A stretch of DNA of 60,252 bases. It comes from Planctomycetales bacterium. Lineage in GTDB: Bacteria; Omnitrophota; Gorgyraeia; Gygaellales; Profunditerraquicolaceae. The DNA is taken from the NCBI GenBank assembly GCA_005239725.1, contig SBBM01000023.1, positions 1 through 60,252 on the forward strand, written 5' to 3'. Of this stretch, positions 1-60,252 are shown one piece after another. Both the position numbers and the translations under genes were made by a program. Below the pieces are notes generated by a model that saw only the letters and a list, made by a program, of their open reading frames with translations, was not told the origin of the DNA and searched no databases. Every line of letters begins with the position of its first letter. Positions within the stretch are counted from its first letter, which is position 1.

Positions 1-76
1 GCTGAGAAAGCTTTAAAGGATTGCGAAAGATTCCTTGAATATACCAAAACAAAACTGCCAAAATAATAAGGATTAT

Positions 77-1513
77 ATGAATTGCGCAATTTACACTAGA
101 GTCTCTACCGACAATCAAGCCGAAGTAGAATTCAACTCTTGTCAGGCCCAAGAAGAAAAAATAAAATCATTTATAAATAGCCAAGAAAACCTTTTGGTCT
201 TTAAGGTATATAGTGACGCGGGGTTTAGCGGCGCAAACTTAGAAAGGCCTGCCCCCCAGGAAATGCCAAGAGATGTGCAGGAAAACAAGATCGATACAAT
301 TATCGTCTATAAGATAGACCGGCTCACGCGCTTGCCAAAAGATTTTTATGCTTTAATGGATATTTTTGAACAATATAAGGTAGATTTTCTTTCCATAACG
401 GAAAGATTTGATACCTCTACCCCATCTGGCCGCTTACTTCGTAACATTATGCTTACTTTTGCCCAGTTTGAGCGGGAGCTTATCAACGAAAGAACTAAAG
501 ACAAGCTTTTAGAGCGGGCGCAAAAAGGTATGTGGAACGGTGGCGGCATTCCTTTTGGTTATAAGGTTGTTGATAAACGATTAGTGCCGGATGAGCAAAA
601 AGCGCAAAAATTAACTGAAATTTTTGCGCTTTTTTCCGAAACCGGCTCATTAGCTAAAACATACCGCATCTTAAAAACCAAGAAAGTTTTTAATGATAAA
701 GGGCAACCTTTTAGCAAAACTCATCTACAACATGTACTAAGAAATATTACCTATGCCGCCGGAAAACTTAGATACGCCGGCAAAATTTATCAAGGCTTGC
801 ATCAACCGCTTATCTTGGATGATCTGTTTAATTATGTCCAGACGTTATTCCATGAGAAACAGCAAAAGCGATCAGTATACAAAAATCGCCTTCTTGCCGG
901 ATTAGTCCGATGCGCTGAATGCGATTCAATAATGACACCGACGCATACAAACAAAAAACCTAGGCAGCAGTACCATTACTACAGATGCACAAAAACATAC
1001 AGGCAAGATTGGAATGTTTGCGCTACACAACAGGTTAGCGCTGATAGGCTGGAACAACTGATAATAGAGAATCTCAAAAGAGTTTCTTTAGATAACAATT
1101 ATATTGATAGTTTGATTTTCAAGCTTAATTTTGATGGCTTGCGTGCTCACCAGGGACTCGAACCATCGGCATCATGCTCTCCCATTGACCCAAAAACAGT
1201 CCAGCAGAGCCTTAAAAACTTGGTAGAATACTTAGAAAAGGCAACTAAAATTGACCGGGCTTTAGCCCTTAAAAAATACATTAAAAATATTATTTACTCA
1301 AAAGAAACCATCCAAATAAATATGCTTTGTCCTTCAATAGGTTGCGTTGGACAAAGCATTAAAAATCCCGACCCCCTTTTAAATAGAGCGGTTTGCGGCC
1401 GGGCGGCAGCGGCCGCAAACCACGAAAAATTTCCGTGCTCCCAAACAAAAATGGCTACTCCTAGCAGTAGCCATTCGTTAAACTTGGCTGCCCCGCATGG
1501 ACTCGAACCATGA
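77..1513 (+). CDS. Large serine recombinase (resolvase-type catalytic domain plus recombinase/zinc-ribbon region). The last ~60 codons look like read-through into a hairpin and tRNA-Gln.
   Basis: ORF 35..1513 (TTG). Motifs AIYTRVSTDNQ (catalytic Ser), DRLTR, FAQFERELI, GGIPFGYK, CAECDS...YYRC zinc ribbon, typical C-terminal IKNIIYSKETIQI. AAGGA lies 5 nt before ATG 77. The TGA stop lies inside tRNA-Gln. Confidence 0.85.
   Translation: MNCAIYTRVSTDNQAEVEFNSCQAQEEKIKSFINSQENLLVFKVYSDAGFSGANLERPAPQEMPRDVQENKIDTIIVYKIDRLTRLPKDFYALMDIFEQYKVDFLSITERFDTSTPSGRLLRNIMLTFAQFERELINERTKDKLLERAQKGMWNGGGIPFGYKVVDKRLVPDEQKAQKLTEIFALFSETGSLAKTYRILKTKKVFNDKGQPFSKTHLQHVLRNITYAAGKLRYAGKIYQGLHQPLILDDLFNYVQTLFHEKQQKRSVYKNRLLAGLVRCAECDSIMTPTHTNKKPRQQYHYYRCTKTYRQDWNVCATQQVSADRLEQLIIENLKRVSLDNNYIDSLIFKLNFDGLRAHQGLEPSASCSPIDPKTVQQSLKNLVEYLEKATKIDRALALKKYIKNIIYSKETIQINMLCPSIGCVGQSIKNPDPLLNRAVCGRAAAAANHEKFPCSQTKMATPSSSHSLNLAAPHGLEP
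1322..1359. repeat. Perfect 11-bp inverted repeat ATGCTTTGTCC-N16-GGACAAAGCAT, located where recombinase-like coding signal ends
   Basis: Read directly. Could be a recombinase binding or att-like site, or just a hairpin. Confidence 0.4.
1391..1420 (-). terminator. GC-rich hairpin (GTTTGCGGCC / GGCCGCAAAC) about 65 nt downstream of the tRNA-Gln 3' end
   Basis: 10-11 bp perfect stem with 8-nt loop, followed on the minus strand by CGCTCTATTT. It lies inside the recombinase ORF extension. Confidence 0.4.
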
Positions 1514-1559
1514 TAGTCAGATCCAGAATCTGAAGTCCTACCGATTAGACGACAGGGCA
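1485..1559 (-). tRNA. tRNA-Gln (anticodon CUG), CCA encoded
   Basis: Minus strand: acceptor TGCCCTG/CGGGGCA (U1-A72), D arm GTCT..GGAC, anticodon arm TCAGA-TTCTGGA-TCTGA, T arm CATGG-TTCGAGT-CCATG, G-CCA tail. 75 nt. Confidence 0.85.
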
Positions 1560-1573
1560 AATCTATTACTTTC

Positions 1574-1753
1574 TTACCAAAGATTCTTCCTCATCCAAGT
1601 GTCGGCTTTCTTAATCCCTTCCCAGGTATTCTTTACATCCTTGGGCATGCCTTCTGCCACGCCGGTTACAATACCCTTGGTAGTTTCGCAACCTCCGACT
1701 AAAACAATAAAGGAAAGCAAAACAGATAACAGCACTATCTTTTTTGCAAACAT
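1574..1753 (-). CDS. Small lipoprotein, entericidin-like (59 aa, below the ORF-track cutoff)
   Basis: GGAGG lies 4 nt before the ATG. Sequence MFAKKIVLLSVLLSFIVLVGGCETTKGIVTG... has a signal peptide and lipobox VGGC. C-E-T-T-K-G resembles the entericidin C-N-T-x-R-G. Confidence 0.55.
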   Translation of the reverse strand: MFAKKIVLLSVLLSFIVLVGGCETTKGIVTGVAEGMPKDVKNTWEGIKKADTWMRKNLW

Positions 1754-1794
1754 CCTGCCTCCTTCCGCAATGGGCGGAACACCGGCCGATCCGA

Positions 1795-3102
1795 TTAGAC
1801 CGGGCGTTTAATAAATTTACTCAATCGCTCTTTCGTGCGCTCTTTGCCTAAATAATAAATTACTTCGAATAGCCCCGGGCCGATAGTCTTTCCGGTAAGC
1901 GCCACCCTTATCGGATGAATTAATACTTTTGCCTCAATATTCAGCTCTTTAACCATCTGCCGAAAGGCCTCTTCGATAGTAAGTATATCAAATGTATCCA
2001 GGTCGTCTAGCCTTTCGATAAATAACTTAAATTCTTTTGACAAATCCCTGGTTAAAAACTTCTTTTCTGCTGCCGGGTCTATGGGGACTTCTTTTAAAAA
2101 GAAAAAATCCGCCCAATCCAGGAAATCATTCAGCACGGTCAGGCGAGCCTGGAATAATTTTACCAGACTGACCACATAATTTCTATCAAAATTCTCCTTA
2201 TCGATATAGTCTTTTTCTGCCAGGGCCGGAATCAGTTCATCGGCCAATCTTTCCGGGTCTTCTTTCTTAAGATACTGATTATTCATCCAGTCAAGTTTAT
2301 CCAGGTCCAATACTGCGGCAGTCTTATTGATATTCTTCACATCAAATAATTTGATAGCCTCATTAATATCAATTACTTCCCGGTTCTCGCCCGGGGCCCA
2401 CCCTAAAAGCAAGAGGAAATTAACCAGTGCCGCGGAAAGATATCCCATTTGGCGGTATTCGGATATCGCGGTTGCCCCCTTTCTTTTGGAGAGCCTGCCG
2501 CCTGCCTTGGCTAATATTAAAGGCAGGTGCGCAAAATAAGGGACGGGTAAACCGAGGGCCTGATAAAGAAGAAATTGCTTGGGAGTATTAGAAATATGGT
2601 CATCACCCCTAATAACGTGGGTAATATCCATAGTATAATCATCTACCACGCAAGCGAAGTTGTATGTAGGCGTTCCATCAGACTTTATCAAGACCTGATC
2701 TTTAATTGTCGAGGTGTCAAATTGGATCTTACCCCGGATTAGATCATCTATAGTTATACTACCCGGTGTAACTTTATAAATAATGGCTTCGCCGGACTTA
2801 CCTTCTAGTTTTTGCGTATATGCCTTGCCATCTTTTAAAAGTCGCTGGGCATATTCCTGATAAAGATTAAATCTCTGGCTCTGATAATAAATCTCATCCC
2901 ACTCAAACCCCAGCCACTTCATACTGTCCAATATTTCATCCAGGTATTCTTTCTTTGAACGCGCGCTATCGGTGTCTTCTATCCTTAAAATAAATTTCCC
3001 GCCTTTGGCCCTGGCGTAAAGCCAGTTAAAAAGCGCGGTGCGGGAACCTCCTATATGTAGATACCCTGTGGGGCTGGGAGCGAAGCGAACCCTTATCACC
3101 AT
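1795..3102 (-). CDS. gltX: Glutamyl-tRNA synthetase
   Basis: VRFAPSPTGYLHIGGSRTALFNW (HIGH motif), RLSKRKG (KMSKS-like), RGDDHISNTPKQ. Confidence 0.9.
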   Translation of the reverse strand: MVIRVRFAPSPTGYLHIGGSRTALFNWLYARAKGGKFILRIEDTDSARSKKEYLDEILDSMKWLGFEWDEIYYQSQRFNLYQEYAQRLLKDGKAYTQKLEGKSGEAIIYKVTPGSITIDDLIRGKIQFDTSTIKDQVLIKSDGTPTYNFACVVDDYTMDITHVIRGDDHISNTPKQFLLYQALGLPVPYFAHLPLILAKAGGRLSKRKGATAISEYRQMGYLSAALVNFLLLLGWAPGENREVIDINEAIKLFDVKNINKTAAVLDLDKLDWMNNQYLKKEDPERLADELIPALAEKDYIDKENFDRNYVVSLVKLFQARLTVLNDFLDWADFFFLKEVPIDPAAEKKFLTRDLSKEFKLFIERLDDLDTFDILTIEEAFRQMVKELNIEAKVLIHPIRVALTGKTIGPGLFEVIYYLGKERTKERLSKFIKRPV

Positions 3103-3147
3103 CCACCTCTTTGTGAGCGTAGTCCTGAGCGCAGCCGAAAGACAAAC

Positions 3148-3690
3148 CTAACTCTTATCATTTATTAATCCTATTCCTGCGCATAGCGCCTTCCGGTTAA
3201 TCTCAATTAAATCCTTTTTCCCCTGCGGCGCCATATCCTTAATTACCCGCAAAATATTTTTTTTATCCAGGACCTTCTTTCCGGCGATAAAAGCGCCTAA
3301 AGCCACTACATTGGCAACTTTGACATTGCCTAATTTTAAAGCCGTGCCTGTAAAAGGCAGGCCCATAATACGCGCCTTAGCGCTTACCTTCCCGGTAACT
3401 AAAGAACTGTTAAAGAGCAATAACCCGTTTTCTTTAAGCCTTGGCTTAAACCGCGATAACGATAGGCCATTCATGGCAATCAAGGTATCGGCCTTTTCCA
3501 CATAAGGCGAGCCGATTTTGCGGTCGGATATTATTACCATACAATAGGCGCTACCTCCGCGCACTTCTGCCCCGTAAGCAGGGAGCCAGGTAACTTCCCT
3601 GCCTTCTCTTAATGCGCCTTGAGCCAGGATTTTTCCGAGAAGCATTATACCGTGCCCGCCTGCGCCGGCAATTATAATCTTTTCTCTCAT
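3148..3690 (-). CDS. 2-oxoacid:ferredoxin oxidoreductase, gamma subunit
   Basis: 180 aa. IIIAGAGGHGIMLLGKIL N-terminus. Operon context with the alpha, beta and delta subunits. Confidence 0.8.
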   Translation of the reverse strand: MREKIIIAGAGGHGIMLLGKILAQGALREGREVTWLPAYGAEVRGGSAYCMVIISDRKIGSPYVEKADTLIAMNGLSLSRFKPRLKENGLLLFNSSLVTGKVSAKARIMGLPFTGTALKLGNVKVANVVALGAFIAGKKVLDKKNILRVIKDMAPQGKKDLIEINRKALCAGIGLINDKS

Positions 3691-4415
3691 TTAATTCTCC
3701 TCAGCGGGAATTCTTTCGTCATTGTATCCCTTATCCAGGACATCGCCTTTTCAGAGGACATCTCCCAATAGGTCGGGCAGGGAGATAGAATCTCAACCAA
3801 AGAAAAGCCTATATTATCAATCTGGTTCTGGAATGCCTGTTTTATCGCCCTCTTTGATTTCAATATTTCTTGAGGGTTATGCAAAGATACCCGCTCAACA
3901 TATTTTACAGCCGGTAATGTTCCTAATAAAAGGGAGATATTTAAAGGGTACCCCTGGAAGCGGACATCTCTGCCTTTAGGTGTCGTGGCTGTCTTTTGCC
4001 CAAGAAGGGTAGTAGGCGCCATTTGCCCTCCGGTCATCCCGTAAATCGCATTGTTAATAAATATCGCAGTGATGTTTTCCCCGCGATTAGCCGCATGTAT
4101 GGTTTCATTTGTGCCGATAGCCGCCAAATCCCCGTCTCCCTGGTATGTAAACACGATATTATCCGGCCTTACCCTTTTTATAGCCGTTCCCACAGCCAGG
4201 GCGCGGCCATGCGCTGCTTCAGTGCAGTCAAAATTCCAGTAATCATAGGCGACTACCGCGCAGCCAACCGGAGCAACCGCGATGACTTTTTCCCTGATAT
4301 TTAATTCGTCTATTACTTCGGCGATTAAGCGATGGGCTAGGCCATGCCCGCATCCGGCGCAGTAATGCGTAGTTACATTCTTTAAAGATTCCGGACGGCT
4401 AAATATTTTTTTCAT
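3687..4415 (-). CDS. 2-oxoacid:ferredoxin oxidoreductase, beta (TPP-binding) subunit
   Basis: YCAGCGHG, GDGDLAAIGTNE TPP motif. Overlaps its neighbours by 4 and 17 nt. Confidence 0.85.
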   Translation of the reverse strand: MKKIFSRPESLKNVTTHYCAGCGHGLAHRLIAEVIDELNIREKVIAVAPVGCAVVAYDYWNFDCTEAAHGRALAVGTAIKRVRPDNIVFTYQGDGDLAAIGTNETIHAANRGENITAIFINNAIYGMTGGQMAPTTLLGQKTATTPKGRDVRFQGYPLNISLLLGTLPAVKYVERVSLHNPQEILKSKRAIKQAFQNQIDNIGFSLVEILSPCPTYWEMSSEKAMSWIRDTMTKEFPLRRIK

Positions 4416-5478
4416 TGATTTTCCTTATTATCTCTTCTCCCGTCGGAATTCCGCCTCCGCTGTGGCCGATAAATTCGACCTTTGCCTTACCGCAGCAGCT
4501 CAAGCGGACATCGTCCACCATCTGCCCATAAGACATTTCCACAACTAAAAATCTTTTGCGCTGGTCGGCTTTTCCGGTGAACCGGTGAAAAACTTTTTTA
4601 GGAAACGGCCATAAACTTATGGGGCGTACCAGGCCTATTTTTTTGCCCTTTTCCCTTAAATTATCAACTACGTCACGGCAAACCCGGGCCATTGTCCCAT
4701 AAGCAACCAGAATAATTTCAGCATCATCTAAAAATGATTCCTCCCAACGTTGCTCGTTTTCTTCAATTTCTTTATATTTTTTCTGCAACTTGAGATTAAA
4801 CTCTTCCAATGCCCCCTCTTTCATGTAAAAAGATTTTATTACGTTCGGCTTTCTGCCTTTACACCCTGTCAGCGCCCATGGTTTTTTGTAATTTTGGATT
4901 TTAGATTCTGGGTTACGGACTTTTTTGAGGGGCTCCATCATCTGGCCTAAAGTTCCGTCGCCCAGGACAATCACGGGATTACGATACTTGTCCGCCAAGT
5001 TAAAAGCCAAAAACATAAGGTTGTATGCTTCTTCCACAGAAGAGGGGGCAAGGACAATAGAATGATAATCTCCGTGCCCTCCTCCGCGGGTAGCCTGGAA
5101 ATAATCCGACTGGGCAGGGGCAATGTTGCCTAAACCTGGTCCGCCGCGCATCATATTTACAATAACTGCCGGCAGCTCTGCCCCGGCGATATAAGAAATC
5201 CCTTCCTGTTTGAGGCTCATGCCCGGGCTGGAAGATGATGTCATTGCCCTTTTCCCTGCGGCTGAGGCGCCAAAGACCATATTAATTGCCGCTAATTCCG
5301 ACTCCGCCTGAATAAATACCCGGTTTAATTGCCCGCTTCGGGCAGGCATATGTTTCGCCATATAGGCAATCAATTCATTCTGCGGGGTAATGGGGTAAGC
5401 GGCATAAAATTGGCATCCTGCCTGTATTGCTCCTTCTGCAACCGCCTCATTGCCGGTCATCAAGATTCGTCTGTTCAT
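4399..5478 (-). CDS. 2-oxoacid:ferredoxin oxidoreductase, alpha subunit
   Basis: 359 aa. MTGNEAVAEGAIQAGC..YPITPQNE N-terminus is typical of Kor/Por/Vor alpha subunits. Confidence 0.85.
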   Translation of the reverse strand: MNRRILMTGNEAVAEGAIQAGCQFYAAYPITPQNELIAYMAKHMPARSGQLNRVFIQAESELAAINMVFGASAAGKRAMTSSSSPGMSLKQEGISYIAGAELPAVIVNMMRGGPGLGNIAPAQSDYFQATRGGGHGDYHSIVLAPSSVEEAYNLMFLAFNLADKYRNPVIVLGDGTLGQMMEPLKKVRNPESKIQNYKKPWALTGCKGRKPNVIKSFYMKEGALEEFNLKLQKKYKEIEENEQRWEESFLDDAEIILVAYGTMARVCRDVVDNLREKGKKIGLVRPISLWPFPKKVFHRFTGKADQRKRFLVVEMSYGQMVDDVRLSCCGKAKVEFIGHSGGGIPTGEEIIRKINEKNI

Positions 5479-5486
5479 TATCGTGA

Positions 5487-5562
5487 AGCGGATAGCGGAT
5501 AGCGGATAGCGGATAGAAAAAATTTGAACCTTCTATACGCTCTACGCTAAACGCTACACGCT
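5487..5562. repeat. Heptamer-periodic palindrome: (AGCGGAT)x4, 14-nt spacer, inverted imperfect (AGCGNNN)x4
   Basis: Four perfect tandem AGCGGAT units at 5487-5514. The partner arm at 5531-5562 reads AGCGTGT AGCGTTT AGCGTAG AGCGTAT on the other strand. It fills the delta-alpha intergenic gap. Confidence 0.9.
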
Positions 5563-5563
5563 A

Positions 5564-5767
5564 TTATTTATACACCTCAATACAGCAGTCCGGGCAGATG
5601 ACCGCGCACATGGCGCACCCCAGACAATTGCCGCCCTTTTTAAACTCTACAAAAGTTATTCCCCGCTTATTCATCTTTGTGCCTGCCTTTATCGCGCCCT
5701 TCGGGCAAACACTAACACACAATAAACATCCCTTGCATTTTTCTTTGTCAATCGTTATCCTTGGCAT
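5564..5767 (-). CDS. 2-oxoacid:ferredoxin oxidoreductase, delta subunit (2x[4Fe-4S] ferredoxin)
   Basis: CKGCLLCVSVCP and CLGCAMCAVICP cluster motifs. 67 aa. Confidence 0.8.
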   Translation of the reverse strand: MPRITIDKEKCKGCLLCVSVCPKGAIKAGTKMNKRGITFVEFKKGGNCLGCAMCAVICPDCCIEVYK

Positions 5768-7599
5768 AAATATTGCTTAATCTTGGCGGAAATCCCTTTT
5801 GAGTCCAGACCGTATTTTTCTAACAATAAACCTCTTTTACCGTGAGTGACAAATTCGCAGGGCAAGCCGATTTTGATTGCCTGCCTATCTATAGCCGCAC
5901 AAACCGCCTCTCCAAAACCGCCGTCTAAAATCCCTTCTTCAAGCGTAAAAATAAATTTTGACTTTGCCGAAATAGCTTTTAATAAATCAACGTCCAACGG
6001 TTTTAAAAACCGGCTGTTGATTAAACCCCCTGAAAACCCTTCTTTTTCCAGCAATTTTATTGCCTCAAGCGCAGGGATAACCATGCTGCCTAAAGCGACT
6101 ATCGCAAAATCCTTTCTTTCTTTTAATAACTCTGATTTCCCCAGTTCAATTTTGGAATTTGGAAATTGGGATTTGTTTGGAATTTTATCCTTGGGATACC
6201 TTATCGCAACCGGCTTATTTAAATTTAACGCGAATTCAAGCATGTCCTCAAGCTCCGGCCCGTCTTTAGGGGCCATTACAATCAGATTAGGGATACCCCT
6301 TAAAAATGTCAGGTCAAATATCCCCTGATGCGTTACCCCGTCTTCTCCCACGACACCTGCGCGGTCAATAGCAAATACTACCCCTAAATTCTGCAATGCC
6401 ACATCCTGGATAATCTGGTCGTAGGCCCTTTGTAAAAAGGTAGAATAAACCGCAACAACGGGCTTAAGGCCGGCGGCAGACAGCCCTGCCGCAAAAGAAA
6501 CCGCATGCTCTTCGGCAATACCGACATCAAAGAACCTCTCCGGGTATAAATCCCGGAATTTATCCAGACCCGTGCCTTCCGGCATGGCCGCGGTTATAGC
6601 AACAATCTTTTCATTTTCTTCGACTAATTCTAATAATTTTTTGCTAAAAACCTCCGTGTAAGTCAGGGAATCTTTAGATAAACCTTCGCCGGTTGTAATC
6701 TCAAAAGGCCCTACCCCATGGAACTTTACCGGGTCGTTTTCTGCCGGCTGATAACCTTTTCCTTTTTTGGTAATGACATGCAGTATGCGCGGGCCCTTGA
6801 TATTAAGTATATTCTTTAATGTCGGCACCAGAATATCCAGGTTGTGCCCGTCGAGTGGCCCGAAATAACGGAATCCTAATTCCTCAAAGAATAGGCCCGG
6901 GACAAATAAACCCTTTAAACCTTCTTCAAATTTATTGGCGATTTTTAAGAGTCTGCTCCCTTTAGGCAGGCGCGCCTGCAACGACTCCCTGAAACGGTTA
7001 TATAAAGGCAAGGAGATTAACTTGTTTAAATAATTGCTTAACGCCCCGACATTGGGGGCGATACTTAATTCGTTGGTATTTAAAATAACCAGTATATCTT
7101 TTTTGAGGTGGCCGGCGTTATTTAAACCTTCAAAACATATTCCGCCGCTTAAAGAGCCATCTCCGATTACTGCCACAACTTTAAAATGCTCTTCTGCCGG
7201 CTTATCGCCCCTGGCACAGGCAAGCCCTAATGCCAGTGATATGGCAGTTGAGCTGTGCCCGGTAGTGAATATATCGTATGCTGACTCCTCCCTGCAGGGG
7301 AATCCGCTTAATCCGCCGTATTGCCTTAAGGTGTCAAACCGTACATTCCTTTCGGTTAAGATCTTATGGGCATAGGCCTGGTGTCCGACGTCAAAAATTA
7401 TCTTGTCGCGCGGCGCATCCAGGCAATAGTGCAGGGCGATTATAATCTCCACTGCCCCCAGGCTTGAGGCAAGGTGACCTCCGGTAGTCGACACTACTTC
7501 GATAATCCGCTGCCTCACTTCTCCGGACAATTGATGCAATTGCTCGAGAGACAGTTTTTTCAGGTCCTGCGGGGAATTTACGGATTCTAAAAGCGTCAT
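5755..7599 (-). CDS. dxs: 1-deoxy-D-xylulose-5-phosphate synthase
   Basis: 614 aa. GGHLASSLG, DVGHQAYAHKILT, IGDGSLSGG TPP motif. Confidence 0.95.
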   Translation of the reverse strand: MTLLESVNSPQDLKKLSLEQLHQLSGEVRQRIIEVVSTTGGHLASSLGAVEIIIALHYCLDAPRDKIIFDVGHQAYAHKILTERNVRFDTLRQYGGLSGFPCREESAYDIFTTGHSSTAISLALGLACARGDKPAEEHFKVVAVIGDGSLSGGICFEGLNNAGHLKKDILVILNTNELSIAPNVGALSNYLNKLISLPLYNRFRESLQARLPKGSRLLKIANKFEEGLKGLFVPGLFFEELGFRYFGPLDGHNLDILVPTLKNILNIKGPRILHVITKKGKGYQPAENDPVKFHGVGPFEITTGEGLSKDSLTYTEVFSKKLLELVEENEKIVAITAAMPEGTGLDKFRDLYPERFFDVGIAEEHAVSFAAGLSAAGLKPVVAVYSTFLQRAYDQIIQDVALQNLGVVFAIDRAGVVGEDGVTHQGIFDLTFLRGIPNLIVMAPKDGPELEDMLEFALNLNKPVAIRYPKDKIPNKSQFPNSKIELGKSELLKERKDFAIVALGSMVIPALEAIKLLEKEGFSGGLINSRFLKPLDVDLLKAISAKSKFIFTLEEGILDGGFGEAVCAAIDRQAIKIGLPCEFVTHGKRGLLLEKYGLDSKGISAKIKQYLCQG

Positions 7600-7841
7600 T
7601 TCTCTTCTTTTTCTTGCGATTCGCTAAACTTATCCAGGGAATATTTGCCGTCTTTTTTCATTAACAATTCCACCTTACGCTGAGCCTCGTTTAATGTCGC
7701 AGAACAACCCTGGGCTAATTTAATGCCCTCTTCGTATTTCTTCAGAGACTCCCCCAGAGTAAGTTTCCCGCTGGCTAATTCTTCCACGATTTTCTGCAGC
7801 TTCCTCATATCCTCTTCGAATAGTTGTTTATCTTTAGCCAT
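7596..7841 (-). CDS. xseB: Exodeoxyribonuclease VII small subunit
   Basis: 81 aa helical protein (FEEDMRKLQKIVEELASGKLTLGESLKKYEEG), directly downstream of xseA. Confidence 0.85.
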   Translation of the reverse strand: MAKDKQLFEEDMRKLQKIVEELASGKLTLGESLKKYEEGIKLAQGCSATLNEAQRKVELLMKKDGKYSLDKFSESQEKEEK

Positions 7842-7932
7842 TGTTTACCTCCTTCAATGAGCGCATAACTTATGTCGCCCTTCGTGCTCCAGGGGGGTAA
7901 ATTCAGACAACCAGTTACGTTCACCTTGTTCC

Positions 7933-9189
7933 TTAACTGGCGTCTTCATTTACCTCCCTGACAGAACTGAGAAAAGAACCTTTGGCCAATATTGTTTTTA
8001 CCGAATCGCCGGGTTTTAATTTGTCTGCCTCTCTGATAATTGCCCCGTCGGGCATAAGCATAGTCAGGCTGTAGCCGCGCGATAATATGGAAAGGGGGCT
8101 TAGGGTCTCTAATTTTTCAATTAAGGATTTGAACTTTTCTTTTAACATATTCAAGAAATGCGCTGCATTTGAATTTAATGCGTTAACCAGCTCATCAAGC
8201 AGCTGCTGCTTTTCCAATAGCCGGTCTAAGGGGCTCTTGAGCATATGCCTTAAAGCCACAAGGCCATGGCGCAGATCAGCAATAAACGTTGAAAGTGAAG
8301 AGTTTAACCTGTATTTATAAGTGTCTATCTGAGCAAGCAGCGCGTTTTTCTTATCCACGATAACCTTGGCTGCGGCTGACGGTGTTTCCACAAATACATC
8401 CGCCACAAGGTCGGAAAGCGTAACGTTTATCTGATGGCCAACGGCAGAAATCGTAGGTATTCTGGAATTATATACTGCCCTGGCAACGGCCTCTTCATTA
8501 AATGACCAGAGGTCTTCGAGGCTACCCCCTCCGCGGCAGATTATGATTACATCCACTTCCTTTCCCGCAAAATGCGGGATCCCGCCCTCACCTTCATTCG
8601 CTTGGCGGGAATATTTATTAAAGTCTTCGATTGCCTCGGCTATCTCCCGCCAGGCGCCCTCGCCTTGCACCCTTACCGAGCGTATCAGGACATCTACGCA
8701 AGGGGCGCCTTTCTTAAGTATCTGCAATATATCCCTCACTGCCGCGCCGGCGCTAGAGGTAACAATGCCAAGCCGAAACGGCATAAGGGGAAGCGGTTTT
8801 TTATGTTCAGGGGCAAACAGGCCCTCTTTAAGCAACCTGGCCTTTAACTGCTCAAAAGCCAACTGCTGCGCGCCCACCCCTTCAGGCTCAATCTTTTCTA
8901 CGATTAACTGGTATTGCCCGCGCGGAGAGTAGACTTCAATCCTGCCGAAGCATATTACCTTAAGCCCGTCTTCAATCTTAAATTTAACTTCGCGATTGGC
9001 GCGGATAAACATCGCCGCTGCCAGGACCGAAGCTTCATCTTTTATGGTAAAATAAAAGTGGCCGGATGTAGCTACTTTAAAATTAGAGACCTCCCCCTCA
9101 ACCCAGACCTCTCTGAATGTGTTCTCTAAAACTACTTTTATATCGCGGGTAATCTCGGATACCGTATAGATGTGCCTGGTTTCTACCAT
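7933..9189 (-). CDS. xseA: Exodeoxyribonuclease VII large subunit, carrying an in-frame palindromic-element insertion
   Basis: OB-fold N-terminus VWVEGEVSNFK, GIVTSSAGAAVRDI, RGGGSLEDLWSFNEE. Confidence 0.9.
   Translation of the reverse strand: MVETRHIYTVSEITRDIKVVLENTFREVWVEGEVSNFKVATSGHFYFTIKDEASVLAAAMFIRANREVKFKIEDGLKVICFGRIEVYSPRGQYQLIVEKIEPEGVGAQQLAFEQLKARLLKEGLFAPEHKKPLPLMPFRLGIVTSSAGAAVRDILQILKKGAPCVDVLIRSVRVQGEGAWREIAEAIEDFNKYSRQANEGEGGIPHFAGKEVDVIIICRGGGSLEDLWSFNEEAVARAVYNSRIPTISAVGHQINVTLSDLVADVFVETPSAAAKVIVDKKNALLAQIDTYKYRLNSSLSTFIADLRHGLVALRHMLKSPLDRLLEKQQLLDELVNALNSNAAHFLNMLKEKFKSLIEKLETLSPLSILSRGYSLTMLMPDGAIIREADKLKPGDSVKTILAKGSFLSSVREVNEDAS
8563..8610 (+). repeat. Double-hairpin palindromic element, 48 nt, inside the xseA coding sequence
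   Basis: TCCCGCA-AAA-TGCGGGA | TCCCGCC-N17-GGCGGGA. Contains GCGGGATCCCGC at 8574-8585. Confidence 0.85.
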
Positions 9190-9195
9190 AGCATT

Positions 9196-11001
9196 TTAAT
9201 TTGCACTTGAGCCGGCAGGCTCTTGCGGTGCTTCCTTTTTCGCAGCCGGCTCTGCCTGTGCTTGTTTCGGCTGTTCCGCAGGCGCAACAACTTCAGGCGA
9301 CGGCTCGGGTTTAATCTTTAGAATAATCAAGCTCACCGAATATGGCTCTAGTGTTAAGGCTTCCTGATAAATACCGGCGGGAGTTATCTCTTTTTCTTCC
9401 AGGGGGTTAAATTCGCAATTGGCGCTGCAGAGCGAACTTACAACATACCTTTCATATAGATAATTTTCTTTTAAATTTTTAAAGTTTAGTTTTATATTCC
9501 GGCTGGATTCCCTGAATTTTGCGGCCTTGTCATTTAAATCCAGCGCCTTCTTTAATAACTCCTTTACTTTTCTGCTTAAAGGCAGCCTTGCGATATCCAC
9601 TTCCCGGCGGATAATCTTATCCAGTTTTTCAGACTTGATAATGCCAAGCAAGGGCCTCCTTTCTTTTTCCGCCAATAGGGCGATTTCCGCAGAAAGGGAA
9701 TTCATAAAAATTCCCGGGTCAATGTAATTATAAATCAATACGGCAAGGCCGTCGCCCGTCTTCGTGGCAATCCCCCCGCAGAATTCATCGTTAAGTTTAA
9801 CCTGATACATATCATTTCCTAACCTTTTTAACATCCGGAGGACATGGTACGTTGCCTTCGCCCCCCCCTTATACCCCTTGGGGTCCTGGTCAAACCAGAA
9901 TATGCCGGTATTCCTTGCTACCCCTTCTTTATTTTCTTTGAAATCCTCCAGTGAAAAAAAGAGCTGATAATCAATGTCTGCGTCGTGCATATTCTTAAGG
10001 CGGGCAGGGATGTAACTTGCCGAGATAAAAGACTTCTCCTGCCTTTCCGGCAGAAGATTGGCGCCGCTATCATAATTCCATTCGTCTATTACCAGAGGGA
10101 TATTACTGTCGAAGTTAAAGTAAGCAAGCCATTCCCTGATAAGCCCGACTGCCGTCTTATTATATGCGGTAACCTCTTTTTCCGGTTTTGCGCCGGTTGA
10201 ATAGGCATGCCAGGTAATAAAATCCAGGGGGAGGTTTTTTTCCGAGCAGAATTTGATTAATTCGTAGATGAGGCTTTTTTCTGGCTCAACTACATTATTG
10301 CCGTCAAAGCCCTGAAACCACCAGCTTACGCTGGGGCCGCCGACGGGAATATCAATTTTAGTCTCCGTTTCCAATTCCCGTGCGCTTTCGGCAACTGCGC
10401 GGTACAAATCCAGATACTCCTGCCTGCCGCCCACAAAAAATTCATCCAGGTCAGGCGCGCTCCATACTTCATACCAGACCTTATATTTTTTATTACAGCT
10501 GAATTCTCTGATATACCCTTTTATTAATTCCTTAAATGCCTTTAAATCCCAGGGCGCGCTCTTTTTATCCAGAACTTTGCCTAACCCCGGAGGCATGCTG
10601 AAAATATCTAAGATAACCGTGCCGCCTGAATCGCTTATATTCCCGATTATCGTCCCGTAATTAGCCAATAACTTATCCTGGGCATCCTTGTCTTTGGCTA
10701 ACTGGCTAATCTCCCAAAGGGTAAACTGCAGCCGGTATATCCCGGAAAAGCCGATATCTTTCCGCCAGGCATCCAGGGCCTCCTTTGCCGCCAATACCTG
10801 CGGCCAGGTGGGGTCGGCATGGAATCCACGGCCGGATAAATCAATATTCGGCTGGAAAATTTTTGGCAAGGGGACGGTGCTTGCCGCAGCGTCAACGGTA
10901 AACTCCAAATCTCCTTCCTGGGCAAAAACAGTAGATAGTAAATAGTAGTTAGTAGATAGGGCTAAAAAAAGCAAAATGCTATAAATTTTTTTCTTGATCA
11001 T
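9196..11001 (-). CDS. Secreted glycoside-hydrolase-like TIM-barrel protein (clan GH-A / GH39-like) with a Pro/Ala/Glu-rich C-terminal tail
   Basis: Signal peptide MIKKKIYSILLFLALS...AQE. WYEVWSAPDL aligns by memory to the GH39 WxEIWNEPN motif. Also IDEWNY. Low-complexity tail PEPSPEVVAPAEQPKQAQAEPAAKKEAPQEP. Confidence 0.5.
   Translation of the reverse strand: MIKKKIYSILLFLALSTNYYLLSTVFAQEGDLEFTVDAAASTVPLPKIFQPNIDLSGRGFHADPTWPQVLAAKEALDAWRKDIGFSGIYRLQFTLWEISQLAKDKDAQDKLLANYGTIIGNISDSGGTVILDIFSMPPGLGKVLDKKSAPWDLKAFKELIKGYIREFSCNKKYKVWYEVWSAPDLDEFFVGGRQEYLDLYRAVAESARELETETKIDIPVGGPSVSWWFQGFDGNNVVEPEKSLIYELIKFCSEKNLPLDFITWHAYSTGAKPEKEVTAYNKTAVGLIREWLAYFNFDSNIPLVIDEWNYDSGANLLPERQEKSFISASYIPARLKNMHDADIDYQLFFSLEDFKENKEGVARNTGIFWFDQDPKGYKGGAKATYHVLRMLKRLGNDMYQVKLNDEFCGGIATKTGDGLAVLIYNYIDPGIFMNSLSAEIALLAEKERRPLLGIIKSEKLDKIIRREVDIARLPLSRKVKELLKKALDLNDKAAKFRESSRNIKLNFKNLKENYLYERYVVSSLCSANCEFNPLEEKEITPAGIYQEALTLEPYSVSLIILKIKPEPSPEVVAPAEQPKQAQAEPAAKKEAPQEPAGSSAN
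10930..10960. repeat. Heptamer tandem array AGTAGAT AGTAAAT AGTAGTT AGTAGAT AGG inside the signal-peptide coding region
   Basis: Read directly. Encodes LSTNYYLLSTV on the minus strand. Confidence 0.8.
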
Positions 11002-11777
11002 AGTTTCTTTTGTATCCGTATGATTGACTTTGCCTTGCCTGTTTCTTCGTCTATATCTACCGCTACGCCCTGCAATTGTATATTCTCGCCAGCCACCTCA
11101 AACCTTACCGGTACCCCGGTAATAAACTTTTCCAATACATCCTCTACTCTCCTGCCAATGACTGAATCGCAAGGGCCGGTCATCCCCACGTCCGTAATAT
11201 AAGCTGTGCCCTGCGGAAGGATTTTTTCATCGGCAGTCTGCACATGCGTATGCGTGCCCAAAACTGCGGACACCTTGCCGTCTAAATACCAGCCTAAAGC
11301 CACTTTCTCCGAAGTTGCTTCGGCGTGGATATCCACAAGGATTATCTTTGCCTCCTTAGATAACTCCTCCGCTGCCTGCATAGTTGTGTGGAACGGGCAT
11401 TCAAGGGGGTCCATAAAAACCCTGCCCACAACACTGATAACTCCGATTTTGATTCCTTTTTTTGTTTCGAATACGCCGTAACCCCTTCCCGGAGCTCCGA
11501 CAGGAAAGTTTAGCGGCCTTAAAATCCGCTCCTCGCGGTCAATAATTTCAAAAATCTCCCGCTTCTTCCAGATATGGTCGCCGGAAGTAAGTACGTCAAC
11601 GGAGAAATTAAACAACTCCTCTGCTACCTTTCCGGTTATGCCTGAGCCTCCGGCTGCGTTTTCCGCGTTAGCCACGACAAAATCAAGGGAATATTCTTTT
11701 TTTAAGGCCGGCAAAAGCTTCTCTATCGTCTCCCTCCCTGGCCTGCCTACAATATCTCCGATAAATAAAATATTCAT
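10998..11777 (-). CDS. ymdB: YmdB-like metallophosphoesterase (TIGR00282 type)
   Basis: MNILFIGDIVGRPGR, NAENAAGG, GDHIW, GTHTHVQTADE. Lies downstream of rny, as in Bacillus. Confidence 0.85.
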   Translation of the reverse strand: MNILFIGDIVGRPGRETIEKLLPALKKEYSLDFVVANAENAAGGSGITGKVAEELFNFSVDVLTSGDHIWKKREIFEIIDREERILRPLNFPVGAPGRGYGVFETKKGIKIGVISVVGRVFMDPLECPFHTTMQAAEELSKEAKIILVDIHAEATSEKVALGWYLDGKVSAVLGTHTHVQTADEKILPQGTAYITDVGMTGPCDSVIGRRVEDVLEKFITGVPVRFEVAGENIQLQGVAVDIDEETGKAKSIIRIQKKL

Positions 11778-11873
11778 TCCGCACAACTCCCAAAAACACT
11801 TGTCTTGTTGCGGGACAGTCCCCTTTAAAATACTGCGAATTAGCTTTGCCGGGGAGAGTCCCTGGCGGCAATA

Positions 11874-13427
11874 TTATTTGGCGTATTCTATCGCTCTGGT
11901 TTCCCTTATTACAGTCACTTTAATCTGCCCCGGATACTCCATGCCCTCTTCTATTTTCTTCCGGATATCGCGTGCCAAATTCTGGGCATCGCTATCGGAA
12001 ATCTTTTCCGGCTGCACTACTACGCGTATCTCGCGACCGGCCTGTATGGCGAAAGACTTCTCTACCCCTTTAAAAAGATTGGCTATGGATTCCAGTTTCT
12101 CCAGCCTCTTAACGTATGTCTCCAGGGTTTCCCGGCGGGCGCCCGGGCGGGCAGCGCTTATCGCGTCCGCCGCCAAAGTCAAGACTGCGTAAAAACTCTT
12201 TAGTTCCGTCTCTTCATGATGCGCCTCGATTGCCGCCTGCACCTCAGGCGACTCATTATATTTTCTGGCTAAGTCTGCTCCGATTTTGGCGTGTGTACCT
12301 TCAATCTGATGGTCAACTGCTTTACCGATATCATGCAGGAGCCCGATACGCCGGGCCAATTTAAAATCCAGTTTTAACTCCGAAGCCATAACCCCTAAAA
12401 TAAACGCGACTTCCTTTGAATGCTGCAGGGTATTCTGGCCGAAACTGGTGCGGTATTTCAGCCTTCCCAGAAGCTTTATTATTTCCGGATGCAGGCCTTC
12501 AACTCCTGCCTCAAATGCCGCGCGTTCGCCTTCCTCGCGTACCTTTTCTTCCATATCTTTCTTGGTCTTTTCCACTACCTCTTCAATCCTCCCGGGGTGA
12601 ATCCTCCCGTCGGAAATAAGCTTCTCCAGGCTCAGGCGCGCTATTTCTCTACGCACAGTGTCGAAACAGGACAACGTTACCGCTTCAGGCGTATCATCAA
12701 TGATTACGTCTACCCCTGTCGCCATCTCCAGCGCCCGTATATTCCTGCCTTCCCTTCCGATAACCCTGCCTTTCATCTCATCGTTAGGGAGCGCCACTAC
12801 GCTTACCGTAGATTCCACGGCCTGCTCAGCGGCACACCTCTGGATAGCCAGGCTTATAATCTCCTGGGCCTTTTTATCTGCGCTGCCGCGCATCTCTTCT
12901 TCCTGCCGTTTAATAAGGACTGCTTTCTCGGCGTTCAATTCTTCATTCAGGCGGTTAAGCAGGATCTGTCTTGCCTCTTCAACTGAAAGGGATGATATTT
13001 TTTGCAAGCGTTCCTTTTCTTCGTTAATAAGTGCGTGCAGTTGAGCGTCCTTTGTCTTTATCAACTCCTCCTGCTTTTTAACGCCCTCCTGTTTCGCTTC
13101 AATCTCTTTCTCTTTCTTCTCCAAAAGGTCAAGCCGGCGGTCAATATTTTCCTCTTTTTGAGCTAACCTTTTCTCTAAATTGGATATTTCATGCCGCCTG
13201 TCTTTTGTTTCCTGTTCAAAGTCCTGGCGCATCTTGTACAACAAATCCTTTGCCTCTAATTCCGCGCTGCGATGCCTCTCCTCCTTCTGTTTATACGCTT
13301 CTTCAAGAATATGTTTTACCCTTGTTTCAGCATCCTGTATTTTTCTTTCCGCTGCATATTTTCTTAACGCATACCCGATACAAACCGATATTAATGCTGT
13401 GACAACGGGGATGATTATGTTAAACAT
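11874..13427 (-). CDS. rny: Ribonuclease Y
   Basis: N-terminal TM helix, long coiled coil, KH motif [13 protein letters not shown] domain [17 protein letters not shown]. Confidence 0.95.
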
Positions 13428-13459
13428 CGTCTGCCTACCTCCTATCTTAACCTAAGCTC

Positions 13460-13480
13460 TTCCGCTTCGTAGGCGGAAAA
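13460..13480 (-). repeat. Degenerate single-hairpin relative of the palindromic element (TTTTCCGCC-TACGAA-GCGGAA on the minus strand)
   Basis: TTCCGC/GCGGAA stem preceded by a T-run. One C shorter than the TTTTCCCGCC consensus. Confidence 0.4.
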
Positions 13481-13543
13481 GATTAGGAACGAGAAATATA
13501 AAACTGCCTAAGCTGCTTTTGTGGTTTTTAAAAGGCTAGTTTT

Positions 13544-14095
13544 TTAGGCGAAGATAACTTTGTTTACGCTTGCGTCGTTTGGTGTGGCGGGGATATCAGG
13601 CAAAATCTGGAAGTCAAATGCCAGGCCTAAGGAAACTATCCGAGGGGGAAGCCTCTTTAAGAAACGGTCGTAGAAACCCTTGCCGCGACCCAGGCGCTTG
13701 CCTTCTTTGCCGAAGGCTACTCCCGGGACGATAACAAGGTCTAAGTACCTTAAATCAACGCATTCCTTAACTACGGGCTCCCGCGTGCCGTAAGGCCCCC
13801 GCATGAACCTGGCTTTATCCTTTAATAAGCAGGCGTTTATTATTCTATTTTTCCCGCAAATAGGGACTACCACTTTCTTGCCCAATTGTTGCGCTTTCTT
13901 AATCATCTCTCCGGTGCGAACCTCACCGTCAAACGACACATAAAACATAATTACCTTTGCCTTTTTAAAAACAGCCGTCTTAAAAAGTTTATCCTTTATC
14001 CTCCGGCTCTTTCTATCCCGGTCTTCCTCCTTTTGTGTTTTTAACCTTAAGAGAATTTTACTGCGTATTTGTTCCTTTGTCAACTCAATGCTCAT
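13544..14095 (-). CDS. 5-formyltetrahydrofolate cyclo-ligase
   Basis: VVVPICGKNRI, DLVIVPGVAFGKEGKRLGRGKGFYDRFL. The first ATG is at 14095; the track start at 14119 is TTG. Confidence 0.8.
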   Translation of the reverse strand: MSIELTKEQIRSKILLRLKTQKEEDRDRKSRRIKDKLFKTAVFKKAKVIMFYVSFDGEVRTGEMIKKAQQLGKKVVVPICGKNRIINACLLKDKARFMRGPYGTREPVVKECVDLRYLDLVIVPGVAFGKEGKRLGRGKGFYDRFLKRLPPRIVSLGLAFDFQILPDIPATPNDASVNKVIFA

Positions 14096-14513
14096 GGCGT
14101 TCTTCGGCCTTTGGCTCAAAGCTAGATGCGTCTTTGCCGATTTTTTTATAATAATCCGCCAGCGCCGACTTTAATGCTTCTTCAGCCAATACTGAGCAGT
14201 GCATCTTTACCGGCGGCAATCCCCCCAGGGCCTCGGCAACCGCTTTATTTGAAACTTTTAAAGCATCGTCAATGCTTTTACCCTTAACCATCTCGGTTAC
14301 CATAGAGCTTGTGGCAATCGCGGCCCCGCATCCGAAGGTTTTAAATTTTGCGTCGGTGATTATATTATTTTCAACCTTAATATAAAGTCGAAGAATGTCC
14401 CCGCAGACAGGATTTCCGATGTTGCCTACCCCGCTTGCGTCGGGTATTTCGCCCACGTTCCTGGGGTTAAGGAAGTGGTCCATAACTTTTTCTGAATAGG
14501 GTTGTTCTGCCAT
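14085..14513 (-). CDS. nifU: Fe-S cluster scaffold protein, NifU/IscU N-terminal type
   Basis: YSEKVMDHFLNPRNVG, GNPVCGDILRL, FGCGAAIATSS, MHCSVLAEEAL. Confidence 0.9.
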   Translation of the reverse strand: MAEQPYSEKVMDHFLNPRNVGEIPDASGVGNIGNPVCGDILRLYIKVENNIITDAKFKTFGCGAAIATSSMVTEMVKGKSIDDALKVSNKAVAEALGGLPPVKMHCSVLAEEALKSALADYYKKIGKDASSFEPKAEERHEH

Positions 14514-14526
14514 TTTATTCTTTGCC

Positions 14527-15177
14527 TTATTTTAAGGTTAAGTGGCGGGGTTTATTCATTTTCCTGAAATCTTTGGGCTCTTGCGCCTTCCTTAACGTAT
14601 CCAGTTTCTTTGTTTTTTCCAGTTCCCGGTAAATCAAAACCCAGGCGCAATCCCTGTCTTTATCCACCTCGCATTTGCCTTTATTGACTCCGCCGCACGG
14701 TCCGTTCAGCAGTCCCTTAGCACAGAGGGTGATAGGGCATATGCCGCCGGTAATATCCAAAACACACTCACCGCACAAAGAGCACTTTTCATAAAAGGCG
14801 CCCTTCGCATCAACGACGGCGCTGAATACAGTGTTACAGGCGGGAAGGATTGCTAACCCTCTTTTGTCGTTATCTTTTACAGACTGGGCCCCCAAACCGC
14901 ATGCCAAGACTAAAATCGCATCCGCCTCTTTTAAGGCCTGGGTATTCTTAGCCAGTTCTGTTTTTACCTGGGCTGCCAGGCAAGGCGCGTTAGGGACACA
15001 GGCACCCGTGACTTTCTTGCCGTGCCTTTCCAGCGCTTCTCGCATCTTAAGCACGTCATCGGCCCCACCGGTTTTACAGGTTGTAGCACATTCGCCGCAG
15101 CCGACCAAAAATACCCTGTCGTAGCCTTTCAGACTCTCCAGTATTTCCTTAAATTGTTTTTGCTCGGTAATAATCAT
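14527..15177 (-). CDS. Cys-rich protein with a methylenetetrahydrofolate reductase C-terminal-like (MetV-like) domain
   Basis: VGCGECATTCKTGG, CSLCGECVLDITGGICPITLCAKGLLNGPCGG...KCEV. The first ATG is at 15177; the track start at 15213 is TTG. Confidence 0.6.
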   Translation of the reverse strand: MIITEQKQFKEILESLKGYDRVFLVGCGECATTCKTGGADDVLKMREALERHGKKVTGACVPNAPCLAAQVKTELAKNTQALKEADAILVLACGLGAQSVKDNDKRGLAILPACNTVFSAVVDAKGAFYEKCSLCGECVLDITGGICPITLCAKGLLNGPCGGVNKGKCEVDKDRDCAWVLIYRELEKTKKLDTLRKAQEPKDFRKMNKPRHLTLK

Positions 15178-15315
15178 GGTTAGAATTTTATCACAATTAG
15201 AGGCTATCCACAAGAGAAAACATCAGTTGGTATCCCGCTACGTAACCGCCGTAAAATTATGGGAGAGAATTTATAGCACTTCGCAGGATTTCGCTAGATA
15301 AAACTTATTGTGCTC

Positions 15316-15567
15316 AAAAAAAATCCCCGCATTGTGCCGTTGGCTTGATGGGGCTGAACCGTTTAGGTTACAGGTGGGTGCCTCCCTTTAACGCCTAAGC
15401 GATAAAGGAGTCTAAGCACCCATTATTTTGGTGTTGGTCCACCAATCATCAATTTCCCAACGTGCACCGCAGGGATATCTTTCCGTCCGCTTATTTCATA
15501 TATCGCGGCATCCCGCCTGCTATTGTATAGCTTGGCGGGAAAAAGAACTTTTCTTTCTCCTCCAGGC
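15316..15567 (-). ncRNA. Candidate structured small RNA or leader (~250 nt) of unknown class
   Basis: Promoter TTGACT-N17-TATACT (15602-15574, minus). Long-range helix 15457-15474 with 15325-15343. Internal hairpin TGGGTGC...GCACCCA at 15375-15422. U8 run at 15316-15323. No plausible ORF. Confidence 0.45.
15483..15544 (-). repeat. Double-hairpin palindromic element copy (intergenic, minus orientation)
   Basis: Minus strand reads TTTTTCCCGCC-AAGCTATACAATAGCA-GGCGGGA TGCCGC-...-GCGGAC. It is nearly identical in its first hairpin to the 44947 copy. Confidence 0.8.
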
Positions 15568-15598
15568 AACCAAAGTATAACACAACTTAGAATTATAG

Positions 15599-17401
15599 TC
15601 AAGTTCTAAGATAGGTTACTGTCTTTTCAAAAAATCTTTTTAAATCCGGCTCTGCGTCTTCCCTGGTCCCTTTTGCAGTCAAAAGTAAAACTTTGCGCCC
15701 CTTCTTAATCAGGGAGCGCACGGTTCCCAATGTTTGGGCCTTAAGCAAATCTCCACTGTAGTCAACTCCATATTTCGAAGGCCTTGTCCTCAGGGGCATA
15801 AAATAGAGGGACAACCACATATCCGGCCCGTCTTCGATAAGCTGATGGTAAGAATGGTTTTTATCCGGACCCTCTCCGAGTTTAGAGGGCATTTTAAGCA
15901 TTTTGGTAAAAATAGTTTCCCTGGCTTTGGAAAAAGCGGATTTCAGGCCTTCGGTCATCCTGCCGTAAGATATAATCTCTTTCGCCGTAAACCCGGGCCT
16001 GTTTTTCAGGATATTCAGAACTGCCGCGTATACAGCTGCGGCGTCCTTTATATCGCTTCCGAAATTCTTTACTTCTTTTTCAATATCCTGCCTGGTCAAA
16101 ATTCCCGCTTTCACAAGCGGGTCATAATAAAGGGTAAGATTACTGAATGCGGCGGAGTTAACCGCATCCGGCATTTGTAATTTTCCCGCCTTTATCTCTG
16201 CCTCGGCAATCCTTTGCTGTTCCTTATACCCTTTGACAGAGGGCTGGTTGACAAAATTTATATTCCACAGGTAAGCTAATGCCGCAACCGAGCGCTGCAA
16301 GCCCAGCATAATGCCGCCGATATCTACTATACCTTCAACTGTTATCTCAAAAACCGGATACCCCTTAGAAATCAGGTAATCCCAAAACCCCTGTTTAGGC
16401 TTTTCGCCTTTTATGTTAACCCTCAAAAATATGCGGTCATTATCTTTAACCGGCTTCAGGTCCTGCGCCTCCAGATTCTCTCCGTAAAAAAGCGATACGC
16501 CTTTGCCTTTCTTGCCGGAGGATTCTTCCAGTAACTGCTCAAACCAGAGCGACAGGCCCCTTAATGCATTGGGGGTAAATATAGTGAGTTTATTCTTACC
16601 TAAATTGGCCGCGTTATGGAATATAAAGGAACCAAAATCAAGGAATACATCCTCTCCCGCTTCTTCCAACGACATATTCATGGCTTTTGCCTTTTCTAAA
16701 ACAGGCCAGACCTGTTCCGGGGCGACAATTGCCAGAGGAAGCAGAAAAATATTTGTCGTGGGCGCAGCGAACCTCCCCCCAATATCCCCCTTGCCGTTTA
16801 ACTGGATTTCCCTCTGGACAAAATCCCCGCTGTCGAACGGCGAACCTTTGTCGGTGACAACCCACGTATGCTGCTTGTTATCAATTCCGTAGCGCTTAAG
16901 AAGCTTTTCGAAATATTCCTTATGTGAAACTGTTTCCTGGGTAGTGCCGGATTTGCTAATGGGAATAATCAGGGTGTTGGCGAGCGCTTTTTCAATAGAG
17001 CCACCTTCCTTGCCCGCTATTTCATCAAGAATATCCTCGATTACTTCCGGGTCAGTAGTCCTTAAGCTATAAATTCTGGTTTCCCTTTCGTCGAAGATAG
17101 TTTTAACAACCTGAATGCTTAACCCCGAGCCGCCCATGCCGCAGAAAATAACATATCTGTATTTTTCTCTTATTTGTGCGGCGTCCCTTATGACATTATT
17201 GACTGTTTCAGGCTGGTCAAAGAGCCACTGCAGGTTTGGCATTGTCCAGCCCAGGCGGTTCGGTTCTTTTTCCGTGGTATCAAATGCGATCTCTGCCAGA
17301 TAAGGGTCTTTTTTCTTGGCCTCTTCCAGCGAAAGTCCGTAAAGCCCGTTAATCCTTTCTTCAAATTTTTCGTTCCGGAGCCTTAATCTTTCATTTTCCA
17401 T
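15599..17401 (-). CDS. pgi: Glucose-6-phosphate isomerase family protein (SIS/PGI fold)
   Basis: 600 aa. FCGMGGSGLS, SKSGTTQET, GDIGGRFAAPT (PGI signature-like). Confidence 0.65.
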   Translation of the reverse strand: MENERLRLRNEKFEERINGLYGLSLEEAKKKDPYLAEIAFDTTEKEPNRLGWTMPNLQWLFDQPETVNNVIRDAAQIREKYRYVIFCGMGGSGLSIQVVKTIFDERETRIYSLRTTDPEVIEDILDEIAGKEGGSIEKALANTLIIPISKSGTTQETVSHKEYFEKLLKRYGIDNKQHTWVVTDKGSPFDSGDFVQREIQLNGKGDIGGRFAAPTTNIFLLPLAIVAPEQVWPVLEKAKAMNMSLEEAGEDVFLDFGSFIFHNAANLGKNKLTIFTPNALRGLSLWFEQLLEESSGKKGKGVSLFYGENLEAQDLKPVKDNDRIFLRVNIKGEKPKQGFWDYLISKGYPVFEITVEGIVDIGGIMLGLQRSVAALAYLWNINFVNQPSVKGYKEQQRIAEAEIKAGKLQMPDAVNSAAFSNLTLYYDPLVKAGILTRQDIEKEVKNFGSDIKDAAAVYAAVLNILKNRPGFTAKEIISYGRMTEGLKSAFSKARETIFTKMLKMPSKLGEGPDKNHSYHQLIEDGPDMWLSLYFMPLRTRPSKYGVDYSGDLLKAQTLGTVRSLIKKGRKVLLLTAKGTREDAEPDLKRFFEKTVTYLRT

Positions 17402-17405
17402 AGGA

Positions 17406-19511
17406 CTACCTGAATTTGGCTTGAAATTTATCCGCCAACACGCCGGATATGGAAGAATGAAGCGGGGTTACCTCTGCTTCGGTTAAGGTACGTTCGCAAG
17501 AACGATAAAGGCAGGATATGGTTAAGCCTTTAAATCCGGCAGGGATTTGTTTACCTTTATAAGAATCTATGATTTTAGTCTCGGCAAGTAAATCTCCCGC
17601 GCCTTCCTTTATTACTTGCAGTATTTTTCCCACCGGAACATCATCTTTAAGTATAAGGCTTAAATCCCTGGAGATGCCGGGATATAACGGCAGGGATTTA
17701 AATTCCCGCTTTAAGCTTATAGAGCCGGACAACTTTTCCAGGGAAACCTCGGCAACAAAGGCATCCCTGTTTTTTATTTCAAGGTTATCCAAAACATCCC
17801 TTTTCAGCTTGTGGAGCGCGCCTATCTTTTCTTTGCCTAAAGCCACTTCTATCTTATAAGCATCGGGCGTAAGATTAAAATTGTAATCTCTGATGCCCAG
17901 CCTGTCGAAAATAACTTGTAAAATTCCTTTTAGATGCAGAAAGCCTGCTCCATCCTTTACCTGCCCTTGCTCAAACCAGAGGCTTCTTACGCCGCATAAA
18001 GCAATGCCCAGGATTAACTCCTCTTTTGGCATGCCGTTCTCTTTGGAAAAACCTTTGGCGATTTCAAATATATTAATGTATTCCTGTTTTTGGTTAAGAT
18101 TAACAGCCAGACATTTACCCAGGCTGGGGATAAGAGTCGGCCGTAAAATCTCTTGTTCCCTGCTTAAAGGATTTAAAATTTCCGCGCTCTCGGCATAATC
18201 TTGGCCAAAACCTTTTAACAAGCCCCTGTCAATAAGACTGTAAGTAATTACCTCGTTTAGGCCCAACCCTGTAAGAATATTTTTGATGAGCCCAACCTGC
18301 TCTCTTAACCCCGGCCTGTTTATCCCCGGGGTAATCACGGGCAGGGTGTTGGGTATATTTTCATAGCCGTATATGCGGGCTATTTCTTCAACCAGGTCAA
18401 CCCCGGTTTTTACGTCCGGACGGAAAGATGGCACCTTAACATTTAAAATATTTTTTCCTTTTGATTCAACCTTAAAATCCAAGTTGCTTAATATAGATTT
18501 TATTTTGGCCGCGGCGATATTTATGCCTAAATTTTTATGGACGAATTCCGCATCCAGGGCGATTATTGTTTTCTTTTTCGCGAGACTTCCGGAATCTTTA
18601 ACTAAAACTAATTCTCCTCCGGCTAATTCCCGGATTAGCTCTGCCGCGCGGGAGGAAGCCTTTTCAACCAATTCAATATCCACTCCCCTTTCAAATCTAT
18701 AGGAAGATTCGCTCTCTACCCCCAGCATTCTTCTCCCCCGGCGGATGAGCACAGGGTCAAATACCGCCGCCTCAAGGAGCATATTTACCGTTCCTCCGGC
18801 AACTTCGCTGTCTTTTCCGCCCATAACCCCTGCGACAGCCACAGGTTTTTCTCTGTTCGCAATAACTAAAATTTCGGGGTTAAGCGCTTTTTCCCGCCCG
18901 TCAATAATCGTTATCTTCTCGCCTTTCTTTGCCCGGCGGATAATTATTCTATCGCTGTTTAATTTATCCAAATCAAAGGCGTGTAGAGGCTCCCCCAGCT
19001 CAAACAAAACGTAATTGGTAATATCGACAATGTTATTTACACTGCGGCAGTCTAATAATTCCAGCCTTTTTTTAAGCCACTCCGGCGAAGGTCCGACTTT
19101 TACCCCTTTGATTATTTTAGCGGTGTACAAGGGGCAGTCTTTTTTATCTTGAACATTTATTGTTAATGTTTTAGCGTTTAGCGGGTAGCGTTTTCCCGCA
19201 ATGCTATCTCTTAGCTTGCGGGATCCCGCTCTACGGGAAGCGTATAGGATTTTGTTTCTACTATCCGCTATACGCTCTACGCTATGCGCTCGAATTTTTG
19301 CCTTTGTTATTGCCGCTACTTCCCTGGCGACCCCGGCCACGCTCAGCCAGTCCGGACGGTTAGATGTAATTTCGATCTCAAAAATAAAGTCTCCACCGCG
19401 CCCTTCCAGAGATGTAACTTCCAGGCCAGCCATGGTAAGCTTATCGGCAAGTTGTGCCGGCGGAATCCTAATATCTACGAAGTCTTTTAGCCAGTTATAT
19501 GTAATTTTCAT
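17406..19511 (-). CDS. pheT: Phenylalanyl-tRNA synthetase beta subunit. It lacks the N-terminal OB/tRNA-binding domain and carries an in-frame repeat insertion.
   Basis: MKITYNWLKDFV, NRPDWLSVAGVAREVAA, DITNYVLFELGEPLHAFD, SSYRFERGVD, C-terminal FDX-ACB-like end. Confidence 0.9.
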   Translation of the reverse strand: MKITYNWLKDFVDIRIPPAQLADKLTMAGLEVTSLEGRGGDFIFEIEITSNRPDWLSVAGVAREVAAITKAKIRAHSVERIADSRNKILYASRRAGSRKLRDSIAGKRYPLNAKTLTINVQDKKDCPLYTAKIIKGVKVGPSPEWLKKRLELLDCRSVNNIVDITNYVLFELGEPLHAFDLDKLNSDRIIIRRAKKGEKITIIDGREKALNPEILVIANREKPVAVAGVMGGKDSEVAGGTVNMLLEAAVFDPVLIRRGRRMLGVESESSYRFERGVDIELVEKASSRAAELIRELAGGELVLVKDSGSLAKKKTIIALDAEFVHKNLGINIAAAKIKSILSNLDFKVESKGKNILNVKVPSFRPDVKTGVDLVEEIARIYGYENIPNTLPVITPGINRPGLREQVGLIKNILTGLGLNEVITYSLIDRGLLKGFGQDYAESAEILNPLSREQEILRPTLIPSLGKCLAVNLNQKQEYINIFEIAKGFSKENGMPKEELILGIALCGVRSLWFEQGQVKDGAGFLHLKGILQVIFDRLGIRDYNFNLTPDAYKIEVALGKEKIGALHKLKRDVLDNLEIKNRDAFVAEVSLEKLSGSISLKREFKSLPLYPGISRDLSLILKDDVPVGKILQVIKEGAGDLLAETKIIDSYKGKQIPAGFKGLTISCLYRSCERTLTEAEVTPLHSSISGVLADKFQAKFR
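19172..19290 (+). repeat. Composite element: heptamer arm (TAGCGNN x3), double-hairpin core, inverted heptamer arm. Entirely inside the pheT coding sequence.
   Basis: Left arm at 19172-19192. Core TCCCGCA-N16-TGCGGGA TCCCG-CTCTA-CGGGA at 19194-19238. AGCGTATAGG. Right arm ATCCGCT ATACGCT CTACGCT ATGCGCT at 19263-19290. Confidence 0.85.
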
Positions 19512-20059
19512 CCTTGGGTTACTTTCTTAAACTCTTTGACTAAATTACTCGCCGCGATATCCGAAAATTCCTTAAGCCATTTTTTTATATACGCCGTATC
19601 CAATGCCTTTTTATTCTTTTCCCACAAAACCCTTACATCCTCTAAATCGCGCGGGCGACCAGCGAACATTTTATGGATAACCGTATCCTCGCAAGAAGCA
19701 AAATTAACATTATAATTATTTAATTTTACTTTCCTGGCTCTTTTTAATGCTTGTTTTTCGTAAGGCGTAAACGAAAAGATAAAATCAACCCGTATGCCTG
19801 TTTCTTTATCCACCCCTACCAAAACATTGGTCTTTCTTACAAAGCTATCGTTGGCATTTTTAGGGATTACCAAGCCCGCTCCCTCCAGAACGCTCTTCAT
19901 CTTATCTAATTTATCAATATCTACGCCCAGGGTGATATCTATATCTTCTGTCAGCCGAACCAAGCCATATAAAAGAACAGCCTGACCTCCAATGAGCATA
20001 TAAGGAATTTTATTTTTATCCAAACGCTTGGCGATATTTGCAATTAACTTTTGAATCAT
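19508..20059 (-). CDS. Minimal nucleotidyltransferase (Pol-beta superfamily; DUF2204/DUF6036/AbiEii-like, exact family not resolvable by eye)
   Basis: YMLIGGQAVLLYGLVRLTEDIDITL (G[GS]-x9-13-DxD), IRVDFIF (third acidic residue), GRPRDLEDVRVL. ATGA overlap with the pheT start. Confidence 0.7.
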   Translation of the reverse strand: MIQKLIANIAKRLDKNKIPYMLIGGQAVLLYGLVRLTEDIDITLGVDIDKLDKMKSVLEGAGLVIPKNANDSFVRKTNVLVGVDKETGIRVDFIFSFTPYEKQALKRARKVKLNNYNVNFASCEDTVIHKMFAGRPRDLEDVRVLWEKNKKALDTAYIKKWLKEFSDIAASNLVKEFKKVTQG

Positions 20060-20259
20060 TATTTAAAAGAGTTTAAAATGGCAGATATGCGCAGGCATGA
20101 TTCAATGCCCTCCAGAAAATTTTTTGAAGGCACCCTTTTCCATTGCCTTGCCTCTTTTAACAGCCCCTCATATATTTCAAACCGCCGCGCATAAGAATAA
20201 TGTCTATGCCGTATATATTCATTATAAAAATTCTCTAAAATTACTTTGTTTTTTATCAT
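20059..20259 (-). CDS. Small protein (66 aa) paired with the nucleotidyltransferase; putative antitoxin or partner
   Basis: Its ATG is 1 nt after the pheS stop. Its TAATG overlaps the NTase start. No recognisable motif. Confidence 0.5.
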   Translation of the reverse strand: MIKNKVILENFYNEYIRHRHYSYARRFEIYEGLLKEARQWKRVPSKNFLEGIESCLRISAILNSFK

Positions 20260-20260
20260 C

Positions 20261-21277
20261 TCAAAATTGTTTTAAAAACCGTAAATCGCTTTCCGCGAAA
20301 AGCCTGATATCATTAATCCCGTATTTGAGCATGGCAATTCTTTCTACGCCCATGCCAAAGGCAAATCCGGTATAAATTTTCGGGTCATACCCGACATGCT
20401 TAAAGACATTGGGGTGGATCATCCCGGAACCTAAAATTTCAAGCCAGCCTTTTCTTCCGCAAACCGAACAACCCTTACCTTTACAAATTATGCAGGAGAT
20501 ATCCACCTCTGCCGAGGGCTCGGTAAAAGGGAAGAAGTGCGGCCGAAAACGCATCTTGATATCTTCTCCGAAAACAGATTTGGCAAAGACTTCCAGGATA
20601 CCTTTTAAATCCGAAAATTTTATATTTTTATCCACCATAAATCCTTCTATCTGATGAAACATAAAGGAGTGGCTGGCATCCACGGCATCCGGGCGATAAA
20701 CCCTGCCAGGCACAACTATTGCCAGGGGCGGCTTGCGCGATTTCATTGCCCGGATTTGCACCGGCGAGGTGTGACTGCGTAAAAGTAGCTTCTTTTTTGT
20801 TTTTAGATAAAAGGTATCAAAGGCATCCCGCGAAGGATGCTCCAGCGGGATATTTAATCCGGTAAAATTATTTTCTTCGCTTTCGATTTCCGGACCCTCT
20901 ACAACAGAAAATCCCATGCCGGTAAAAATAGAGCAGATTTCATCAATGAGCTGAGTTAAGGGGTGTAGCCGCCCTAAATCCTGGGCAATGCCGGGCATAG
21001 TGATATCTACCTGTCCGGCTGTGGGCGCGCCTACGTCAATGGAAGCAAAGGATTTTTGTTTCTCGTTAAGAAGGGTGTTGATTTTATTTTTAAGAAGATT
21101 GACCTTTTGCCCAAAGGCGCCCCGCTCTTCTTTGGGGAGCTGAGGGATGGAGCCGGTTAATTCGGCAAGGACACCCTTCCTGCCTAAATAGCGCACCCGC
21201 AATTCCTCTAATTTATCCGAAGAATCTATGCCGGATATTTCGTTTTCTATTGTTTGATTAATCGCGTCAATATCCAT
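20261..21277 (-). CDS. pheS: Phenylalanyl-tRNA synthetase alpha subunit
   Basis: HPSRDAFDTFY, FRPHFFPFTEPSAEVD, GFAFGMGVERIAMLKYGI. Confidence 0.95.
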   Translation of the reverse strand: MDIDAINQTIENEISGIDSSDKLEELRVRYLGRKGVLAELTGSIPQLPKEERGAFGQKVNLLKNKINTLLNEKQKSFASIDVGAPTAGQVDITMPGIAQDLGRLHPLTQLIDEICSIFTGMGFSVVEGPEIESEENNFTGLNIPLEHPSRDAFDTFYLKTKKKLLLRSHTSPVQIRAMKSRKPPLAIVVPGRVYRPDAVDASHSFMFHQIEGFMVDKNIKFSDLKGILEVFAKSVFGEDIKMRFRPHFFPFTEPSAEVDISCIICKGKGCSVCGRKGWLEILGSGMIHPNVFKHVGYDPKIYTGFAFGMGVERIAMLKYGINDIRLFAESDLRFLKQF

Positions 21278-21729
21278 GTTATCCCCAATATCCCCAATAA
21301 CGCAGCTGCCAGGTTTCTCTTGTCAATATTCAATTTATGCATAATGGCGCAACCGTTATTTATATTACGTATCGCCTGGGCATGGATGTCCAAATCCCCT
21401 CCGTGTTCAGGGCAAGCCCGATGAAATACGCCGGTGATTTCCAGCCAGTCGCCCTTAGATTTGTATGCGCCGGTGTAAGCTATATCCTTAAGCAGTGAAT
21501 TTTCCGCCCAGATACCTATGGCATTTACACTGTCATTTAGGTTTACCCAGGAGTATGCCCCGCGCTTCATTATATCACCGATTGCCTCGCCTTCATAAAC
21601 TACGGTTTTTCCGTCGTATTCCTTGGCATTATCAATTAGCGTAACCGAGGAAACAGGCCAAGCTAAAGCAAGGCTAAGGTGTAAAACGAAAAACGCAAAA
21701 CTAAAACCTAAAAGCAAAAATTTTTTCAT
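21247..21729 (-). CDS. Hypothetical exported protein with a C-terminal membrane anchor
   Basis: From the internal Met: MKKFLLLGFSFAFFVLHLSLALA signal peptide. C-terminal NLAAALLGILGITWILTRLIKQ helix. Confidence 0.5.
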   Translation of the reverse strand: MKKFLLLGFSFAFFVLHLSLALAWPVSSVTLIDNAKEYDGKTVVYEGEAIGDIMKRGAYSWVNLNDSVNAIGIWAENSLLKDIAYTGAYKSKGDWLEITGVFHRACPEHGGDLDIHAQAIRNINNGCAIMHKLNIDKRNLAAALLGILGITWILTRLIKQ

Positions 21730-23231
21730 CTGCCCTTTATTGCCGCGTATAAAAATCCCAATAAAGTAAATATTGAAATAAATTCCAGCCTCCCCGCCCA
21801 CATCTGGAATATGTAAGTGATTTTCAGTATCGCCGGCATTCCTACGTCCGTAATGCCGCAGGATAATCCGACATTGCCAGCCGCAGATGTAGATTCGAAT
21901 AAAGCATTTAAAAACGGGTGCCCGCCAAAAAGCATGCCGGCAATCGCGCCGAACCCATACAATAACAGATACGCCAGGGTAATTAAAAATGCCGACCTGA
22001 CCTGTTTATCCTCCACGAATATTTCTTTGACGTGGTGGAATTTCTGGACAACTATTGCCCGGCTGGGCAGGATTATCGTCTTTATATCCTGTTTTAACGC
22101 CTTAAAGATAATGCCCAGGCGCAACATCTTTATACCGCCGGTCGTAGAACATACGCTGCCTCCCAGCGCCATTGCGCAAATTATACCGGCCAGGGCCAGG
22201 TCTCCCCATTCATTAATAAACTGCCGGGCATACACGGTCTGATACCCGGTGCCAGTGTGGCCGGAGATAAGCTGATAAAACCCTTTGCGGAATAACGGGA
22301 TAACATCGGGGTAAGCGCCTACCTGTTTTAATCCGAATGCGGTGATAAAAAAAGTGGCCATGATGGTGATAAAAAGGGTTACGGTTTCGATATTGCGCCA
22401 TATTTCTTTACGGTTCCCGGTCCAGATATGGTAATGCAGTTTAAAATTTATCGCGCCAAGAAGCATGATTATAATCGTCACGAATTCAAAAGGGAGGCTG
22501 TGATAATAAAGCATGTTTTGCGACTGGGGGGCAAAACCGCCGGTGTCAAAAGCGGCCATAAAAATACAGGCGCCATGGAAAAAGGCGTTTAGCGGTTTCA
22601 CGCCGTCTAAGATTGCCGTTATCCCCAATGCCAATGTGCCTAAAATAAGATAAACTATGCTTACCAGCCATATAAACTGGCTGGTGTGTATAATATTGGG
22701 GAGTATTTTTTCGTCCCGCGCCTCCCCCACATACATCCGGAATGCCCCGGCGGAACCTTTGACTAAAAACGAAAGCGCAACAATTATAATACCCTGGCCT
22801 CCGATAAACATTATCAGGTGCCGCCAAAGATTATGCGTGTAAGATAAGTGGTCAAGGTCCTGCACTAAAACAAGGCCCGTGGTGGCAAACCCTGACATGG
22901 AATCAAAACAGGCATCCAGGTAGGATTTCCAATGCCCGCTCAGCCACAAAGGTATTGCCCCTAATAACATGGCCACAACCCAGGAAAGGGCAACCACAAC
23001 CATCCCGTGCATCCAATTCGAGTCTTTTTCCGTAAAACATACCTTCCCTAATGTTACCCCGAAGAAGAGCGTTATCTGCAGCGCAATTAAAAAATCCAAT
23101 GCCGGATTAAATTCCCCGAAGGCTAATCCCATTATGGCCGGTATAAACATAGTGAACCCTAAGCCTATAATAATCTTGCTTAAGTAATGCCCGATTACCT
23201 TTATGTCTTCAAGCCTCGGCCGCAGGATCAT
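21726..23231 (-). CDS. trkH: Trk/Ktr-type potassium uptake membrane protein
   Basis: 501 aa polytopic protein. Repeated pore-loop-like GFATTG, DTGGF, HTGTGY and NVGLS segments. Confidence 0.85.
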   Translation of the reverse strand: MILRPRLEDIKVIGHYLSKIIIGLGFTMFIPAIMGLAFGEFNPALDFLIALQITLFFGVTLGKVCFTEKDSNWMHGMVVVALSWVVAMLLGAIPLWLSGHWKSYLDACFDSMSGFATTGLVLVQDLDHLSYTHNLWRHLIMFIGGQGIIIVALSFLVKGSAGAFRMYVGEARDEKILPNIIHTSQFIWLVSIVYLILGTLALGITAILDGVKPLNAFFHGACIFMAAFDTGGFAPQSQNMLYYHSLPFEFVTIIIMLLGAINFKLHYHIWTGNRKEIWRNIETVTLFITIMATFFITAFGLKQVGAYPDVIPLFRKGFYQLISGHTGTGYQTVYARQFINEWGDLALAGIICAMALGGSVCSTTGGIKMLRLGIIFKALKQDIKTIILPSRAIVVQKFHHVKEIFVEDKQVRSAFLITLAYLLLYGFGAIAGMLFGGHPFLNALFESTSAAGNVGLSCGITDVGMPAILKITYIFQMWAGRLEFISIFTLLGFLYAAIKGR

Positions 23232-23339
23232 CTTTTAAATGAAAAAATTAGGCAGGTTACAAACGCAGCAAGAATAATTGCTAAAGCATATAAAACTTCG
23301 GCGGAGATACCCAGGGCCATGTTCAGGGAAAACCTGTTT

Positions 23340-24005
23340 TTATTCATATTTACCCAGGAGCGCTTTTAATAACTCTTGCTCATTGCCTGTTATTGTCAGG
23401 GCGATGATATCGTCGCCCTGCTTAAGAACCGTATCGCCCTTAGGGACAATTACTTCGTCTTTTCTTAATATAGATACCAGCACCGAATTAACGGGAAGCC
23501 GGATACCTTTTACTTCTTTGTCTATAACCGGCGAGTCCTTGGGCAAATCTACCCGGACAATGGCGAGCTTCCCGCGCTTAAAACTCATCAGGTTTACAAA
23601 ATCAGAGAAGGAAGTTTCTTCCTCAATAATCTTTGCGATTATCCTGGTAGAATCTATCGGCGCATCAACGCCCAGCTCGGCAAAGGTATGCTCGTTGGCC
23701 GAGTCATTTACTTTGGCCAGGGTGCGCTTGACATTAAACCTTTCTTTGGCCAACTGGCAGATAATAAGGTTTTCCTGGTCACTACCGGTAACCGCGGCAA
23801 CCACATCCGCTCTGCCTACGCCTGCATCTTCCAGGACATCCGGGTCGCAACCGTCTCCGCAAATTACCATCGCCTCTAATTTTTTCGCCGCATCCTCACA
23901 TACAGCCCGGTCTTTATCTACGATGCTTAGTATGTGTCTTCCCTGGACAAGCCTCCTTGCCAGAAAATAGCCGACTTTACCTGCGCCTACAATTAGGATA
24001 AACAT
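23340..24005 (-). CDS. trkA: TrkA/KtrA-type RCK protein (NAD-binding plus TrkA-C)
   Basis: MFILIVGAGKVGYFLARRL Rossmann motif. 221 aa. Confidence 0.85.
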   Translation of the reverse strand: MFILIVGAGKVGYFLARRLVQGRHILSIVDKDRAVCEDAAKKLEAMVICGDGCDPDVLEDAGVGRADVVAAVTGSDQENLIICQLAKERFNVKRTLAKVNDSANEHTFAELGVDAPIDSTRIIAKIIEEETSFSDFVNLMSFKRGKLAIVRVDLPKDSPVIDKEVKGIRLPVNSVLVSILRKDEVIVPKGDTVLKQGDDIIALTITGNEQELLKALLGKYE

Positions 24006-24020
24006 AATTTTTCCGTTTTT

Positions 24021-24665
24021 TTAAATCCCGAACTTTTCTCTTATCTTGCCCAGGCTGGTAACTTTAACTACCGCCATCAATATCTCTTTTTTCTTTAAAA
24101 CCGTGTCTGGTTCAGGGATCGTAACCCCTTCCAACCGCCTAACTGCCACTACCAGAAATTCTTTGGGAATATTTACTTCCTGGATTTTTTTGCCGGCCAG
24201 GTCCTCTTTTACCTCAATTTCGATGACGCCCAAATCCTTGGTTTCAATCAGATAGCTTGAAAAGCGGCTTTCAATAATTTTGTCTCTAAGCATTGAGGCA
24301 AAAAGTATAGTCCCGCTGATAATGTCTAACCCTAAACTCGTGTAAATGTGTGCCCGCTTCGGGTCATATACCCGGGTAAGGACTTTGGGGACTTTGAATA
24401 TTTTTTTGGCAATCTGGGCGGCAACCAGATTTGTATTATCCCCGTTAGTCACAGCGCAAAAGGCATCCGCCCTTTCAATGCCGGCATTTTTTAACGACTC
24501 CAGGTCAAAGCCATTGCCGACTATGGTTATGCCGTTAAAGCCGCTTCCTAAACGCTCAAAAGAAGCAGGATTCTTATCAATTATAACAACATCATGGCCT
24601 TCGGAAGAAAGAAGGTTGGCAAGTTGCGAACCGACCCTTCCGCACCCCACAATTATGACATGCAT
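24021..24665 (-). CDS. trkA: TrkA/KtrA-type RCK protein, second paralogue
   Basis: MHVIIVGCGRVGSQLANLL Rossmann motif. 214 aa. Confidence 0.85.
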   Translation of the reverse strand: MHVIIVGCGRVGSQLANLLSSEGHDVVIIDKNPASFERLGSGFNGITIVGNGFDLESLKNAGIERADAFCAVTNGDNTNLVAAQIAKKIFKVPKVLTRVYDPKRAHIYTSLGLDIISGTILFASMLRDKIIESRFSSYLIETKDLGVIEIEVKEDLAGKKIQEVNIPKEFLVVAVRRLEGVTIPEPDTVLKKKEILMAVVKVTSLGKIREKFGI

Positions 24666-24666
24666 T

Positions 24667-25014
24667 TTATCCCCTTGCCATCCCGACTAATTTTTTAAAT
24701 ACTTTGTTATCTTTAACTGCCAAATCCGCCAGCATTTTCCTATCCAGTGCAACTTTGGCTTTTTTAAGGCCATTCATGAATTTGCTGTAAGTAATGCCTT
24801 CGGCGCGGCAGGCGGCATTTATGCGGGTGATCCAGAGGTTCCTAAACTCTCTCTTCTTTACCTTGCGGTCGCGGTAAGCATAAACCATGGCGTGCATAAG
24901 GGCGCGCCGGGCCTGCTGGAACTGCTTGCTCCTGTCCCCCCAAAAACCTTTGGCTTTCTTCAGAATCCTCTTTTTTCTCTTCCGAGTAGCTACACTGTGT
25001 TTAACTTTAGCCAT
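24667..25014 (-). CDS. rplT: 50S ribosomal protein L20
   Basis: MAKVKHSVATRKRKKRILKKAKGFWG...AYRDRK. Confidence 0.95.
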   Translation of the reverse strand: MAKVKHSVATRKRKKRILKKAKGFWGDRSKQFQQARRALMHAMVYAYRDRKVKKREFRNLWITRINAACRAEGITYSKFMNGLKKAKVALDRKMLADLAVKDNKVFKKLVGMARG

Positions 25015-25088
25015 AACTCTTACACTCCTTCGTCATTTTCTAGATTATAGTTTAGCGCTTGTATCCTTAAGCGTCAACTTATTAATCT

Positions 25089-25283
25089 CTAACCGTACGG
25101 CAGCATCCTTTTTAAATATTTTCCCTCCCCGCCGATTGTCTTGCTTTTTCTCATTTTTCTTAAGCGGGACGGCTTTTTGCTCGTTAAAAGATGGCTCTTG
25201 CCGCAGGTGGCATATTTAATTTTTCCCTTCGCGGTTAACTTAAACCTTTTTGCTACGCCTTTTTTTGTTTTTAGTTTTCCCAT
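25089..25283 (-). CDS. rpmI: 50S ribosomal protein L35
   Basis: MGKLKTKKGVAKRFKLTAKGK. Confidence 0.95.
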   Translation of the reverse strand: MGKLKTKKGVAKRFKLTAKGKIKYATCGKSHLLTSKKPSRLRKMRKSKTIGGEGKYLKRMLPYG

Positions 25284-25325
25284 TTACTTCTGCTCCGTTT
25301 TGCCTGCCGCCTATCGCCAGATAAG

Positions 25326-25883
25326 TCAGGCAGGTGTCTGTGCTTGTTTTTGGTTGCTTCCCTCGGGCCTATTACCCTTACGCGGCGCTATTATCAAAGA
25401 TATCATCCTGCCTTCCAGGGTAGGGTCTTTTTCTATTTGCCCGTCATTCTGGGTTTCGGTGATAAATTTATCTAACACCTTCCTGCCCAAATCTATGTGC
25501 TCCATCTGCCTGCCCTTAAAGAAGAGGGTAACTTTTACCCTGTCTTTTTTGTTTAAGAAACCAATGGCCTGCTTGACTTTAGTCTGAAAATCATGTTCGT
25601 CAATATTGGGCTTAAGGCGGATCTCCTTTAAATGCCCCTGTTTCTGGTGCTTCTTCGCCTCACGTTCCTTCTTTTCCTGGTCATATTTAAATTTGCTGAA
25701 GTCTATAATCCTGCAGACCGGCGGGTTCGCCTGGGGTGCCACTTCCACTAAATCCAGGCCGCTTTGTGCGGCAATTTCCCGGGCCTTATCCGACGAGACA
25801 ACCCCTAACTGTTCCCCTTGCGGCCCGACCAGGCGTACCTCCGGTACGCGTATCCTTTCGTTTGTGCGTATAAATTTTTTTAT
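25326..25883 (-). CDS. infC: Translation initiation factor IF-3, probable non-AUG (AUA) start
   Basis: INERIRVPEVRLVG, KEIRLKPNIDEHDF. The ORF-track start is TTG at 25901, but codons 2-4 spell the SD AAGGAGGTG. ATA at 25883 sits at proper spacing. Confidence 0.85.
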   Translation of the reverse strand: MKKFIRTNERIRVPEVRLVGPQGEQLGVVSSDKAREIAAQSGLDLVEVAPQANPPVCRIIDFSKFKYDQEKKEREAKKHQKQGHLKEIRLKPNIDEHDFQTKVKQAIGFLNKKDRVKVTLFFKGRQMEHIDLGRKVLDKFITETQNDGQIEKDPTLEGRMISLIIAPRKGNRPEGSNQKQAQTPA

Positions 25884-25944
25884 ACCGACCACCTCCTTCA
25901 ATTTATCGCGCCTAACTAACCGCTCCCCAAATTTAACGGCTTAG

Positions 25945-27687
25945 CTATTCGCGATTTTCTATTTGCGATTTTATCCTATCAATAAAATCATTTATTGAGG
26001 TACTCCCTTGATCACCGGACTGCCTCTTTCTCACTGCAACGGTATTTCCCGCGGCCTCCCGTTCGCCCACAACTAATATATATGGTACTTTTGAGAGCTC
26101 TGCCTGACGGATTCTTTTCTGTAACGTTTCGCTGCGGCTGTCTATCTGCACCCTTATTCCAGCATCATCTAAAGCCTGCTTGACTTTTGAAGCGTATCCC
26201 AGCAAATTATCATTTATAGGAATAACCGATACCTGTGTGGGGCTAAGCCACAAAGGCATTGCCCCGGCATAATGCTCAACCAGACAGGCAATAAACCTTT
26301 CCAGGCTCCCCAATACCACCCGGTGCAGCATTATCGGCTGCTGCTCTTTTCCTTCGGCGTCAACGTAAGTAATGCCGAATCTCTTGGGCAGGGCAAAATC
26401 ACATTGCACCGTCGCGCATTGCCATGTCCTCTTTAGGGCGTCTTTTAATTTTATATCTATTTTGGGGCCGTAAAATGCGCCTTCCCCGGCATTTACTTCA
26501 TAAGATAAACCCAGGTCCTTTAAAGATTCCCCTAAGCCCCTTGTAGCCTGCTGCCAATCCTCGTCGGAGCCGATATATTTTTCCGGCCGGGTGCTTAATG
26601 CGATAGCCGCACTGGAAAAACCAAAGACTTTCATCGTCTCAAAGACAAAATTGACAACTCCTTTTATTTCGGATTTTAGCTGTGAGGGGAGGCAAAATAT
26701 GTGCGCGTCATCCTGGGTAAACCCGCGCACCCGCAACAATCCGTGCATGACCCCTGCCTTTTCATGCCGGTACACTGTGCCCAATTCAAAAAGCCTGATG
26801 GGTAACTCCTTGTAGCTGCGGCCTTTTGATTTGTAAATAAGGATGTGGCCCGGGCAATTCATCGGCTTTAGGACAAATTCCCTGTCTTCGATTTTAAAGG
26901 TATACATATTCTCTTTGTAATAATCATAGTGCCCGGACTTCTTCCAAAGTTCTGCCTGCATAATATGCGGGGTAAGCACTATCTGGTAGCCCCTGTTAAG
27001 GTGCTCTTTCTTTTCGTAATCTTCAATGAGCGTTCTTAAAAGCGCGCCCTTGGGGTGATAGAATACAAGGCCAGGGCCTGCCTCTTCCTGGTATATGTCA
27101 AAGAGCTCTAATTGCGGGCCGATTTTCCTGTGGTCACGCAGTTTCCTTTGCTCTAAATCCTTTAAGTACTCATCTAATTCTTTTTTACTCTCAAAACAGG
27201 TGCCATAGATTCTCTGCAGCATGGGGTTTGTTTCTATGCCATGCCAATATGCCCCGGCAAGGGATAATAATTTAAAGGCCCTGATTTTTCCGGTTGATTC
27301 TACGTGCGGGCCGCGGCATAAATCCGTAAAGTTCGCGCCTGTTTTATATATGCTGACTACTTCTCCAGGGATCTCATCAATCAGTTCAACTTTATAATCT
27401 TCATTCAGTTTTTTAAATAGGATTGCCGCGGCTTCCTTTGAGAGCTCTTCTTTGATAAAGGGTTCATTATTTTTAATAATCTCCTGCATCTTTTTCTCGA
27501 TGACAGCCAGGTCGGCATCGGTAAACGGCTCTTTTTTGCCTGCGCTGAGCGCAGCCGAAGTGTCAAAGTCGTAATAAAAACCGTCTTCGATAGAAGGCCC
27601 GATGCCTAATTTTACCTCAGGCCACAGCTCTTTTACCGCCTGGGCCATCACGTGCGAACAGGAGTGCCGTAAAGTAGATAAATCCAT
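25945..27687 (-). CDS. thrS: Threonyl-tRNA synthetase, short form without the N-terminal TGS domain
   Basis: LRHSCSHVMAQAV (editing-domain HxxxH), FRHEKAGVMHGLLRVRGFTQDDAHIF, class II core and anticodon-binding end. Confidence 0.9.
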   Translation of the reverse strand: MDLSTLRHSCSHVMAQAVKELWPEVKLGIGPSIEDGFYYDFDTSAALSAGKKEPFTDADLAVIEKKMQEIIKNNEPFIKEELSKEAAAILFKKLNEDYKVELIDEIPGEVVSIYKTGANFTDLCRGPHVESTGKIRAFKLLSLAGAYWHGIETNPMLQRIYGTCFESKKELDEYLKDLEQRKLRDHRKIGPQLELFDIYQEEAGPGLVFYHPKGALLRTLIEDYEKKEHLNRGYQIVLTPHIMQAELWKKSGHYDYYKENMYTFKIEDREFVLKPMNCPGHILIYKSKGRSYKELPIRLFELGTVYRHEKAGVMHGLLRVRGFTQDDAHIFCLPSQLKSEIKGVVNFVFETMKVFGFSSAAIALSTRPEKYIGSDEDWQQATRGLGESLKDLGLSYEVNAGEGAFYGPKIDIKLKDALKRTWQCATVQCDFALPKRFGITYVDAEGKEQQPIMLHRVVLGSLERFIACLVEHYAGAMPLWLSPTQVSVIPINDNLLGYASKVKQALDDAGIRVQIDSRSETLQKRIRQAELSKVPYILVVGEREAAGNTVAVRKRQSGDQGSTSINDFIDRIKSQIENRE

Positions 27688-27695
27688 ATTATTGA

Positions 27696-28169
27696 TTATA
27701 TTTTCTTACTGCGTTTTAATCTGTCCCTTAAACGCAGGGCCGAAATGTCCATAGCATCCACGGGGCGTTTCATATTTTTTTTGGCTTCCATCAATTCAGC
27801 GATCCCCATGACGCTGGCTTTGATCCCGTTAAAACCGGCGATTTGCCTATGCTTGTAAGCCGCGCCGAAATCCACACCGGCAATACCCGTAATAATATCA
27901 ACCCTTACAGGGGCAACTCCGATTTGGTAAACCACATCCGGCTTGATAAAATCATCGGCGCCGATATTTGTCAGCGGCGCGCCAAATTCCTTTAGGGCCG
28001 CGTAAACCCTTTGTGCGTTCTTCTCTTCCGGCTCAACCCAGATATCCAGGTCTTTTGTATAACGCGGTTCGGTGTAATAAATCACGGCGTAAGCGCCGAT
28101 AATGAGGTATTTAACGCGGTGTTTATTTAATATTTTCAACAGTTCTTTGTAGTCTAAAGGTATGACCAT
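27696..28169 (-). CDS. Minimal nucleotidyltransferase, paralogue of 19508..20059
   Basis: YLIIGAYAVIYYTEPRYTKDLDIWV, VRVDIIT, KRPVDAMDISAL. Same motif order as the pheST-embedded copy. Its stop is 8 nt before the thrS ATG. Confidence 0.7.
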   Translation of the reverse strand: MVIPLDYKELLKILNKHRVKYLIIGAYAVIYYTEPRYTKDLDIWVEPEEKNAQRVYAALKEFGAPLTNIGADDFIKPDVVYQIGVAPVRVDIITGIAGVDFGAAYKHRQIAGFNGIKASVMGIAELMEAKKNMKRPVDAMDISALRLRDRLKRSKKI

Positions 28170-28320
28170 TTATTCTTTTCCCTTTTAACAGATAGGAATA
28201 TCTCAACATATCGAAGGCGGCGGTAAAACGCTTGCTTGCACTCTGCGCCTGCCAGAATTCAATGTCAAAACTGCGGTCCGCTTTGGAAAGCGGGACCATT
28301 CTTTCCCAGATTTTCTTCAC
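28123..28320 (-). CDS. Small protein (65 aa) paired with the nucleotidyltransferase; putative antitoxin or partner
   Basis: Upstream of and overlapping the NTase by 47 nt. SASKRFTAAFDML loosely matches SYARRFEIYEGLL of the 66-aa partner. Confidence 0.45.
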   Translation of the reverse strand: MKKIWERMVPLSKADRSFDIEFWQAQSASKRFTAAFDMLRYSYLLKGKRINGHTFRLQRTVENIK

Positions 28321-28340
28321 TAAAACCCCCGTTCAAAAAA

Positions 28341-28414
28341 TGGGCGGTACAGGACTTGAACCTGTGACCTTCACAATGTCAATGTGACACGCTAACCAAC
28401 TGCGCCAACCGCCC
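28341..28414 (-). tRNA. tRNA-Val (anticodon GAC)
   Basis: Acceptor GGGCGGT/ACCGCCC, anticodon arm TCACA-TTGACAT-TGTGA, T arm ACAGG-TTCAAGT-CCTGT. Confidence 0.85.
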
Positions 28415-28424
28415 ATAATTTAAA

Positions 28425-28507
28425 TGGGCAGGGAGGGAGTTGAACCCTCACGCTCTTGCGAGCGGGAGATTTTAAGTCTCCATTGTCTGCCATTCCAACA
28501 CCTGCCC
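28425..28507 (-). tRNA. tRNA-Leu (anticodon UAA), long variable arm
   Basis: Acceptor GGGCAGG/CCTGCCC, anticodon arm GGAGA-CTTAAAA-TCTCC, variable arm CGCTCGCAAGAGCGT, T arm GAGGG-TTCAACT-CCCTC. Confidence 0.85.
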
Positions 28508-28690
28508 AAATATTTTATAATAACTTTAATTAACCGTTTTGCTTTTACCCCGGCCTCTACATGATTCAACGCAATGTTGTGTCAATTTTATCTTCCTATT
28601 TAAACCCAAGCAGTTTTCATAATAGCAGGCTCTAGCAATTTCCCTGGCTGCCATTTTACCGTTCTTTTCTTTTTGTGGCATCTTAAGTTA

Positions 28691-28762
28691 AGGCGACGAG
28701 CGGAATCGAACCGCTGAATAGTTGTTTTGCAGACAACTGCCTTACCGCTTGGCTACGTCGCC
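28691..28762 (-). tRNA. tRNA-Cys (anticodon GCA)
   Basis: Acceptor GGCGACG/CGTCGCC, anticodon arm GTTGT-CTGCAAA-ACAAC, T arm AGCGG-TTCGATT-CCGCT. Confidence 0.85.
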
Positions 28763-28770
28763 GGATTTTT

Positions 28771-29307
28771 TCAAAGAATCTTTTTTACCTCTTTTACTAT
28801 CGTTTCAACTTCCGCCAGGCAACCCACACCGGTCTTTCCGCAGGCGAGTTCCCCTTTCACCGGCTCAACAAATTTATAGCTGCAGGATTTCAGTTTCTTG
28901 ATATTCTCCTGCACAATTTTATTTTTATACATATTCTCGTTCATCGCCGGGCAGATTAAAACAGGCGCCTTTGTGGCCGCGATAACGCAGGTCAATAAAT
29001 CATCGCATATGCCGGAGGCAATTTTTCCGATAATATTGGCGGTTGCCGGAGCAACTAAAACCAAACTCGCCTTATCCGCCAATGAAATATGCTCTATATC
29101 CCATTCGTCCGGCTGATCAAACAACCCGCGATAAACCCTGTTGCCGGATAGACCCTGAAAGACAATCGGCTTAATCAGTTCTTCAGCCTCCTTAGTCATT
29201 ACGACGTTGACTAAAAAACCGTCTTTTTTAAGTCGGCGGATTATTTCGCAGGATTTATATATGGCGATGCTCGCCGTTACCCCTAAAACAATGTGTTTTT
29301 TTGCCAT
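28771..29307 (-). CDS. coaC: Flavoprotein, phosphopantothenoylcysteine decarboxylase-like (CoaC half only)
   Basis: 178 aa. HIVLGVTASIAIYKS, PATANIIGKIASGICDDLL, PAMNENM. Confidence 0.8.
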   Translation of the reverse strand: MAKKHIVLGVTASIAIYKSCEIIRRLKKDGFLVNVVMTKEAEELIKPIVFQGLSGNRVYRGLFDQPDEWDIEHISLADKASLVLVAPATANIIGKIASGICDDLLTCVIAATKAPVLICPAMNENMYKNKIVQENIKKLKSCSYKFVEPVKGELACGKTGVGCLAEVETIVKEVKKIL

Positions 29308-29312
29308 TCCTA

Positions 29313-29516
29313 TCAGGCGGCCTTATTCTTATAGCGCACTTTGCTTTCGAGAATTTCTTTAAGCGCAACGGCAGAGGGCTTGAGGGACGAGTCTGCCTCC
29401 ACCAATTTCGCCTGCCCCTCGGCAATAGCCAATGCCCTCTGGGATGCCAAAACTACCAGCTTGTAAACCGACCCTCCGGTCCTATCAAGAAGTTTTTCTA
29501 AAGGTATCTGCTCCAT
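29313..29516 (-). CDS. rpoZ: DNA-directed RNA polymerase omega subunit
   Basis: 67 aa. SVYKLVVLASQRALAI. Adjacent to gmk. Confidence 0.8.
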   Translation of the reverse strand: MEQIPLEKLLDRTGGSVYKLVVLASQRALAIAEGQAKLVEADSSLKPSAVALKEILESKVRYKNKAA

Positions 29517-29528
29517 ATTTCCTCCGGG

Positions 29529-30110
29529 TTAACTTCCTATCTCTTTTATAATTATGCCTTTTAATTCCCTTAATGCCCGCGTTAAATCTTTATTGATTAT
29601 GCGGTAATCATAACCGCGGGATGCCAGGATTTCTTTTTTGGCAACCCGCAGGCGCTTTTCGACCTCTTCCTTTTTAGTTCCACTGCAACGTTGTTTTATC
29701 CTTTTAGGTAGCGTATCCAATGAAGGGGGCAGGATAAAGATGGTAACCGTATTCCGAGGATAAATCTTCTTTACCTTGCGCGCGCCCACCACATCAAGGC
29801 AAAGGAGTATCCCGTCCTCTTTATTCAAATGCCCGTCTACAAAATCCCTGGGCGTCCCGTAATAATAGCCCAAATATTTTGTCCATTCAAGAATTTTTTT
29901 CGCTTTCAAGGCCCGCTTGAACTGTGCCTGGCTGATAAAAAAATAGTCGCTTTTATGCGTTTCTATTGCCCTCACCGGCCGCGTGGTAAACGATATAGAC
30001 CTTACCAGCCTTTTTTTCAGGCGCCTATCTTTAAACACGCCTCTGATTAACGTGGTTTTTCCCGAACCTGAGGGCCCGGAAATCACAAAAATTTTGCCTC
30101 TGGTTTTCAC
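29529..30110 (-). CDS. gmk: Guanylate kinase
   Basis: ISGPSGSGKTTL, TTRPVR..E..G.DYFF, YYGTP. Confidence 0.9.
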   Translation of the reverse strand: MKTRGKIFVISGPSGSGKTTLIRGVFKDRRLKKRLVRSISFTTRPVRAIETHKSDYFFISQAQFKRALKAKKILEWTKYLGYYYGTPRDFVDGHLNKEDGILLCLDVVGARKVKKIYPRNTVTIFILPPSLDTLPKRIKQRCSGTKKEEVEKRLRVAKKEILASRGYDYRIINKDLTRALRELKGIIIKEIGS

Positions 30111-30928
30111 TCTATATTCTGTGCCTGTTCGCGTATTTTTTCAATCTGGCTTTTAGTCTGGATGACCTTGGCGGAGATAAGCGCGTCGCAGCTTTTAGCG
30201 CCCATGGTATTTGCTTCGCGCTGCATCTCCTGAGCGATGAAGTCCAATTCCTTGCCTATGGGGCCCCTCTTTGAAATAACATCGCTAAAATTCCGGATGT
30301 GGAATGCCAGCCTCTCTATCTCCTCGCTGATATCCGTATTTTTTAAAAAACTTGCGCGCTCCTCGTCTGTATTTATTTTAACCAGCTTGTCTTTAACGAC
30401 CTTTTTAAACCGCGAGCGGATATCGTCGAGACTGTCTGCCAGGCCCTGCGCACGCGACTTTAAATAGCTAAAAAGCGCTTTCCCCTCTTTTGACCGCGTC
30501 TTTACCAGACCATCTAATGCGACGTCAACAAAAATCTTTAACGCCGGCCAGGACTGTTTTGCCATCGCCCTTTTATCTTCCAGGGTCAGGACTCCCGGAA
30601 GGTGCACCAAGGTGTCAAAACTTGGTTCCCCTTTAAGCTGAAATTGCCTTTTTGTTTTTTTAAATGCCGAAAGGTATCCCTTCAGGAGCTCGCCGTTTAT
30701 AGAAACGCGGCCCGGCTGCCCGCCGGAAATATTTACCGCGCAGATGACCCTGCCTCTTTTTACCCGTGCCTCGATTTCCTTTTTCATCCTCTCCTCCAGG
30801 GAGAGAAAGCCTTCCGGCAAATGAAAAACTATTTCAAGGGACTTATGGTTTGTGCTTCTTAACTCGACGGAAATCTTCCCGACAGCCACCCTTCCTTCCT
30901 TGCTGCCAAAACCGGTCATGCTCTGCAT
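30107..30928 (-). CDS. yicC: YicC family protein
   Basis: MQSMTGFG N-terminus, C-terminal REANTMGAKS...IREQAQNIE. Confidence 0.85.
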   Translation of the reverse strand: MQSMTGFGSKEGRVAVGKISVELRSTNHKSLEIVFHLPEGFLSLEERMKKEIEARVKRGRVICAVNISGGQPGRVSINGELLKGYLSAFKKTKRQFQLKGEPSFDTLVHLPGVLTLEDKRAMAKQSWPALKIFVDVALDGLVKTRSKEGKALFSYLKSRAQGLADSLDDIRSRFKKVVKDKLVKINTDEERASFLKNTDISEEIERLAFHIRNFSDVISKRGPIGKELDFIAQEMQREANTMGAKSCDALISAKVIQTKSQIEKIREQAQNIE

Positions 30929-30943
30929 AATTATCCTTTTTTA

Positions 30944-31447
30944 TCAGGCCCAGGCCTTATGTCTGCACTCTTTTTCCACAGTTTCTTTTGTAGGGTACAA
31001 ATCAACGATTATCTCATCTGGAGAAAACCAGAGTTTTATTTCTCGTTCCGCCTCCGCCTCATTTGAGGAGACGTGTATTACATTTTCATAAATACCCGAT
31101 GTTGTTATCCTCCCGTACGAGCCTCTTATGGATGTTGCCTCGGCCTCTTCGGGGTTGGTAGCCCCTGCTAAATCCCGGCACTTTTTTATGGCATCTTTAC
31201 CCCAATAAATCATGGCCATAACTTTACGCCTGTCGTGGAGCTCGCCGCGCAGGTATTTTATAATCTCGGGGAAAAACGGCCTATCCTTCAGGTGTTGATA
31301 ATGCTCCTCAGCTAATTCTTTGGAAACCCTGACCATCTTTGCCGCTACAATCTCCAGTTTTGTCTCGGATAGGCGGGTGAGGATGTTGCCGGTCAAAGAT
31401 TTTTTAAGCCCGTCGGGCTTTATAAGAATTAAAACCGCCTGGCTCAT
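30944..31447 (-). CDS. ndk: Nucleoside-diphosphate kinase-like protein
   Basis: LILIKPDG, SIRGSYG, NVIHVSS (active-site His region), with a C-terminal extension. Confidence 0.75.
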   Translation of the reverse strand: MSQAVLILIKPDGLKKSLTGNILTRLSETKLEIVAAKMVRVSKELAEEHYQHLKDRPFFPEIIKYLRGELHDRRKVMAMIYWGKDAIKKCRDLAGATNPEEAEATSIRGSYGRITTSGIYENVIHVSSNEAEAEREIKLWFSPDEIIVDLYPTKETVEKECRHKAWA

Positions 31448-31451
31448 AACG

Positions 31452-32318
31452 TCACACCTCCCTGCCTGCCGGCAGGCAGGCTTTTAATACCTTATGAATC
31501 CTTTCTAAATCCTCCTGGGAATAAAATTCAATGGAAATATGGCCGCGTTTTTTTCTTTTGCTAATCCGGACCTTTGTGGCTAAAATTTGCTGCAGTTCTT
31601 CTTCCATAACCACTAAATAAGGCTCGCGGTCAGATTGGCCGATTTTACGCTTAGGCCCTCTATAGCGCCGCATTTTAATTAAATTCTCTAACTCCCGCAC
31701 CGACAAACTCTTAGCAATAATATCCTGGGCTAACCTACGTTGCTGATTTACATCTTCTACCTCTAAAAGGGCCCGGCCATGACCGAAAGAAATGCGGCCA
31801 TTTTTTATCTCTTCCTGGATTTCCTGAGGTAACTTCAATAATCGCAATGTGTTAGTAACAGAAACCCTTGCTTTGCCCAGTACCTCGCTAATTTTTTCCT
31901 GGGTGAGTTGAAACTTACTCATAAGGTACTGATAGGCGTGTGCCTCTTCAATCGGATTCAAGCTTTGTCGCTGTATATTCTCTATCAAGGCTAATTCCAA
32001 AGAATCTTCGTCGTTTACATCTTTGACAATAATTGGTATCTTTTTGATGCCCAACAAGTTAGTAGCGCGCAACCTTCTCTCGCCGGTTATAAGTTCATAA
32101 AAATCGCCTTTACGCCTCACCAAAAGCGGCTGGATAATCCCTTTTTCTTTAATGGATTGGGCTAATTCTTCAATGCTTTCGCTATCAAAAACTTGGCGCG
32201 GCTGAAAAGGATTCGCTTTAATTTGGTCAGTTTGGACATATATAATCTCGCCTTTATGCTCACTTTCTCTTTCAGGTATGAGGGCGCCGATGCCTTTGCC
32301 CAGGGCTTTTCTTTCCAT
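31452..32318 (-). CDS. parB: Chromosome partitioning protein ParB
   Basis: IQPLLVRR, YELITGERRLRA, HTH region, EFYSQEDLERI C-terminal domain. Confidence 0.9.
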   Translation of the reverse strand: MERKALGKGIGALIPERESEHKGEIIYVQTDQIKANPFQPRQVFDSESIEELAQSIKEKGIIQPLLVRRKGDFYELITGERRLRATNLLGIKKIPIIVKDVNDEDSLELALIENIQRQSLNPIEEAHAYQYLMSKFQLTQEKISEVLGKARVSVTNTLRLLKLPQEIQEEIKNGRISFGHGRALLEVEDVNQQRRLAQDIIAKSLSVRELENLIKMRRYRGPKRKIGQSDREPYLVVMEEELQQILATKVRISKRKKRGHISIEFYSQEDLERIHKVLKACLPAGREV

Positions 32319-33106
32319 TATGCTTCTCCTTCCAGTATAGATTGGGTTTCCAGTCCGAGAATTTCTTTACACAATTCTTCGTATTTTTGCGCTCCCAAAG
32401 AATCTTTATCATATAAAGCCACAGGCTTGCCAAAACTTGGAGCTTCAGTAAGCCTTATATTCCTGGGGATTACCGTGTTGTATACCTTATCCTTGAAATA
32501 ATTCCTCGCCTCCTGGATAACCTCTTTGGTAAGGTTAGTGCGGAAATCCGCCATAGTTAAAAGAACCCCCTCAATAAAAATACTGGGATTCAGGTTATCT
32601 TTTACAAGTTTAACTGTATTAGTAAGTTGTGTTAATCCTTCCAGGGCATAATACTCGCATTGGACAGGAATAAGCACAGAGTCCGCAGCGCAAAGCCCAT
32701 TTATGGTTAATAAACCCAGAGAAGGCGGTGAGTCAACTAATATAAAATCAAAGTTATCCCGTTCTTTTGCCAACGCCCTTTTTAAGCGGTACTCTCTACC
32801 TAATGCGCCAACTAACTCTACTTCGGCCCCGGTTAAATCAAGATTCGAAGGGGCCAACCAAAGATTCGCAATTGCTGTTGTCTGTAATATTTCTTTTATT
32901 TCTAATTCTTCGAGAAGGACATGATAGGTGCTTTTTTGGATGTTGTGCTTATTTATGCCCATTCCGCTTGTAGCGTTTGCCTGGGGGTCCAAATCTACGA
33001 GCATGATTTTCTTGCCCAATAAAGCAAAAAAGGCGGCTATATTTATGGCGGAAGTGGTTTTACCGGTGCCGCCTTTTTGATTGCAAATTGTAATAATTTT
33101 ACCCAT
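32318..33106 (-). CDS. parA: Chromosome partitioning ATPase ParA/Soj
   Basis: ICNQKGGTGKTTSAINIA deviant Walker A, VDLDPQANAT, ILVDSPPSLG. Confidence 0.95.
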   Translation of the reverse strand: MGKIITICNQKGGTGKTTSAINIAAFFALLGKKIMLVDLDPQANATSGMGINKHNIQKSTYHVLLEELEIKEILQTTAIANLWLAPSNLDLTGAEVELVGALGREYRLKRALAKERDNFDFILVDSPPSLGLLTINGLCAADSVLIPVQCEYYALEGLTQLTNTVKLVKDNLNPSIFIEGVLLTMADFRTNLTKEVIQEARNYFKDKVYNTVIPRNIRLTEAPSFGKPVALYDKDSLGAQKYEELCKEILGLETQSILEGEA

Positions 33107-33555
33107 TATTTCTTACGCAGCTTAAAAGCTCGACTCTTTGAATTTAAACTTGATAACTTCTGTGCTAACACATGAAGTTTGTCATAATCTATATCTCTGA
33201 AGTTTTCTAATTTATGCATCACCATTTCTTTCCATACTTGGTATGCTTCTTGTTTCTTTTTACTTTGCAGGGGGAATTTATCAAAATGTCCAACTATTTG
33301 CATTAACTCACTAGTTCTTGTTACTCTATAATATACCGTGGGTTGCGTAAAACCACTGTTATGGGTAGACCTGGCTTCATTAGCATTATATATATATCCT
33401 ACATAATTAAAGTATTTATGAATGTCTTCGATTACTTGAGCGTTATCTACCCTTTGACGAATTGCAAAGTATAATCCATATGTTCCTCCACTTCTACTAT
33501 AAGTAAAAGCTGCTTCTCCGTCACAGAAACCAGTTACATACCAAGGATTTAGCAT
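33106..33555 (-). CDS. Free-standing single-domain LAGLIDADG homing-endonuclease-like protein
   Basis: WYVTGFCDGEAAFTY (LAGLIDADG motif). ~149 aa. Locally AT-rich. Its TAATG overlaps the parA start. Confidence 0.75.
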   Translation of the reverse strand: MLNPWYVTGFCDGEAAFTYSRSGGTYGLYFAIRQRVDNAQVIEDIHKYFNYVGYIYNANEARSTHNSGFTQPTVYYRVTRTSELMQIVGHFDKFPLQSKKKQEAYQVWKEMVMHKLENFRDIDYDKLHVLAQKLSSLNSKSRAFKLRKK

Positions 33556-33610
33556 CACTTACCCTTGTTAGGAAAATGTTTTAATTTGCACATTTTCACG
33601 GGGAACATTG

Positions 33611-33641
33611 CTAAATAAATTTACTTTTATTATAAAAGTAA
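33611..33641 (-). terminator. AT-rich hairpin (TTACTTTTAT/ATAAAAGTAA) followed by ATTTATTT, downstream of jag
   Basis: 21-nt perfect palindrome. The stem has only one G-C pair, so it is weak. Confidence 0.3.
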
Positions 33642-33652
33642 GATATTCATTG

Positions 33653-33862
33653 TCAAGTGTTTTCTTTTGCATTTTTGCTATCTTTTGTAGTCACGCGAAT
33701 TTTAGCGGGTTTTGAGCCAGGCATACCAAAGAGACCCTTTTCTTCGTCGCAAAGCACCTCAATCTTTAGTTTGCTCCGCGGCAATTTCAGTTCCTTAAGT
33801 GCGGCTTTAATCGCCTCTTCTACTGTTTTCCCTTTGATTTCAAGATTGATTTTTTTAGTCAT
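33653..33862 (-). CDS. jag: Jag/KhpB N-terminal domain-only protein (KH and R3H domains absent)
   Basis: EIKGKTVEEAIKAALKELKLPRSKLKIEVL..EKGLFGMPGSKPAKIRV. 69 aa, immediately after yidC. Confidence 0.7.
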   Translation of the reverse strand: MTKKINLEIKGKTVEEAIKAALKELKLPRSKLKIEVLCDEEKGLFGMPGSKPAKIRVTTKDSKNAKENT

Positions 33863-35395
33863 TTATTTGGCGACCTTAACTCTTAATTGATATGCCAGCA
33901 TAAGTGAGCTATTAACAAGCCAGTATAAAACCAGACCCGATGGCATAGTGTAGAAAATAAAACCCATCATTACCGGCATAACTATTGACAACATCTTTTG
34001 TTGCTGCAGCCCCTCAGGAGTGGTTACCCCGACCTGGGAAAGTTTTTGCTGCACGAACATTCCAAGCGCCATCAAAACAGGCAAAATATTAATATCTTTA
34101 CCGATAATCGGCAATTGTGCAGAGAGTGTGAAGAAACGGTCGGGTTCGGACAAATCTTTTATCCACAAAAAGTGAGCTCCCTTTAAATTTATAGAGCGTG
34201 ATAAAACCTGGTATAAAGCAACAAATATCGGTATCTGCAAAATAAATGGCAGGCAACCGCTAAAAGGGTTCACTTTATGCTTCTGGTACAATTCCATAAT
34301 TGCCTTTTGTTGTTTTTGAGGATTGTCTTTGTACATCCTTTTTATTTCTTCAATGTGCGGCTGTAATTGCTGCATATGGCGCATAGATTGCATCTGCTTT
34401 AATGTCAAAGGGTAGAGAGCAATATAAATCGTAAAGCTCAAAATTATAATCGCCCAACCCCAGCTACGGATTAAATTATAGAAAAACTCCAGAATTTGCA
34501 CAAGGATATGCGCAACAAGATCAAAAAAACCATAATATATTATCCCGGCCCATTCCGGTTTTATGGCGTTAATTCGCTTTAACTCTTGCGGCCCCAAATA
34601 GATACGGAATTTTTGCACGATCTGTTCTCCCGGGGCTAAAGCTTCTTCTTGTGGCAATAACCCAATTTCTGTCTTCTGAGAATCGGTTTTCTTTGCAAAA
34701 CCAACATACTTTCCGGATACAGGTTCGATAATGGCGCAAAAATACCTGTCGCGTAAACCAAGAAAACGCAAATCAGGAAAGGTAATTTCTTTGGCTGGCC
34801 GCGGGCCTGGGTGGGTTACCTTATCTTCCGATGCAACCACCATATCCTGATAGCGGGACCAAGCCGGATTCGCAGAAAAATCTAAAACACCTAACACTAA
34901 AGGCGATCGCTTCAAGGGAGAGTCTGATAAATTTTTAATTATAATATTTAACTCTATGGTATAATTAGAGTTAGAAAAATCAAACTCCTTAATAATCTCC
35001 TTATCCTTGTCTGCATAATTAAAGCTTATGCTGTTCGCAGATACGTTAGCCCGCTTAAAAAGCAATTTATTCTCCTCCAATAAAAAGCCGTATTCTAGAG
35101 AAAATTTATAGGATTGGTAATTTTTAAATTCAACTTCTTTTATGATTGCCCGCGCCTCATCAAAAACCACCTCAAAATTTTCCTGGGAAAAGTTAAACAA
35201 TGCAGGAGGAGCTGCCTCGGACCTTACTTCCAGGCTAGTTTGCGGCAATGCCGGACCCTTTACAGGGCCGGGTAGAGGGGGAGATATTGACGTAACTTCT
35301 TTATTTTCAAGATGATACATTTTGGAAACAAACCTAGACCAGATTAATAATACAAGCATTGATAATGCAATAGCTAAAATCAAACGCTTTTCCAT
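33863..35395 (-). CDS. yidC: Membrane protein insertase YidC
   Basis: 510 aa with N-terminal anchor and periplasmic domain. NPFSGCLPFILQIPIFVALY, MPSGLVLYW. Confidence 0.95.
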   Translation of the reverse strand: MEKRLILAIALSMLVLLIWSRFVSKMYHLENKEVTSISPPLPGPVKGPALPQTSLEVRSEAAPPALFNFSQENFEVVFDEARAIIKEVEFKNYQSYKFSLEYGFLLEENKLLFKRANVSANSISFNYADKDKEIIKEFDFSNSNYTIELNIIIKNLSDSPLKRSPLVLGVLDFSANPAWSRYQDMVVASEDKVTHPGPRPAKEITFPDLRFLGLRDRYFCAIIEPVSGKYVGFAKKTDSQKTEIGLLPQEEALAPGEQIVQKFRIYLGPQELKRINAIKPEWAGIIYYGFFDLVAHILVQILEFFYNLIRSWGWAIIILSFTIYIALYPLTLKQMQSMRHMQQLQPHIEEIKRMYKDNPQKQQKAIMELYQKHKVNPFSGCLPFILQIPIFVALYQVLSRSINLKGAHFLWIKDLSEPDRFFTLSAQLPIIGKDINILPVLMALGMFVQQKLSQVGVTTPEGLQQQKMLSIVMPVMMGFIFYTMPSGLVLYWLVNSSLMLAYQLRVKVAK

Positions 35396-35466
35396 ATTTT
35401 CCTTTCTTTACCCGATTAAAAAATCCTCGCCACCTTGTTACATGTACGTAACCGGCTTGCGAGGCG

Positions 35467-35682
35467 TTATATTAACGGATCATAACCGCTTTTACCTGAA
35501 AATGGATGGCACCTGAGCAACCGCTTAAGGCCCTTGAAGCCTCCTCTTATAAAGCCGTATTTTGTAATCGCCTGTTTTGCGTAGTCGGAGCACGAGGGCC
35601 AAAAACAGCAAAGCGCAGGCAGCATTATTCTTATATGGCCCTGATAAAAATTCAAGAGGCTAATGGATATTTTTTGCAACAT
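35467..35682 (-). CDS. yidD: Membrane protein insertion efficiency factor YidD
   Basis: LLNFYQGHI, CCFWPSCSDYAKQAI, RLLRCHPF..G.DP. The ATG at 35682 overlaps the rpmH stop (TGATG). Confidence 0.85.
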   Translation of the reverse strand: MLQKISISLLNFYQGHIRIMLPALCCFWPSCSDYAKQAITKYGFIRGGFKGLKRLLRCHPFSGKSGYDPLI

Positions 35683-35819
35683 CAGAGGCAAATACGCTTT
35701 CTTCCTTTTTGCCGTCGACGGGATAGGACCTTCCTGCCTGTTTTTGTAGCCATCCTGCTGCGGAAACCGTGCTGCCTTTTCGCCACAATCTTCGTGGGTG
35801 TCTTGAGATTCTTTTTCAT
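35682..35819 (-). CDS. rpmH: 50S ribosomal protein L34 (45 aa, below the ORF-track cutoff)
   Basis: Translated by hand: [51 protein letters not shown] upstream. Confidence 0.9.
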
Positions 35820-35968
35820 TTTGGGCTTATTCTCCCCGCTTGATAATTTTAAGAGTTAAATTATAACACAAAAGCCATTCAAGTCAATGGGTGAATAGCA
35901 ATTTTTGCAAGTTGAAGAATTTTACCACAGAAGAAAACAAGGGTCAAGACATATAAGTTTATTTTTTA

Positions 35969-35996
35969 TTGACTGGCAAAAAAATTATTGTATAAT
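35969..35996 (+). promoter_or_regulatory. Near-consensus sigma-70 promoter for dnaA (TTGACT-N16-TATAAT)
   Basis: TTGACT at 35969-35974, TATAAT at 35991-35996, preceded by TG. Confidence 0.6.
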
Positions 35997-36004
35997 ACTT
36001 TCAA

Positions 36005-36045
36005 TTTCCACAGATTTATACAATCTGTGGATAAGCTGTGGATAG
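36005..36045. promoter_or_regulatory. DnaA box cluster
   Basis: TGTGGATAA (perfect) at 36026-36034, TGTGGATAG at 36037-36045, inverted TTTCCACAG at 36005-36013. CCACAGAT/ATCTGTGG forms an 8-bp inverted repeat. Confidence 0.7.
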
Positions 36046-36052
36046 TTCAATT

Positions 36053-37390
36053 ATGGCAAATACCCAGAAAGCCTGGCAGGACGCAGGCCATTATTTAAAA
36101 GAGAGGCTGGGAGAAACCGTATTCCAGACCTGGATTTCGCCCTTAAAGGTAAGGCGCGCCGATGAACAGGGCTTTATTATCGAGGCCCCGGATAATTTTT
36201 TCCGGGACTGGGTAGAAAAAAACTACATTTTGATTATCCGTGAAGCGCTCCGGCAAATAACCCGGTCGGACACCCTGGTAACGATTGTCGTCGGCGCAAA
36301 AAGCGGCAAAGAACCGGCTACAGGGGTAACTGCCGAAACAGCAAAATCAAGGCTCAAAGAACTGCCGGGCGCAGGCCTTTTAAATCCCCGCTACACTTTT
36401 GAGAATTTTGTCGTCGGCCCTTCCAACCGCCACGCCCATGCTTATTCTCTGGCAGTAGCGGAGTCTCCTGCCAGGGCCTATAACCCTCTGTTTATTTATG
36501 GCGGGGTGGGCCTGGGGAAGACCCATCTTATGCAGGCAATATGCCATTATATTAATAGCAGTAGGGGCAACCTGAAAATCTGCTACATGTCTTCGGAGCG
36601 CTTTACCAATGAGTTAATAGATGCTATACAGCACCATTCAACCCAGGCATTCCGCCAGAAGTACCGTAACACCGATGTCTTGGTTATTGACGACATACAT
36701 TTTATCGCCGGTAAGGAATCCACACAGGAGGAGTTTTTTCATACCTTTAATACCCTTTATGACGCCCACAAGCAGATTATAATCTCTTCGGATAGGTCGC
36801 CGAAAGAAATAGCCAACCTTCAGGAGAGGCTTGTTTCGCGCTTTGGCTGGGGTTTAACCACGGATATCCAGCCCCCGGATTTAGAGACGCGCGTAGCCAT
36901 ATTGAAGAAAAAACTGGAGAGGGAGCCCGTATCCGTGCCCGACGAAGTAATCTTTTTTATCGCTCAACTTATCAAGACCAATATCCGGGAATTGGAGGGG
37001 GCGCTTATACGGATTATTGCGCATTCGCTATTAGAAGAAAAGGTCATAACTTTAGAGGTGGCCAAAGAAGTCCTTAAAGATTTATTAAGAGAGCCTAAAA
37101 AATTAATCACGGTTGATTTCATCCAACGTTGCGTTGCGGAAGAAATGGGGGTGTCATTGCAGGACTTAAAAACCCGGCGCAGGAATAAGAATATTGTATT
37201 GCCCCGTCAGATAGCTATGTATTTAAGCCGGGAATTGACTGATTTGTCTCTACCTGAAATAGGGGGTTTCTTTGGGGGCAAGGATCACACAACAGTATTG
37301 CATTCATATAATAAAATTAAGGAGGGGGTAGTTAAGGATGGGGGGTTAAAAGAAAGAATTAACAGAATTACACAAGTTATTCAACAATAA
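36053..37390 (+). CDS. dnaA: Chromosomal replication initiator protein DnaA
   Basis: NPLFIYGGVGLGKTHLMQAI, VLVIDDIHF, C-terminal HTH GGKDHTTVLHS. Alternative GTG start at 36038. Confidence 0.95.
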   Translation: MANTQKAWQDAGHYLKERLGETVFQTWISPLKVRRADEQGFIIEAPDNFFRDWVEKNYILIIREALRQITRSDTLVTIVVGAKSGKEPATGVTAETAKSRLKELPGAGLLNPRYTFENFVVGPSNRHAHAYSLAVAESPARAYNPLFIYGGVGLGKTHLMQAICHYINSSRGNLKICYMSSERFTNELIDAIQHHSTQAFRQKYRNTDVLVIDDIHFIAGKESTQEEFFHTFNTLYDAHKQIIISSDRSPKEIANLQERLVSRFGWGLTTDIQPPDLETRVAILKKKLEREPVSVPDEVIFFIAQLIKTNIRELEGALIRIIAHSLLEEKVITLEVAKEVLKDLLREPKKLITVDFIQRCVAEEMGVSLQDLKTRRRNKNIVLPRQIAMYLSRELTDLSLPEIGGFFGGKDHTTVLHSYNKIKEGVVKDGGLKERINRITQVIQQ

Positions 37391-37523
37391 ATCAAGGGTT
37401 ATTTTCAAAATAAAATTTACATAACATATTTAAAATAATAAGGGTTGTTGGGTTTTAATAAAAGGAGTGGATACTTACTACGACAAATATTATATAAATA
37501 TATCAATTAAGAATAATAGACAC

Positions 37524-38661
37524 TGTTAACTTAAAATGAAAATATTGATAACCACCTATCTGGTAATATAGCCTTGAATCCCACTACTTCAGCAGGTGAC
37601 TGAAGCCCAAGCGATGAATGCGGCCTGAAGTAGTTGTAGTATATAAAATAAATTGTCAAAAAGCAACAAGTAGAATAAAAGGACTTAAAGCCTCTTGCTC
37701 TTTTATAACGTGCCTTTAAGGTACCAAAGAAGCGTTCAATACGGTTATTGGATAATTTATCAGCGAACTTGTCAACCAGAATGAATTTCTTTGCAAGTTT
37801 TGGCTTGATTGTTTTCTTTAGTTCCTGATAAATGCCGTGCCGGTCAGAGACAAGCCGGTTAGGCTTAAAACCTGCGCGTTTAATTGCTAGGTTGATAACC
37901 TTTATTGCCGCATCAGTGGAACGCGTCTTTGATAAATACCAGGCAATAACAAAACGGCTCTTACGGTCTAGGACCGCGAATATCCAGTGTTTCTTGCCGG
38001 ATATTTTGATAACCGTTTCATCAATATGCCAGGTCTTAGACAGCTGTAATTTAACGTCCTCGACGTGTTGGCCAAAAAGAGCGGCGAATTTCTTGCACCA
38101 CTGATACACGGTAACATTGGATACCTTAATGCCGAATTCAAAATAGAAGTTCTTTGATATATCCCTGGAAGATAAGCCAAATTCATAACAGAGCCTGATT
38201 GCCTTAAGGATAATCTCTTTGGAATAACGCATCCTTTGGAAATTGGTCTTGCCAAAGGATAGCTTAGAGATATAATCCAGGACTTCTTCCGGGATTGTGT
38301 AGACATTAAATTTATAGTTGCAGCTTTTACAGCGTAATCTTTTAAAGTGCTTTCGCCATTTGTAGATATCAAGCCCTTTAGCACATTTAGGGCACTTAGG
38401 CAGCCAGGGATGTTTAATTTGCTCTTTGCCATAACCATCACCGATTCTGAATTGGCGTTTGCATTTTAAGCACTGATATTTTTGTTTACCGGTTACCGGA
38501 TCTTTACCGAATTTATACAGTTCTTTTGAGTTGCACCTGGGACATTTTAACATGGCTAAAGCCTCCTCTCTGGTAGCCCTCTTTAGGGGAGGGCGGGTTA
38601 ATTTTCTCTAAGCTATTTTACCAGAAGAGGTTTTAGCCAGTATAATCATATTAAGTTAACA
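37524..38661 (-). mobile_element. IS6-family-like insertion sequence (single zinc-finger + DDE transposase) between dnaA and dnaN
   Basis: Terminal inverted repeats TGTTAACTTAAAATG (37524-37538) and CATATTAAGTTAACA (38647-38661) match 14/15. No obvious target duplication, so exact ends are tentative. Confidence 0.6.
37531..38553 (-). CDS. IS6-like DDE transposase with N-terminal zinc fingers
   Basis: CPRCNS..GKQKYQCLKCKRQF and CPKC..CKSC fingers. WHIDETVIKISGKKHW (D), LVSDRHGIY (D), SNNRIERFFGTLKAR (E). Confidence 0.8.
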   Translation of the reverse strand: MLKCPRCNSKELYKFGKDPVTGKQKYQCLKCKRQFRIGDGYGKEQIKHPWLPKCPKCAKGLDIYKWRKHFKRLRCKSCNYKFNVYTIPEEVLDYISKLSFGKTNFQRMRYSKEIILKAIRLCYEFGLSSRDISKNFYFEFGIKVSNVTVYQWCKKFAALFGQHVEDVKLQLSKTWHIDETVIKISGKKHWIFAVLDRKSRFVIAWYLSKTRSTDAAIKVINLAIKRAGFKPNRLVSDRHGIYQELKKTIKPKLAKKFILVDKFADKLSNNRIERFFGTLKARYKRARGFKSFYSTCCFLTIYFIYYNYFRPHSSLGLQSPAEVVGFKAILPDRWLSIFSF

Positions 38662-38686
38662 AAAACGAATAATAAGAGGAGGTAAT

Positions 38687-39781
38687 ATGAAATTTAAAGT
38701 GAATAAAGAAATTTTATCCAATGGTTTAGATATTATACAAAATATAATCAGCGCAAAAGCAACGCTACCAATATTATCCAATCTTTTAATCGAAACCCAT
38801 AAAGACAAATTAAAATTAACCGCGACAGATTTAAATATAGGTATAAGCTGTGTAATCCCTGTGGATATCCAGGAACAAGGGGCGATAACCATTCCCGCAA
38901 AAAGATTTATCAATATTGTAAAGGAATTACCTGATAATAAAGAGGTGGATGTGGCGAGTAAAAAAAATAACACAGTAACCATAGAAACAAAACTATGCCA
39001 ATTTAAAATAATGGGTTTGCCTTCGGAAGAATTTCCCAAACTACCCGATTTTAAAGATAAAGAAGTGATAAGACTGGAGCAGGGGCTTTTAAAACAGATG
39101 TTGGGCCTTACCTCTTTTGCTGTTTCTTTCGACGAAACAAAGTATATTTTAAACGGCATGCTTTTTAAAATAAATAAAAATACCCTTACCCTCGTAGCCA
39201 CGGATGCCAAAAGGCTGGCAGTCATAGAAAAAAAACTTGAGGGAGGCAGTATAAAAGATATACATGTCATTATACCCCTTAAGACAATCCAGGAATTAAC
39301 CCGTAATTTAAGGAACGAAGGGGATTTATCCTTGATAATCGGCGGGAACCAGGCCCTCTTTGATTTCGGGGACGTGGTTATTATTTCCCGCTTAATTGAA
39401 GGCGAATTCCCGGATTACCAGCGGGTAATACCGCCGGTCTCGGAACAAAAAATAAAGATAAAGCGGGAAGAGTTCCTGCTTGCCGTAAAAAGGGCGGCGC
39501 TGCTTTCCACCCCGGACTATCAGGCGGTAAAACTGGAAGTTTTTAAAAATAAACTCGTGGTTTCCAAATCCACGCCGGATGTCGGGGAGTCTCGCGAGGA
39601 GGTTGGGATAAGTTATGCCGGCAGGGAGCTGGTTATAGGCTTCAATCCAAATTATCTGGCCGACGCCCTAAAAACCCTTCCCGGAGAAGAGGTAGAGTTC
39701 GAGGTGACCGGCACCGAAAAGCCCGGGGTCATCCGGCAGAATGGATATGTCTACATGGTGTTACCCATGCGCCTGGGTTAA
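38687..39781 (+). CDS. dnaN: DNA polymerase III beta sliding clamp
   Basis: AGGAGG SD. ATLPILSNLLIE, TATDLNIG, SRLIEGEFPDYQRVIP. Confidence 0.95.
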   Translation: MKFKVNKEILSNGLDIIQNIISAKATLPILSNLLIETHKDKLKLTATDLNIGISCVIPVDIQEQGAITIPAKRFINIVKELPDNKEVDVASKKNNTVTIETKLCQFKIMGLPSEEFPKLPDFKDKEVIRLEQGLLKQMLGLTSFAVSFDETKYILNGMLFKINKNTLTLVATDAKRLAVIEKKLEGGSIKDIHVIIPLKTIQELTRNLRNEGDLSLIIGGNQALFDFGDVVIISRLIEGEFPDYQRVIPPVSEQKIKIKREEFLLAVKRAALLSTPDYQAVKLEVFKNKLVVSKSTPDVGESREEVGISYAGRELVIGFNPNYLADALKTLPGEEVEFEVTGTEKPGVIRQNGYVYMVLPMRLG

Positions 39782-39784
39782 GTT

Positions 39785-42474
<2,690 letters not shown>

Positions 42475-42475
42475 A

Positions 42476-44905
42476 ATGTACACCAGAAACGAAAAGATAA
42501 TTCCGGTTTATATTGAAGAGGAAGTAAAGGACGCCTATTTAAATTACGCCATGAGCGTAATTGTCGGCCGCGCGCTTCCCGATGTGCGCGACGGATTAAA
42601 GCCGGTGCACCGCAGGATTCTTTACGCCATGCACGAACTCAACCTGGAGCACAATAAGCCTTATAAAAAATGCGCGCGTATCGTAGGCGAGACGCTTGGG
42701 AAATTCCACCCGCACGGAGACATGGCGGTTTACGATACCCTGGTAAGGATGGCCCAGGATTTTTCTTTGCGCTATGCCCTTGTAGACGGACAGGGCAACT
42801 TTGGTTCAGTCGACGGGGATGCCGCAGCAGCTATGCGTTATACTGAAGCCCGGCTAGCCGAAATCGCGGGAGCCATGCTCCAGGATATTGAAAAGGAAAC
42901 AGTTGATTTTGGGCCGAACTTTGACGCCTCGTTAAAAGAACCGCTTTTATTGCCTGCGGTTTTACCCAACCTCTTAGTTAACGGCTCAAGCGGTATTGCC
43001 GTAGGCATGGCTACCAATATCCCGCCGCACAATTTAAATGAGATAGCCGATGCTATAATTTACCTTTTAGACCATCCTGAGGCCGAAGCCAAAGACCTGA
43101 TGCGTTATGTAAAGGGCCCGGATTTCCCGACCGGAGGAGTTATCTGCGGCAAGGCAGGAATTAAAGACGCTTATGCTACCGGCAGGGGTAAGCTTACCGT
43201 GCGGGGAAAGGCAACGATTGAGCACCAGAAAAACGGCAAGGACCTGATTGTTGTAACTGAAATTCCCTACCAGGTGCAGAAGGCTGGCCTCATAGAGGCA
43301 ATCGCGGATTTGGTGGATGAGAAAAAGATAGAGGGGATTTCCGATATCCGCGACGAGTCCGATAAAGACGGCATGCGTATTGTCGTTGAGCTTAAACGCG
43401 ATAGCGAGCCGCAGATTATTTTAAACCAGCTTTTTAAACATACGCAGCTTGAGACTACCTTCGGGATTATCATGCTTGCCCTGGTAGAAAACCGGCCCCG
43501 GGTTTTGAATTTACGCCAGATGCTCGACTGCTATGTTAACCACCGTAAAACCGTTATCCGCAGGCGCACGCAGTTTGAGTTAGATAGGGCTTTAAAGAGG
43601 GCGCATATTTTAGAGGGTTTAAAAATTGCCCTGAAATTTATTGACCGCATTATCAAGTTTATCAAGACCTCTAAAAATGTTGAAGCGGCTAAAGCAGGGA
43701 TGATGAAGGAGTTCGAGCTCTCTGAAATTCAGTCGCAGGCAATATTAGAGATGCAGTTGCAGCGCCTGACCGCGCTTGAGCGCGATAAGATTGACGCCGA
43801 ATACGCAGAACTCCTCAAGAAAATCGAACTCTGCAAGGCTATACTCGCCTGCGAGAAAAAGGTGGGGGGAATTATCAAAGAGGAACTGGAAGAATTAAAG
43901 AAAAAATACGGCGATGAGCGCAGGACCGATGTTGTCGGCGAAGTGGAAGAATTGGAAGTGGAGGATTTAATCGCCGAGGAAGACGTGGTAGTTACTATCA
44001 GCCACGGCGGATACATTAAGCGTCTCCCGGTCTCCGCCTACCGTAAACAGAGGCGCGGCGGCAGAGGGGTTACAGGCGCGGAAGTAAAGGAAGAGGATTT
44101 TATTGAGCACCTTTTTGTGGCCTCCACAAAGGATTATCTTTTGGTATTTACCGATAAGGGCCAGGCGTATTGGATTAAGGTCTATGAAATCCCCCAGGCA
44201 AGTCGTATTTCAAAAGGCAAGGCAATCGTGAACCTGCTGCAATTAAAGCCAGAAGAGAAAATCAGTTCAACTATCCCGGTAAGGGAGTTCTCCCCGGATA
44301 AATACCTGGTAATGGTAACAAAAACCGGGCAGATTAAAAAGACTAAGCTGGATGCCTACTCAAACCCGCGCAAAGGGGGGATTATCGGTATTACCCTGGA
44401 TAAAGACGATGAGCTCATCGGAGTTGAACTTACCGAAGGGAAACAAGAATTGCTCATCGGCACAAAGCAGGGTAAGGCCATACGTTTCCCCGAGTCTCAA
44501 GTACGCGACATGGGAAGAGGCGCGCGCGGGGTGAGGGGTATTTCATTAGCCAAGAAAGACGCGGTAATTGCCATGGTTATCGCCCGGAAAGAAGCTACCA
44601 TTTTAACGGTTACCGAATTAGGTTTTGCCAAGCGCACCCCGTTTAAAGAATACCGCTTGACCCGCAGGGGCGGCAAGGGTATTATTAACATAAGGGTAAC
44701 GGATAAAAACGGCGACGCAGTCAGCTTAAAAACCGTTAATGATAAAGATGAGTTAATGGTTATTACGGAAAACGGTATGTTCTTGCGTTGCGCTATAAAA
44801 GATATACGCACAACCGGCCGCTCGGCCCAGGGGGTACGTTTAATAAAGCTCCAGGACAAGGACCGCGTTTCCTGCGTTGCCCCGGTAATTACGGAAGAAG
44901 AATAA
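42476..44905 (+). CDS. gyrA: DNA gyrase subunit A
   Basis: [35 protein letters not shown] (catalytic Tyr), C-terminal beta-pinwheel repeats. Confidence 0.97.
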
Positions 44906-44908
44906 TCT

Positions 44909-45020
44909 GTCCCCATCGTCTAGCCTGGCCCAGGACAAGAGCTTTTTCCCGCCAGGCTATGGGATAGCAGGCGGGATCCCGCCCTGATGCGTAAAGGGGT
45001 CGGGCGGGACAAGCTCTCGA
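44909..45020 (+). pseudogene. tRNA-Glu(UUC) 5' fragment (positions 1 to ~46), interrupted in the anticodon by a 63-nt palindromic element
   Basis: 44909-44946 is identical to 45268-45305, and 45010-45020 is identical to 45306-45316. No T arm or 3' acceptor strand. Confidence 0.85.
44947..45009 (+). repeat. Double-hairpin palindromic element, archetype copy (63 nt)
   Basis: TCCCGCC-AGGCTATGGGATAGCA-GGCGGGA | TCCCGCC-CTGATGCGTAAAGGGGTCG-GGCGGGA. Confidence 0.9.
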
Positions 45021-45024
45021 TCGC

Positions 45025-45267
45025 ATGTATTGTGTGTATGTTCTAGAGAATGCAAAAGGCAAACATTATATCGGTAGTTGTGAAAATTTAGACCTGAGAT
45101 TAAAACGGCATAATCAAAACAGCGTCAGGTCAACAAAGAATAAGGGGCCTTTTAAAATAATCTATAAAGAGGAATTTTGCACGGTAACGCAAGCGCGTAG
45201 GCGCGAGAACGAACTAAAAAGCTATAAAGGCAACGCCAAATTTCAGAAAACAATAGATAGAATGTAA
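45025..45267 (+). CDS. Stand-alone GIY-YIG nuclease-domain protein (80 aa)
   Basis: YCVYVLENAKGKHYIGSCENLDLRLKRHN (GIY...YIG), ARRRENELK. Its stop codon abuts tRNA-Glu position 1. Confidence 0.8.
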   Translation: MYCVYVLENAKGKHYIGSCENLDLRLKRHNQNSVRSTKNKGPFKIIYKEEFCTVTQARRRENELKSYKGNAKFQKTIDRM

Positions 45268-45342
45268 GTCCCCATCGTCTAGCCTGGCCCAGGACAAGAG
45301 CTTTTCAAGCTCTCGACACCGGTTCAAATCCGGTTGGGGACG
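45268..45342 (+). tRNA. tRNA-Glu (anticodon UUC)
   Basis: Acceptor GTCCCCA/TGGGGAC, anticodon arm AGAGC-TTTTCAA-GCTCT, T arm ACCGG-TTCAAAT-CCGGT. Confidence 0.9.
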
Positions 45343-45395
45343 TTTAATTTCTCCACCCGCAGCGGAGTTCGCTAAACAAGAGCTTAAGGTGCTCA

Positions 45396-47234
45396 ATGTG
45401 CGGTATAGTCGGATACATAGGCCCAAAAGACGCCCAACGCCTCCTCCTGAACGGACTTAAACGTCTGGAATACCGAGGCTACGATTCATCCGGTATCTGC
45501 ACCCTTTTAGCCAACAAATATTCCCTGTCCATACGGAAACTCCCTGGAAAAGTAAAGGCCCTGGAAAATCTGCTTAAGAAAAAACCCCTCTCAGGCTCTC
45601 TGGGCATCTCACATACCAGATGGGCGACTCACGGAACCCCGAACCAGGCTAACGCCCACCCCCATATGGATTGCAGGGGCGAAATAGCCGTTGTCCATAA
45701 CGGTATCATCGAGAATTACGCCCAACTTAAAAACAGGCTCATTAAAGAAGGTCATAAGTTCCGCAGCCAGACTGATACGGAAGTAATCGTTCACCTTATT
45801 GAAAAATTCTATAAGAATTCTTTCCTTGAGGAAGCAGTGAGAAAGGCTATCGGCGAACTTAAGGGCGCCTTTGCCATTGCGGCCATATCGAGCAGAGAGC
45901 CGGATAAGCTGATAGGCGCCCGCCTGGGCAGTCCCTTAATCGTCGGCGTGGGTGAGGGCGAAAACTTTCTTGCCTCCGATGCCCCGGCAATAATGGACTC
46001 AACCAGGGACATAATTTTTCTTAATGAGAATGAGATTGCGGTTTTGACCAAGGAAGAAGTTAGAATTACGGACTTCTCCGGCAAAAGAATCAATAAAACT
46101 CCGGTGCGCATTAACTGGGATGTTGCCCAGGCCCAAAAAGGGGGATTCCCTCATTTTATGCTGAAGGAGATAAATGAACAGCCGGGGATTTTGGAAAAAT
46201 TTTTAAATACAAGGCTTAAGAGAGAGAACGGCCCCGTCGTCTTTGAGGAACAGTGTATACCTGAGGAGCAGCTTAAAAATATAAAGGGCATTGAGATAGT
46301 TGCCTGCGGCACAGCTTACCATGCGGGCCTGGTGGGGAAATACATAATTGAATCAATCTGCGGCATCCCGGTCTGCGTTGATGTCTCAAGCGAATTCAGG
46401 TACCGGAAGCTGTTAATCGATAAGCAGACCCTGGTTATCGCTATAAGCCAGTCCGGAGAAACCGCGGATACCTTAGCCGGCGCAAAGGAAGCCAGGGCGC
46501 ACGGCGCAAGCGTCCTTGCCATCTGCAATGTCTTGGGCTCGACCTTAACCCGCGAATCCGACGGGGTAATCTACACGCACGCCGGGCCGGAGATCGGCGT
46601 GGCTTCAACCAAGGCCTATACTGCCCAGTTAACCAGCCTTTACCTTTTTGCCTTTTATCTTGCCGGCGTAAGGGGCACATTGGCTCAGGATAAAATCAAT
46701 AAATATCTCCAGGAGTTAAGGGGTATCCCGCAGATGCAGGAAGAGATACTGAAAAACCAGGCTGCTATCGGGGCCCTCAGCCGCAGGCATTCGCATTTCG
46801 GCTCGTTCCTTTATCTGGGGAGGAACATAAATTATCCCTCGGCACTGGAGGGGGCATTGAAATTAAAAGAGATATCTTATATTCCGGCTGAAGGGTATGC
46901 TGCCGGAGAGATGAAGCATGGACCAATCGCGCTTATCGACGAATACCGCGCGGTGGTCTGCATTGCCTGCGAATCGAAAGTGTACGAAAAAATGATTTCA
47001 AATATGCAGGAGATCCGCGCCCGCAATGGTAAGATTATCGCCATCGCCACCTCAGGCGATACAAAGATAAAGGACCAGGTCAGGGAGGTGGTATTTGTCC
47101 CCCGGTGCAGTGAATTATTTTCTCCGCTTTTAGTTGCGCTGCCTTTACAATTATTGGCTTACCATATCGCGGTAAAACGCGGTTGCGACGTTGACCAGCC
47201 CAGAAATTTGGCGAAATCCGTAACCGTAGAATAA
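45396..47234 (+). CDS. glmS: Glutamine--fructose-6-phosphate aminotransferase
   Basis: MCGIVGYIG, two SIS domains, C-terminal LAKSVTVE. Confidence 0.97.
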   Translation: MCGIVGYIGPKDAQRLLLNGLKRLEYRGYDSSGICTLLANKYSLSIRKLPGKVKALENLLKKKPLSGSLGISHTRWATHGTPNQANAHPHMDCRGEIAVVHNGIIENYAQLKNRLIKEGHKFRSQTDTEVIVHLIEKFYKNSFLEEAVRKAIGELKGAFAIAAISSREPDKLIGARLGSPLIVGVGEGENFLASDAPAIMDSTRDIIFLNENEIAVLTKEEVRITDFSGKRINKTPVRINWDVAQAQKGGFPHFMLKEINEQPGILEKFLNTRLKRENGPVVFEEQCIPEEQLKNIKGIEIVACGTAYHAGLVGKYIIESICGIPVCVDVSSEFRYRKLLIDKQTLVIAISQSGETADTLAGAKEARAHGASVLAICNVLGSTLTRESDGVIYTHAGPEIGVASTKAYTAQLTSLYLFAFYLAGVRGTLAQDKINKYLQELRGIPQMQEEILKNQAAIGALSRRHSHFGSFLYLGRNINYPSALEGALKLKEISYIPAEGYAAGEMKHGPIALIDEYRAVVCIACESKVYEKMISNMQEIRARNGKIIAIATSGDTKIKDQVREVVFVPRCSELFSPLLVALPLQLLAYHIAVKRGCDVDQPRNLAKSVTVE

Positions 47235-47887
47235 TGCTATATATAGTAGCCACCCCGATAGGCAACCTCAAAGACATCACTCTGCGCGCCCTGAAAGTTT
47301 TAAAGAGCGTGGATTTGATTGCCTGCGAGGATACCCGCCATACTAAAATCTTGCTCAACCATTACAATATCGCTACCCCCACCACAAGCTATTTCCAACA
47401 CAACAGGCTTACTAAAGGAGAACATATACTTAAGCTCTTAAAAGAGGGCAAGGGTATTGCTTTAGTTTCTGACGCCGGCACCCCCGGCATACTCGACCCC
47501 GGATACCACCTGATTAACCTGGCAATAATTAACCATATTCCAATGACTTTTATCCCCGGTCCAACTGCCTTTATTGATGCCCTGGTTTTATCCGGCAAGC
47601 CTACGCATCAGTTCTTTTTCGACGGGTTTCTCCCTAATAAATCCATAGCCAGAAAGAACCGGCTAAGGGAACTGGCCGGGTTTAAGACAACTCTGGTTTT
47701 TTATGAATCCTGCCACAGGATTTTATCTACATTAGAAGATATCCGGGAGATATTCGCCGACAAACCGATAGTTTGCTGCCGAGAGCTCAGCAAAAAATTT
47801 GAAGAAATAAAGCGCGGCGCGGCAGGCGATATCCTGGAAGAATTTAAGAAACAAAAGCCTCGCGGAGAATTTGTTTTGGTGGTATAA
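47234..47887 (+). CDS. rsmI: 16S rRNA (cytidine1402-2'-O)-methyltransferase
   Basis: LYIVATPIGNLKDITLRAL, IACEDTR, SDAGTPGILDPG. Confidence 0.85.
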   Translation: MLYIVATPIGNLKDITLRALKVLKSVDLIACEDTRHTKILLNHYNIATPTTSYFQHNRLTKGEHILKLLKEGKGIALVSDAGTPGILDPGYHLINLAIINHIPMTFIPGPTAFIDALVLSGKPTHQFFFDGFLPNKSIARKNRLRELAGFKTTLVFYESCHRILSTLEDIREIFADKPIVCCRELSKKFEEIKRGAAGDILEEFKKQKPRGEFVLVV

Positions 47888-47914
47888 TAAGCAGAAATAA
47901 AAAGGAGGTGCGCG

Positions 47915-48787
47915 TTGAGGAAGATGGCTGCCGTGTTCGCCTGCGTTTTATATATTTTTTTTGGCGCGACAGCTTTGGTTTCTGCCGGAGAGCCGAGCCA
48001 GAAAAAACAGCTAAGGATAGGCGGCGGGGCGATGATTTCCCCCAAAGAAACCTTCAATTATTACATCGAAATGGTGGATTATATAGGGGAAAAGCTGGGT
48101 CTGCCGGCTACTCTGGTTATGCGCAAGACCTACAAAGAAATGAATGACCTGGTTGAAAGAAAAGACGTGGACGCGGCATTTGTCTGCAGTGGGCCTTATG
48201 TTTACGGGCATGATAAATTCGGGATGGAACTTTTGGCCGCGCCTCAGGTTTCCGGCAAGTCAGTTTATTATTCTTATATCATTGTGCATAAAAACAGCCG
48301 GATTAACAAATTTTCCCAGCTGAAGGGCAAGACATTCGCTTTTACCGACCCGGATTCCAACTCCGGCAAGCTATCTCCCACCTATAAGCTCACCACGATG
48401 GGTTATACCCCCGAGTCTTATTTTAAGAGTTTTATCTATACTTACAGCCATGATAATTCCATAAAAGAGGTGGCCCGTAAAACCGTGGACGGTGCCGCGG
48501 TCGACAGCCTTATCTATGATTACATAAAGGCAAAATACCCGGATTCCGACGTCTATTCCACAAAGGTGATCGAGAAGTCTGAGGGGTACGGTATCCCGCC
48601 GTTTGTCTGCCACCCGGATTTAGACCCCGGCCTAAAAGCCAGGCTCAAGGAAATAATTCTGAATATGCACAAGGACGAGAAGGGAAAAAGGATATTAAAC
48701 GGCATAATGATTGAACGTTTCGTTGAGGCCGATGACAGCCTCTATGAAACAGTGAGAAAGATGCTGCACTGGAAAGGGGAGAAATAG
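47915..48787 (+). CDS. PhnD-like periplasmic substrate-binding protein
   Basis: AAAGGAGG lies 6 nt before the TTG start. Signal peptide present. FAFTDPDSNSGKL and GIPPFVCHPDLDP fit the phosphonate-binding-like fold. Confidence 0.65.
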   Translation: MRKMAAVFACVLYIFFGATALVSAGEPSQKKQLRIGGGAMISPKETFNYYIEMVDYIGEKLGLPATLVMRKTYKEMNDLVERKDVDAAFVCSGPYVYGHDKFGMELLAAPQVSGKSVYYSYIIVHKNSRINKFSQLKGKTFAFTDPDSNSGKLSPTYKLTTMGYTPESYFKSFIYTYSHDNSIKEVARKTVDGAAVDSLIYDYIKAKYPDSDVYSTKVIEKSEGYGIPPFVCHPDLDPGLKARLKEIILNMHKDEKGKRILNGIMIERFVEADDSLYETVRKMLHWKGEK

Positions 48788-48788
48788 T

Positions 48789-50114
48789 ATGCCGGTTTCC
48801 TTCCGCCAGAGTTTAAATTTGGCCTTGAGCGCGCTGCTGGTAATAATCTTCGGGCTCTGCGCGACGTCTTTTGTTATAAGCCGGCGCACTTTTAACAGCC
48901 TGAAGGAAAACTTTACAGTTGACGATTTAAAGTTGAAAAAGTATTACGAAGTGGAGTGGATGGTGAACGAAACTATGCATGCCCTCTACGAATACCGGAT
49001 TAGCCGCGATAAGATAAGCCTTATTTCTGTGGTACAGCTAAACCTGGATGAAGCACTCAAACGTTTAAGCCTGCTCAGGGAATCCGCTCATGACTCAGGC
49101 GAGCTCAGGATAATCAATGAGCTTTCATCAAAGATCGAGAATTTCAAATATACGGTGTTAAGCTATGCCGAAATCTCTGCCTCCGGCACACCTGGAATGG
49201 TCTATATTGATGAGGCGGAATACGGCATTTCTGTTTCTGCCCGCGACCTTTTGAGTTTTGTGTCCGCCGCGGTGCAGGGGGTGCGCGAGCATATCGAGGA
49301 CAGCAATATACAGGTATTGAACGTGAACATCTTTTTCCAGAAAATTTTAATCCTTGCTTTGTTTATATCAGCCGTTGTTGTGGTCTCCGCGGCCATTCTG
49401 ATAAAGTGGGCGATGTCTGCCCCGGTAAAAAAGCTGCTTAACGGCGCCAGAGAGATTTCCCGCGGGAACCTGGATTATAAGTTTGCGATTTATTCCCGGG
49501 ATGAATTCGGTGAGCTGGGCCGGGAATTCGGGGAAATGGCCTCAAGCCTGAAGAAGACTTATAGCGAGGTAACCGACTTAAAAAACCTGCTCTTGTCCGT
49601 TACCGACGGTATTGACGAAGGTATAATGCTTATTGACAGGGATTTTAAGATACTCTGGGCGAATAAAAAGATAATGGAAAGCGTGGGGAGCGGGGAGGTA
49701 ATAAATAACTATTGCTATAAGATAACGCACAAAATGGAGGAGCCTTGCAGCGCAGAAAGTCACTTCTGTCCCCTATCTGAAACAGTCAAGACCGGCAAAC
49801 CCTCGACCGCATCGCATACGCATTACACGGGCGGCGAGAAAATTTTTGTGGAAGTTTCTACATACCCTTTCTACGACGAAAAAGGAGAAAAAAGGTATTT
49901 TATCCATGTCACCCGGGACATAACCAAGAAAATGCAGCTGGAAGAGGAGTTAAAAAAGAACCTGGCGCTGGTAGAAAGGGCAAAGGCCGACATGCAGGTT
50001 AAGATGGAGGAACTCGCGCGGTTCAATAAACTGGCAGTGGACAGGGAAATAAAGATGGTGGAGTTAAAAGAGAAGATTAAGCAATTGGAAGAAAGGCTTG
50101 ACAATAAGGCGTAG
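48789..50114 (+). CDS. Membrane sensor with HAMP and PAS domains and a C-terminal coiled coil; no recognisable kinase or output domain
   Basis: Two TM segments. HAMP: LLNGAREISRGNLDYKFAIYSRDEFGELG. PAS-like: GIMLIDRDFKILWANKK, with Cys/His cluster CYKITHKMEEPCSAESHFC. Confidence 0.6.
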   Translation: MPVSFRQSLNLALSALLVIIFGLCATSFVISRRTFNSLKENFTVDDLKLKKYYEVEWMVNETMHALYEYRISRDKISLISVVQLNLDEALKRLSLLRESAHDSGELRIINELSSKIENFKYTVLSYAEISASGTPGMVYIDEAEYGISVSARDLLSFVSAAVQGVREHIEDSNIQVLNVNIFFQKILILALFISAVVVVSAAILIKWAMSAPVKKLLNGAREISRGNLDYKFAIYSRDEFGELGREFGEMASSLKKTYSEVTDLKNLLLSVTDGIDEGIMLIDRDFKILWANKKIMESVGSGEVINNYCYKITHKMEEPCSAESHFCPLSETVKTGKPSTASHTHYTGGEKIFVEVSTYPFYDEKGEKRYFIHVTRDITKKMQLEEELKKNLALVERAKADMQVKMEELARFNKLAVDREIKMVELKEKIKQLEERLDNKA

Positions 50115-50133
50115 GGATGGTATTATTCATTAG

Positions 50134-50757
<624 letters not shown>

Positions 50758-50760
50758 AAG

Positions 50761-51693
50761 ATGTGGGTGAAAAAAGACCTTTTGGGGCTGGATGATTTAA
50801 CTAAAGAGGAAATTGAATTTATTCTGGCCACCGCCGAATCTTTTAAAGAGGTCTCCAGCCGCTCTATTAAAAAGGTGCCTGCCCTGCGCGGGAAAACCGT
50901 AGTCAATTTATTTTATGAGCCCTCCACAAGGACGCGTGTTTCTTTTGAAGTGGCGGCAAAAAGGCTCTCTGCGGACGTGATAAATATCTCAACTGAAACT
51001 TCCAGCGTGCGCAAGGGCGAAACATTAATTGATACAGGCAGGAACATCCAGGCATTGAATACCGACATCATCGTCATACGACATAATTGTTCGGGCGCGG
51101 CGTTAATGCTTGCCAGGCACGTTGATATCTGTGTGGTTAATGCCGGAGACGGCTGGCATGAGCATCCCACGCAGGCCCTCCTGGATATTTTTACCTTAAA
51201 AGAAAAATTCGGTAAAATAGATGGCTTGAAAGTGAGCATTGTCGGAGACATTGCGCATTCCCGGGTTGCCCGTTCGAATATCTGGGGCCTGACGAAATTA
51301 GGGGCGAAAGTAACAGTCTGCGCACCGGAGATGCTTATACCTGTCGGCATAGAGCAGATGAATGTGCGGGTAACCAATGATATTAATGATGCCTTAAAGG
51401 ATGCGGATGCGGTAAATGTGCTTCGCATGCAATTTGAGCGTGACGCAGGAGGGGCATTCCCCAAACAATTGGAATATTTTAAGAATTTCGGGATTACCAA
51501 AGAGAGGCTTAAAAACGCCAAGAAAGACATTATGATAATGCACCCCGGCCCGCTTAACCGGGGAGTTGAAATAGCCAGCGACGTTGCCGACGGGGACAAC
51601 TCCGTGATATTGGAGCAGGTCACTAACGGCATTGCTGTTCGGATGGCTGTGCTTTTTCTGGTTGCGCAGGCAAGAGACAAAAACAGTAACTAG
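50761..51693 (+). CDS. pyrB: Aspartate carbamoyltransferase catalytic subunit
   Basis: [30 protein letters not shown]. Confidence 0.95.
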
Positions 51694-51720
51694 TAAACTA
51701 GTAACGAGTAACTCGTAATT
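51685..51720. repeat. Heptamer-like tandem array AGTAACT AGTAAACT AGTAACG AGTAACT CGTAATT spanning the pyrB stop
   Basis: Read directly. Includes the ACGAGT-A-ACTCGT inverted repeat. Confidence 0.75.
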
Positions 51721-51725
51721 AAAAG

Positions 51726-53003
51726 ATGAAGATATTAATCAAGAATGGTTTAGTGGTTGACCCGGCAAACGGTATCTCCGGCGAAATCCTGGATATTTTA
51801 GTTCAGGGGACGAAAATATCCAGAGTGGCCAAAAATATAAAAACCGGCGCCGAAAAAGTTATTGATGCCTCCGGGAAAATCGTAATGCCCGGCCTGGTAG
51901 ATATGCACGTGCACTTAAGGGAGCCGGGGAGGGAAGACAAAGAAACCGTTGAAAGCGGCACAACCGCGGCAATAAAAGGCGGGGTCACTTCTCTTCTGGC
52001 CATGCCCAACACAAATCCGGCAATTGACAGTGCAGGGAATGTGCGCCTCTTAAAAAATATTATTAATAAGACTGCCGAGGCAAATGTGTTTATCTGCGCC
52101 GCAATTACCAGGGGTCGGTTAGGCAAAGAAATCACAGACATCGCCAAATTAAAGAAAGAGGGGGTTATCGCTATTTCCGAAGACGGCTCTTCGGTTGACT
52201 GCGAAGCGCTGATGCTGGATGCGCTTCAAAAAGCCAGAGAAGAAAAAATATTGGTTATTTCTCACTGCGAAGATAAAACCCTTTCCAATAACGGCATGAT
52301 TAACCTGGGGTTTGTTTCCACCCGGCTGGGGTTAAGAGGGATTTCTAGGGAATCGGAATATAAAAGAGTAGACAGAGATATCAGCCTGGCGGAAAAAATA
52401 AAATCCCCCTTGCACATCGCCCATCTAAGCTGCAAGGAATCGGTTGAGATAATCGCTAAAGCCAAGAAAAGAGGCATTAAGGTTAGCTGTGAAACTGCGC
52501 CGCATTATTTTGTCTTAAGTGAAGAAGATTTGCTCGGATATGACACTAACCTGAAGATTAACCCTCCCCTGCGCGGCAAGGGCGACATAAGCGCGATAAA
52601 AAAAGGCTTAAAAGACGGGACAATCGATGTTATTGCCTCGGACCACGCCCCGCACACTGAAAATGAAAAAGATGTGGAGTTTGACCATGCGGAATTCGGC
52701 ACAATAGGCCTTGAAACAGAATTAGCGGTTGCTATCACGGAACTTGTAAAGAAGGGCTTTTTGGATTGGCAGGGGCTGGTAGAGAAAATGTCATTAAACC
52801 CGGCAAAAATTTTAGGCATAAACAGGGGCACTTTAGGTACAGGCGCTGAAGCGGATATCATTGTGGTCGACCCGGACAAGGAATGGGTGGTTACAAAAGA
52901 AAACCTCGTTTCTAAATCCAGAAATTCCGCTTTTCTGGACAGGAGATTAAACGGCGTGGTTTGCTATACGCTTTGCTCCGGTGAGGCTGTTTACCCGCCA
53001 TGA
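51726..53003 (+). CDS. pyrC: Dihydroorotase
   Basis: PGLVDMHVHLREPG, ASDHAPH. 425 aa. Confidence 0.9.
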   Translation: MKILIKNGLVVDPANGISGEILDILVQGTKISRVAKNIKTGAEKVIDASGKIVMPGLVDMHVHLREPGREDKETVESGTTAAIKGGVTSLLAMPNTNPAIDSAGNVRLLKNIINKTAEANVFICAAITRGRLGKEITDIAKLKKEGVIAISEDGSSVDCEALMLDALQKAREEKILVISHCEDKTLSNNGMINLGFVSTRLGLRGISRESEYKRVDRDISLAEKIKSPLHIAHLSCKESVEIIAKAKKRGIKVSCETAPHYFVLSEEDLLGYDTNLKINPPLRGKGDISAIKKGLKDGTIDVIASDHAPHTENEKDVEFDHAEFGTIGLETELAVAITELVKKGFLDWQGLVEKMSLNPAKILGINRGTLGTGAEADIIVVDPDKEWVVTKENLVSKSRNSAFLDRRLNGVVCYTLCSGEAVYPP

Positions 53004-53461
53004 AATTTATTCTCACCAGGGAAGTGGGAAGACTGGCTAAGTGGCTGAGGATATTAGGGTTTGACGCCGAATATTTTACCGAAGGCCCGACGGGTTCGCT
53101 TATTGTCCAGGCGTTAAGGGATGAGCGGATAATCCTAACCCGTAACCACAGGCTTCCTAAAACCAAAGGCATTAAAATTGTAGTAATCTCGGCGGAAAAA
53201 ATTAAGGAGCAGCTTGCCGAGGTTTTGCGAGAACTAAAAATTAAGCCCGATTCAAAAAAGATGTTTAGCCGCTGCACCCTCTGTAATGCCGGGCTGGCAG
53301 AGATTGGCAAGGACAGGGTTAAAGATAAGGTCCCCGCATACGTATTCGCCACTCAAAAGAACTTTTTAATCTGTCCGGAGTGCGGCCGCATTTATTGGCA
53401 GGGCACGCACTGGGGTAACGTTCAGGATATAGTTAGGAAGTTAGGGGAGTTAGGAAGTTAG
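53000..53461 (+). CDS. Mut7-C / DUF82 PIN-like RNase domain protein with a zinc ribbon
   Basis: GRLAKWLRILGFD, ILTRN, CTLCN...CPECGRIYWQGTHW. Confidence 0.75.
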   Translation: MKFILTREVGRLAKWLRILGFDAEYFTEGPTGSLIVQALRDERIILTRNHRLPKTKGIKIVVISAEKIKEQLAEVLRELKIKPDSKKMFSRCTLCNAGLAEIGKDRVKDKVPAYVFATQKNFLICPECGRIYWQGTHWGNVQDIVRKLGELGS

Positions 53462-53507
53462 GGGAGTTAGGAAGTTAGGGGAGTTAGGAAGTTAGGGGAG
53501 TTAGGAA
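53431..53507 (+). repeat. Perfect tandem repeat (AGTTAGGAAGTTAGGGG) x4 plus a 9-nt partial unit
   Basis: Units at 53431, 53448, 53465 and 53482. Spans the Mut7-C stop (53459-53461) and runs to 3 nt before the next ATG. Confidence 0.95.
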
Positions 53508-53509
53508 AA

Positions 53510-54748
53510 ATGGAGTTTATAGCGGATTTCCATATTCATTCTAAATACTCGCGCGCTACTTCCAAGGATATGGATGTAAAGCATGTTGCGGAGTGGGCAA
53601 AATTAAAGGGCATTACCCTGATGGGCAGCGGAGATTTCACGCATCATCTTTGGCTGGAAGAATTAAAGGCAAATTTAGAAGATTTGGGTAATGGATTATT
53701 CAAATACAACGGGGTGTATTTTGTCCTCACCGTTGAGATAAGCAGCATATATTCAAAAAACGGCAGGGGTTACCGCATACACAACATGATTTTCGCCCCC
53801 TCATTTAAAACCGCGGATAAAATAAACGACGCGTTATCGCGGCGGGGAAATTTAAGTTCGGATGGCAGGCCCATACTGGGGCTGGATGCCGAGGAACTCG
53901 CGCACATCATATTCGATATTGACGAGAACTGCATGGTTGTGCCCGGGCATATCTGGACCCCCTGGTTTAGCCTCTTCGGTTCAATGTCGGGTTTTGATAA
54001 GATTGAAGATTGCTTTGAGAAAGAAACCCCGAAAATATTTGCATTGGAGACCGGGCTTAGCAGCGACCCTGGTATGAACTGGCGGCTCTCCGCACTGGAT
54101 AAATTTGCATTAATCAGTAATTCCGACAGCCACTCGCCGCAGAAGATCGGCAGGGAGGCCAATGTCTTTGACTGTGAATTGGATTATAAAACTATAAGGG
54201 AGGTATTAAAAACTAAAGATAAGAAGAGGTTTTTATACACCATAGAATTTTTCCCCGAGGAAGGCAAGTATCATTTTGACGGCCACCGCCTCTGTAATAC
54301 CCGGCTTTCCCCGAAAGAGACAAAACAGAATAAGGGAAAATGCCCCAGGTGCAGCAAGAACGTTACCGTGGGAGTAATGAACAGGGTTGAGCAGCTGGCC
54401 GACAGGGAAGAAGGATTTAAGCCGGATAATTTAATTCCGTTTAAAAATCTTATCCCGCTCGATGAAATTATTGCCGAGGCCAAGGGCGTGGGGAAGGTCA
54501 CGCAGGCAGTAGAAAGGGAATATCGCAGTTTAATATCTAAATTCGGCACGGAATTTAACATTTTGCTCAAGGTCCCCAAAGAGGATTTAATTAAGAATGC
54601 CCCGGAACGCATCGCCGAAGGTATTATCAGGATGCGCGAAGGCAAAGTCAACATTAAAGCCGGTTACGACGGAGAATACGGGATAATTTCCCTTTTCGGG
54701 GAAGACGAAAAACCCAAAGAGCCCGAGCAGCAGATGAGCCTCTTCTAG
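53510..54748 (+). CDS. Endonuclease Q-like PHP-domain protein (TIGR00375 type)
   Basis: ADFHIHSKYSRATS, GSGDF, PGHIWTPWFSLF, SNSDSHSPQKIGREANVF, CPRCSKNVTVGV, AGYDGEYG. Colinear with archaeal EndoQ as recalled from memory. Confidence 0.7.
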   Translation: MEFIADFHIHSKYSRATSKDMDVKHVAEWAKLKGITLMGSGDFTHHLWLEELKANLEDLGNGLFKYNGVYFVLTVEISSIYSKNGRGYRIHNMIFAPSFKTADKINDALSRRGNLSSDGRPILGLDAEELAHIIFDIDENCMVVPGHIWTPWFSLFGSMSGFDKIEDCFEKETPKIFALETGLSSDPGMNWRLSALDKFALISNSDSHSPQKIGREANVFDCELDYKTIREVLKTKDKKRFLYTIEFFPEEGKYHFDGHRLCNTRLSPKETKQNKGKCPRCSKNVTVGVMNRVEQLADREEGFKPDNLIPFKNLIPLDEIIAEAKGVGKVTQAVEREYRSLISKFGTEFNILLKVPKEDLIKNAPERIAEGIIRMREGKVNIKAGYDGEYGIISLFGEDEKPKEPEQQMSLF

Positions 54749-54763
54749 GGGACGTTTCCCTTC
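54748..54763 (+). repeat. 16-mer GGGGACGTTTCCCTTC, copy 1
   Basis: Identical to 55391-55406. Overlaps the EndoQ-like stop codon. Confidence 0.85.
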
Positions 54764-54805
54764 CGCCGAACCCCTTTGATTGGAACAAGTTATGAGGAGG
54801 TAGAT

Positions 54806-55285
54806 ATGAAAAGTATAATTGTTTATTATTCTTATACAGGCAATACTAAAAAGGTAGCGCAAGATTTAAAGGAAATATTGACAGAAAAAGGGGAAATTGA
54901 TAGTATAGAGTTGTCCAGTATTGACGAGGCAAAATCTTTTTTAGGTCAGTGCCGCCGGGCGTTTTTTAAAAAGAGAGCGCAAATTGCGCCGGTTAATCTT
55001 GATCTCTCAAAATATGATTTAATTTGTTTAGGAACCCCTGTCTGGGCCTTTAAACCTGCGCCGGCAATGAATACTTATTTGGATAAATGTTCAGGGGTAG
55101 AAGGGAAAGAAATAATTTTGTTCACTACTTACGGCAGCGGCAGAGGGAACGAGCAGTGCTTGAATTATATGCAGGGCATCTTGGCTAAAAAAGGCGCAAC
55201 AAATTTTAGAAGGTTTTCTGTCCAACAGGGCGAAGTTAATAATAAAGAATCAGTTCTTTCTGAAATCAAATCAGCAATCTCCTGA
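54806..55285 (+). CDS. Flavodoxin-family protein
   Basis: GAGGAGG SD before ATG 54806. MKSIIVYYSYTGNTKKVAQ FMN-binding N-terminus. Confidence 0.75.
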   Translation: MKSIIVYYSYTGNTKKVAQDLKEILTEKGEIDSIELSSIDEAKSFLGQCRRAFFKKRAQIAPVNLDLSKYDLICLGTPVWAFKPAPAMNTYLDKCSGVEGKEIILFTTYGSGRGNEQCLNYMQGILAKKGATNFRRFSVQQGEVNNKESVLSEIKSAIS

Positions 55286-55301
55286 AATCTTTCCAAATAA
55301 T

Positions 55302-55385
55302 GCGCGGGTGGTGGAATGGCAGACACGCTACTTTGAGGGGGTAGTGGGGCGACCTGTGAGGGTTCAACTCCCTCCCCGCGCACCA
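55302..55385 (+). tRNA. tRNA-Leu (anticodon GAG), CCA encoded
   Basis: Acceptor GCGCGGG/CCCGCGC, anticodon arm CTACT-TTGAGGG-GGTAG, long variable arm, T arm GAGGG-TTCAACT-CCCTC, A-CCA. Confidence 0.85.
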
Positions 55386-55390
55386 AATCA

Positions 55391-55406
55391 GGGGACGTTT
55401 CCCTTC
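55391..55406 (+). repeat. 16-mer GGGGACGTTTCCCTTC, copy 2 (left flank of the RAYT gene)
   Basis: Contains the mini-hairpin GGGA-CGTT-TCCC. Confidence 0.85.
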
Positions 55407-55490
55407 TTTAAAACTCTTTGTCAGGCATTGAATTACAACAAGGCACTTTGGGAATTCTGATTCGCACCATATTTTTAAAAATTTTCAGTT

Positions 55491-55538
55491 AGATTTTTCT
55501 CCTTCGGCCGTCTATTAGAATAGAAAGGAGAAAAATCT
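55491..55538 (+). promoter_or_regulatory. Perfect 14-bp hairpin AGATTTTTCTCCTT / AAGGAGAAAAATCT sequestering the SD of the transposase gene
   Basis: The right arm ends 1 nt before ATG 55540 and contains AAGGAG. Confidence 0.7.
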
Positions 55539-55539
55539 T

Positions 55540-56115
55540 ATGCCGAGGCAACCCAGGATAATCCCGCCTGAAGGGTTCCTTCATGTTATTTCGCGGGGGA
55601 ATAACCGCAGAAAATTATTTCTCATCCAAAAAGATTTCAGGGTCTACCGTTTGTTATTGAAAAAACTCAAACAAGAAGAGTCAATCAAGATATACCATTA
55701 TTGCCTGATGATAAACCACGTGCATCTTTTGATTGGGGTGGGAGAAGATAGTAACATCGCAAGGTTCATGAAGAGGCTGGGGTTGAAATATTTCTATTAT
55801 TATCAGAAACGATATAATTACACAGGATATTTATGGCAGGGTCGTTTTAAAAGTAAAATAATAGAAGATGATGGCTATTTGATACAATGCGGCAAATATA
55901 TCGAGTTGAATCCGGTAAGGGCAGGTGTTGTAAAAATAGCGCAAGATTATCCTTATTCTAGTTACCGATATTATGGGTTAGGGATAGAAGATAAGCTTAT
56001 AGACGAAGATCCATTATATAAAGAATTCGGCAAGAATATCGCAAGCAGGCAGCTTAGCTATAGCAATATGATTATAAATGAGGCAAGTTGCAAAAAATAT
56101 ATCGTAGAGGCCTAA
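55540..56115 (+). CDS. IS200-like Y1 (HUH) transposase / REP-associated tyrosine transposase (RAYT)-like protein
   Basis: HVISRGNNR, INHVHLLI (HUH), GYLWQGRFKS (catalytic Tyr region), YIELNPVRAG, YPYSSY. Confidence 0.8.
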   Translation: MPRQPRIIPPEGFLHVISRGNNRRKLFLIQKDFRVYRLLLKKLKQEESIKIYHYCLMINHVHLLIGVGEDSNIARFMKRLGLKYFYYYQKRYNYTGYLWQGRFKSKIIEDDGYLIQCGKYIELNPVRAGVVKIAQDYPYSSYRYYGLGIEDKLIDEDPLYKEFGKNIASRQLSYSNMIINEASCKKYIVEA

Positions 56116-56147
56116 TTGTAACTTATTGTTGTTTATGTGGTTAGAAA

Positions 56148-56163
56148 GAAGGGAAGCGTCCCC
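56148..56163 (-). repeat. 16-mer copy 3, inverted (GAAGGGAAGCGTCCCC on plus; 15/16 match)
   Basis: Right flank of the RAYT gene. Touches the stop of the response-regulator gene. Confidence 0.8.
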
Positions 56164-57089
56164 TATTTGCGTTTGTCTTTTACGTAGTTGCTTTTCTCTA
56201 CACCCTTGGCGTAACTTTTCAGTTCCGCGCCGATTTCGCCTATCTGGGCAACGTGTTCTATCTTCCTGAATTCATTGGTAACTACGCCGATGGAAATGGA
56301 GACAAGGGGGATTTTACGTTCCGTGCCCTGACGGTCATGACCGATTATGTAGCCATTTTTTCTGTCGGTTTCATTGTAAAAAGAAGGCGATATTTTATCG
56401 AAGTCCGCGATTATCTTTTCGCATATTTTATCTGACGTTTCAAGCGCAGTAACAACCACAAAATCATCGCCGCCGATATGGCCTATAAAATCATCCGGTC
56501 CGCCCTCTTCCTTGACCGCGCGTATCAAAGTACGGGCGGTTTCTTTTATAACTTCGTCTCCGTGCTCAAACCCGTACTTATCGTTATAGGCTTTGAATTT
56601 ATCCAGGTCTATGTAGCATACTGCAAAGAGCGCTTTACTTTCTATCCGGCGCGAAAACTCATTCAATATGGAAACATTGCCGGGGAGTCGCGTTAAGGGG
56701 TTTGCCTCAAGGTCCCTGACTGCGCGCCGGATAACCATGCGTATGCGCGCCAGCAGTTCTTTGGGCTCAAAGGGCTTCACTATATAATCGTCTGCGCCGG
56801 CATCAATGCCGCCGACCTTACTATCCACATCGCCTGAGCCGGTTACCATTATGACAGGCAGATGGCTTAAGAGGATGTCGCCTTTAATTTTTTTACAGAC
56901 TTCCCGTCCGTCCATTTTCGGCATATGGTAATCTAAAAGCACTATGTCGGGCTGTTTTGTGAGCACTGCTTTAAGCGCGTCTTCGCCGTTAGCGGTTTCG
57001 ATAACTTCATAATTCTCTTCGGAGAGTGTTAGCTTAATCACGTCTCTAATATCGGGGTCGTCATCGGCTATCACTATTTTTATAGCCAT
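56163..57089 (-). CDS. Response regulator with a GGDEF-type domain (variant GGDDF motif)
   Basis: REC: IADDDPDIRD, DIVLLDYHMPKMDG. Output: PLTRLPGN, DLDKFKAYNDKYGFEHGDEV, HIGGDDFVVV. Confidence 0.8.
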   Translation of the reverse strand: MAIKIVIADDDPDIRDVIKLTLSEENYEVIETANGEDALKAVLTKQPDIVLLDYHMPKMDGREVCKKIKGDILLSHLPVIMVTGSGDVDSKVGGIDAGADDYIVKPFEPKELLARIRMVIRRAVRDLEANPLTRLPGNVSILNEFSRRIESKALFAVCYIDLDKFKAYNDKYGFEHGDEVIKETARTLIRAVKEEGGPDDFIGHIGGDDFVVVTALETSDKICEKIIADFDKISPSFYNETDRKNGYIIGHDRQGTERKIPLVSISIGVVTNEFRKIEHVAQIGEIGAELKSYAKGVEKSNYVKDKRK

Positions 57090-57103
57090 ATAAATTACTC
57101 CTC

Positions 57104-58600
57104 TTAAGGCTGCGGCAGGGTAAAGCTAAAGGTTGAGCCTGTGCCCACCTTGCTCTTAACCCAAATTTTTCCTTTATGCGCCTCAATGATATTTTTTACC
57201 AGCGTAAGGCCGAGCCCCGTGCCCTTTACTTCCTGGTTGATGGGGTTATCCACGCGGTAAAATTCTTCAAAGATTTTGCTTTGGGCCTCTTCCGGTATGC
57301 CGCAGCCGGTGTCGCTAATATCTATCTGGGCCTGTTCGCCTGCTTTATAACTTTTAATGGTAATTTTACCACCGGGAGGGGTAAATTTCAAGGCATTATT
57401 GATTATGTTTATAAAGACGCGTTTTATCTGGTTATAGTCTACAAACACGCTCTTGGCGTCATCGGCTATATTGCAGGATAATCCTATCTTTTTTTCCTTC
57501 AATAATACTCCTAATAGGTCCGAAACCTCCGCTGTAATCCTGGTCAAGTCCTGTGCCTCCTGTTTCATCGTAACCTTGCCTGACTCGATGCGCGAGATGT
57601 CCAGGAGATCATTGACGAACTGCACAAGCTCATCCGTGTGCTTGTTTATTTTTTCCAGGCGCGCCCTCACTTCATCGGGCAGGACCCAGAGTTTTGACGC
57701 CAGCAATATGGAGGCATAGCCTTTTACCGAGGTAAGCGGCGTCCTTAATTCATGCGAAACGCTTGAAACAAAATCGGTTTTGCGCTTGCTTATGTTTTTT
57801 ACTTCTTCCAAAGCCAGGGTTAATTCGCGCGTCCTTTCCTTTACCTTATTCTCCAGTTCCTGGTGCGCGCGCCAGGTAGTTTCAAAAAGCCGGGCATTCT
57901 CCAGCGCCTGGCCAATCTGGTTAGCCAGTATCGTGATTAACTCCTCGTCTCCTTCCGTCAGCGGTGTTTCCGCGTTTTCCGTGCCGACGAAAAAAAAGCC
58001 CTTGTTCCCTTCCTTGGGCAGTATAGGCGCAACAATAAAAGAGTTAACCTTAAAGGCATTGCATATCTTTTCTTTTGTAACACTGTCTTGGGAAAGGGAA
58101 ATAGAGGATAAAGTCCTGGAGGTTTTTATTATATCGAGGAAGGCATTCTTATTTAAATCCACGAAGGAGGCTATGGGTCCTGTTTCGTCTTCCGCATAAC
58201 CGATATCCAGGCGCGGCACGAATTTCTTATCTTTCTCATTCCATAAAAATGCCATTGATTTTTCAAAGCCAAGGTCTTCCAGCAGGGCAGGCTCAACCCT
58301 TGTAAAAATCTGGTCTTCTTCCAGGGTGGTGCTTATTGTGCGAGAGAGTTTTTGCAGGGAATAAAGCCCGGTTATCTTTTTATCCAGCTCTTCCTGGAGG
58401 TTATTTAATTCCATGTCCGTGGAGACAAGGAGTTTGGCCTGCTCGTCCATTTCCTCCAGGGTCTTTTGCAAGTTATCCACCTTAGCCCGCAGCTCTTTTG
58501 TCTTATTTGATTTTATCGCAAGGGCAACGCTAAGGGCCGCTGCGGATAGTATGCCGATTGGCCCGAGCACGCTAATGATGGAATATGGCTGGTTCTGCAT
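57104..58600 (-). CDS. Sensor histidine kinase (TM, coiled coil, GAF-like, HisKA, HATPase)
   Basis: FVSSVSHELRTPLTSV H-box, NALKFTPPGG (N box), DTGCGIP (G1), GTGLGL (G2). Confidence 0.85.
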   Translation of the reverse strand: MQNQPYSIISVLGPIGILSAAALSVALAIKSNKTKELRAKVDNLQKTLEEMDEQAKLLVSTDMELNNLQEELDKKITGLYSLQKLSRTISTTLEEDQIFTRVEPALLEDLGFEKSMAFLWNEKDKKFVPRLDIGYAEDETGPIASFVDLNKNAFLDIIKTSRTLSSISLSQDSVTKEKICNAFKVNSFIVAPILPKEGNKGFFFVGTENAETPLTEGDEELITILANQIGQALENARLFETTWRAHQELENKVKERTRELTLALEEVKNISKRKTDFVSSVSHELRTPLTSVKGYASILLASKLWVLPDEVRARLEKINKHTDELVQFVNDLLDISRIESGKVTMKQEAQDLTRITAEVSDLLGVLLKEKKIGLSCNIADDAKSVFVDYNQIKRVFINIINNALKFTPPGGKITIKSYKAGEQAQIDISDTGCGIPEEAQSKIFEEFYRVDNPINQEVKGTGLGLTLVKNIIEAHKGKIWVKSKVGTGSTFSFTLPQP

Positions 58601-59848
58601 TTACCCTCCGATATTCAAAACCGACACGGTCTGATTGTGGATATAAACCTTGCCGAGCCTGTTAGCCGCCCTTAGCGGGGCAAGTTCGCCGTGGGCATAT
58701 AAACCTATCAGCGGCGTATCCGGGCCGAGCCCCTCTTTAATGATTTCTAACTCCTTGTCCAGCTCTTTTCGTAGAAGGGCGTACCTGGAAAGCGAACTAA
58801 AAACTACGGCAAAATTATTGGTTTCCATTTTTTTCATTTCACTCACTGATGCGGATAATCCCTTTTTGGCCTCATCTACTGCGTGCCTGGTCGCGTCGAG
58901 GCAGGTTTCCTTGGTGCCGATCATCAGCCTTATCCTGCTATCCTGAGGGACGTTGCTCTGGAAACGCAGGGAGCCGTTTTCTTCTATTGAGAGGATATTC
59001 CGCAAGAGGTATTCTTCTTCTCCGGCCAGGTATATCCCCAAGGGGTAAAGGACGGATATCCTTTTTAGTTCTGTTTTTAATTTCGCAGAATCGCAATCCA
59101 GGTAGTGCTCATAGAATTTTACCGCAGGCTTATCGTCTATTTTTTCTACCAGATTGCCTTTTACAGAGGTTACCGTATGGGGCTTGCCCAGGGGTTTCCA
59201 GCCGTGTTTGACGCCTAAGCCGAAACTTAATTTTCCTCCCAGGAGTATGCCGGCGCAGGCATCGCTGAAAATATCCTGATGGTAATAGAGGTGAGTCTTA
59301 AGCAGACTAGGGTTGTTTGAGGCATAAGCGCCTACCAGAGGGAAGCTTGAGCCGAGCCTGGTCTGCAGCCCGTAAATAAAATTTGAATCTTCCTCTATCA
59401 GTTTATCGGAAAACACCAGGCCTAAAGTGCGCGGGATATTCTTAAATTGCTGGAGGAGTTTGTCGCCCAGCTCTTCTCCTGCAGCAAGGCCTCCTTTTAC
59501 GCTAATCTCCCTGGTGCAGGCGGCATTGTAATGTATGCTTTTGGGGAAACTGACGAGCATTATGGCCAGGCCGTGTTTCAATATGCCCTGGTTAGATATA
59601 ACTGCCAGGCCGCTTGCGCCTATTATCGGCACGCCTTCTAACATGCTGCCAATGGTTTTTAAGAGGGGCGGGGAAGAAAGGTCCGTAGAACTAAAGACAA
59701 TAGCCAGGTTAACTCTCTCTTTTTGCATTTTTGTCCTGGCGCTCCTCACCGCCTCCTTTGCCGCTAAGGTAGGGTTTTTTTCAAGGCTTATGCCTGCGCC
59801 CAGAGTCATCATGCTTTTTATTAAAACATAAATTCCGCCGGGGGTCAA
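58601..59848 (-). CDS. FIST-domain (FIST_N + FIST_C) sensory protein
   Basis: 415 aa. The layout of N- and C-terminal FIST halves is recognised by overall pattern only. First gene of the three-gene signalling operon. Confidence 0.55.
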   Translation of the reverse strand: MTPGGIYVLIKSMMTLGAGISLEKNPTLAAKEAVRSARTKMQKERVNLAIVFSSTDLSSPPLLKTIGSMLEGVPIIGASGLAVISNQGILKHGLAIMLVSFPKSIHYNAACTREISVKGGLAAGEELGDKLLQQFKNIPRTLGLVFSDKLIEEDSNFIYGLQTRLGSSFPLVGAYASNNPSLLKTHLYYHQDIFSDACAGILLGGKLSFGLGVKHGWKPLGKPHTVTSVKGNLVEKIDDKPAVKFYEHYLDCDSAKLKTELKRISVLYPLGIYLAGEEEYLLRNILSIEENGSLRFQSNVPQDSRIRLMIGTKETCLDATRHAVDEAKKGLSASVSEMKKMETNNFAVVFSSLSRYALLRKELDKELEIIKEGLGPDTPLIGLYAHGELAPLRAANRLGKVYIHNQTVSVLNIGG

Positions 59849-59902
59849 TAAAATTATTGACCCGAAAATAAATTATGCTATATTATTTTAAATATATATT
59901 TC

Positions 59903-59977
59903 GGCCCCATCGTCTAGCCCGGTCCAGGACGCGTGCTTCTCAGGCACTAAACACGAGTTCAAATCTCGTTGGGGCTA
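59903..59977 (+). tRNA. tRNA-Glu (anticodon CUC)
   Basis: Acceptor GGCCCCA/TGGGGCT, anticodon arm CGTGC-TTCTCAG-GCACT (one C-U mismatch), T arm ACGAG-TTCAAAT-CTCGT. Confidence 0.8.
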
Positions 59978-60067
59978 TTCTACCGGTTCTCCCCCCCAAT
60001 CTATACGCTAGAGGGCGGGATCCCGCTCGCGGTAAAATAAAATGGCGGGAAAATCTGGTTGGGGCTA
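59978..60067 (-). repeat. Palindromic-element copy inserted at the tRNA-Glu(CUC) 3' end, followed by a 17-nt duplicate of the tRNA end
   Basis: CTATACGCT plus GGGCGGGATCCCGC core at 60012-60049. AAATCT[C/G]GTTGGGGCTA occurs at 59961-59977 and at 60051-60067. Confidence 0.8.
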
Positions 60068-60127
60068 CGTGAAAAGTTTTCCCTTGCAATTTTAACAAAT
60101 TGTGATAAAAATAAATAAGGAGGTTTA

Positions 60128-60252
60128 ATGCAGGGACATTCAGGTTTTCTAAGAATATCCAGCGCTATTGTGAAAACAGCCGCCTGGATTTTTTTATTTC
60201 TCGGTATTCTCGGCGGGGCATCTATACTTTTTGGGATGGCCCCCCCAGGCAA
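60128..60252 (+). CDS. Partial CDS (5' end only), membrane protein
   Basis: AAGGAGG lies 5 nt before the ATG. MQGHSGFLRISSAIVKTAAWIFLFLGILGGASILFG... runs off the window. Confidence 0.5.
   Translation, partial: MQGHSGFLRISSAIVKTAAWIFLFLGILGGASILFGMAPPG

Follow-up and report, generated by a model that had tools for sequence, protein, structure and literature searches.

The REP, BIME and REPIN elements of Proteobacteria are mobilised by RAYT, a Y1 HUH transposase, and selfish DNA in protein-coding genes is a textbook oddity of Rickettsia and mitochondria. The double hairpins (DH) described here, from a 60,252-nucleotide contig of an uncultured Omnitrophota bacterium (the window), recall both. 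Like REP, BIME and REPIN sequences, DH are short imperfect palindromes in many dispersed copies, non-coding, with conserved stems, variable loops and long-lived orthologous copies; as in REPINs, the replicative unit is a pair of inverted copies able to fold either into a single long hairpin or into two. They differ from the extragenic REPs in that about one-quarter of copies lie inside open reading frames (ORFs), in frame (in the window, in xseA and pheT, whose products keep their domain architecture). Their units have no spacer between them and no GTAG-type 5′ tetranucleotide, neither the window nor some 0.9 Mb of DH loci showed a RAYT gene, and their stem is common to several phyla, in contrast to REP families, each limited to a species or genus.

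In-frame insertion in essential protein genes, adding to a protein loop a peptide that is absent from orthologues, is shared with the Rickettsia palindromic elements (RPEs), as are further copies in RNA genes and spacers and a palindromic, non-autonomous character; no enzyme is known for either. RPEs, however, measure 100–150 bp, are known only from Rickettsia and relatives and decay with time, whereas DH span 30–65 nt, occur in several phyla (Omnitrophota, Patescibacteria and others) and keep exact stems at synonymous sites. The Allomyces DHE of fungal mitochondria and the yeast GC clusters (PMC4478555) also comprise two hairpins, are very small, have G+C-rich stems amid A+T-rich DNA and insert in spacers, RNA genes and coding regions, but they are organellar and without sequence similarity to DH; in yeast GC clusters a TAG target is duplicated, unlike at the two DH sites with clean comparisons. 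Terminal inverted repeats (TCCCGCCAAGCGAT) and non-autonomy recall MITEs and PATEs, and hairpins at both ends without target duplication recall IS200/IS605 derivatives. DH nevertheless differ from MITEs in being far smaller and having no fixed-length target duplication, and from IS200/IS605-derived PATEs in a flank preference that is symmetric rather than a one-sided tetra- or pentanucleotide; no transposase of a parent insertion sequence recurs near DH copies. Unlike an intrinsic terminator, DH have a T run upstream and an A run downstream and occur within ORFs; unlike a CRISPR array, their units abut without spacers and form runs of two at most. A literature search that included the exact 12-mer and palindromic elements of Omnitrophota and Patescibacteria found no description of the DH family.

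We think that DH probably form a new family of insertion elements that are small, palindromic and non-autonomous, similar to REPs/REPINs, RPEs and mitochondrial DHEs, and whose stems are constrained in sequence. Large uncultivated phyla of small-genome bacteria would then widely carry selfish DNA in their protein-coding genes, in the form of a very small insertion element with exact ends. In metagenome-assembled genomes (MAGs), DH cause contig breaks and mislead the annotation of tRNAs and genes, and GCGGGATCCCGC with its flanking half-sites could be a simple marker of horizontal exchange between candidate phyla.

An initial annotation of the window had described a 12-mer family with one two-hairpin architecture, the palindrome marking the junction of tandem hairpins, and both descriptions hold at all five copies (Table 1). 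Each has the form TCCCGC(C)-loop-(G)GCGGGA abutting a second TCCCGC(C)-loop-(G)GCGGGA, is 45–63 nt long and carries the 12-mer GCGGGATCCCGC where the two hairpins meet (exactly at 8574, 19218, 44971 and 60015, with one mismatch at 15505). With at most one mismatch the 12-mer matches five times in the window, against 0.12 expected, and none of 100 shuffles reached five; the hairpin unit TCCCGC-N3–33-GCGGGA occurs eight times against 0.14 expected, and about 0.1 complete DH are expected by chance. In single-stranded DNA folding, four copies do far better than shuffles (z of −4.4 to −5.8), the exception being the degenerate copy at 59990 (z only −0.9). The inner stem GCTAT-NNN-ATAGC reported as shared is real and is common to the units at 15511 and 44947. 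A covariance model of 50 related units, run without filters, gave no further convincing copy in the window beyond a possible monomer in pheS, and Rfam 15 had no match, at its gathering score, to any of the window's DH copies.

Table 1. Double hairpins and associated features of the window.
Feature	Position	Strand	Description
DH copy 1	8563–8610		Inside xseA (7933–9189, minus strand); short hairpin 8563–8579 and long hairpin 8580–8610
6S RNA gene	15320–15478	minus	Rfam RF00013, 62.3 bits; leader holds DH copy 2
DH copy 2	15482–15540		Degenerate unit 15482–15510 and long unit 15511–15540
Outer insertion, PheT linker	19165–19290		Heptamer repeats TAGCGNN ... CTANNCG; hosts DH copy 3; separate repeat family
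DH copy 3	19194–19238		Inside pheT (17406–19511, minus strand); long hairpin 19194–19223 and short hairpin 19224–19238
Possible single hairpin TCCCGCGAAGGATGCTCCAGCGGGA	20826–20850		Inside pheS; uncertain; covariance-model E ~0.16
Pseudo-tRNA-Glu	44909–45020	+	Nucleotides 1–46 of the tRNA at 45268 duplicated and split by DH copy 4 (direct comparison with 45268–45342)
DH copy 4	44947–45009		Two long hairpins, 44947–44976 and 44977–45009
Stand-alone GIY-YIG nuclease ORF, 80 aa	45025–45267	+	Pfam PF01541, E 1e-14; between pseudo-tRNA and intact tRNA-Glu
Intact tRNA-Glu(UUC)	45268–45342	+	
Intact tRNA-Glu(CUC)	59903–59977	+	Followed by a partial T-arm/acceptor copy bearing DH copy 5
DH copy 5	59990–60050		Degenerate unit 59990–60020 and long unit 60021–60050

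Across the wider family, units come in a short form of 15–17 nt and a long form of about 30 nt (consensus TCCCGCCAAGCGATTAAAT..GAGGGCGGGA), and DH lengths are trimodal at 30–34, 45–48 and 60–65 nt. Each unit is polar and oriented pairs are always [A][rcA], so that a DH is a REPIN-like nested palindrome with 14-nt terminal inverted repeats (TCCCGCCAAGCGAT ... ATCGCTTGGCGGGA in long–long copies) and a central GAGGGCGGGATCCCGCCCTC. The dimer is the canonical form of the hairpin unit (127 dimers, 27 monomers and no trimers). Short-unit triloops are of the type GNA/TNC in 44% of cases against 12.5% expected, and this GNA richness suggests that DH may act as DNA in hairpin or cruciform form.

GTDB species genomes, scanned with a strict pattern, hold at least 120 DH loci, against about one expected at 50% G+C, and the family is not confined to the window's genome or phylum. 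Omnitrophota (43) and Patescibacteria (36) lead among the matches listed, followed by Planctomycetes, Lentisphaeria, Bacteroidota and others; the same stem sequence recurs in at least six bacterial phyla, mostly uncultivated, and several MAGs have 4–5 loci each among those matches. The contexts are varied: in-frame coding DNA, RNA-gene leaders, a functional RNase P RNA, tRNA-gene fragments and spacers. The proposed kinship with dispersed REP/BIME- and RPE-like families is supported by these further copies and contexts and by empty orthologous sites; the contrary outcome named in the annotation, an absence of other copies with orthologues that carry the sequence as ordinary conserved DNA, was not observed. 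Chance or a coding or compositional artefact has one foothold, in the four loci from high-GC taxa among the matches listed (in Sorangium, Aquincola, Streptosporangiales and Terriglobia), which are probably random. For the window and for low-GC phyla it is refuted by the window statistics, the number of loci in the GTDB scan, the presence or absence of DH at orthologous sites and a 536-kb control, and as a general account it is hardly credible. The control DNA, which surrounds xseA in other bacteria and came from a metagenome scan for filled xseA DNA that gave only empty sites and distant phyla, contains no DH. Carriage by phages was rejected, with only three matches in a viral collection.

The xseA copy shows how the element sits in its host gene. 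It adds 16 in-frame residues (peptide SRQANEGEGGIPHFAG), opposite which the aligned E. coli XseA 8TXR has a gap, and empty orthologues lack exactly its 48 nt, leaving TTT joined to AAG or TTC joined to AAA. The 6S RNA leader is the second such site: copy 2 separates the −10 box (TATACT) from the mature 5′ end of the 6S RNA, and where the empty site at locus L123 reads ctctttt followed directly by aaATATCCCTGCC, the filled site of the window reads gttcttt[DH]aagATATCCCTGCGG. Orthologous loci without the element, whose comparison the annotation had proposed, thus exist and give exact ends, and they show that at these two sites, with clean orthologous comparison, DH entered the DNA precisely, between TT(T/C) and AA(R), without target duplication. 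Direct repeats of variable length and offset flank about one-quarter of copies, so the rule of no target duplication is founded on the two clean sites. More generally, T occupies −2 in 75% of copies, A occupies +2 in 75% and both do so in 60%; the preferred junction, between TTN and NAA, often lies where a stem-loop has its loop, for example in a tRNA-gene arm or in another palindrome. The idea that the target is the centre of a longer palindrome was rejected, flank complementarity being enriched at offsets 2–3 only.

Five XseA orthologues with 68–73% protein identity to the window's XseA also bear on constraint. Across them the stem codons show one synonymous-site change in 40 codons, whereas codons in the loops and flanks vary; one lineage has its long unit collapsed to a short unit with the stems kept, and the short-unit loop is inverted between lineages. 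This synonymous-site conservation, together with compensatory changes in old copies (L130 and L090), is the best evidence of constraint. The stem change is CCCCGC/GCGGGG at L130 and TCCCGTC/GACGGGA in a copy inside an RNase P RNA. The annotation had instead pointed to a seventh pair, TCCCGCA/TGCGGGA, which is present but is poor evidence of compensation, the seventh stem position showing no significant covariation across 126 copies; the covariance-model alignment, whose matches are mostly perfect stems, does not bear on pairing. Because stems are identical across phyla and at synonymous sites, we predict that the stem, one 6–7-bp sequence, is the recognition site of a sequence-specific partner protein, which would be the enzyme that moves DH or else a factor of the host. 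An unlike hairpin (ACCCCGTTAGAGA...) at the same xseA site in L215 suggests that the insertion process itself may not be stem-specific.

Perfect stems kept for so long in orthologous copies would not be expected of purely selfish, decaying repeats and point to some function for the host or to a mechanism of correction. The host might then retain DH chiefly for a function, the copies being anciently dispersed rather than actively mobile: they could bind a nucleoid, gyrase-like or recombination protein, or could stabilise RNA or signal its processing. The stems, identical at synonymous sites over deep divergence and in several phyla, agree with such a role, and so do the copy in the 6S leader and those that follow tRNAs, positions at which signals for RNA processing would operate; loops are unrelated among the copies of one genome and hence give no sign of recent transposition bursts. 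Against it, DH is absent from half of the close XseA orthologues and from all more distant ones, relatives have no units in 15–21 kb where the window has five DH in 60 kb, one-quarter of copies lie within ORFs of unrelated proteins, and in-frame survival can be explained without any function. We consider such a domesticated motif unlikely. On the insertion-element reading, insertions would persist where they are harmless: as 10–21 in-frame residues in loops or linkers of proteins, some of them essential, in peripheral helices or leaders of RNA genes, in truncated tRNA copies and in spacers.

That DH are mobile is judged from presence or absence at sites and from dispersal only. All-against-all clustering of 3,504 ORFs from the loci gave no recurrent mobilisation-related family beside DH copies, the clusters consisting of housekeeping proteins (RuvA, RuvC, an XerC-like integrase, NusB and others) and one GIY-YIG family; a search with an approximate IS608 TnpA query turned up no Y1 (IS200/RAYT-type) transposase, either in the window or across the roughly 0.9 Mb of DH loci. 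A linked transposase was rejected on these two results, and mobilisation would be in trans, by an enzyme encoded away from the copies. A more specific and tentative possibility is that DH are the footprint of a DNA-insertion or recombination system shared horizontally among uncultivated small-genome bacteria (Omnitrophota, Patescibacteria, the PVC group and others), with the TCCCGC hairpin or cruciform as the structure that it would recognise. Its targets would be loops in stem-loop DNA, chiefly those of tRNA genes in the D-, anticodon- and T-arms; partly duplicated tRNAs and heptamer arrays would be its by-products, and the stems a predicted protein-binding site kept even in essential coding sequences.

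The coding and intergenic contexts given in the annotation stand, whereas its tRNA copies lie in truncated tRNA-gene fragments and not in functional tRNAs. Copy 4 is in the anticodon loop of a truncated tRNA-Glu(UUC) copy, between nucleotides 35 and 36, an arrangement that recurs in Ca. Velamenicoccus archaeovorus (L055), L125 and L130; copy 5 interrupts the T-loop in a partial copy of a tRNA 3′ part (ACCGGTTC[DH]AAATCTGGTTGGGGCTA, 59982–60067). A tRNA lies within 150 nt of 18 of the 126 copies against about three expected, and 16 of these 18 are 14–118 nt downstream of the tRNA, in or beside a partial 3′ tRNA copy; tRNA-Glu fragments have independent insertions in the D-loop, anticodon loop and T-loop. 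DH copies thus favour the loops of truncated tRNA-gene copies beside intact tRNAs.

Presence in tRNA-like loops and inside essential genes could also suit an element that acts at the RNA level, a mini-intron or bypass signal removed or skipped in tRNA and protein-gene transcripts. ARAGORN, however, called no tRNA at 44909–45020, none is recovered there once DH is excised in silico, and excision of any copy yields no complete tRNA across the junction, the host pieces being fragments beside an intact copy, so a mini-intron in tRNA was rejected; unlike a tRNA intron, DH interrupts no otherwise complete tRNA gene. Coding copies keep the frame and have no stops, 25 of the 31 (among 126) within long open frames have a length that is a multiple of three, and gene callers read through DH in many orthologues. 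Removal or skipping at the RNA level is accordingly very improbable.

Integrase att sites in tRNA genes are, as Williams reportedly set out in 2002, sublocated in anticodon and T-loops. DH insertion points likewise lie in 7-nt loops flanked by symmetric stems, and a partial tRNA copy starting from the T-stem 5′ strand beside an intact tRNA resembles an attR remnant; unlike at att sites, there is no island or integrase between the tRNA copies, which are mostly only 13–39 nt apart. Flanking duplications, period-7 arrays and the combination of an intact tRNA with a partial copy bearing DH may have arisen by template switching or slippage where a stable hairpin formed, and been retained by selection when they restored an essential tRNA. 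A snap-back origin for the 5′ T-stem piece of the partial copies fits L007 and L060 and is contradicted by L046 and L086, where 12–15 nt were genuinely copied from the upstream tRNA; the L046 'tandem array' is uninformative as evidence of mechanism, its repeated unit having an identical DH and a masked N run.

Beside copy 4 lies the GIY-YIG ORF, whose homologues (40 listed, all source-named ones from Omnitrophota) are at the gyrA/tRNA-Glu locus in all nine loci examined, four from the genome scan and five from a homologue search. At every such locus with DNA in hand the upstream tRNA fragment has a DH, 11–14 nt from the end of tRNA homology and at two different tRNA positions. DH could on this basis be repair scars, filled in by template-switch copying at double-strand breaks made by a nuclease specific for structures or tRNA genes, such as this one, without excision or insertion; the flanking duplications with filler nucleotides and the partial tRNA duplications look like template-switch repair, and no transposase was found at the loci. 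Yet the nine genes at one conserved locus amount essentially to one evolutionary context, a GIY-YIG gene is absent near more than 95% of copies, the two clean sites are exact insertions without filler, and the constant [A][rcA] polarity and ends fit a defined element. We hold a repair scar to be quite unlikely, and the nuclease as a general mobiliser was rejected, all nine loci examined being the same gyrA/tRNA-Glu locus and only 4 of 126 copies having such a gene adjacent. The ORF is a neighbour of copy 4 with a candidate role in DH; tRNA-gene loops and the resident nuclease nonetheless give experiments on DH a concrete entry point.

One DH is inside a full-length RNase P RNA. Copy 3 adds 15 in-frame residues to PheT (peptide SRRAGSRKLRDSIAG) and is nested within a second palindromic, heptamer-repeat insertion. 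The closest PheT orthologue (P0122, 82% identity) is without DH, and the pheT of P0146 has the outer element without DH. Repeats of the same heptamer family occur again in the window at 5487–5564.

The 12-mer GCGGGATCCCGC occurs exactly at positions 8574, 19218, 44971 and 60015 of the window and with one mismatch at 15505, as the initial annotation had recorded, giving five matches compared with 0.12 expected; the hairpin unit TCCCGC-N3-33-GCGGGA is found eight times compared with 0.14 expected. Reading all five copies directly bears out the proposal that the 12-mer is, at each of its occurrences, the junction of two abutting hairpins. In single-stranded DNA folding, four of these double hairpins score 4.4–5.8 standard deviations better than shuffles. 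A covariance model of 50 related units, applied to the window without filters, detected, beyond the five copies, only a possible monomer inside pheS (20826–20850) and nothing convincing; none of the five copies matches an Rfam family. The window is one complete contig (60,252 nt) from an uncultured member of the Omnitrophota; the closest named XseA and PheT homologues are all 'Candidatus Omnitrophota/Omnitrophica' proteins from metagenome-assembled genomes (MAGs). GC skew and gene orientation switch at about 35 kb, close to the gyrB-position open reading frame (ORF) and gyrA, and the contig therefore probably contains the replication origin.

Features of the double-hairpin loci (window coordinates, except the RNase P RNA at L090, a locus from another genome)
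Feature	Position	Strand	Description
xseA	7933-9189	minus	reads in frame through copy 1 as SRQANEGEGGIPHFAG
Double hairpin, copy 1	8563-8610		short + long unit
6S RNA	15320-15478	minus	copy 2 upstream
Double hairpin, copy 2	15482-15540		degenerate + long unit
pheT	17406-19511	minus	all four Pfam domains intact; copy 3 encodes SRRAGSRKLRDSIAG
Double hairpin, copy 3	19194-19238		long + short unit
Truncated tRNA-Glu(UUC) copy, nt 1-46	44909-45020		copy 4 in anticodon loop
Double hairpin, copy 4	44947-45009		long + long unit
Stand-alone GIY-YIG nuclease ORF, 80 aa	45025-45267	+	PF01541, E 1e-14; between tRNA fragment and intact tRNA
Intact tRNA-Glu(UUC)	45268-45342		directly after GIY-YIG ORF
Double hairpin, copy 5	59990-60050		degenerate + long unit
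RNase P RNA	L090 4656-5050	minus	full-length, bacterial, 203 bits; 47-nt double hairpin in peripheral helix

The element is a dispersed, precisely bounded nested palindrome, with a distribution that crosses phyla. A strict pattern (TCCCGC-N3-24-GCGGGATCCCGC-N3-24-GCGGGA) run over 185,579 GTDB species, each represented by one genome, matches at least 120 loci, where chance would produce about one at 50% G+C, rising to a few tens if genomes are very rich in G+C. Among the 120 matches listed, assigned to groups by record title, 43 are Omnitrophota (among them the complete Ca. Velamenicoccus archaeovorus genome, NZ_CP019384.1), 36 Patescibacteria/CPR, 8 Planctomycetes, 8 Lentisphaeria/Kiritimatiellae, 7 Bacteroidota/Ignavibacteria, 5 uncultured Gammaproteobacteria, 2 Armatimonadota, 1 Bdellovibrionales and 6 unclassified; the 4 from high-GC taxa are probably due to chance, which as an explanation of the family has a negligible probability. 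Several of the matches fall on complete chromosomes (OZ246412.1, from Saccharibacteria, OY969888.1 and OZ246408.1), an argument against binning error. The element is absent from 536 kb of control sequence surrounding xseA in other bacteria, and a viral collection gave only three matches.

Lengths are trimodal at 30–34, 45–48 and 60–65 nt, corresponding to short + short, short + long and long + long pairs of units. Of the arrangements seen, 127 are dimers and 27 are monomers (decayed dimers in several cases), and trimers are absent. Long units have a common oriented consensus, TCCCGCCAAGCGATTAAAT..GAGGGCGGGA, and wherever orientation could be called the second unit is the reverse complement of the first, which makes the entire element a nested palindrome: inverted repeats of about 14 nt form its termini and a 20-nt palindrome its centre. 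Among short-unit triloops, 44% belong to the GNA type or its complement, compared with 12.5% expected; GNA loops are of the type found in unusually stable DNA mini-hairpins, d(GCGAAGC). Single hairpins of a perfect-palindrome subfamily, TCCCGCACCTTC..GAAGGTGCGGGA, are present at two loci of other genomes (L038 4986–5011 and L214 423–448).

Two comparisons of empty and filled orthologous sites reveal insertion without target duplication. The empty xseA site reads GCG TTT|AAG CAG in locus L122 and CGG TTC|AAA CAG in L123, whereas filled sites read TT(T/C)[TCCCGC ... GCGGGA]AA(G/A), with an insert of 48 nt in four loci and 33 nt in L214; no duplicated target is present when filled and empty orthologous DNA are compared. 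The site is also empty in five close metagenome relatives in which it is readable (L132–L135, L137, L138) and in the more distant L139. Across 22 aligned Omnitrophota XseA proteins, the insert is wholly absent in 9 and present in 12 (one of 11 aa), and the remaining protein carries a different insert of 19 aa; in alignment with the solved Escherichia coli XseA (8TXR), the 16 inserted residues fall in a gap that separates AIELAN from CDVLIVGRGGGS. The second clean comparison is the 6S RNA leader, empty in L123 (TATACT ... ctctttt|aaATATCCCTGCC) and filled in the window (gttcttt[DH]aagATATCCCTGCGG, with DH the double hairpin), so that copy 2 separates the −10 box from the 5′ end of mature 6S RNA. 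At the xseA of L215 (4202–5491; protein P0022), a different 57-nt hairpin, ACCCCGTTAGAGA ... TCTCTAACGGGGT, occupies the identical TTT|AAA site, so palindromes outside this family are also accepted, whether by the site or by the process of insertion.

The element also persists in frame in essential genes. Long open frames hold 31 of 126 copies, 25 of these 31 with a length that is a multiple of three. In pheT, the copy-3 peptide is missing from the closest orthologue (P0122; 82% identity), and P0146 retains the surrounding ...KKLYA|KRYPLNAK... without it. Bacterial PheT usually has its B2 tRNA-binding domain at the position of the linker between IAREVAAIT and DKKDCPLYTAKII (window 19100–19330 region). 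Among 120 Omnitrophota orthologues (P0121–P0240) this linker is hypervariable, being filled with palindromic repeats that are translated and come from several families (AYSVER/RYPLNAK, HRTPNTEHR, ATCDLR and others); it is a hotspot of small insertions. A second repeat family, consisting of tandem heptanucleotides and reminiscent of the cyanobacterial STRR heptamer repeats, is present at 5487–5516 (AGCGGAT × 4.3) and, in inverted sense, at 5533–5564 (CTANACG × 4.6); at 19165–19193 and 19239–19290 it builds the outer insertion (RAHSVERIADS...RYPLNAK) that surrounds copy 3, in frame, in the linker of PheT. A 183-aa ORF (19508–20059, minus strand) between pheS and pheT shares 4 nt with the start of pheT; L123 and L212 have no such ORF at this position, and their pheT directly follows pheS.

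The stems are conserved at the nucleotide level. Five filled xseA orthologues were compared, that of the window and four whose proteins are 68–73% identical to the window's. Over their eight stem codons (TCC CGC / GGC GGG ATC CCG / GCG GGA), 40 codons in all, there is a single synonymous change, whereas loop and flanking codons vary freely. The long unit of L214 xseA has collapsed to TCCCGC-TGTG-GCGGGA with its stems retained, and the loop of the short unit is found in opposite orientations in different lineages (CATTTTG or CAAAATG). Compensatory changes are seen in an old copy in L130 (CCCCGC/GCGGGG) and in the RNase P RNA copy (TCCCGTC/GACGGGA, C-G to T-A); the seventh stem pair, cited initially as compensatory evidence, does not covary across the family. 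The double hairpin could be read as a domesticated protein-binding or RNA-processing site, which we consider unlikely; we favour mobilisation in trans, in which the stem would be recognised as a DNA hairpin or cruciform.

Flanking sequence is symmetrically biased, with T at −3 in 58% and at −2 in 75% of copies, A at +2 in 75% and at +3 in 59%, and T(−2) and A(+2) together in 60%. The element occurs in RNA genes and in tRNA-gene fragments: 18 of the 126 copies have a tRNA gene within 150 nt compared with about 3 expected, 16 of them 14–118 nt downstream, and most, including window copy 5, are lodged in a partial 3′ tRNA copy behind an intact gene; within the partial copy they occupy either the T-loop (GGTT|CAAGTCC or GGTTC|AAATC) or the anticodon loop (CCTTC|CAAG). 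In silico excision of every copy never restored a complete tRNA, and we regard removal at the RNA level as highly implausible. Insertion may prefer TTN|NAA within the loops of stem-loops. Direct repeats of at least 8 nt flank a quarter of copies compared with 4.5% of control positions, and exact period-7 repeats flank 9.6% compared with 0.4% (about 24-fold), with no enrichment of other periods beside the copies; GGATATT, AGTTCTC and GAAATTA are period-7 examples in other phyla. The double hairpin itself might be a templated repair scar at nuclease-cut sites, a reading to which we give little credence. We suggest that flanking duplications, heptamer arrays and the pairing of an intact tRNA with a partial copy could be products of slippage or template switching at a stable hairpin, on which the need for a functional tRNA then acted as a selective filter.

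The element departs in one or more defining features from each known system considered, and we found no earlier description of the family in the searchable literature. It resembles REP/REPIN sequences as an inverted doublet of palindromes with conserved stems, but is not confined to extragenic DNA, and the loci showed no RAYT; like Rickettsia palindromic elements it inserts in frame, but differs in size and host taxa. Two small G+C-rich hairpins are also characteristic of mitochondrial double-hairpin elements and GC clusters. In contrast to MITEs, it shows no target duplication of fixed length, and no parent insertion sequence was found beside the copies; its symmetric flank preference distinguishes it from IS200/IS605 derivatives. 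Clustering of all ORFs from the loci revealed no recurrent transposase, and a search of the window and about 0.9 Mb of loci gave no Y1 transposase. The loops of copies from the same MAG are unrelated, indicating no recent burst.

The GIY-YIG gene, considered as the general mover, was rejected as a resident of one conserved locus. The order gyrA, tRNA fragment with double hairpin, GIY-YIG and tRNA-Glu recurs at nine related Omnitrophota loci; where the DNA was read, the element occupies the anticodon loop, the D-loop (GTCT|AGCC) or both (L130). In the window, the locus looks like a free-standing homing-endonuclease cassette carrying the 5′ part of its target tRNA. In L127, the gyrA–fragment–GIY-YIG–tRNA-Glu locus is in tandem duplicate. 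Further small GIY-YIG genes (L073, L116) abut tRNA genes with partial 5′ copies, and a related inverted pair, CCCCGCACCTT ... AAGGTGCGGGG, lies either side of a GIY-YIG ORF at L073 5740–6080. Weak LAGLIDADG matches, absent from the window, in ORFs downstream of gltX in two relatives (L212 17446–18264; L214 18022–18606) point to more homing-endonuclease-like genes in this syntenic block. Elsewhere in the window, a perfect 17-mer tandem repeat (AGTTAGGAAGTTAGGGG × 4.5; 53431–53507) spans the end of ORF 53000–53461 and precedes ORF 53510–54748.

Follow-up and report, generated by a model that had tools for sequence, protein, structure and literature searches.

An in-frame double-hairpin element in xseA and its relatives in other genes and genomes

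The gene xseA on contig SBBM01000023.1, from a Planctomycetales bacterium placed in Omnitrophota, carries within its reading frame a short palindromic stretch of DNA. Is this stretch an ancestral part of exonuclease VII, or is it an inserted element that the gene has come to translate? It is very probable that positions 8563-8610 hold a small mobile DNA element, here called E, which sits seamlessly at the xseA site TTT^AAA (a caret marks a junction) and is translated as a tolerated loop. All positions refer to the window, the whole stretch of 60,252 nt that was analysed.

The double hairpin in xseA

The original prediction for this DNA had described a 48-nt palindromic element in xseA. The element is real, but it consists of two adjacent hairpins instead of one 48-nt palindrome (Table 1). 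In the plus-strand reading, the insert is TCCCGCAAAATGCGGGA followed by TCCCGCCCTCACCTTCATTCGCTTGGCGGGA. On the coding strand, the long hairpin reads TCCCGCC-AAGCGAATGAAGGTGAG-GGCGGGA and the short hairpin reads TCCCGCA-TTT-TGCGGGA; the stem of both can be written as TCCCGC(C/A)/(G/T)GCGGGA. As predicted, the insert is exactly 16 codons long and in frame, its length being a multiple of three and free of stop codons. Codon 194 starts at position 8610, and the encoded residues 194-209 are SRQANEGEGGIPHFAG. The translated string first given for the insert had 18 residues, including the flanking Y193 and K210. In line with the original prediction, E. coli XseA lacks the extra residues, being exactly 16 residues shorter here in the alignment with PDB entry 8txr.

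Table 1. Positions of element E copies and associated genes in the window
Feature	Position	Strand	Remarks
xseB, exonuclease VII small subunit	7596..7841	-	intact; downstream of xseA, same operon
xseA, exonuclease VII large subunit, host gene	7933..9189	-	418 aa; Pfam Exonuc_VII_L E=9.5e-82; intact
Element E in xseA	8563..8610	-	48-nt double hairpin; codons 194-209 between TAT (Y193) and AAG (K210)
Short hairpin of E, xseA copy	8563..8579	-	perfect 7-bp stem, 3-nt loop
Long hairpin of E, xseA copy	8580..8610	-	first in coding direction; perfect 7-bp stem, 17-nt loop
Single E-type hairpin TCCCGCC..GGCGGGA	15511..15540	.	spacer beside 6S RNA gene
Second in-frame E, 45 nt, in pheT (17406..19511)	19194..19238	-	SRRAGSRKLRDSIAG, aa 92-106
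E, 63 nt, in partial 5' tRNA-Glu(ttc) copy	44947..45009	.	anticodon loop TTTT^CAA interrupted
Stand-alone GIY-YIG nuclease gene	45025..45267	+	80 aa; Pfam PF01541 E=1.1e-14
Intact tRNA-Glu(ttc)	45268..45342	+	empty-site reference for interrupted copy
Intact tRNA-Glu(ctc)	59903..59977		
E doublet	59990..60050	.	T-loop GGTTC^AAAT of partial 3' tRNA-Glu(ctc) copy; reads ACCGGTTC^E^AAATCTGGTTGGGGCTA

The order xseA-xseB, with PF02609, is also present in relatives. The RGGGS motif of XseA (residues 219-223) lies nine residues downstream of the insert. The suggestion that the insert occupies a tolerated loop is supported by an AlphaFold model, in which residues 195-208 form a low-confidence loop (pLDDT<50) between a helix (179-192) and a strand (214-219). 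Overall confidence in the model is no more than moderate (mean pLDDT 62.7). Tolerance of the insert by the enzyme is to be expected because the loop lies at the end of the RGGGS-bearing beta-strand away from RGGGS. From its frame and length, the insert is inferred to be read as a disordered loop of 16 residues; the translation itself was not observed.

Filled and empty xseA sites

Alignments of homologues show that the 16-codon segment is an insertion gained or lost many times at one site. The insert is absent in 61 of 66 distant XseA sequences, where the spacing from VQG to RGGGS is 28, as against 44 in the XseA of the window. A metagenome scan for XseA loci gave mostly distant relatives, of use only as a control for loop length. 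The original prediction had named empty sites in close relatives as a check. The insert is missing from 89 of the 120 closest XseA homologues, some of these empty relatives being 96-98% identical. An empty TTT^AAA is found in a 98%-identical relative: the filled locus L204 and the empty locus L205 share the flanks CAATTT^AAACAG, the placement of the insert is unique, and there is no target duplication. The filled protein P0004 is 96.6% identical to the empty P0075 and only 85% identical to its nearest filled relative. The same holds for most filled XseA proteins, whose closest empty relative is nearer than the closest filled one. Presence of the insert is patchy, and Fitch parsimony requires at least 19 gains or losses for 26 filled sequences. 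The insertion boundary is constant across the relatives examined. At this TTT^AAA, other lineages carry two unrelated inserts instead (L003/L206 and L209).

Co-conversion of flanks, as in homing between xseA alleles, was considered and is not favoured: the flanks track the host lineage, and those of L204 and L205 are identical. No sign of a conversion tract was found beside E in xseA; the DNA sequences are too few to exclude one.

What is conserved in the insert? Comparison of the filled alleles shows that E is conserved as DNA and not as a peptide, and that its two hairpins flip independently. In relative L208 the long hairpin has the opposite orientation, giving the peptide SRPHLHSLGG. The loop of the short hairpin is flipped in the window and in L207 (CATTTTG instead of the CAAAATG of most relatives), which changes the peptide from PQN to PHF; in L211 this loop is divergent (CATATTG). 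After orientation is normalised, the copies of E in xseA are 83-98% identical, as compared with 30-43% at the four-fold sites of the same genes.

These observations bear on the idea that the 16 residues are a functional segment of an XseA clade, such as an ExoVII contact or regulatory loop, whose palindromy is incidental. The host gene is intact, the catalytic-domain motifs are invariant among E-bearing XseA proteins, and the peptide end GGIPQNAG is similar in many relatives, as this idea would have it. However, flipping yields PHLHSL or PHF yet leaves the DNA stems perfectly paired. Disorder is predicted for the segment, most close relatives do without it, and its DNA motif is also present in spacers, in tRNA fragments, and in genes unrelated to xseA. 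A functional segment is therefore very unlikely. The finding that the original prediction had named as a refutation, the same 16 residues at this position in unrelated phyla, was looked for with a negative outcome.

A second alternative concerns history. A single ancient insertion, or a lineage-specific loop, could have been present in the ancestral xseA of Omnitrophota and passed on vertically with many exact removals, its sequence being kept under selection. The xseA copies of E are closer to each other than to any sampled copy outside xseA, the loop variants QTNKGE and QANEGE partly follow host clades, and the site in xseA is always the same, all of which this history would account for. On the other hand, E, including its 17-nt loop, retains its high identity while the four-fold sites of the host genes are saturated. 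A hairpin flip alters the peptide completely, and peptide-level selection can therefore not account for the conservation. Exact deletion would also have had to happen at least a dozen times in the absence of flanking direct repeats, which would itself call for an enzyme. Finally, the unrelated inserts at the same TTT^AAA point to a site that is hit repeatedly. A single ancient insertion remains possible but is unlikely.

As a caveat to the preferred reading, the clustering of the xseA copies and the loops that partly track clades agree with a single old insertion followed by repeated exact loss roughly as well as with repeated insertion. The long hairpin of the xseA copy also matches intergenic Omnitrophota copies in L082, L103, and L112.

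Other copies of E and a linked GIY-YIG nuclease gene

The window holds further copies of E. The pattern TCCCGC-N(2-25)-GCGGGA occurs 8 times against 0.22 expected, and none of 100 shuffles reaches 8. The in-frame copy in pheT is nested inside another palindromic insert; the homologues P0161 and P0163 have the outer insert without E, and most homologues have neither. Another copy interrupts a tRNA-Glu(ttc) fragment that spans 44909-44946 and 45010-45020. The TTTT^CAA junction at this copy is unduplicated, and its uninterrupted form is found 288 nt downstream in the intact gene. A tRNA intron was ruled out here by ARAGORN runs with and without intron mode and by direct reading, which revealed a truncated duplicate beside an intact gene. 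In the doublet near the end of the window, the stem of the first hairpin has one mismatch. The hairpin beside the 6S RNA gene is preceded by a degenerate partner ending in GCGGCA. A single 25-nt hairpin in pheS (20826-20850), whose length is not a multiple of three, may be native and was not counted.

A genome scan placed E-type elements at 120 loci or more in many phyla, including Omnitrophota, Patescibacteria, and Planctomycetes. All copies examined consist of exactly two hairpins and measure 30-79 nt. The stems TCCCGC/GCGGGA are conserved and joined as GCGGGA^TCCCGC, giving a 12-nt core GCGGGATCCCGC, and the loops vary. A chance palindrome in a variable loop is hardly credible. Nothing beyond the general variability of loops speaks for it, and it would have to explain the excess of motifs in the window, an identical architecture at more than 120 loci, and the nearly invariant spacing at this xseA site across bacteria.

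The 123 copies compiled from the matches listed have the flank consensus TTN^TCCCGC...GCGGGA^NAA. Written by position, the flanks are T(-3)T(-2)N^N A(+2)A(+3), and 71 of these 123 listed copies have both T at -2 and A at +2. A GTAG or CGTC tetranucleotide tag is absent from the ends and flanks of the same 123 listed copies. About 20 of the listed copies lie in frame inside long ORFs, for example in GlgC, where E appears as a gap relative to E. coli GlgC in a PDB alignment; PDB alignments for PurL and PheT do not cover the inserted regions. General insertion into pre-existing hairpins, or a three-way-junction RNA, was rejected, as the flanks, apart from the TT/AA positions, are no more complementary than expected; real flank complementarity exists only at copies in tRNA arms. 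A phage-borne element was also rejected, given only 3 matches in 2.9 million viral contigs. A full-text literature search found no published description of E.

Could the hairpins act instead in the xseA-xseB mRNA, for instance by signalling pausing, stability, or processing, or by being cut out of the transcript, and be kept for that reason? The predicted fold of an 86-nt region around the insert is strong (-28.6 kcal/mol, z = -3.35), and the structure survives hairpin flipping. However, an Rfam gathering scan of the window detected only tRNAs and 6S RNA, and no copy of E matched any family, which also led to the rejection of a known RNA family for E. The architecture is strand-symmetric, and E occurs in either gene orientation and in non-transcribed contexts, as is typical of a DNA-level element. 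Moreover, lengths are multiples of three in 70 of 125 listed copies, and this excess argues that copies in genes must keep the reading frame and so are translated and not removed. Since most close relatives also lack the insert, a role in RNA has very little to recommend it.

How would E move? In the preferred reading, that of a mobile element, E would have inserted between the Phe/Tyr193 and Lys codons of xseA without target-site duplication, and its multiple-of-three length without a stop codon would allow it to be read through as a disordered loop. Movement is inferred to be catalysed by a structure- or sequence-specific enzyme because gain and loss are both exact. The best candidate would be an 80-aa GIY-YIG nuclease, encoded directly downstream of E in tRNA-associated units. 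One such unit in the window (44909-45342) consists of the partial tRNA copy, E, the GIY-YIG gene, and the intact tRNA. The nuclease gene follows E directly on the 3' side and ends immediately before the intact tRNA-Glu begins. An E directly 5' of a GIY-YIG ORF, wedged against a tRNA gene, is present at a minimum of six loci in three phyla. The layout was seen in the window, L068, L092, L045, L106 (3-4 units), and L216-L219, with tandem arrangement in L106 and L216. The N-terminal extensions of three further GIY-YIG homologues hold the junction peptides RDPA, SGIP, and RRDP. A GIY-YIG gene is present in 7 of the 120 E-selected loci listed and in none of 80 control loci; sampling of the E-selected loci is biased, and the controls stem from other taxa. 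No other gene family was repeatedly found attached to E, though no Y1 transposase scan was run.

The protein, about 80 aa long, comprises the catalytic domain only, with no recognisable DNA-binding domain. Its standing as the candidate mobilising enzyme of E is an inference, and no enzyme activity has been shown. The link could be indirect, because both E and the GIY-YIG gene associate with tRNA genes. No GIY-YIG gene is found near xseA. It can be proposed only tentatively, and with less than even confidence, that the xseA copy is a non-autonomous, MITE-like derivative inferred to be mobilised in trans by the GIY-YIG nuclease. A broader and somewhat more doubtful model is that E and the 80-aa GIY-YIG nuclease form an undescribed class of bacterial mobile elements. 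An autonomous unit would lodge in the D-, anticodon-, or T-loops of tRNA genes together with a replacement tRNA piece. The minimal nuclease would recognise the TCCCGC/GCGGGA double hairpin and move solo copies seamlessly in and out of TTN^NAA, including sites in housekeeping reading frames. The class would extend across Omnitrophota, Patescibacteria, Margulisiibacteriota, Saganbacteria, Planctomycetes, and other phyla. Cleavage and homing are hypothetical.

Significance and relation to known systems

Small palindromic elements inside protein-coding genes have been described in Rickettsia (RPE) and in certain REP families, and have been regarded as lineage-specific curiosities. E has an RPE-like lifestyle and is a different and much more widespread double-hairpin family in uncultivated bacteria. 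Here, this lifestyle is adopted by an element of 30-79 nt in which only two 6-7-bp stems are conserved, mostly in uncultivated bacteria with small genomes. The system is useful because it offers clean filled and empty alleles, flips that yield alternative peptides from one locus, and an xseA codon boundary that is hit repeatedly. As a natural experiment, it can reveal which loops of proteins accept arbitrary insertions. E is also a source of in-frame length variation that can mislead orthology assignment and the annotation of metagenome-assembled genomes. The repeated occurrence of E beside a minimal GIY-YIG gene at tRNA genes suggests a pairing of enzyme and element that is open to direct testing. 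If the pairing is true, GIY-YIG nucleases would join HUH, DDE, and serine/tyrosine recombinases as drivers of a bacterial miniature-element system.

Among known systems, inteins differ in that 16 residues are far too short. MITEs of classical DDE transposons differ because E makes no target-site duplication (L204/L205; tRNA-Glu TTTT^CAA). Palindrome-associated elements derived from IS200/IS605, which move by single-strand 'peel and paste', have hairpin ends, insert seamlessly on the 3' side of an asymmetric tetra- or pentanucleotide, and depend on a Y1 HUH transposase. E resembles them in its hairpin ends and in its seamless insertion and excision without target duplication. However, its flank preference is two-sided (TTN^NAA, seen in 71 of 123 copies listed), which argues against a one-sided target.

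RPEs are about 100-150 bp long and known only from Rickettsia, and their in-frame copies are translated as tolerated surface segments. Like them, E is palindromic, lies in frame in housekeeping genes as a tolerated segment, and is also found in non-coding DNA. RPEs end in the tetranucleotide CGTC (PMC3733652). E is instead 30-79 nt long (48 in xseA), has the ends TCCCGC...GCGGGA, carries no CGTC tag, and occurs in several phyla. The label "RPE-like" given in the original prediction is therefore apt for the behaviour of the element, which falls outside the Rickettsia RPE families and the GTAG/CGTC REP superfamilies. In REPs one end is marked by a GTAG (or CGTC) tag, and the associated enzyme is an IS200/IS605-type tyrosine transposase (RAYT). 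REPs and REPINs flank the gene of a dedicated enzyme and are regarded as its non-autonomous partners. REPs are imperfect palindromes of 20-40 nt, often in doublets; some are intragenic, notably in replication and repair genes, and these sometimes share an insertion site between related species (PMC3733652). E is similar as a set of short palindromes in doublets, always with two hairpins. It differs by lacking GTAG/CGTC, by its symmetric TTN^NAA target, and by its attached gene, which is GIY-YIG where present.

The double-hairpin elements (DHEs) of fungal mitochondria provide a further parallel, as do yeast mitochondrial GC clusters. One such GC cluster lies in frame in var1; in Allomyces, DHEs are found together with a mobile endonuclease ORF, which carries along a substitute segment of atp6. 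DHEs of chytrids and fission yeast are short, G+C-rich, formed of two adjacent stem-loops, located in spacers and genes, and suspected to be mobile; they are nearly identical across species, raising the question of selection or transfer (PMC10085805). E is likewise short, G+C-rich, built of two adjacent stem-loops, and dispersed, and it raises the same question. DHEs are organellar, whereas E resides on bacterial chromosomes in several phyla and has the defined 12-nt core. Lastly, free-standing GIY-YIG homing endonuclease genes are known at tRNA genes, as in the case of SegB in the tRNA gene cluster of phage T4. The units described here resemble such homing systems in having a small gene at a tRNA, a partial duplicated tRNA that leaves one intact, and tandem reiteration (L106, L216). 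They differ in that the nuclease is a catalytic domain only and that the double hairpin E stands on the 5' side of the unit.

E as an in-frame insertion in xseA

The exonuclease VII (ExoVII) large-subunit gene xseA carries a DNA element, called E here together with its family copies, that consists of two end-to-end hairpins, each with a perfect 7-bp stem. Codon 194 starts at base 8610, so the 48 nt of E form codons 194-209 exactly (SRQANEGEGGIPHFAG), upstream of the RGGGS motif at residues 219-223. The original prediction of a 48-nt palindromic element is thus right in position, frame and length of 16 codons, but E is not a single long palindrome. Apart from E, xseA is intact with invariant motifs, and xseB (small subunit) comes after it. 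The predicted RNA fold of the region has an energy of -28.6 kcal/mol (z = -3.35). The window contains 8 occurrences of the pattern TCCCGC-N2-25-GCGGGA where 0.22 are expected, and none of 100 shuffles reached 8.

Evidence of insertion comes from XseA proteins that lack E. E. coli XseA (PDB 8txr), aligned across the region, has exactly 16 residues fewer. From VQG to RGGGS, 61 of 66 distant metagenome XseA proteins have a distance of 28 and 65 of them one of 27-29, compared to 44 in the window. The 120 closest homologues (Omnitrophota, 67-76% identity) comprise 89 that read DFNQF|KQVD without insert, 26 with an insert of the E kind, 2 with an unrelated 19-residue insert and 3 with other inserts. 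At the DNA level, the flanks of the TTT|AAA boundary are identical (GACTTTAATCAATTT|AAACAGGTGGATGTAATT) in a filled gene (L204, with insert) and an empty one (L205), and the placement of the 48 nt is unambiguous and involves no duplication. E in xseA is an in-frame insertion. A double hairpin with the 31+17-nt architecture of the xseA copy lies in the spacer downstream of dxs in L205 (6167-6214). In other words, this form of E is present in a genome whose xseA is empty.

An AlphaFold2 model of the window XseA, based on an alignment of 48 homologues (mean pLDDT 62.7; catalytic domain 74-88), has a helix (179-192), a loop (193-213) and a strand (214-219) followed by GGGS; the pLDDT of residues 195-208 is below 50. 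In the ExoVII cryo-EM structure, the catalytic domain is a compact alpha/beta sandwich (PMC10835039). As inferred from topology, the E segment would stand where the strand begins, with the conserved motif at the opposite end of that strand.

Two other observations concern the xseA region. N255 (codon ~8425-8427), which is Asn in all 48 aligned Omnitrophota XseA proteins, aligns with E. coli D241, which is among the residues proposed to act in catalysis, and H252 (E. coli H238) is conserved. The upstream NifU-like gene contains an intein with a LAGLIDADG endonuclease in L001 (1042-2541), where the protein has 499 aa versus 127 aa in L210 (4504-4887). This intein is another optional selfish insert in the xseA neighbourhood.

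Hairpin flipping and the history of the xseA boundary

In six xseA genes with orientation normalised, E is 83-98% identical; outside E, the same genes are 65-78% identical, and 30-43% identical at four-fold degenerate sites, which are saturated. The long hairpin of L208 is the exact reverse complement (TCCCGCC-CTCACCTTCATTCGCTG-GGCGGGA), and the protein reads SRPHLHSLGG there versus SRQANEGEGG in the non-flipped form. The loop of the short hairpin is CAAAATG (PQN) in most relatives, CATTTTG (PHF) in the window and L207, and CATATTG in L211. Hairpin order is constant, so each hairpin flips independently. Small inversions between inverted repeats are known to behave in this manner. The conserved object in xseA is the DNA and not the peptide.

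How did E come to occupy this boundary in some genes only? In a neighbour-joining tree of XseA built without the insert columns, filled proteins are scattered (at least 19 changes by Fitch parsimony), and most of them have an empty protein, not a filled one, as their closer relative. Filled P0003 and empty P0062 share 98.1% identity. Filled P0004 has 96.6% identity with empty P0075 versus 85% with its nearest filled relative, and filled P0010 and P0017 each have an empty relative at 93.8% identity. One explanation is that E inserted repeatedly at a strongly preferred, permissive site. However, purely independent hits are at odds with two observations: the xseA copies are more like one another than like any other copy sampled, and the loop variants in part follow clades. 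The alternative is an older insertion followed by repeated exact excision. The data cannot decide between repeated insertion and this alternative. Since there are no direct repeats in the flanks, either history calls for a reaction that is exact and presumably enzymatic.

The boundary also receives other inserts. In two different clades, the TTT|AAA boundary in xseA of L003 (4202-5491) and of L206 (2052-3314) holds an unrelated palindromic element of 57 nt whose 14-bp stem is perfect (ACCCCGTTAGAGAC...GTCTCTAACGGGGT), and L209 has a third kind of insert. The 57-nt copies have identical stems and diverged loops, apparently with a TTT repeat at the ends.

The E family and a possible partner nuclease

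A scan for the two-hairpin pattern in one genome per species found at least 120 loci. Among the loci listed, ~45 are from Omnitrophota and ~35 from Patescibacteria; the remainder include Planctomycetes, Lentisphaeria/Kiritimatiellae, Bacteroidota, uncultured Gammaproteobacteria, Armatimonadota, Saganbacteria and Margulisiibacteriota. Chance probably accounts for the matches in a few genomes of high G+C content. In the matches listed, conservation is limited to the stems and a 12-nt core (GCGGGATCCCGC); the loops vary in length between 3 and 30 nt, and most CPR copies are of a minimal form (30-36 nt). There were 140 runs of two hairpins and none of three. The flanks follow T(-3)T(-2)N|N A(+2)A(+3), on both sides in 71 of 123 copies listed, and length is divisible by three in 70 of 125. 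About 20 listed copies lie in frame within long ORFs, mostly read as SR...AG, and the genes concerned are ordinary ones (GlgC, PurL, indolepyruvate oxidoreductase, flavoproteins, a peptidase); the alignment of E-bearing GlgC with E. coli GlgC has a gap, as expected. A search of Rfam matched no family, and in a contig search E was very rare in viral contigs. Separately, an identical 30-nt perfect palindrome (TCCCGCGAAGCGGGATCCCGCTTCGCGGGA), flanked by ...TC|..|CAAT, occurs in L004 (1205-1234, Patescibacteria), in frame in a long ORF, and in L078 (4157-4186, uncultured gammaproteobacterial).

Features of the window related to E
Feature	Position	Description
Second-family copy	~5480-5570	Spacer immediately after the ferredoxin-like ORF that lies 3' of dxs
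xseA	7933..9189 (minus)	OB fold and Exonuc_VII_L domains, E=9.5e-82
E in xseA	8563-8610	Plus strand reads TCCCGCAAAATGCGGGA then immediately TCCCGCCCTCACCTTCATTCGCTTGGCGGGA
6S RNA gene	15320-15478 (-)	Rfam RF00013, 62 bits
Single E-type hairpin	15511-15540	Adjoins 6S RNA gene
pheT	17406-19511	PheRS beta subunit
Second-family copy in pheT	19140-19300	Codons ~75-115; translated, host of nested E
E in pheT	19194-19238	45 nt, in frame, reads SRRAGSRKLRDSIAG
Composite unit	44909-45342	In order: tRNA-Glu(ttc) nt 1-35, 63-nt double hairpin, tRNA nt 36-46 and GIY-YIG gene, intact tRNA-Glu
E in tRNA copy	44947-45009	63 nt; splits partial 5' tRNA-Glu(ttc) copy at TTTT|CAA
GIY-YIG gene	45025-45267	80 aa; between E-split tRNA fragment and intact tRNA-Glu; stop codon touches tRNA base 1
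tRNA-Glu(ttc), intact	45268-45342	
Partial 3' tRNA copy	59978-60070	Directly after tRNA-Glu(ctc); T-arm and acceptor strand, ACCGGTTC|..|AAATCTGGTTGGGGCTA
E doublet	59990-60050	In T-loop (GGTTC|AAAT) of partial 3' copy of tRNA-Glu(ctc)

The pheT copy is nested inside a second palindromic insert. Among PheT homologues, the outer insert occurs without E in P0161 and P0163, a minimal E lies a few residues away in P0162, and neither insert is present in most. The outer insert belongs to a second repeat family, in which short TAGCG/CGCTA-type units build long palindromes such as AGCGTATAGCGG...CCGCTAAACGCT. The PheT protein itself is without the ~100-residue B2/tRNA-binding domain of solved bacterial structures (residue 114 aligns to PDB-chain residue ~205), as are its closest homologues (~677 aa). 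The single hairpin lies ~30 nt upstream of the 6S RNA gene 5' end.

The ORF family commonest near E, among the loci listed, is a stand-alone GIY-YIG nuclease of 80-90 aa (PF01541, E=1e-14). It was present in 7 of 120 E-selected loci versus none of 80 control loci listed. The control loci came from other taxa, and therefore geometry is a stronger argument for a link than these counts. A partial tRNA copy split by E, then a GIY-YIG gene, then the intact tRNA also occur in L068 (V. archaeovorus), in L092 and L216 (tRNA-Glu, D-loop split), in L045 (Saganbacteria; tRNA-Ser, T-loop split) and in L106 (Margulisiibacteriota; tRNA-Asp). The composite unit of the window resembles a free-standing nuclease cassette that brings along a replacement for part of the tRNA gene it targets. 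Furthermore, tRNA fragment, double hairpin and GIY-YIG gene are repeated in tandem upstream of a tRNA gene, with 4 units in L106 (1-1400) and 2 in L216 (1040-1800). Repeated cutting and refilling of the intact tRNA copy would be expected to produce such arrays, and so would unequal crossing-over. The long hairpin starts with TCCCGCCAAGCGA both in GIY-YIG units and in the xseA copy, and the E junction peptide appears in 3 more GIY-YIG homologues, whose called ORFs extend upstream. That the nuclease moves E remains an inference, one that we hold tentatively and consider more doubtful than probable.

Comparison with known elements

Full-text literature searches found no description of bacterial element E. 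RPEs are about 100-150 bp long and are not known outside Rickettsia. The original prediction called E RPE-like, which fits in function and lifestyle; the likeness fails at the ends, because CGTC is the terminal sequence of RPEs (PMC3733652). REPs, among them those located within repair genes, have GTAG or CGTC tags and associated RAYT transposases (PMC3733652), whereas E has neither tag. The lack of a target duplication means that E is not a classical MITE. Its seamless insertion resembles that of IS200/IS605 elements, but its target is two-sided. Nearest in architecture are the double-hairpin elements (DHEs) of fungal mitochondria, which, like E, are identical across species in a way that is unexplained (PMC10085805). 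The insertion is real and its original interpretation is supported; as a general phenomenon, in-frame tolerance of palindromic mobile elements is already known. What appears to be new is the E family, its cross-phylum breadth, the flipping of its hairpins inside a reading frame, the reuse of one codon boundary and the association with a minimal GIY-YIG gene at tRNA genes.

Follow-up and report, generated by a model that had tools for sequence, protein, structure and literature searches.

Hairpin repeats in frame within the PheT linker of an Omnitrophota bacterium and their apparent turnover among relatives

The pheT gene and its repeat block

The 60,252-nt stretch of contig SBBM01000023.1 analyzed here (the window) carries the essential gene pheT, which encodes the phenylalanyl-tRNA synthetase beta subunit on the minus strand (17406..19511) as an uninterrupted ORF of 701 aa. 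Pfam assigns B3_4, B5, tRNA_synthFbeta, and FDX-ACB domains to the product, its closest named relatives are Candidatus Omnitrophota PheT proteins, and the B2 tRNA-binding domain is absent from PheT in this lineage. Between the NRPD[WC] and CPxY motifs, the window protein has a linker of 74 aa, an excess of 25 aa over the modal length of 49 aa (60 of 105 PheT loci across bacteria). The initial annotation had proposed an in-frame expansion ahead of the B3/4 domain, about 20 residues longer than the E. coli linker, and both the position and the approximate size of that expansion are borne out. Linker peptides of PheT are rich in Lys/Arg, and Omnitrophota linkers are already Lys-rich at baseline without repeats. 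An AlphaFold model built from a 20-sequence alignment reached a mean pLDDT of 51.8; linker residues 75-116 fall below 50, but since half of the protein does too, the model is uninformative on the loop.

Residues ~75-113, in the linker before B3/4, are encoded by an in-frame repeat block of 118 nt (19173..19290, minus) made up of a 73-nt heptamer hairpin cassette and a nested 45-nt element. Read in the pheT frame, the repeat segment gives RAHSVERIADSRNKILYASRRAGSRKLRDSIAGKRYPLNA, as the initial annotation had it, and its layout of heptamer arms around a double hairpin likewise reads as described. Predicted PheT peptides across the region of the block include ..ILYASRRAGSRK.. and ..SIAGKRYPLNAK... 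On the plus strand the block consists of the heptamers AGCGTTT AGCGGGT AGCGTTT (19173-19193), hairpin H1, TCCCGCAATGCTATCTCTTAGCTTGCGGGA (19194-19223), hairpin H2, TCCCGCTCTACGGGA (19224-19238), AGCGTAT AG (19239-19247), a 13-nt spacer (19248-19260), and CTATCCG CTATACG CTCTACG CTATGCG CT (19261-19290).

On the coding strand, the upstream arm (19261..19290, minus) comprises 30 nt, AGCGCAT AGCGTAG AGCGTAT AGCGGAT AG, that is, four AGCGNNT units and a final AG. Direct reading of the sequence indicates that the AGCGTAG variant in unit 2 of this arm abolishes a TAG that would otherwise stand in the pheT frame. The A-rich spacer (19248..19260, minus; TAGAAACAAAATC on the coding strand) forms the loop of the heptamer hairpin. 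The downstream arm is split by the nested insertion into a first part, CTATACG CT (19239..19247, minus), whose 9 nt are 100% complementary to 19268-19276, and a remainder, AAACG CTACCCG CTAAACG CT (19173..19193, minus). RNA folding of 19160-19300 on the minus strand yields one branched hairpin of -50.9 kcal/mol, compared to -28.2 +/- 3.0 kcal/mol for shuffled sequences (z = -7.6; 0 of 200 shuffles fold as well), in agreement with the earlier proposal that the whole segment can form one long hairpin. The fold z-scores of the hairpin elements of both families in the window lie between -4 and -7.6. Rfam returned no family for the block at the gathering or a permissive threshold, and only chance-level matches (E > 0.1) were obtained.

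Two repeat families, one nested within the other

The block had been taken for one composite repeat. It is instead built from two independent families, one nested within the other, and each is seen without the other. An AGCG-type heptamer hairpin without the TCCCGC core occupies the same pheT site in four relatives (L163, L165, L083, and L085), and copies of the core that lack heptamer arms lie at 8563-8610, 15511-15540, 44947-45009, and 59990-60050 of the window. The nested element (19194..19238, plus; H1 followed by H2) sits exactly at a heptamer unit boundary, after AGCGTTT, contributes 15 aa, SRRAGSRKLRDSIAG, to PheT, and folds on its own at -25.4 kcal/mol (z = -6.1). Removing its 45 nt (15 codons) from the window sequence brings back four perfect heptamer units, CTATACG CTAAACG CTACCCG CTAAACG CT, a sequence that resembles the uninterrupted L163 arm, CTATACG CTAAACG CTATCCG CTAAACG CT. 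The corresponding empty site at the protein level is the peptide ..ILYA|KRYPLNA.. of L163/P0026 and P0003. These sequences lack the 45 nt, and the nearest relative, L161 (88% nucleotide and 87% amino acid identity), lacks the whole block and has a baseline linker without a repeat.

The heptamer cassette has what we call a 4+4 architecture, in which about four tandem 7-nt units are followed by a short A-rich spacer and about four inverted units. The pattern AGCGNNTAGCG has nine matches in the window against 0.40 expected, and AGCGNNT heptamer hairpins occur at two loci in the 60 kb. The second is an intergenic sister (5487..5564, no strand assigned) with the arrangement (AGCGGAT)x4 AG, a 16-nt A/T-rich spacer, and CTATACG CTCTACG CTAAACG CTACACG CT. 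It lacks the TCCCGC core and lies upstream of a gene for a pyruvate:ferredoxin oxidoreductase subunit (4399..5478, minus), ending 9 nt before the ATG. It folds at -33.6 kcal/mol (z = -6.4) and matches the arms of the pheT copy at 51 of 60 positions.

Even Omnitrophota with ~60% PheT identity carry AGCG-type hairpins at this position of pheT, with A-rich spacers of 4-7 nt in the same place. The window arms agree with those of L163 at 56 of 60 positions and of L162 at 57 of 60, whereas the rest of pheT is 63-64% identical and third codon positions 43-45%. Taken separately, the upstream arm matches L163 at 27 of 30 positions and L162 at 28 of 30, and the reconstructed right arm matches both at 29 of 30. 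Substitutions between relatives track heptamer positions 5-6, not codon positions. The arm peptides (..YSVER..RYPLNAK..) do recur in distant PheTs, but always alongside the nucleotide repeat structure, so that the linker is not a segment conserved as protein in its own right. In six AGCG-type sequences compared by eye, the variable NN positions of the arms are mostly mismatched, with no covariation keeping pairs. Counting against a selfish or neutral origin, the identity of AGCG-type arms is higher across orthologous pheT sites in distant genomes (93-95%) than it is for the pair of copies within the window (85%), a pattern that repeated independent insertion does not readily account for.

Copies of the double hairpin in genes, tRNA remnants, and intergenic DNA

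The pattern TCCCGC-N(5-30)-GCGGGA has eight matches in the window against 0.12 expected, one of which (20826-20850) is a false member, and at least five double- or single-hairpin copies are present in the 60 kb. H1 and H2 share the same stem and are arranged head-to-tail around the palindrome GCGGGATCCCGC; H1 has 30 nt and H2 has 15-33 nt. Four window copies and the copy in relative L082 have the H1 consensus TCCCGCCAAGCTAT-NNN-ATAGCWGGCGGGA in common. The second coding copy is an in-frame insertion of 48 nt in xseA (8563..8610, minus; xseA = 7933..9189, minus), encoding the 16 aa SRQANEGEGGIPHFAG, which is exact against eight of 11 relatives, one of them 68% identical. The initial annotation had recognized the palindrome in xseA and its different reading there, and the comparison with relatives makes it a real insertion. 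Judged by first-hairpin similarity, the xseA copy lies on the opposite strand relative to its gene from the pheT copy. Translation from opposite strands in pheT and xseA, together with copies in non-coding DNA, upholds the further proposal that the nucleotide element, and not a peptide, is what is repeated.

Two non-coding copies interrupt tRNA sequences. A full-length double hairpin of 63 nt (44947..45009, plus; -41.1 kcal/mol) splits the anticodon loop of a truncated tRNA-Glu(UUC) copy (44909-45020) precisely at the junction of TTTT and CAAG; the intact tRNA-Glu(UUC) gene is at 45268-45342. A second, of 61 nt (59990..60050, minus), interrupts the T-loop in the 3' fragment of a tRNA (59982-60067) reading ACCGGTTC, element, AAATCTGGTTGGGGCTA, directly after an intact tRNA-Glu(CUC) (59903-59977). 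A single H1-type hairpin, TCCCGCCAAGCTATACAATAGCAGGCGGGA on the minus strand (15511..15540, minus), is found in intergenic DNA just upstream of the 6S RNA gene and is 84% complementary over 49 nt to the copy at 44934. Non-coding double hairpins thus measure 61-63 nt, whereas the coding copies, with H2 shortened, measure 45 nt (pheT) and 48 nt (xseA).

In the empty-site comparisons the element termini coincide with the hairpin feet, and no target duplication was seen in the three filled-versus-empty comparisons (tRNA-Glu, xseA, and the pheT arm). The 5' flanks are TTTT, TTTTT, GTTT, ATTT, ATAT, and CTTT (the last in L082), five of the six ending in TTT in this small sample. A scan of viral contigs with the H1 consensus gave no matches. 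The corresponding scan with AGCGNNT x4 gave 61 loci, mostly unrelated high-GC arrays, indicating that such arrays are widespread and not implying shared ancestry with the pheT array.

Three other assignments were considered and rejected. What looks like a hairpin in pheS (20826-20850) is the coding sequence of a conserved PheS motif, E-H-P-S-R-D, for which relative L097 uses the same codons, and PheS is of normal length in the window. The TCCCGCC hairpins do not look like intrinsic terminators by eye, with a T-run before and an A-run after the hairpin on both strands. Finally, the copy at 44909 is not a functional tRNA with an intron, as it is without a T-arm and is not called by ARAGORN.

Apparent cassette turnover in the PheT linker

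Period-7 arrays occur at 5.6/kb in the PheT B1-B3/4 linker and at 0.11/kb elsewhere in the loci (~50x, P ~1e-49), and of the ~160 short arrays in Omnitrophota loci, 103 have period 7. An array is present in the linker of 24 of 76 B2-less PheT loci and of three of 48 that contain B2. An enrichment of this size exceeds what mere tolerance of repeats would lead one to expect, because the linker density is still several-fold above a rough estimate of intergenic density. Together with the constant 4+4 architecture and the hairpin potential retained across unrelated units, it could reflect selection for structure.

The occupants of the slot vary. Strains whose pheT genes are 90-96% identical carry five unrelated cassettes at the same linker position, four of which fold at z -4 to -5 despite their unrelated unit sequences. 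Cassette types are patchy across the PheT tree, and the arrays of L084, L012, L098, L082, and L166 do not pair (z ~0). Several hairpins lie in the L008 linker, and nested insertions recur in other arrays, as a 21-nt palindrome in the L162 arm and a double hairpin within the L082 array. Cassettes are also found elsewhere in relatives, in a PheS loop (L167-L169), intergenic slots, the N-terminus of a GH39 protein, and signal-peptide regions. An exact unit is shared by 13% of site pairs within a genome and by 0.6% between genomes (~22x). Different hairpin repeats appear to be exchanged surprisingly fast at the same pheT spot among related bacteria.

A bolder and rather doubtful reading of these patterns is that fixed genomic slots in Omnitrophota, and perhaps other PVC bacteria, among them surface loops of the essential genes pheT and pheS, hold interchangeable 4+4 cassettes whose family is swapped between strains more than 90% identical while the hairpin and the reading frame are kept. 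If so, an active templated copy-and-replace process, by a dedicated enzyme or hairpin-directed gene conversion, would have to be at work rather than passive slippage, and it would represent a new route to rapid rewriting of short protein segments.

Relation to known repeat systems

To our knowledge, repetitive hairpin DNA within intact essential genes has been seen mainly in Rickettsia, with scattered REP cases besides. Heptameric repeats of bacteria have been noted since 1990 and are still unexplained. Among the closest parallels are the Rickettsia palindromic elements (RPEs), described as in-frame palindromic repeats in housekeeping genes (Ogata et al., 2000, 2002; summarized in PMC10969869). 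RPEs are dispersed palindromes that lie in frame in unrelated housekeeping genes, where they are translated into additional surface segments that orthologs lack; the multi-copy hairpin element of the window is likewise in frame in intact pheT and xseA, with orthologs lacking the insertion. RPEs differ in being ~100-150 bp long with a conserved peptide per family (PMC10969869), whereas the repeats here span 45-63 nt or ~70 nt and are found on either strand. There is no sequence relation between them, the heptamer family is built of tandem units, and the host belongs to a free-living candidate phylum. The peptides SRRAGSRKLRDSIAG and SRQANEGEGGIPHFAG, translated from opposite strands, show no conservation of the RPE kind, and this, with the length of 45-63 nt versus ~150 bp, makes the double hairpin an RPE analog and not a member.

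Elements of the REP/BIME/REPIN type (RAYT, TnpA_REP) and of IS200/IS605 are also similar, being imperfect palindromes of 21-65 nt in many copies, often as doublets, and in-frame REPs in linkers or loops have been reported (PMC6006769). Insertion beside a short specific sequence without target duplication, as seen here 3' of TTT in five of six flanks of a small sample, is as expected of single-strand hairpin elements of the REP or IS200 type. Differences are that the GT[AG]G foot is absent here, a T-rich 5' flank standing in its place, and that the two hairpins have the same stem head-to-tail around the palindrome. No cognate Y1 transposase was seen among the 30 ORFs scanned in the 60 kb of this genome that the window covers. 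Unlike in IS608, the window element termini coincide with the hairpin feet. Terminal TCCCGCC/GGCGGGA inverted repeats are present as in a classical MITE, but the target-site duplication of a MITE is absent.

The heptamer family finds its parallels in the cyanobacterial STRR, Nostoc GGGGA(C/T)T, and Xanthomonas GGGAATC repeats, whose 7-nt units have 4-5 fixed and ~2 variable positions, occur most commonly in ~4-unit arrays, are dispersed, in some cases in inverted pairs that could fold into stem-loops, and vary in length and sequence among close relatives, their function being unknown (PMC4692102). The window units are likewise tandem and dispersed, with families shared among loci. Repeats of Xanthomonas, Nostoc, and Calothrix are described as intergenic, whereas here the arrays are in frame in pheT (and in relatives in pheS), several unit families occur per genome, and the family in the slot switches between near-identical strains.

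A parallel for the nesting is offered by SDR4-6 of Nostocaceae, reportedly described by Elhai and colleagues in 2008 as cyanobacterial elements of 21-27 nt that insert into other repeats or palindromes. Such repeat-in-repeat nesting recalls the 45-nt element in the pheT arm, the 21-nt palindrome of L162, and the L082 case, although the SDRs have no sequence relation to the window elements. Small dispersed repeats of Nostocaceae are also mentioned in PMC5861425.

Origin and maintenance of the block

We consider it probable that the block is nested repeat DNA, selfish or neutral, that a permissive PheT linker accommodates and translation tolerates, with in-frame RPEs (PMC10969869) and REPs in linkers (PMC6006769) as precedents. 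The baseline linker of L161 and the presence of arrays in no more than 24 of 76 B2-less PheT loci mark the repeat as dispensable. The B1-B3/4 linker of Omnitrophota PheT is a slot that often holds a 4+4 heptamer cassette, of the AGCGNNT type in the window. Comparison with empty sites shows that an unrelated double hairpin of 45 nt, its stems being TCCCGC(C)...(G)GCGGGA, later entered one arm at a unit boundary after TTT, without target duplication. Because pheT is essential, only versions that stay in frame and are free of in-frame stops would survive; the 45- and 48-nt coding inserts with short H2 and the AGCGTAG variant are plausible signs of such a filter. The block would then simply be translated, lengthening a surface linker by 25 residues, most of them basic or polar.

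The weakest part of this scheme is the movement itself. The double hairpin may move as folded single-stranded DNA in a REP or IS200/IS605-like manner, with an enzyme supplied from another part of the genome. Slippage, fold-back copying, and non-allelic gene conversion between arrays might generate heptamer cassettes and drive their turnover, and the cassettes might persist in the linker because its length is constrained and its sequence is not. Mobility of both families is deduced solely from filled-versus-empty sites. Pfam detected a serine recombinase, a DDE transposase, and a LAGLIDADG ORF among the 30 window ORFs scanned; no Y1/RAYT transposase was found among them, nor any other obvious mobilizing enzyme for either family in the 60-kb window.

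These repeats extend in-gene hairpin DNA to an uncultured free-living phylum and bring in two new types of element, hairpins built from heptamers and a double hairpin of 45-63 nt without target duplication. For annotation, low-complexity linkers that look odd in the aminoacyl-tRNA synthetases of Omnitrophota should be read as repeat insertions and not as sequencing errors. The pheT slot, with its many filled, empty, and swapped alleles, is a compact natural system for the origin, spread, and replacement of heptamer repeats.

An unlikely alternative is that selection maintains the heptamer hairpin as a cis-acting structure (RNA or DNA) in the pheST transcript, with its sequence free to vary as long as the 4+4 hairpin is kept and with the nested 45 nt incidental. 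It could serve as a processing or stability site, as a ribosome pause for B1 folding or assembly, or as a binding site for a factor recognizing 7-nt periodic helices. The enrichment of period-7 arrays in the linker fits such a role, as do the shared slot, layout, and A-rich spacer of unrelated cassettes, most of which fold significantly, and the near identity of arms between lineages in which pheT synonymous sites are saturated. However, the structure is absent from L161 and from about two-thirds of B2-less PheT loci, five linker arrays are unpaired, similar cassettes occur in the PheS loop, signal-peptide regions, and intergenic DNA, and one window arm is split by the 45-nt insertion. Neither an Rfam match nor covariation at the NN positions speaks for it.

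It is improbable that the extra peptide is itself adaptive, whether as a basic flexible linker aiding tRNA-Phe binding in B2-less PheT or as a surface loop under diversifying selection. The Lys/Arg-rich peptides, the greater frequency of arrays in B2-less PheT, and the extreme variability among close strains would suit this idea, but different cassettes give unrelated peptides, the same DNA is also found untranslated and on the opposite strand, and substitutions follow the heptamer. Linkers without repeats are Lys-rich as well, and the structural model is too poor to inform on the loop.

There is little to recommend pure in-place slippage in a linker free of constraint, where arrays would neither disperse nor move and any resemblance would be due to coincidence or mutational bias. 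Heptameric SSRs are over-represented in many bacteria and are ascribed to polymerase slippage (Mrazek, 2007, as cited in PMC4692102), period 7 dominates the short tandem repeats of these loci, and AGCGNNT-form arrays occur in many unrelated contigs. Slippage does not produce an inverted partner array, though, and it does not account for units shared far more within than between genomes or for the same cassette, in spacer position and unit order, in PheTs 60% identical but lacking in a strain 87% identical. Finally, although the window comes from a metagenome and assemblers can be misled by repeats, a mis-join is scarcely credible, as a read pair is longer than the block, the 701-aa ORF runs through it uninterrupted, independent JGI, ENA, and NCBI assemblies show the same architecture, and identical cassettes are found in separate samples (L163 and L164; L099 to L101).

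Two Nested Elements in the pheT Linker

The window genome belongs to Candidatus Omnitrophota, the name carried by all named PheT homologues, and its pheT (17406..19511, minus strand) encodes a 701-aa protein with B3_4, B5, tRNA_synthFbeta, and FDX-ACB domains; a domain search of this ORF found no B2 tRNA-binding domain. The segment from NRPD[WC] to CPxY is 49 aa long in 60 of 105 PheT loci from many phyla and 74 aa long in the window, and the repeat block at 19173-19290 is an expansion of this linker between the B1 and B3/4 domains. In the closest relative found (protein P0002, locus L161; P- and L-numbers denote relatives' PheT proteins and DNA loci), which is 87% identical in amino acids and 88% in nucleotides outside the linker, a Lys-rich linker of baseline length lacks the repeat, and its flanks match the window almost base for base. 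An AlphaFold model of PheT was too poor in quality for use.

Read on the plus strand, the block consists of the heptamers AGCGTTT AGCGGGT AGCGTTT (19173-19193), hairpin H1 TCCCGCAATGCTATCTCTTAGCTTGCGGGA (19194-19223), hairpin H2 TCCCGCTCTACGGGA (19224-19238), AGCGTAT AG (19239-19247), a 13-nt spacer (19248-19260), and CTATCCG CTATACG CTCTACG CTATGCG CT (19261-19290). On the coding strand, which encodes the peptide RAHSVERIADSRNKILYASRRAGSRKLRDSIAGKRYPLNA, the first arm reads AGCGCAT AGCGTAG AGCGTAT AGCGGAT AG and is followed by the spacer TAGAAACAAAATC and a second arm, CTATACG CT[45 nt]AAACG CTACCCG CTAAACG CT. This direct reading bears out the initial annotation's description of inverted heptamer arms around a double-hairpin core, and its observation as a whole is confirmed. 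For RNA of the coding strand at 19160-19300, the folding energy is -50.9 kcal/mol, versus -28.2 +/- 3.0 for shuffles (z = -7.6). The 45-nt core by itself forms two adjacent hairpins (-25.4 kcal/mol, z -6.1), and the block without it folds at -29.0 kcal/mol (z -5.5). Within the window, AGCGNNTAGCG has 9 matches versus 0.40 expected, and TCCCGC-N5-30-GCGGGA has 8 versus 0.12.

The core (19194-19238; 15 codons) encodes SRRAGSRKLRDSIAG, and its deletion in silico leaves four regular heptamer units. The arm so reconstructed matches at 29 of 30 positions that of L163, the locus of P0026, whose PheT is 60% identical to the window's. L163 reads AGCGTAT AGCGTAG AGCGCAT AGCGGGT AG - TAAAAAA - CTATACG CTAAACG CTATCCG CTAAACG CT, and its core-less hairpin folds at -31.9 kcal/mol (z -5.6). 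The peptide ..ILYA|KRYP.. of P0003 and P0026 spans the exact insertion point of the core, and an intergenic AGCG-type hairpin with four-plus-four units at 5487-5564 of the window is likewise core-less. These comparisons show two elements, one nested inside the other. The earlier reading of a nucleotide-level repeat in the linker stands, and "composite" gives way to "nested," since L163, L165, L083, and L085 all carry the heptamer hairpin at this site and lack the TCCCGC core.

Rapid Turnover of Heptamer Cassettes

Period 7 is the commonest among short tandem arrays of at least three copies in the Omnitrophota loci (103 of about 160), usually as inverted pairs. The linker holds a period-7 array in 24 of 76 B2-less PheT loci, and its density of 5.6 arrays per kb (37 in 6.6 kb) compares with 0.11 per kb outside it (121 in 1.09 Mb; Poisson P ~1e-49, the loci being partly dependent on each other). 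Linker units vary by lineage (GTCCACA/TATGGAC, GTATCAC/ACGTGCG, CAAAGTT, GGACGAA, and others), and cassette types are patchy on a neighbor-joining tree of 60 linker-masked PheTs, the AGCG type falling on at least seven separate branches. At least five types occur within a clade of 88-95% protein identity. Five such strains (L165-L169) that share 90-96% DNA identity across the 3' 1.8 kb of pheT carry unrelated cassettes in one shared slot, each with about four units, an A-rich spacer of 4-7 nt, and about four further units. In four of the five, the cassette forms a periodic hairpin on folding (z -4 to -5). The window's heptamer hairpin is one cassette among many in a linker hot spot. Its arms are identical to those of L163 at 56 of 60 positions and of L162 at 57 of 60, versus 63-64% identity in pheT outside the arms (43-45% at third codon positions), and the differences fall at positions 5-6 of the unit and do not follow synonymous sites.

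A second in-frame hot spot lies in PheS: the loop after HPSRDxFDTFY is lengthened by 18 to 20 aa by cassettes in L167 (9398-9472), L168 (493-567), and L169 (9256-9308), and none is present in window pheS (20261..21277). Unit families at this loop differ among close strains, and the L166 version (~860-874) has almost collapsed. The rapid cassette switching in the pheT and pheS slots is the most interesting by-product of this analysis.

Another cassette site is the RNase Y-YmdB spacer. In the window, AGTAGAT x4.3 (10930-10959) lies in the codons for the signal-peptide-like N-terminus of a GH39-like ORF (9196..11001), where the orthologous position in L167 holds AAGTCAC x9, and AGTAACT x4.7 (51685-51718) is intergenic. 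Orthologous slots of close strains are filled by different unit families, and distinct sites have an exact unit in common in 13% of within-genome pairs versus 0.6% between genomes; in L167, pheT and GH39 both have AAGTCAC, in L169, pheS and pheT share AGCGTGC, and the window has AGCGNNT at two sites. Cassette occupation is a genome-wide phenomenon. A perfect 17-nt tandem repeat, AGTTAGGAAGTTAGGGG x4.5 (53431-53507), covers the terminal part of ORF 53000..53461 and the spacer that separates it from ORF 53510..54748; its AGTTAGG unit also forms a heptamer array in L081.

Heptamer-array hairpins extend beyond this phylum, because a viral-contig scan for AGCGNNT x4 returned 61 loci, many of high GC with inverted partner arrays. 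This agrees with reports on Xanthomonas and Nostoc, where heptameric repeats are over-represented (PMC4692102). One IMG/VR contig (L181, GC 42%) has perfect AGCGTAT arrays at 1017-1046 and 1956-1997, each directly upstream of a gene and without inverted partners, and might derive from a phage that infects a related host and has this unit in common.

A Dispersed Double-Hairpin Family

H1 has the consensus TCCCGCCAAGCTAT-NNN-ATAGCWGGCGGGA, and the H1/H2 junction is a palindrome, GCGGGATCCCGC, that occurs four times in the window and not at all in the other 2.3 Mb of loci examined. In xseA, an exact 48-nt, 16-aa insertion, SRQANEGEGGIPHFAG (8563-8610), lies between TAT and AAG, in the opposite orientation relative to the gene from the pheT copy as judged by H1; it is missing in 8 of 11 relatives, including L122 (68% identity). 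A single H1 (15511-15540) is intergenic and adjoins the 6S RNA gene. A 63-nt double hairpin (44947-45009) splits the anticodon loop of a truncated copy of tRNA-Glu(UUC) exactly between TTTT and CAAG, with the intact gene 359 nt downstream, and a 61-nt one (59990-60050) interrupts the T-loop of a 3' tRNA fragment that comes right after tRNA-Glu(CUC). Both tRNA-Glu gene fragments, 44909-45020 (5' half and anticodon arm) and 59982-60067 (3' T-arm and acceptor end), adjoin intact tRNA-Glu genes and have one loop each broken in this way. The element may kill duplicate tRNA genes or may prefer the hairpin loops of tRNA genes. A pattern match in pheS (20826-20850) was rejected as codons of the conserved E-H-P-S-R-D.

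Read in the H1-to-H2 direction, five of six copies have a 5' flank with TTT at its end, and none of three filled-versus-empty comparisons revealed a target duplication. Like single-strand hairpin elements, the family lacks duplications, has a T-rich 5' target, and inserts into other hairpins, in their loops or arms; unlike REPs, it has no GT[AG]G foot and so falls outside their definition. A Pfam scan of 30 ORFs of the 60-kb window found no Y1 transposase. Related double hairpins are present in other Omnitrophota: L082 has one within an AACTTTG heptamer array, likewise after TTT, another is in L019, and several hairpins, one of TCCCGCC type, are in the L008 PheT linker (+50 aa). Non-coding copies span 61-63 nt, whereas in the pheT and xseA copies H2 is shortened and the length (45 and 48 nt) is divisible by three, from which we infer that only frame-keeping, stop-free variants survived in genes.

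The L162 arm carries a nested 21-nt palindrome, CTGCCTAGCCGGCAGGCAGGC, also found in the L099-L101 PheT linker and the last codons of window parB (..KACLPAGREV*), where 31459-31480 holds a 20-nt palindrome, CCTGCCTGCCGGCAGGCAGG. It is read as CLAGRQA in L162 and SLPAGRQE in L099-L101. These palindromes look like a third, very small and possibly mobile, family. Heptamer arrays attract nested insertions. Further PheT loops of relatives (P0008, P0041, P0014, P0030, and P0010) hold in-frame insertions, with peptides such as ..SPVRNTKPSRQKLKISNG.., ..MEPIRAKAQD..RPRS.., and ..MVQESIKHFPIPL.., which suggests that repeats commonly insert into the surface loops of aminoacyl-tRNA synthetases in this clade.

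Origin of the Repeats

The pheT block is a variant of two known kinds of sequence, in-frame palindromic repeats and heptameric SSR hairpins; no Rfam family matches it. The simplest account is that the repeats are selfish or neutral and sit in a linker constrained in length and free in sequence, where purifying selection would keep in-frame, stop-free versions only. The AGCGTAG unit takes away the TAG that otherwise falls in every frame within three units of a regular TAG-containing array. Rickettsia RPEs (PMC10969869) and REPs inserted in frame within linkers (PMC6006769) set a precedent. Three features are only partly accounted for in this way: how strong the hot spot is, why the 4+4 architecture stays constant, and the likeness of orthologues, AGCG-type copies in distant genomes being more alike than the window's own two; because of these three points, a selected RNA or DNA structure and an active cassette-replacement process are both possible.

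Other Features of the Window

Between pheS and pheT (19508-20265), a 66-aa ORF lies upstream of a DUF6036/AbiEii-like nucleotidyltransferase ORF (19508..20059, minus strand) that shares 4 nt with the start of pheT, the two forming a module that resembles a type IV toxin-antitoxin pair. L165 and L166 also have this module; L161, L162, and L167 do not, and their pheS directly adjoins pheT. Directly downstream of pheT, a 600-aa ORF (15599-17401) has no Pfam matches; L162, L163, and L166-L169 have an MgsA/RarA-type AAA ATPase at this position. At the contig end (35-1559), the ORF of a large serine recombinase (35..1513) either overlaps tRNA-Gln (1485-1559, minus strand) or lies flush against it and may mark the edge of an integrated element. 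The chromosomal origin region (~31.4-45 kb) comprises parB-parA, a LAGLIDADG endonuclease ORF (33106..33558), yidC, dnaA (36038-37390), dnaN, ORF 40069..42474, and gyrA (42476..44905), with a DDE (IS240/rve-type) transposase ORF (37531..38553, minus strand) between dnaA and dnaN, and the sign of the GC skew flips near 35-36 kb.
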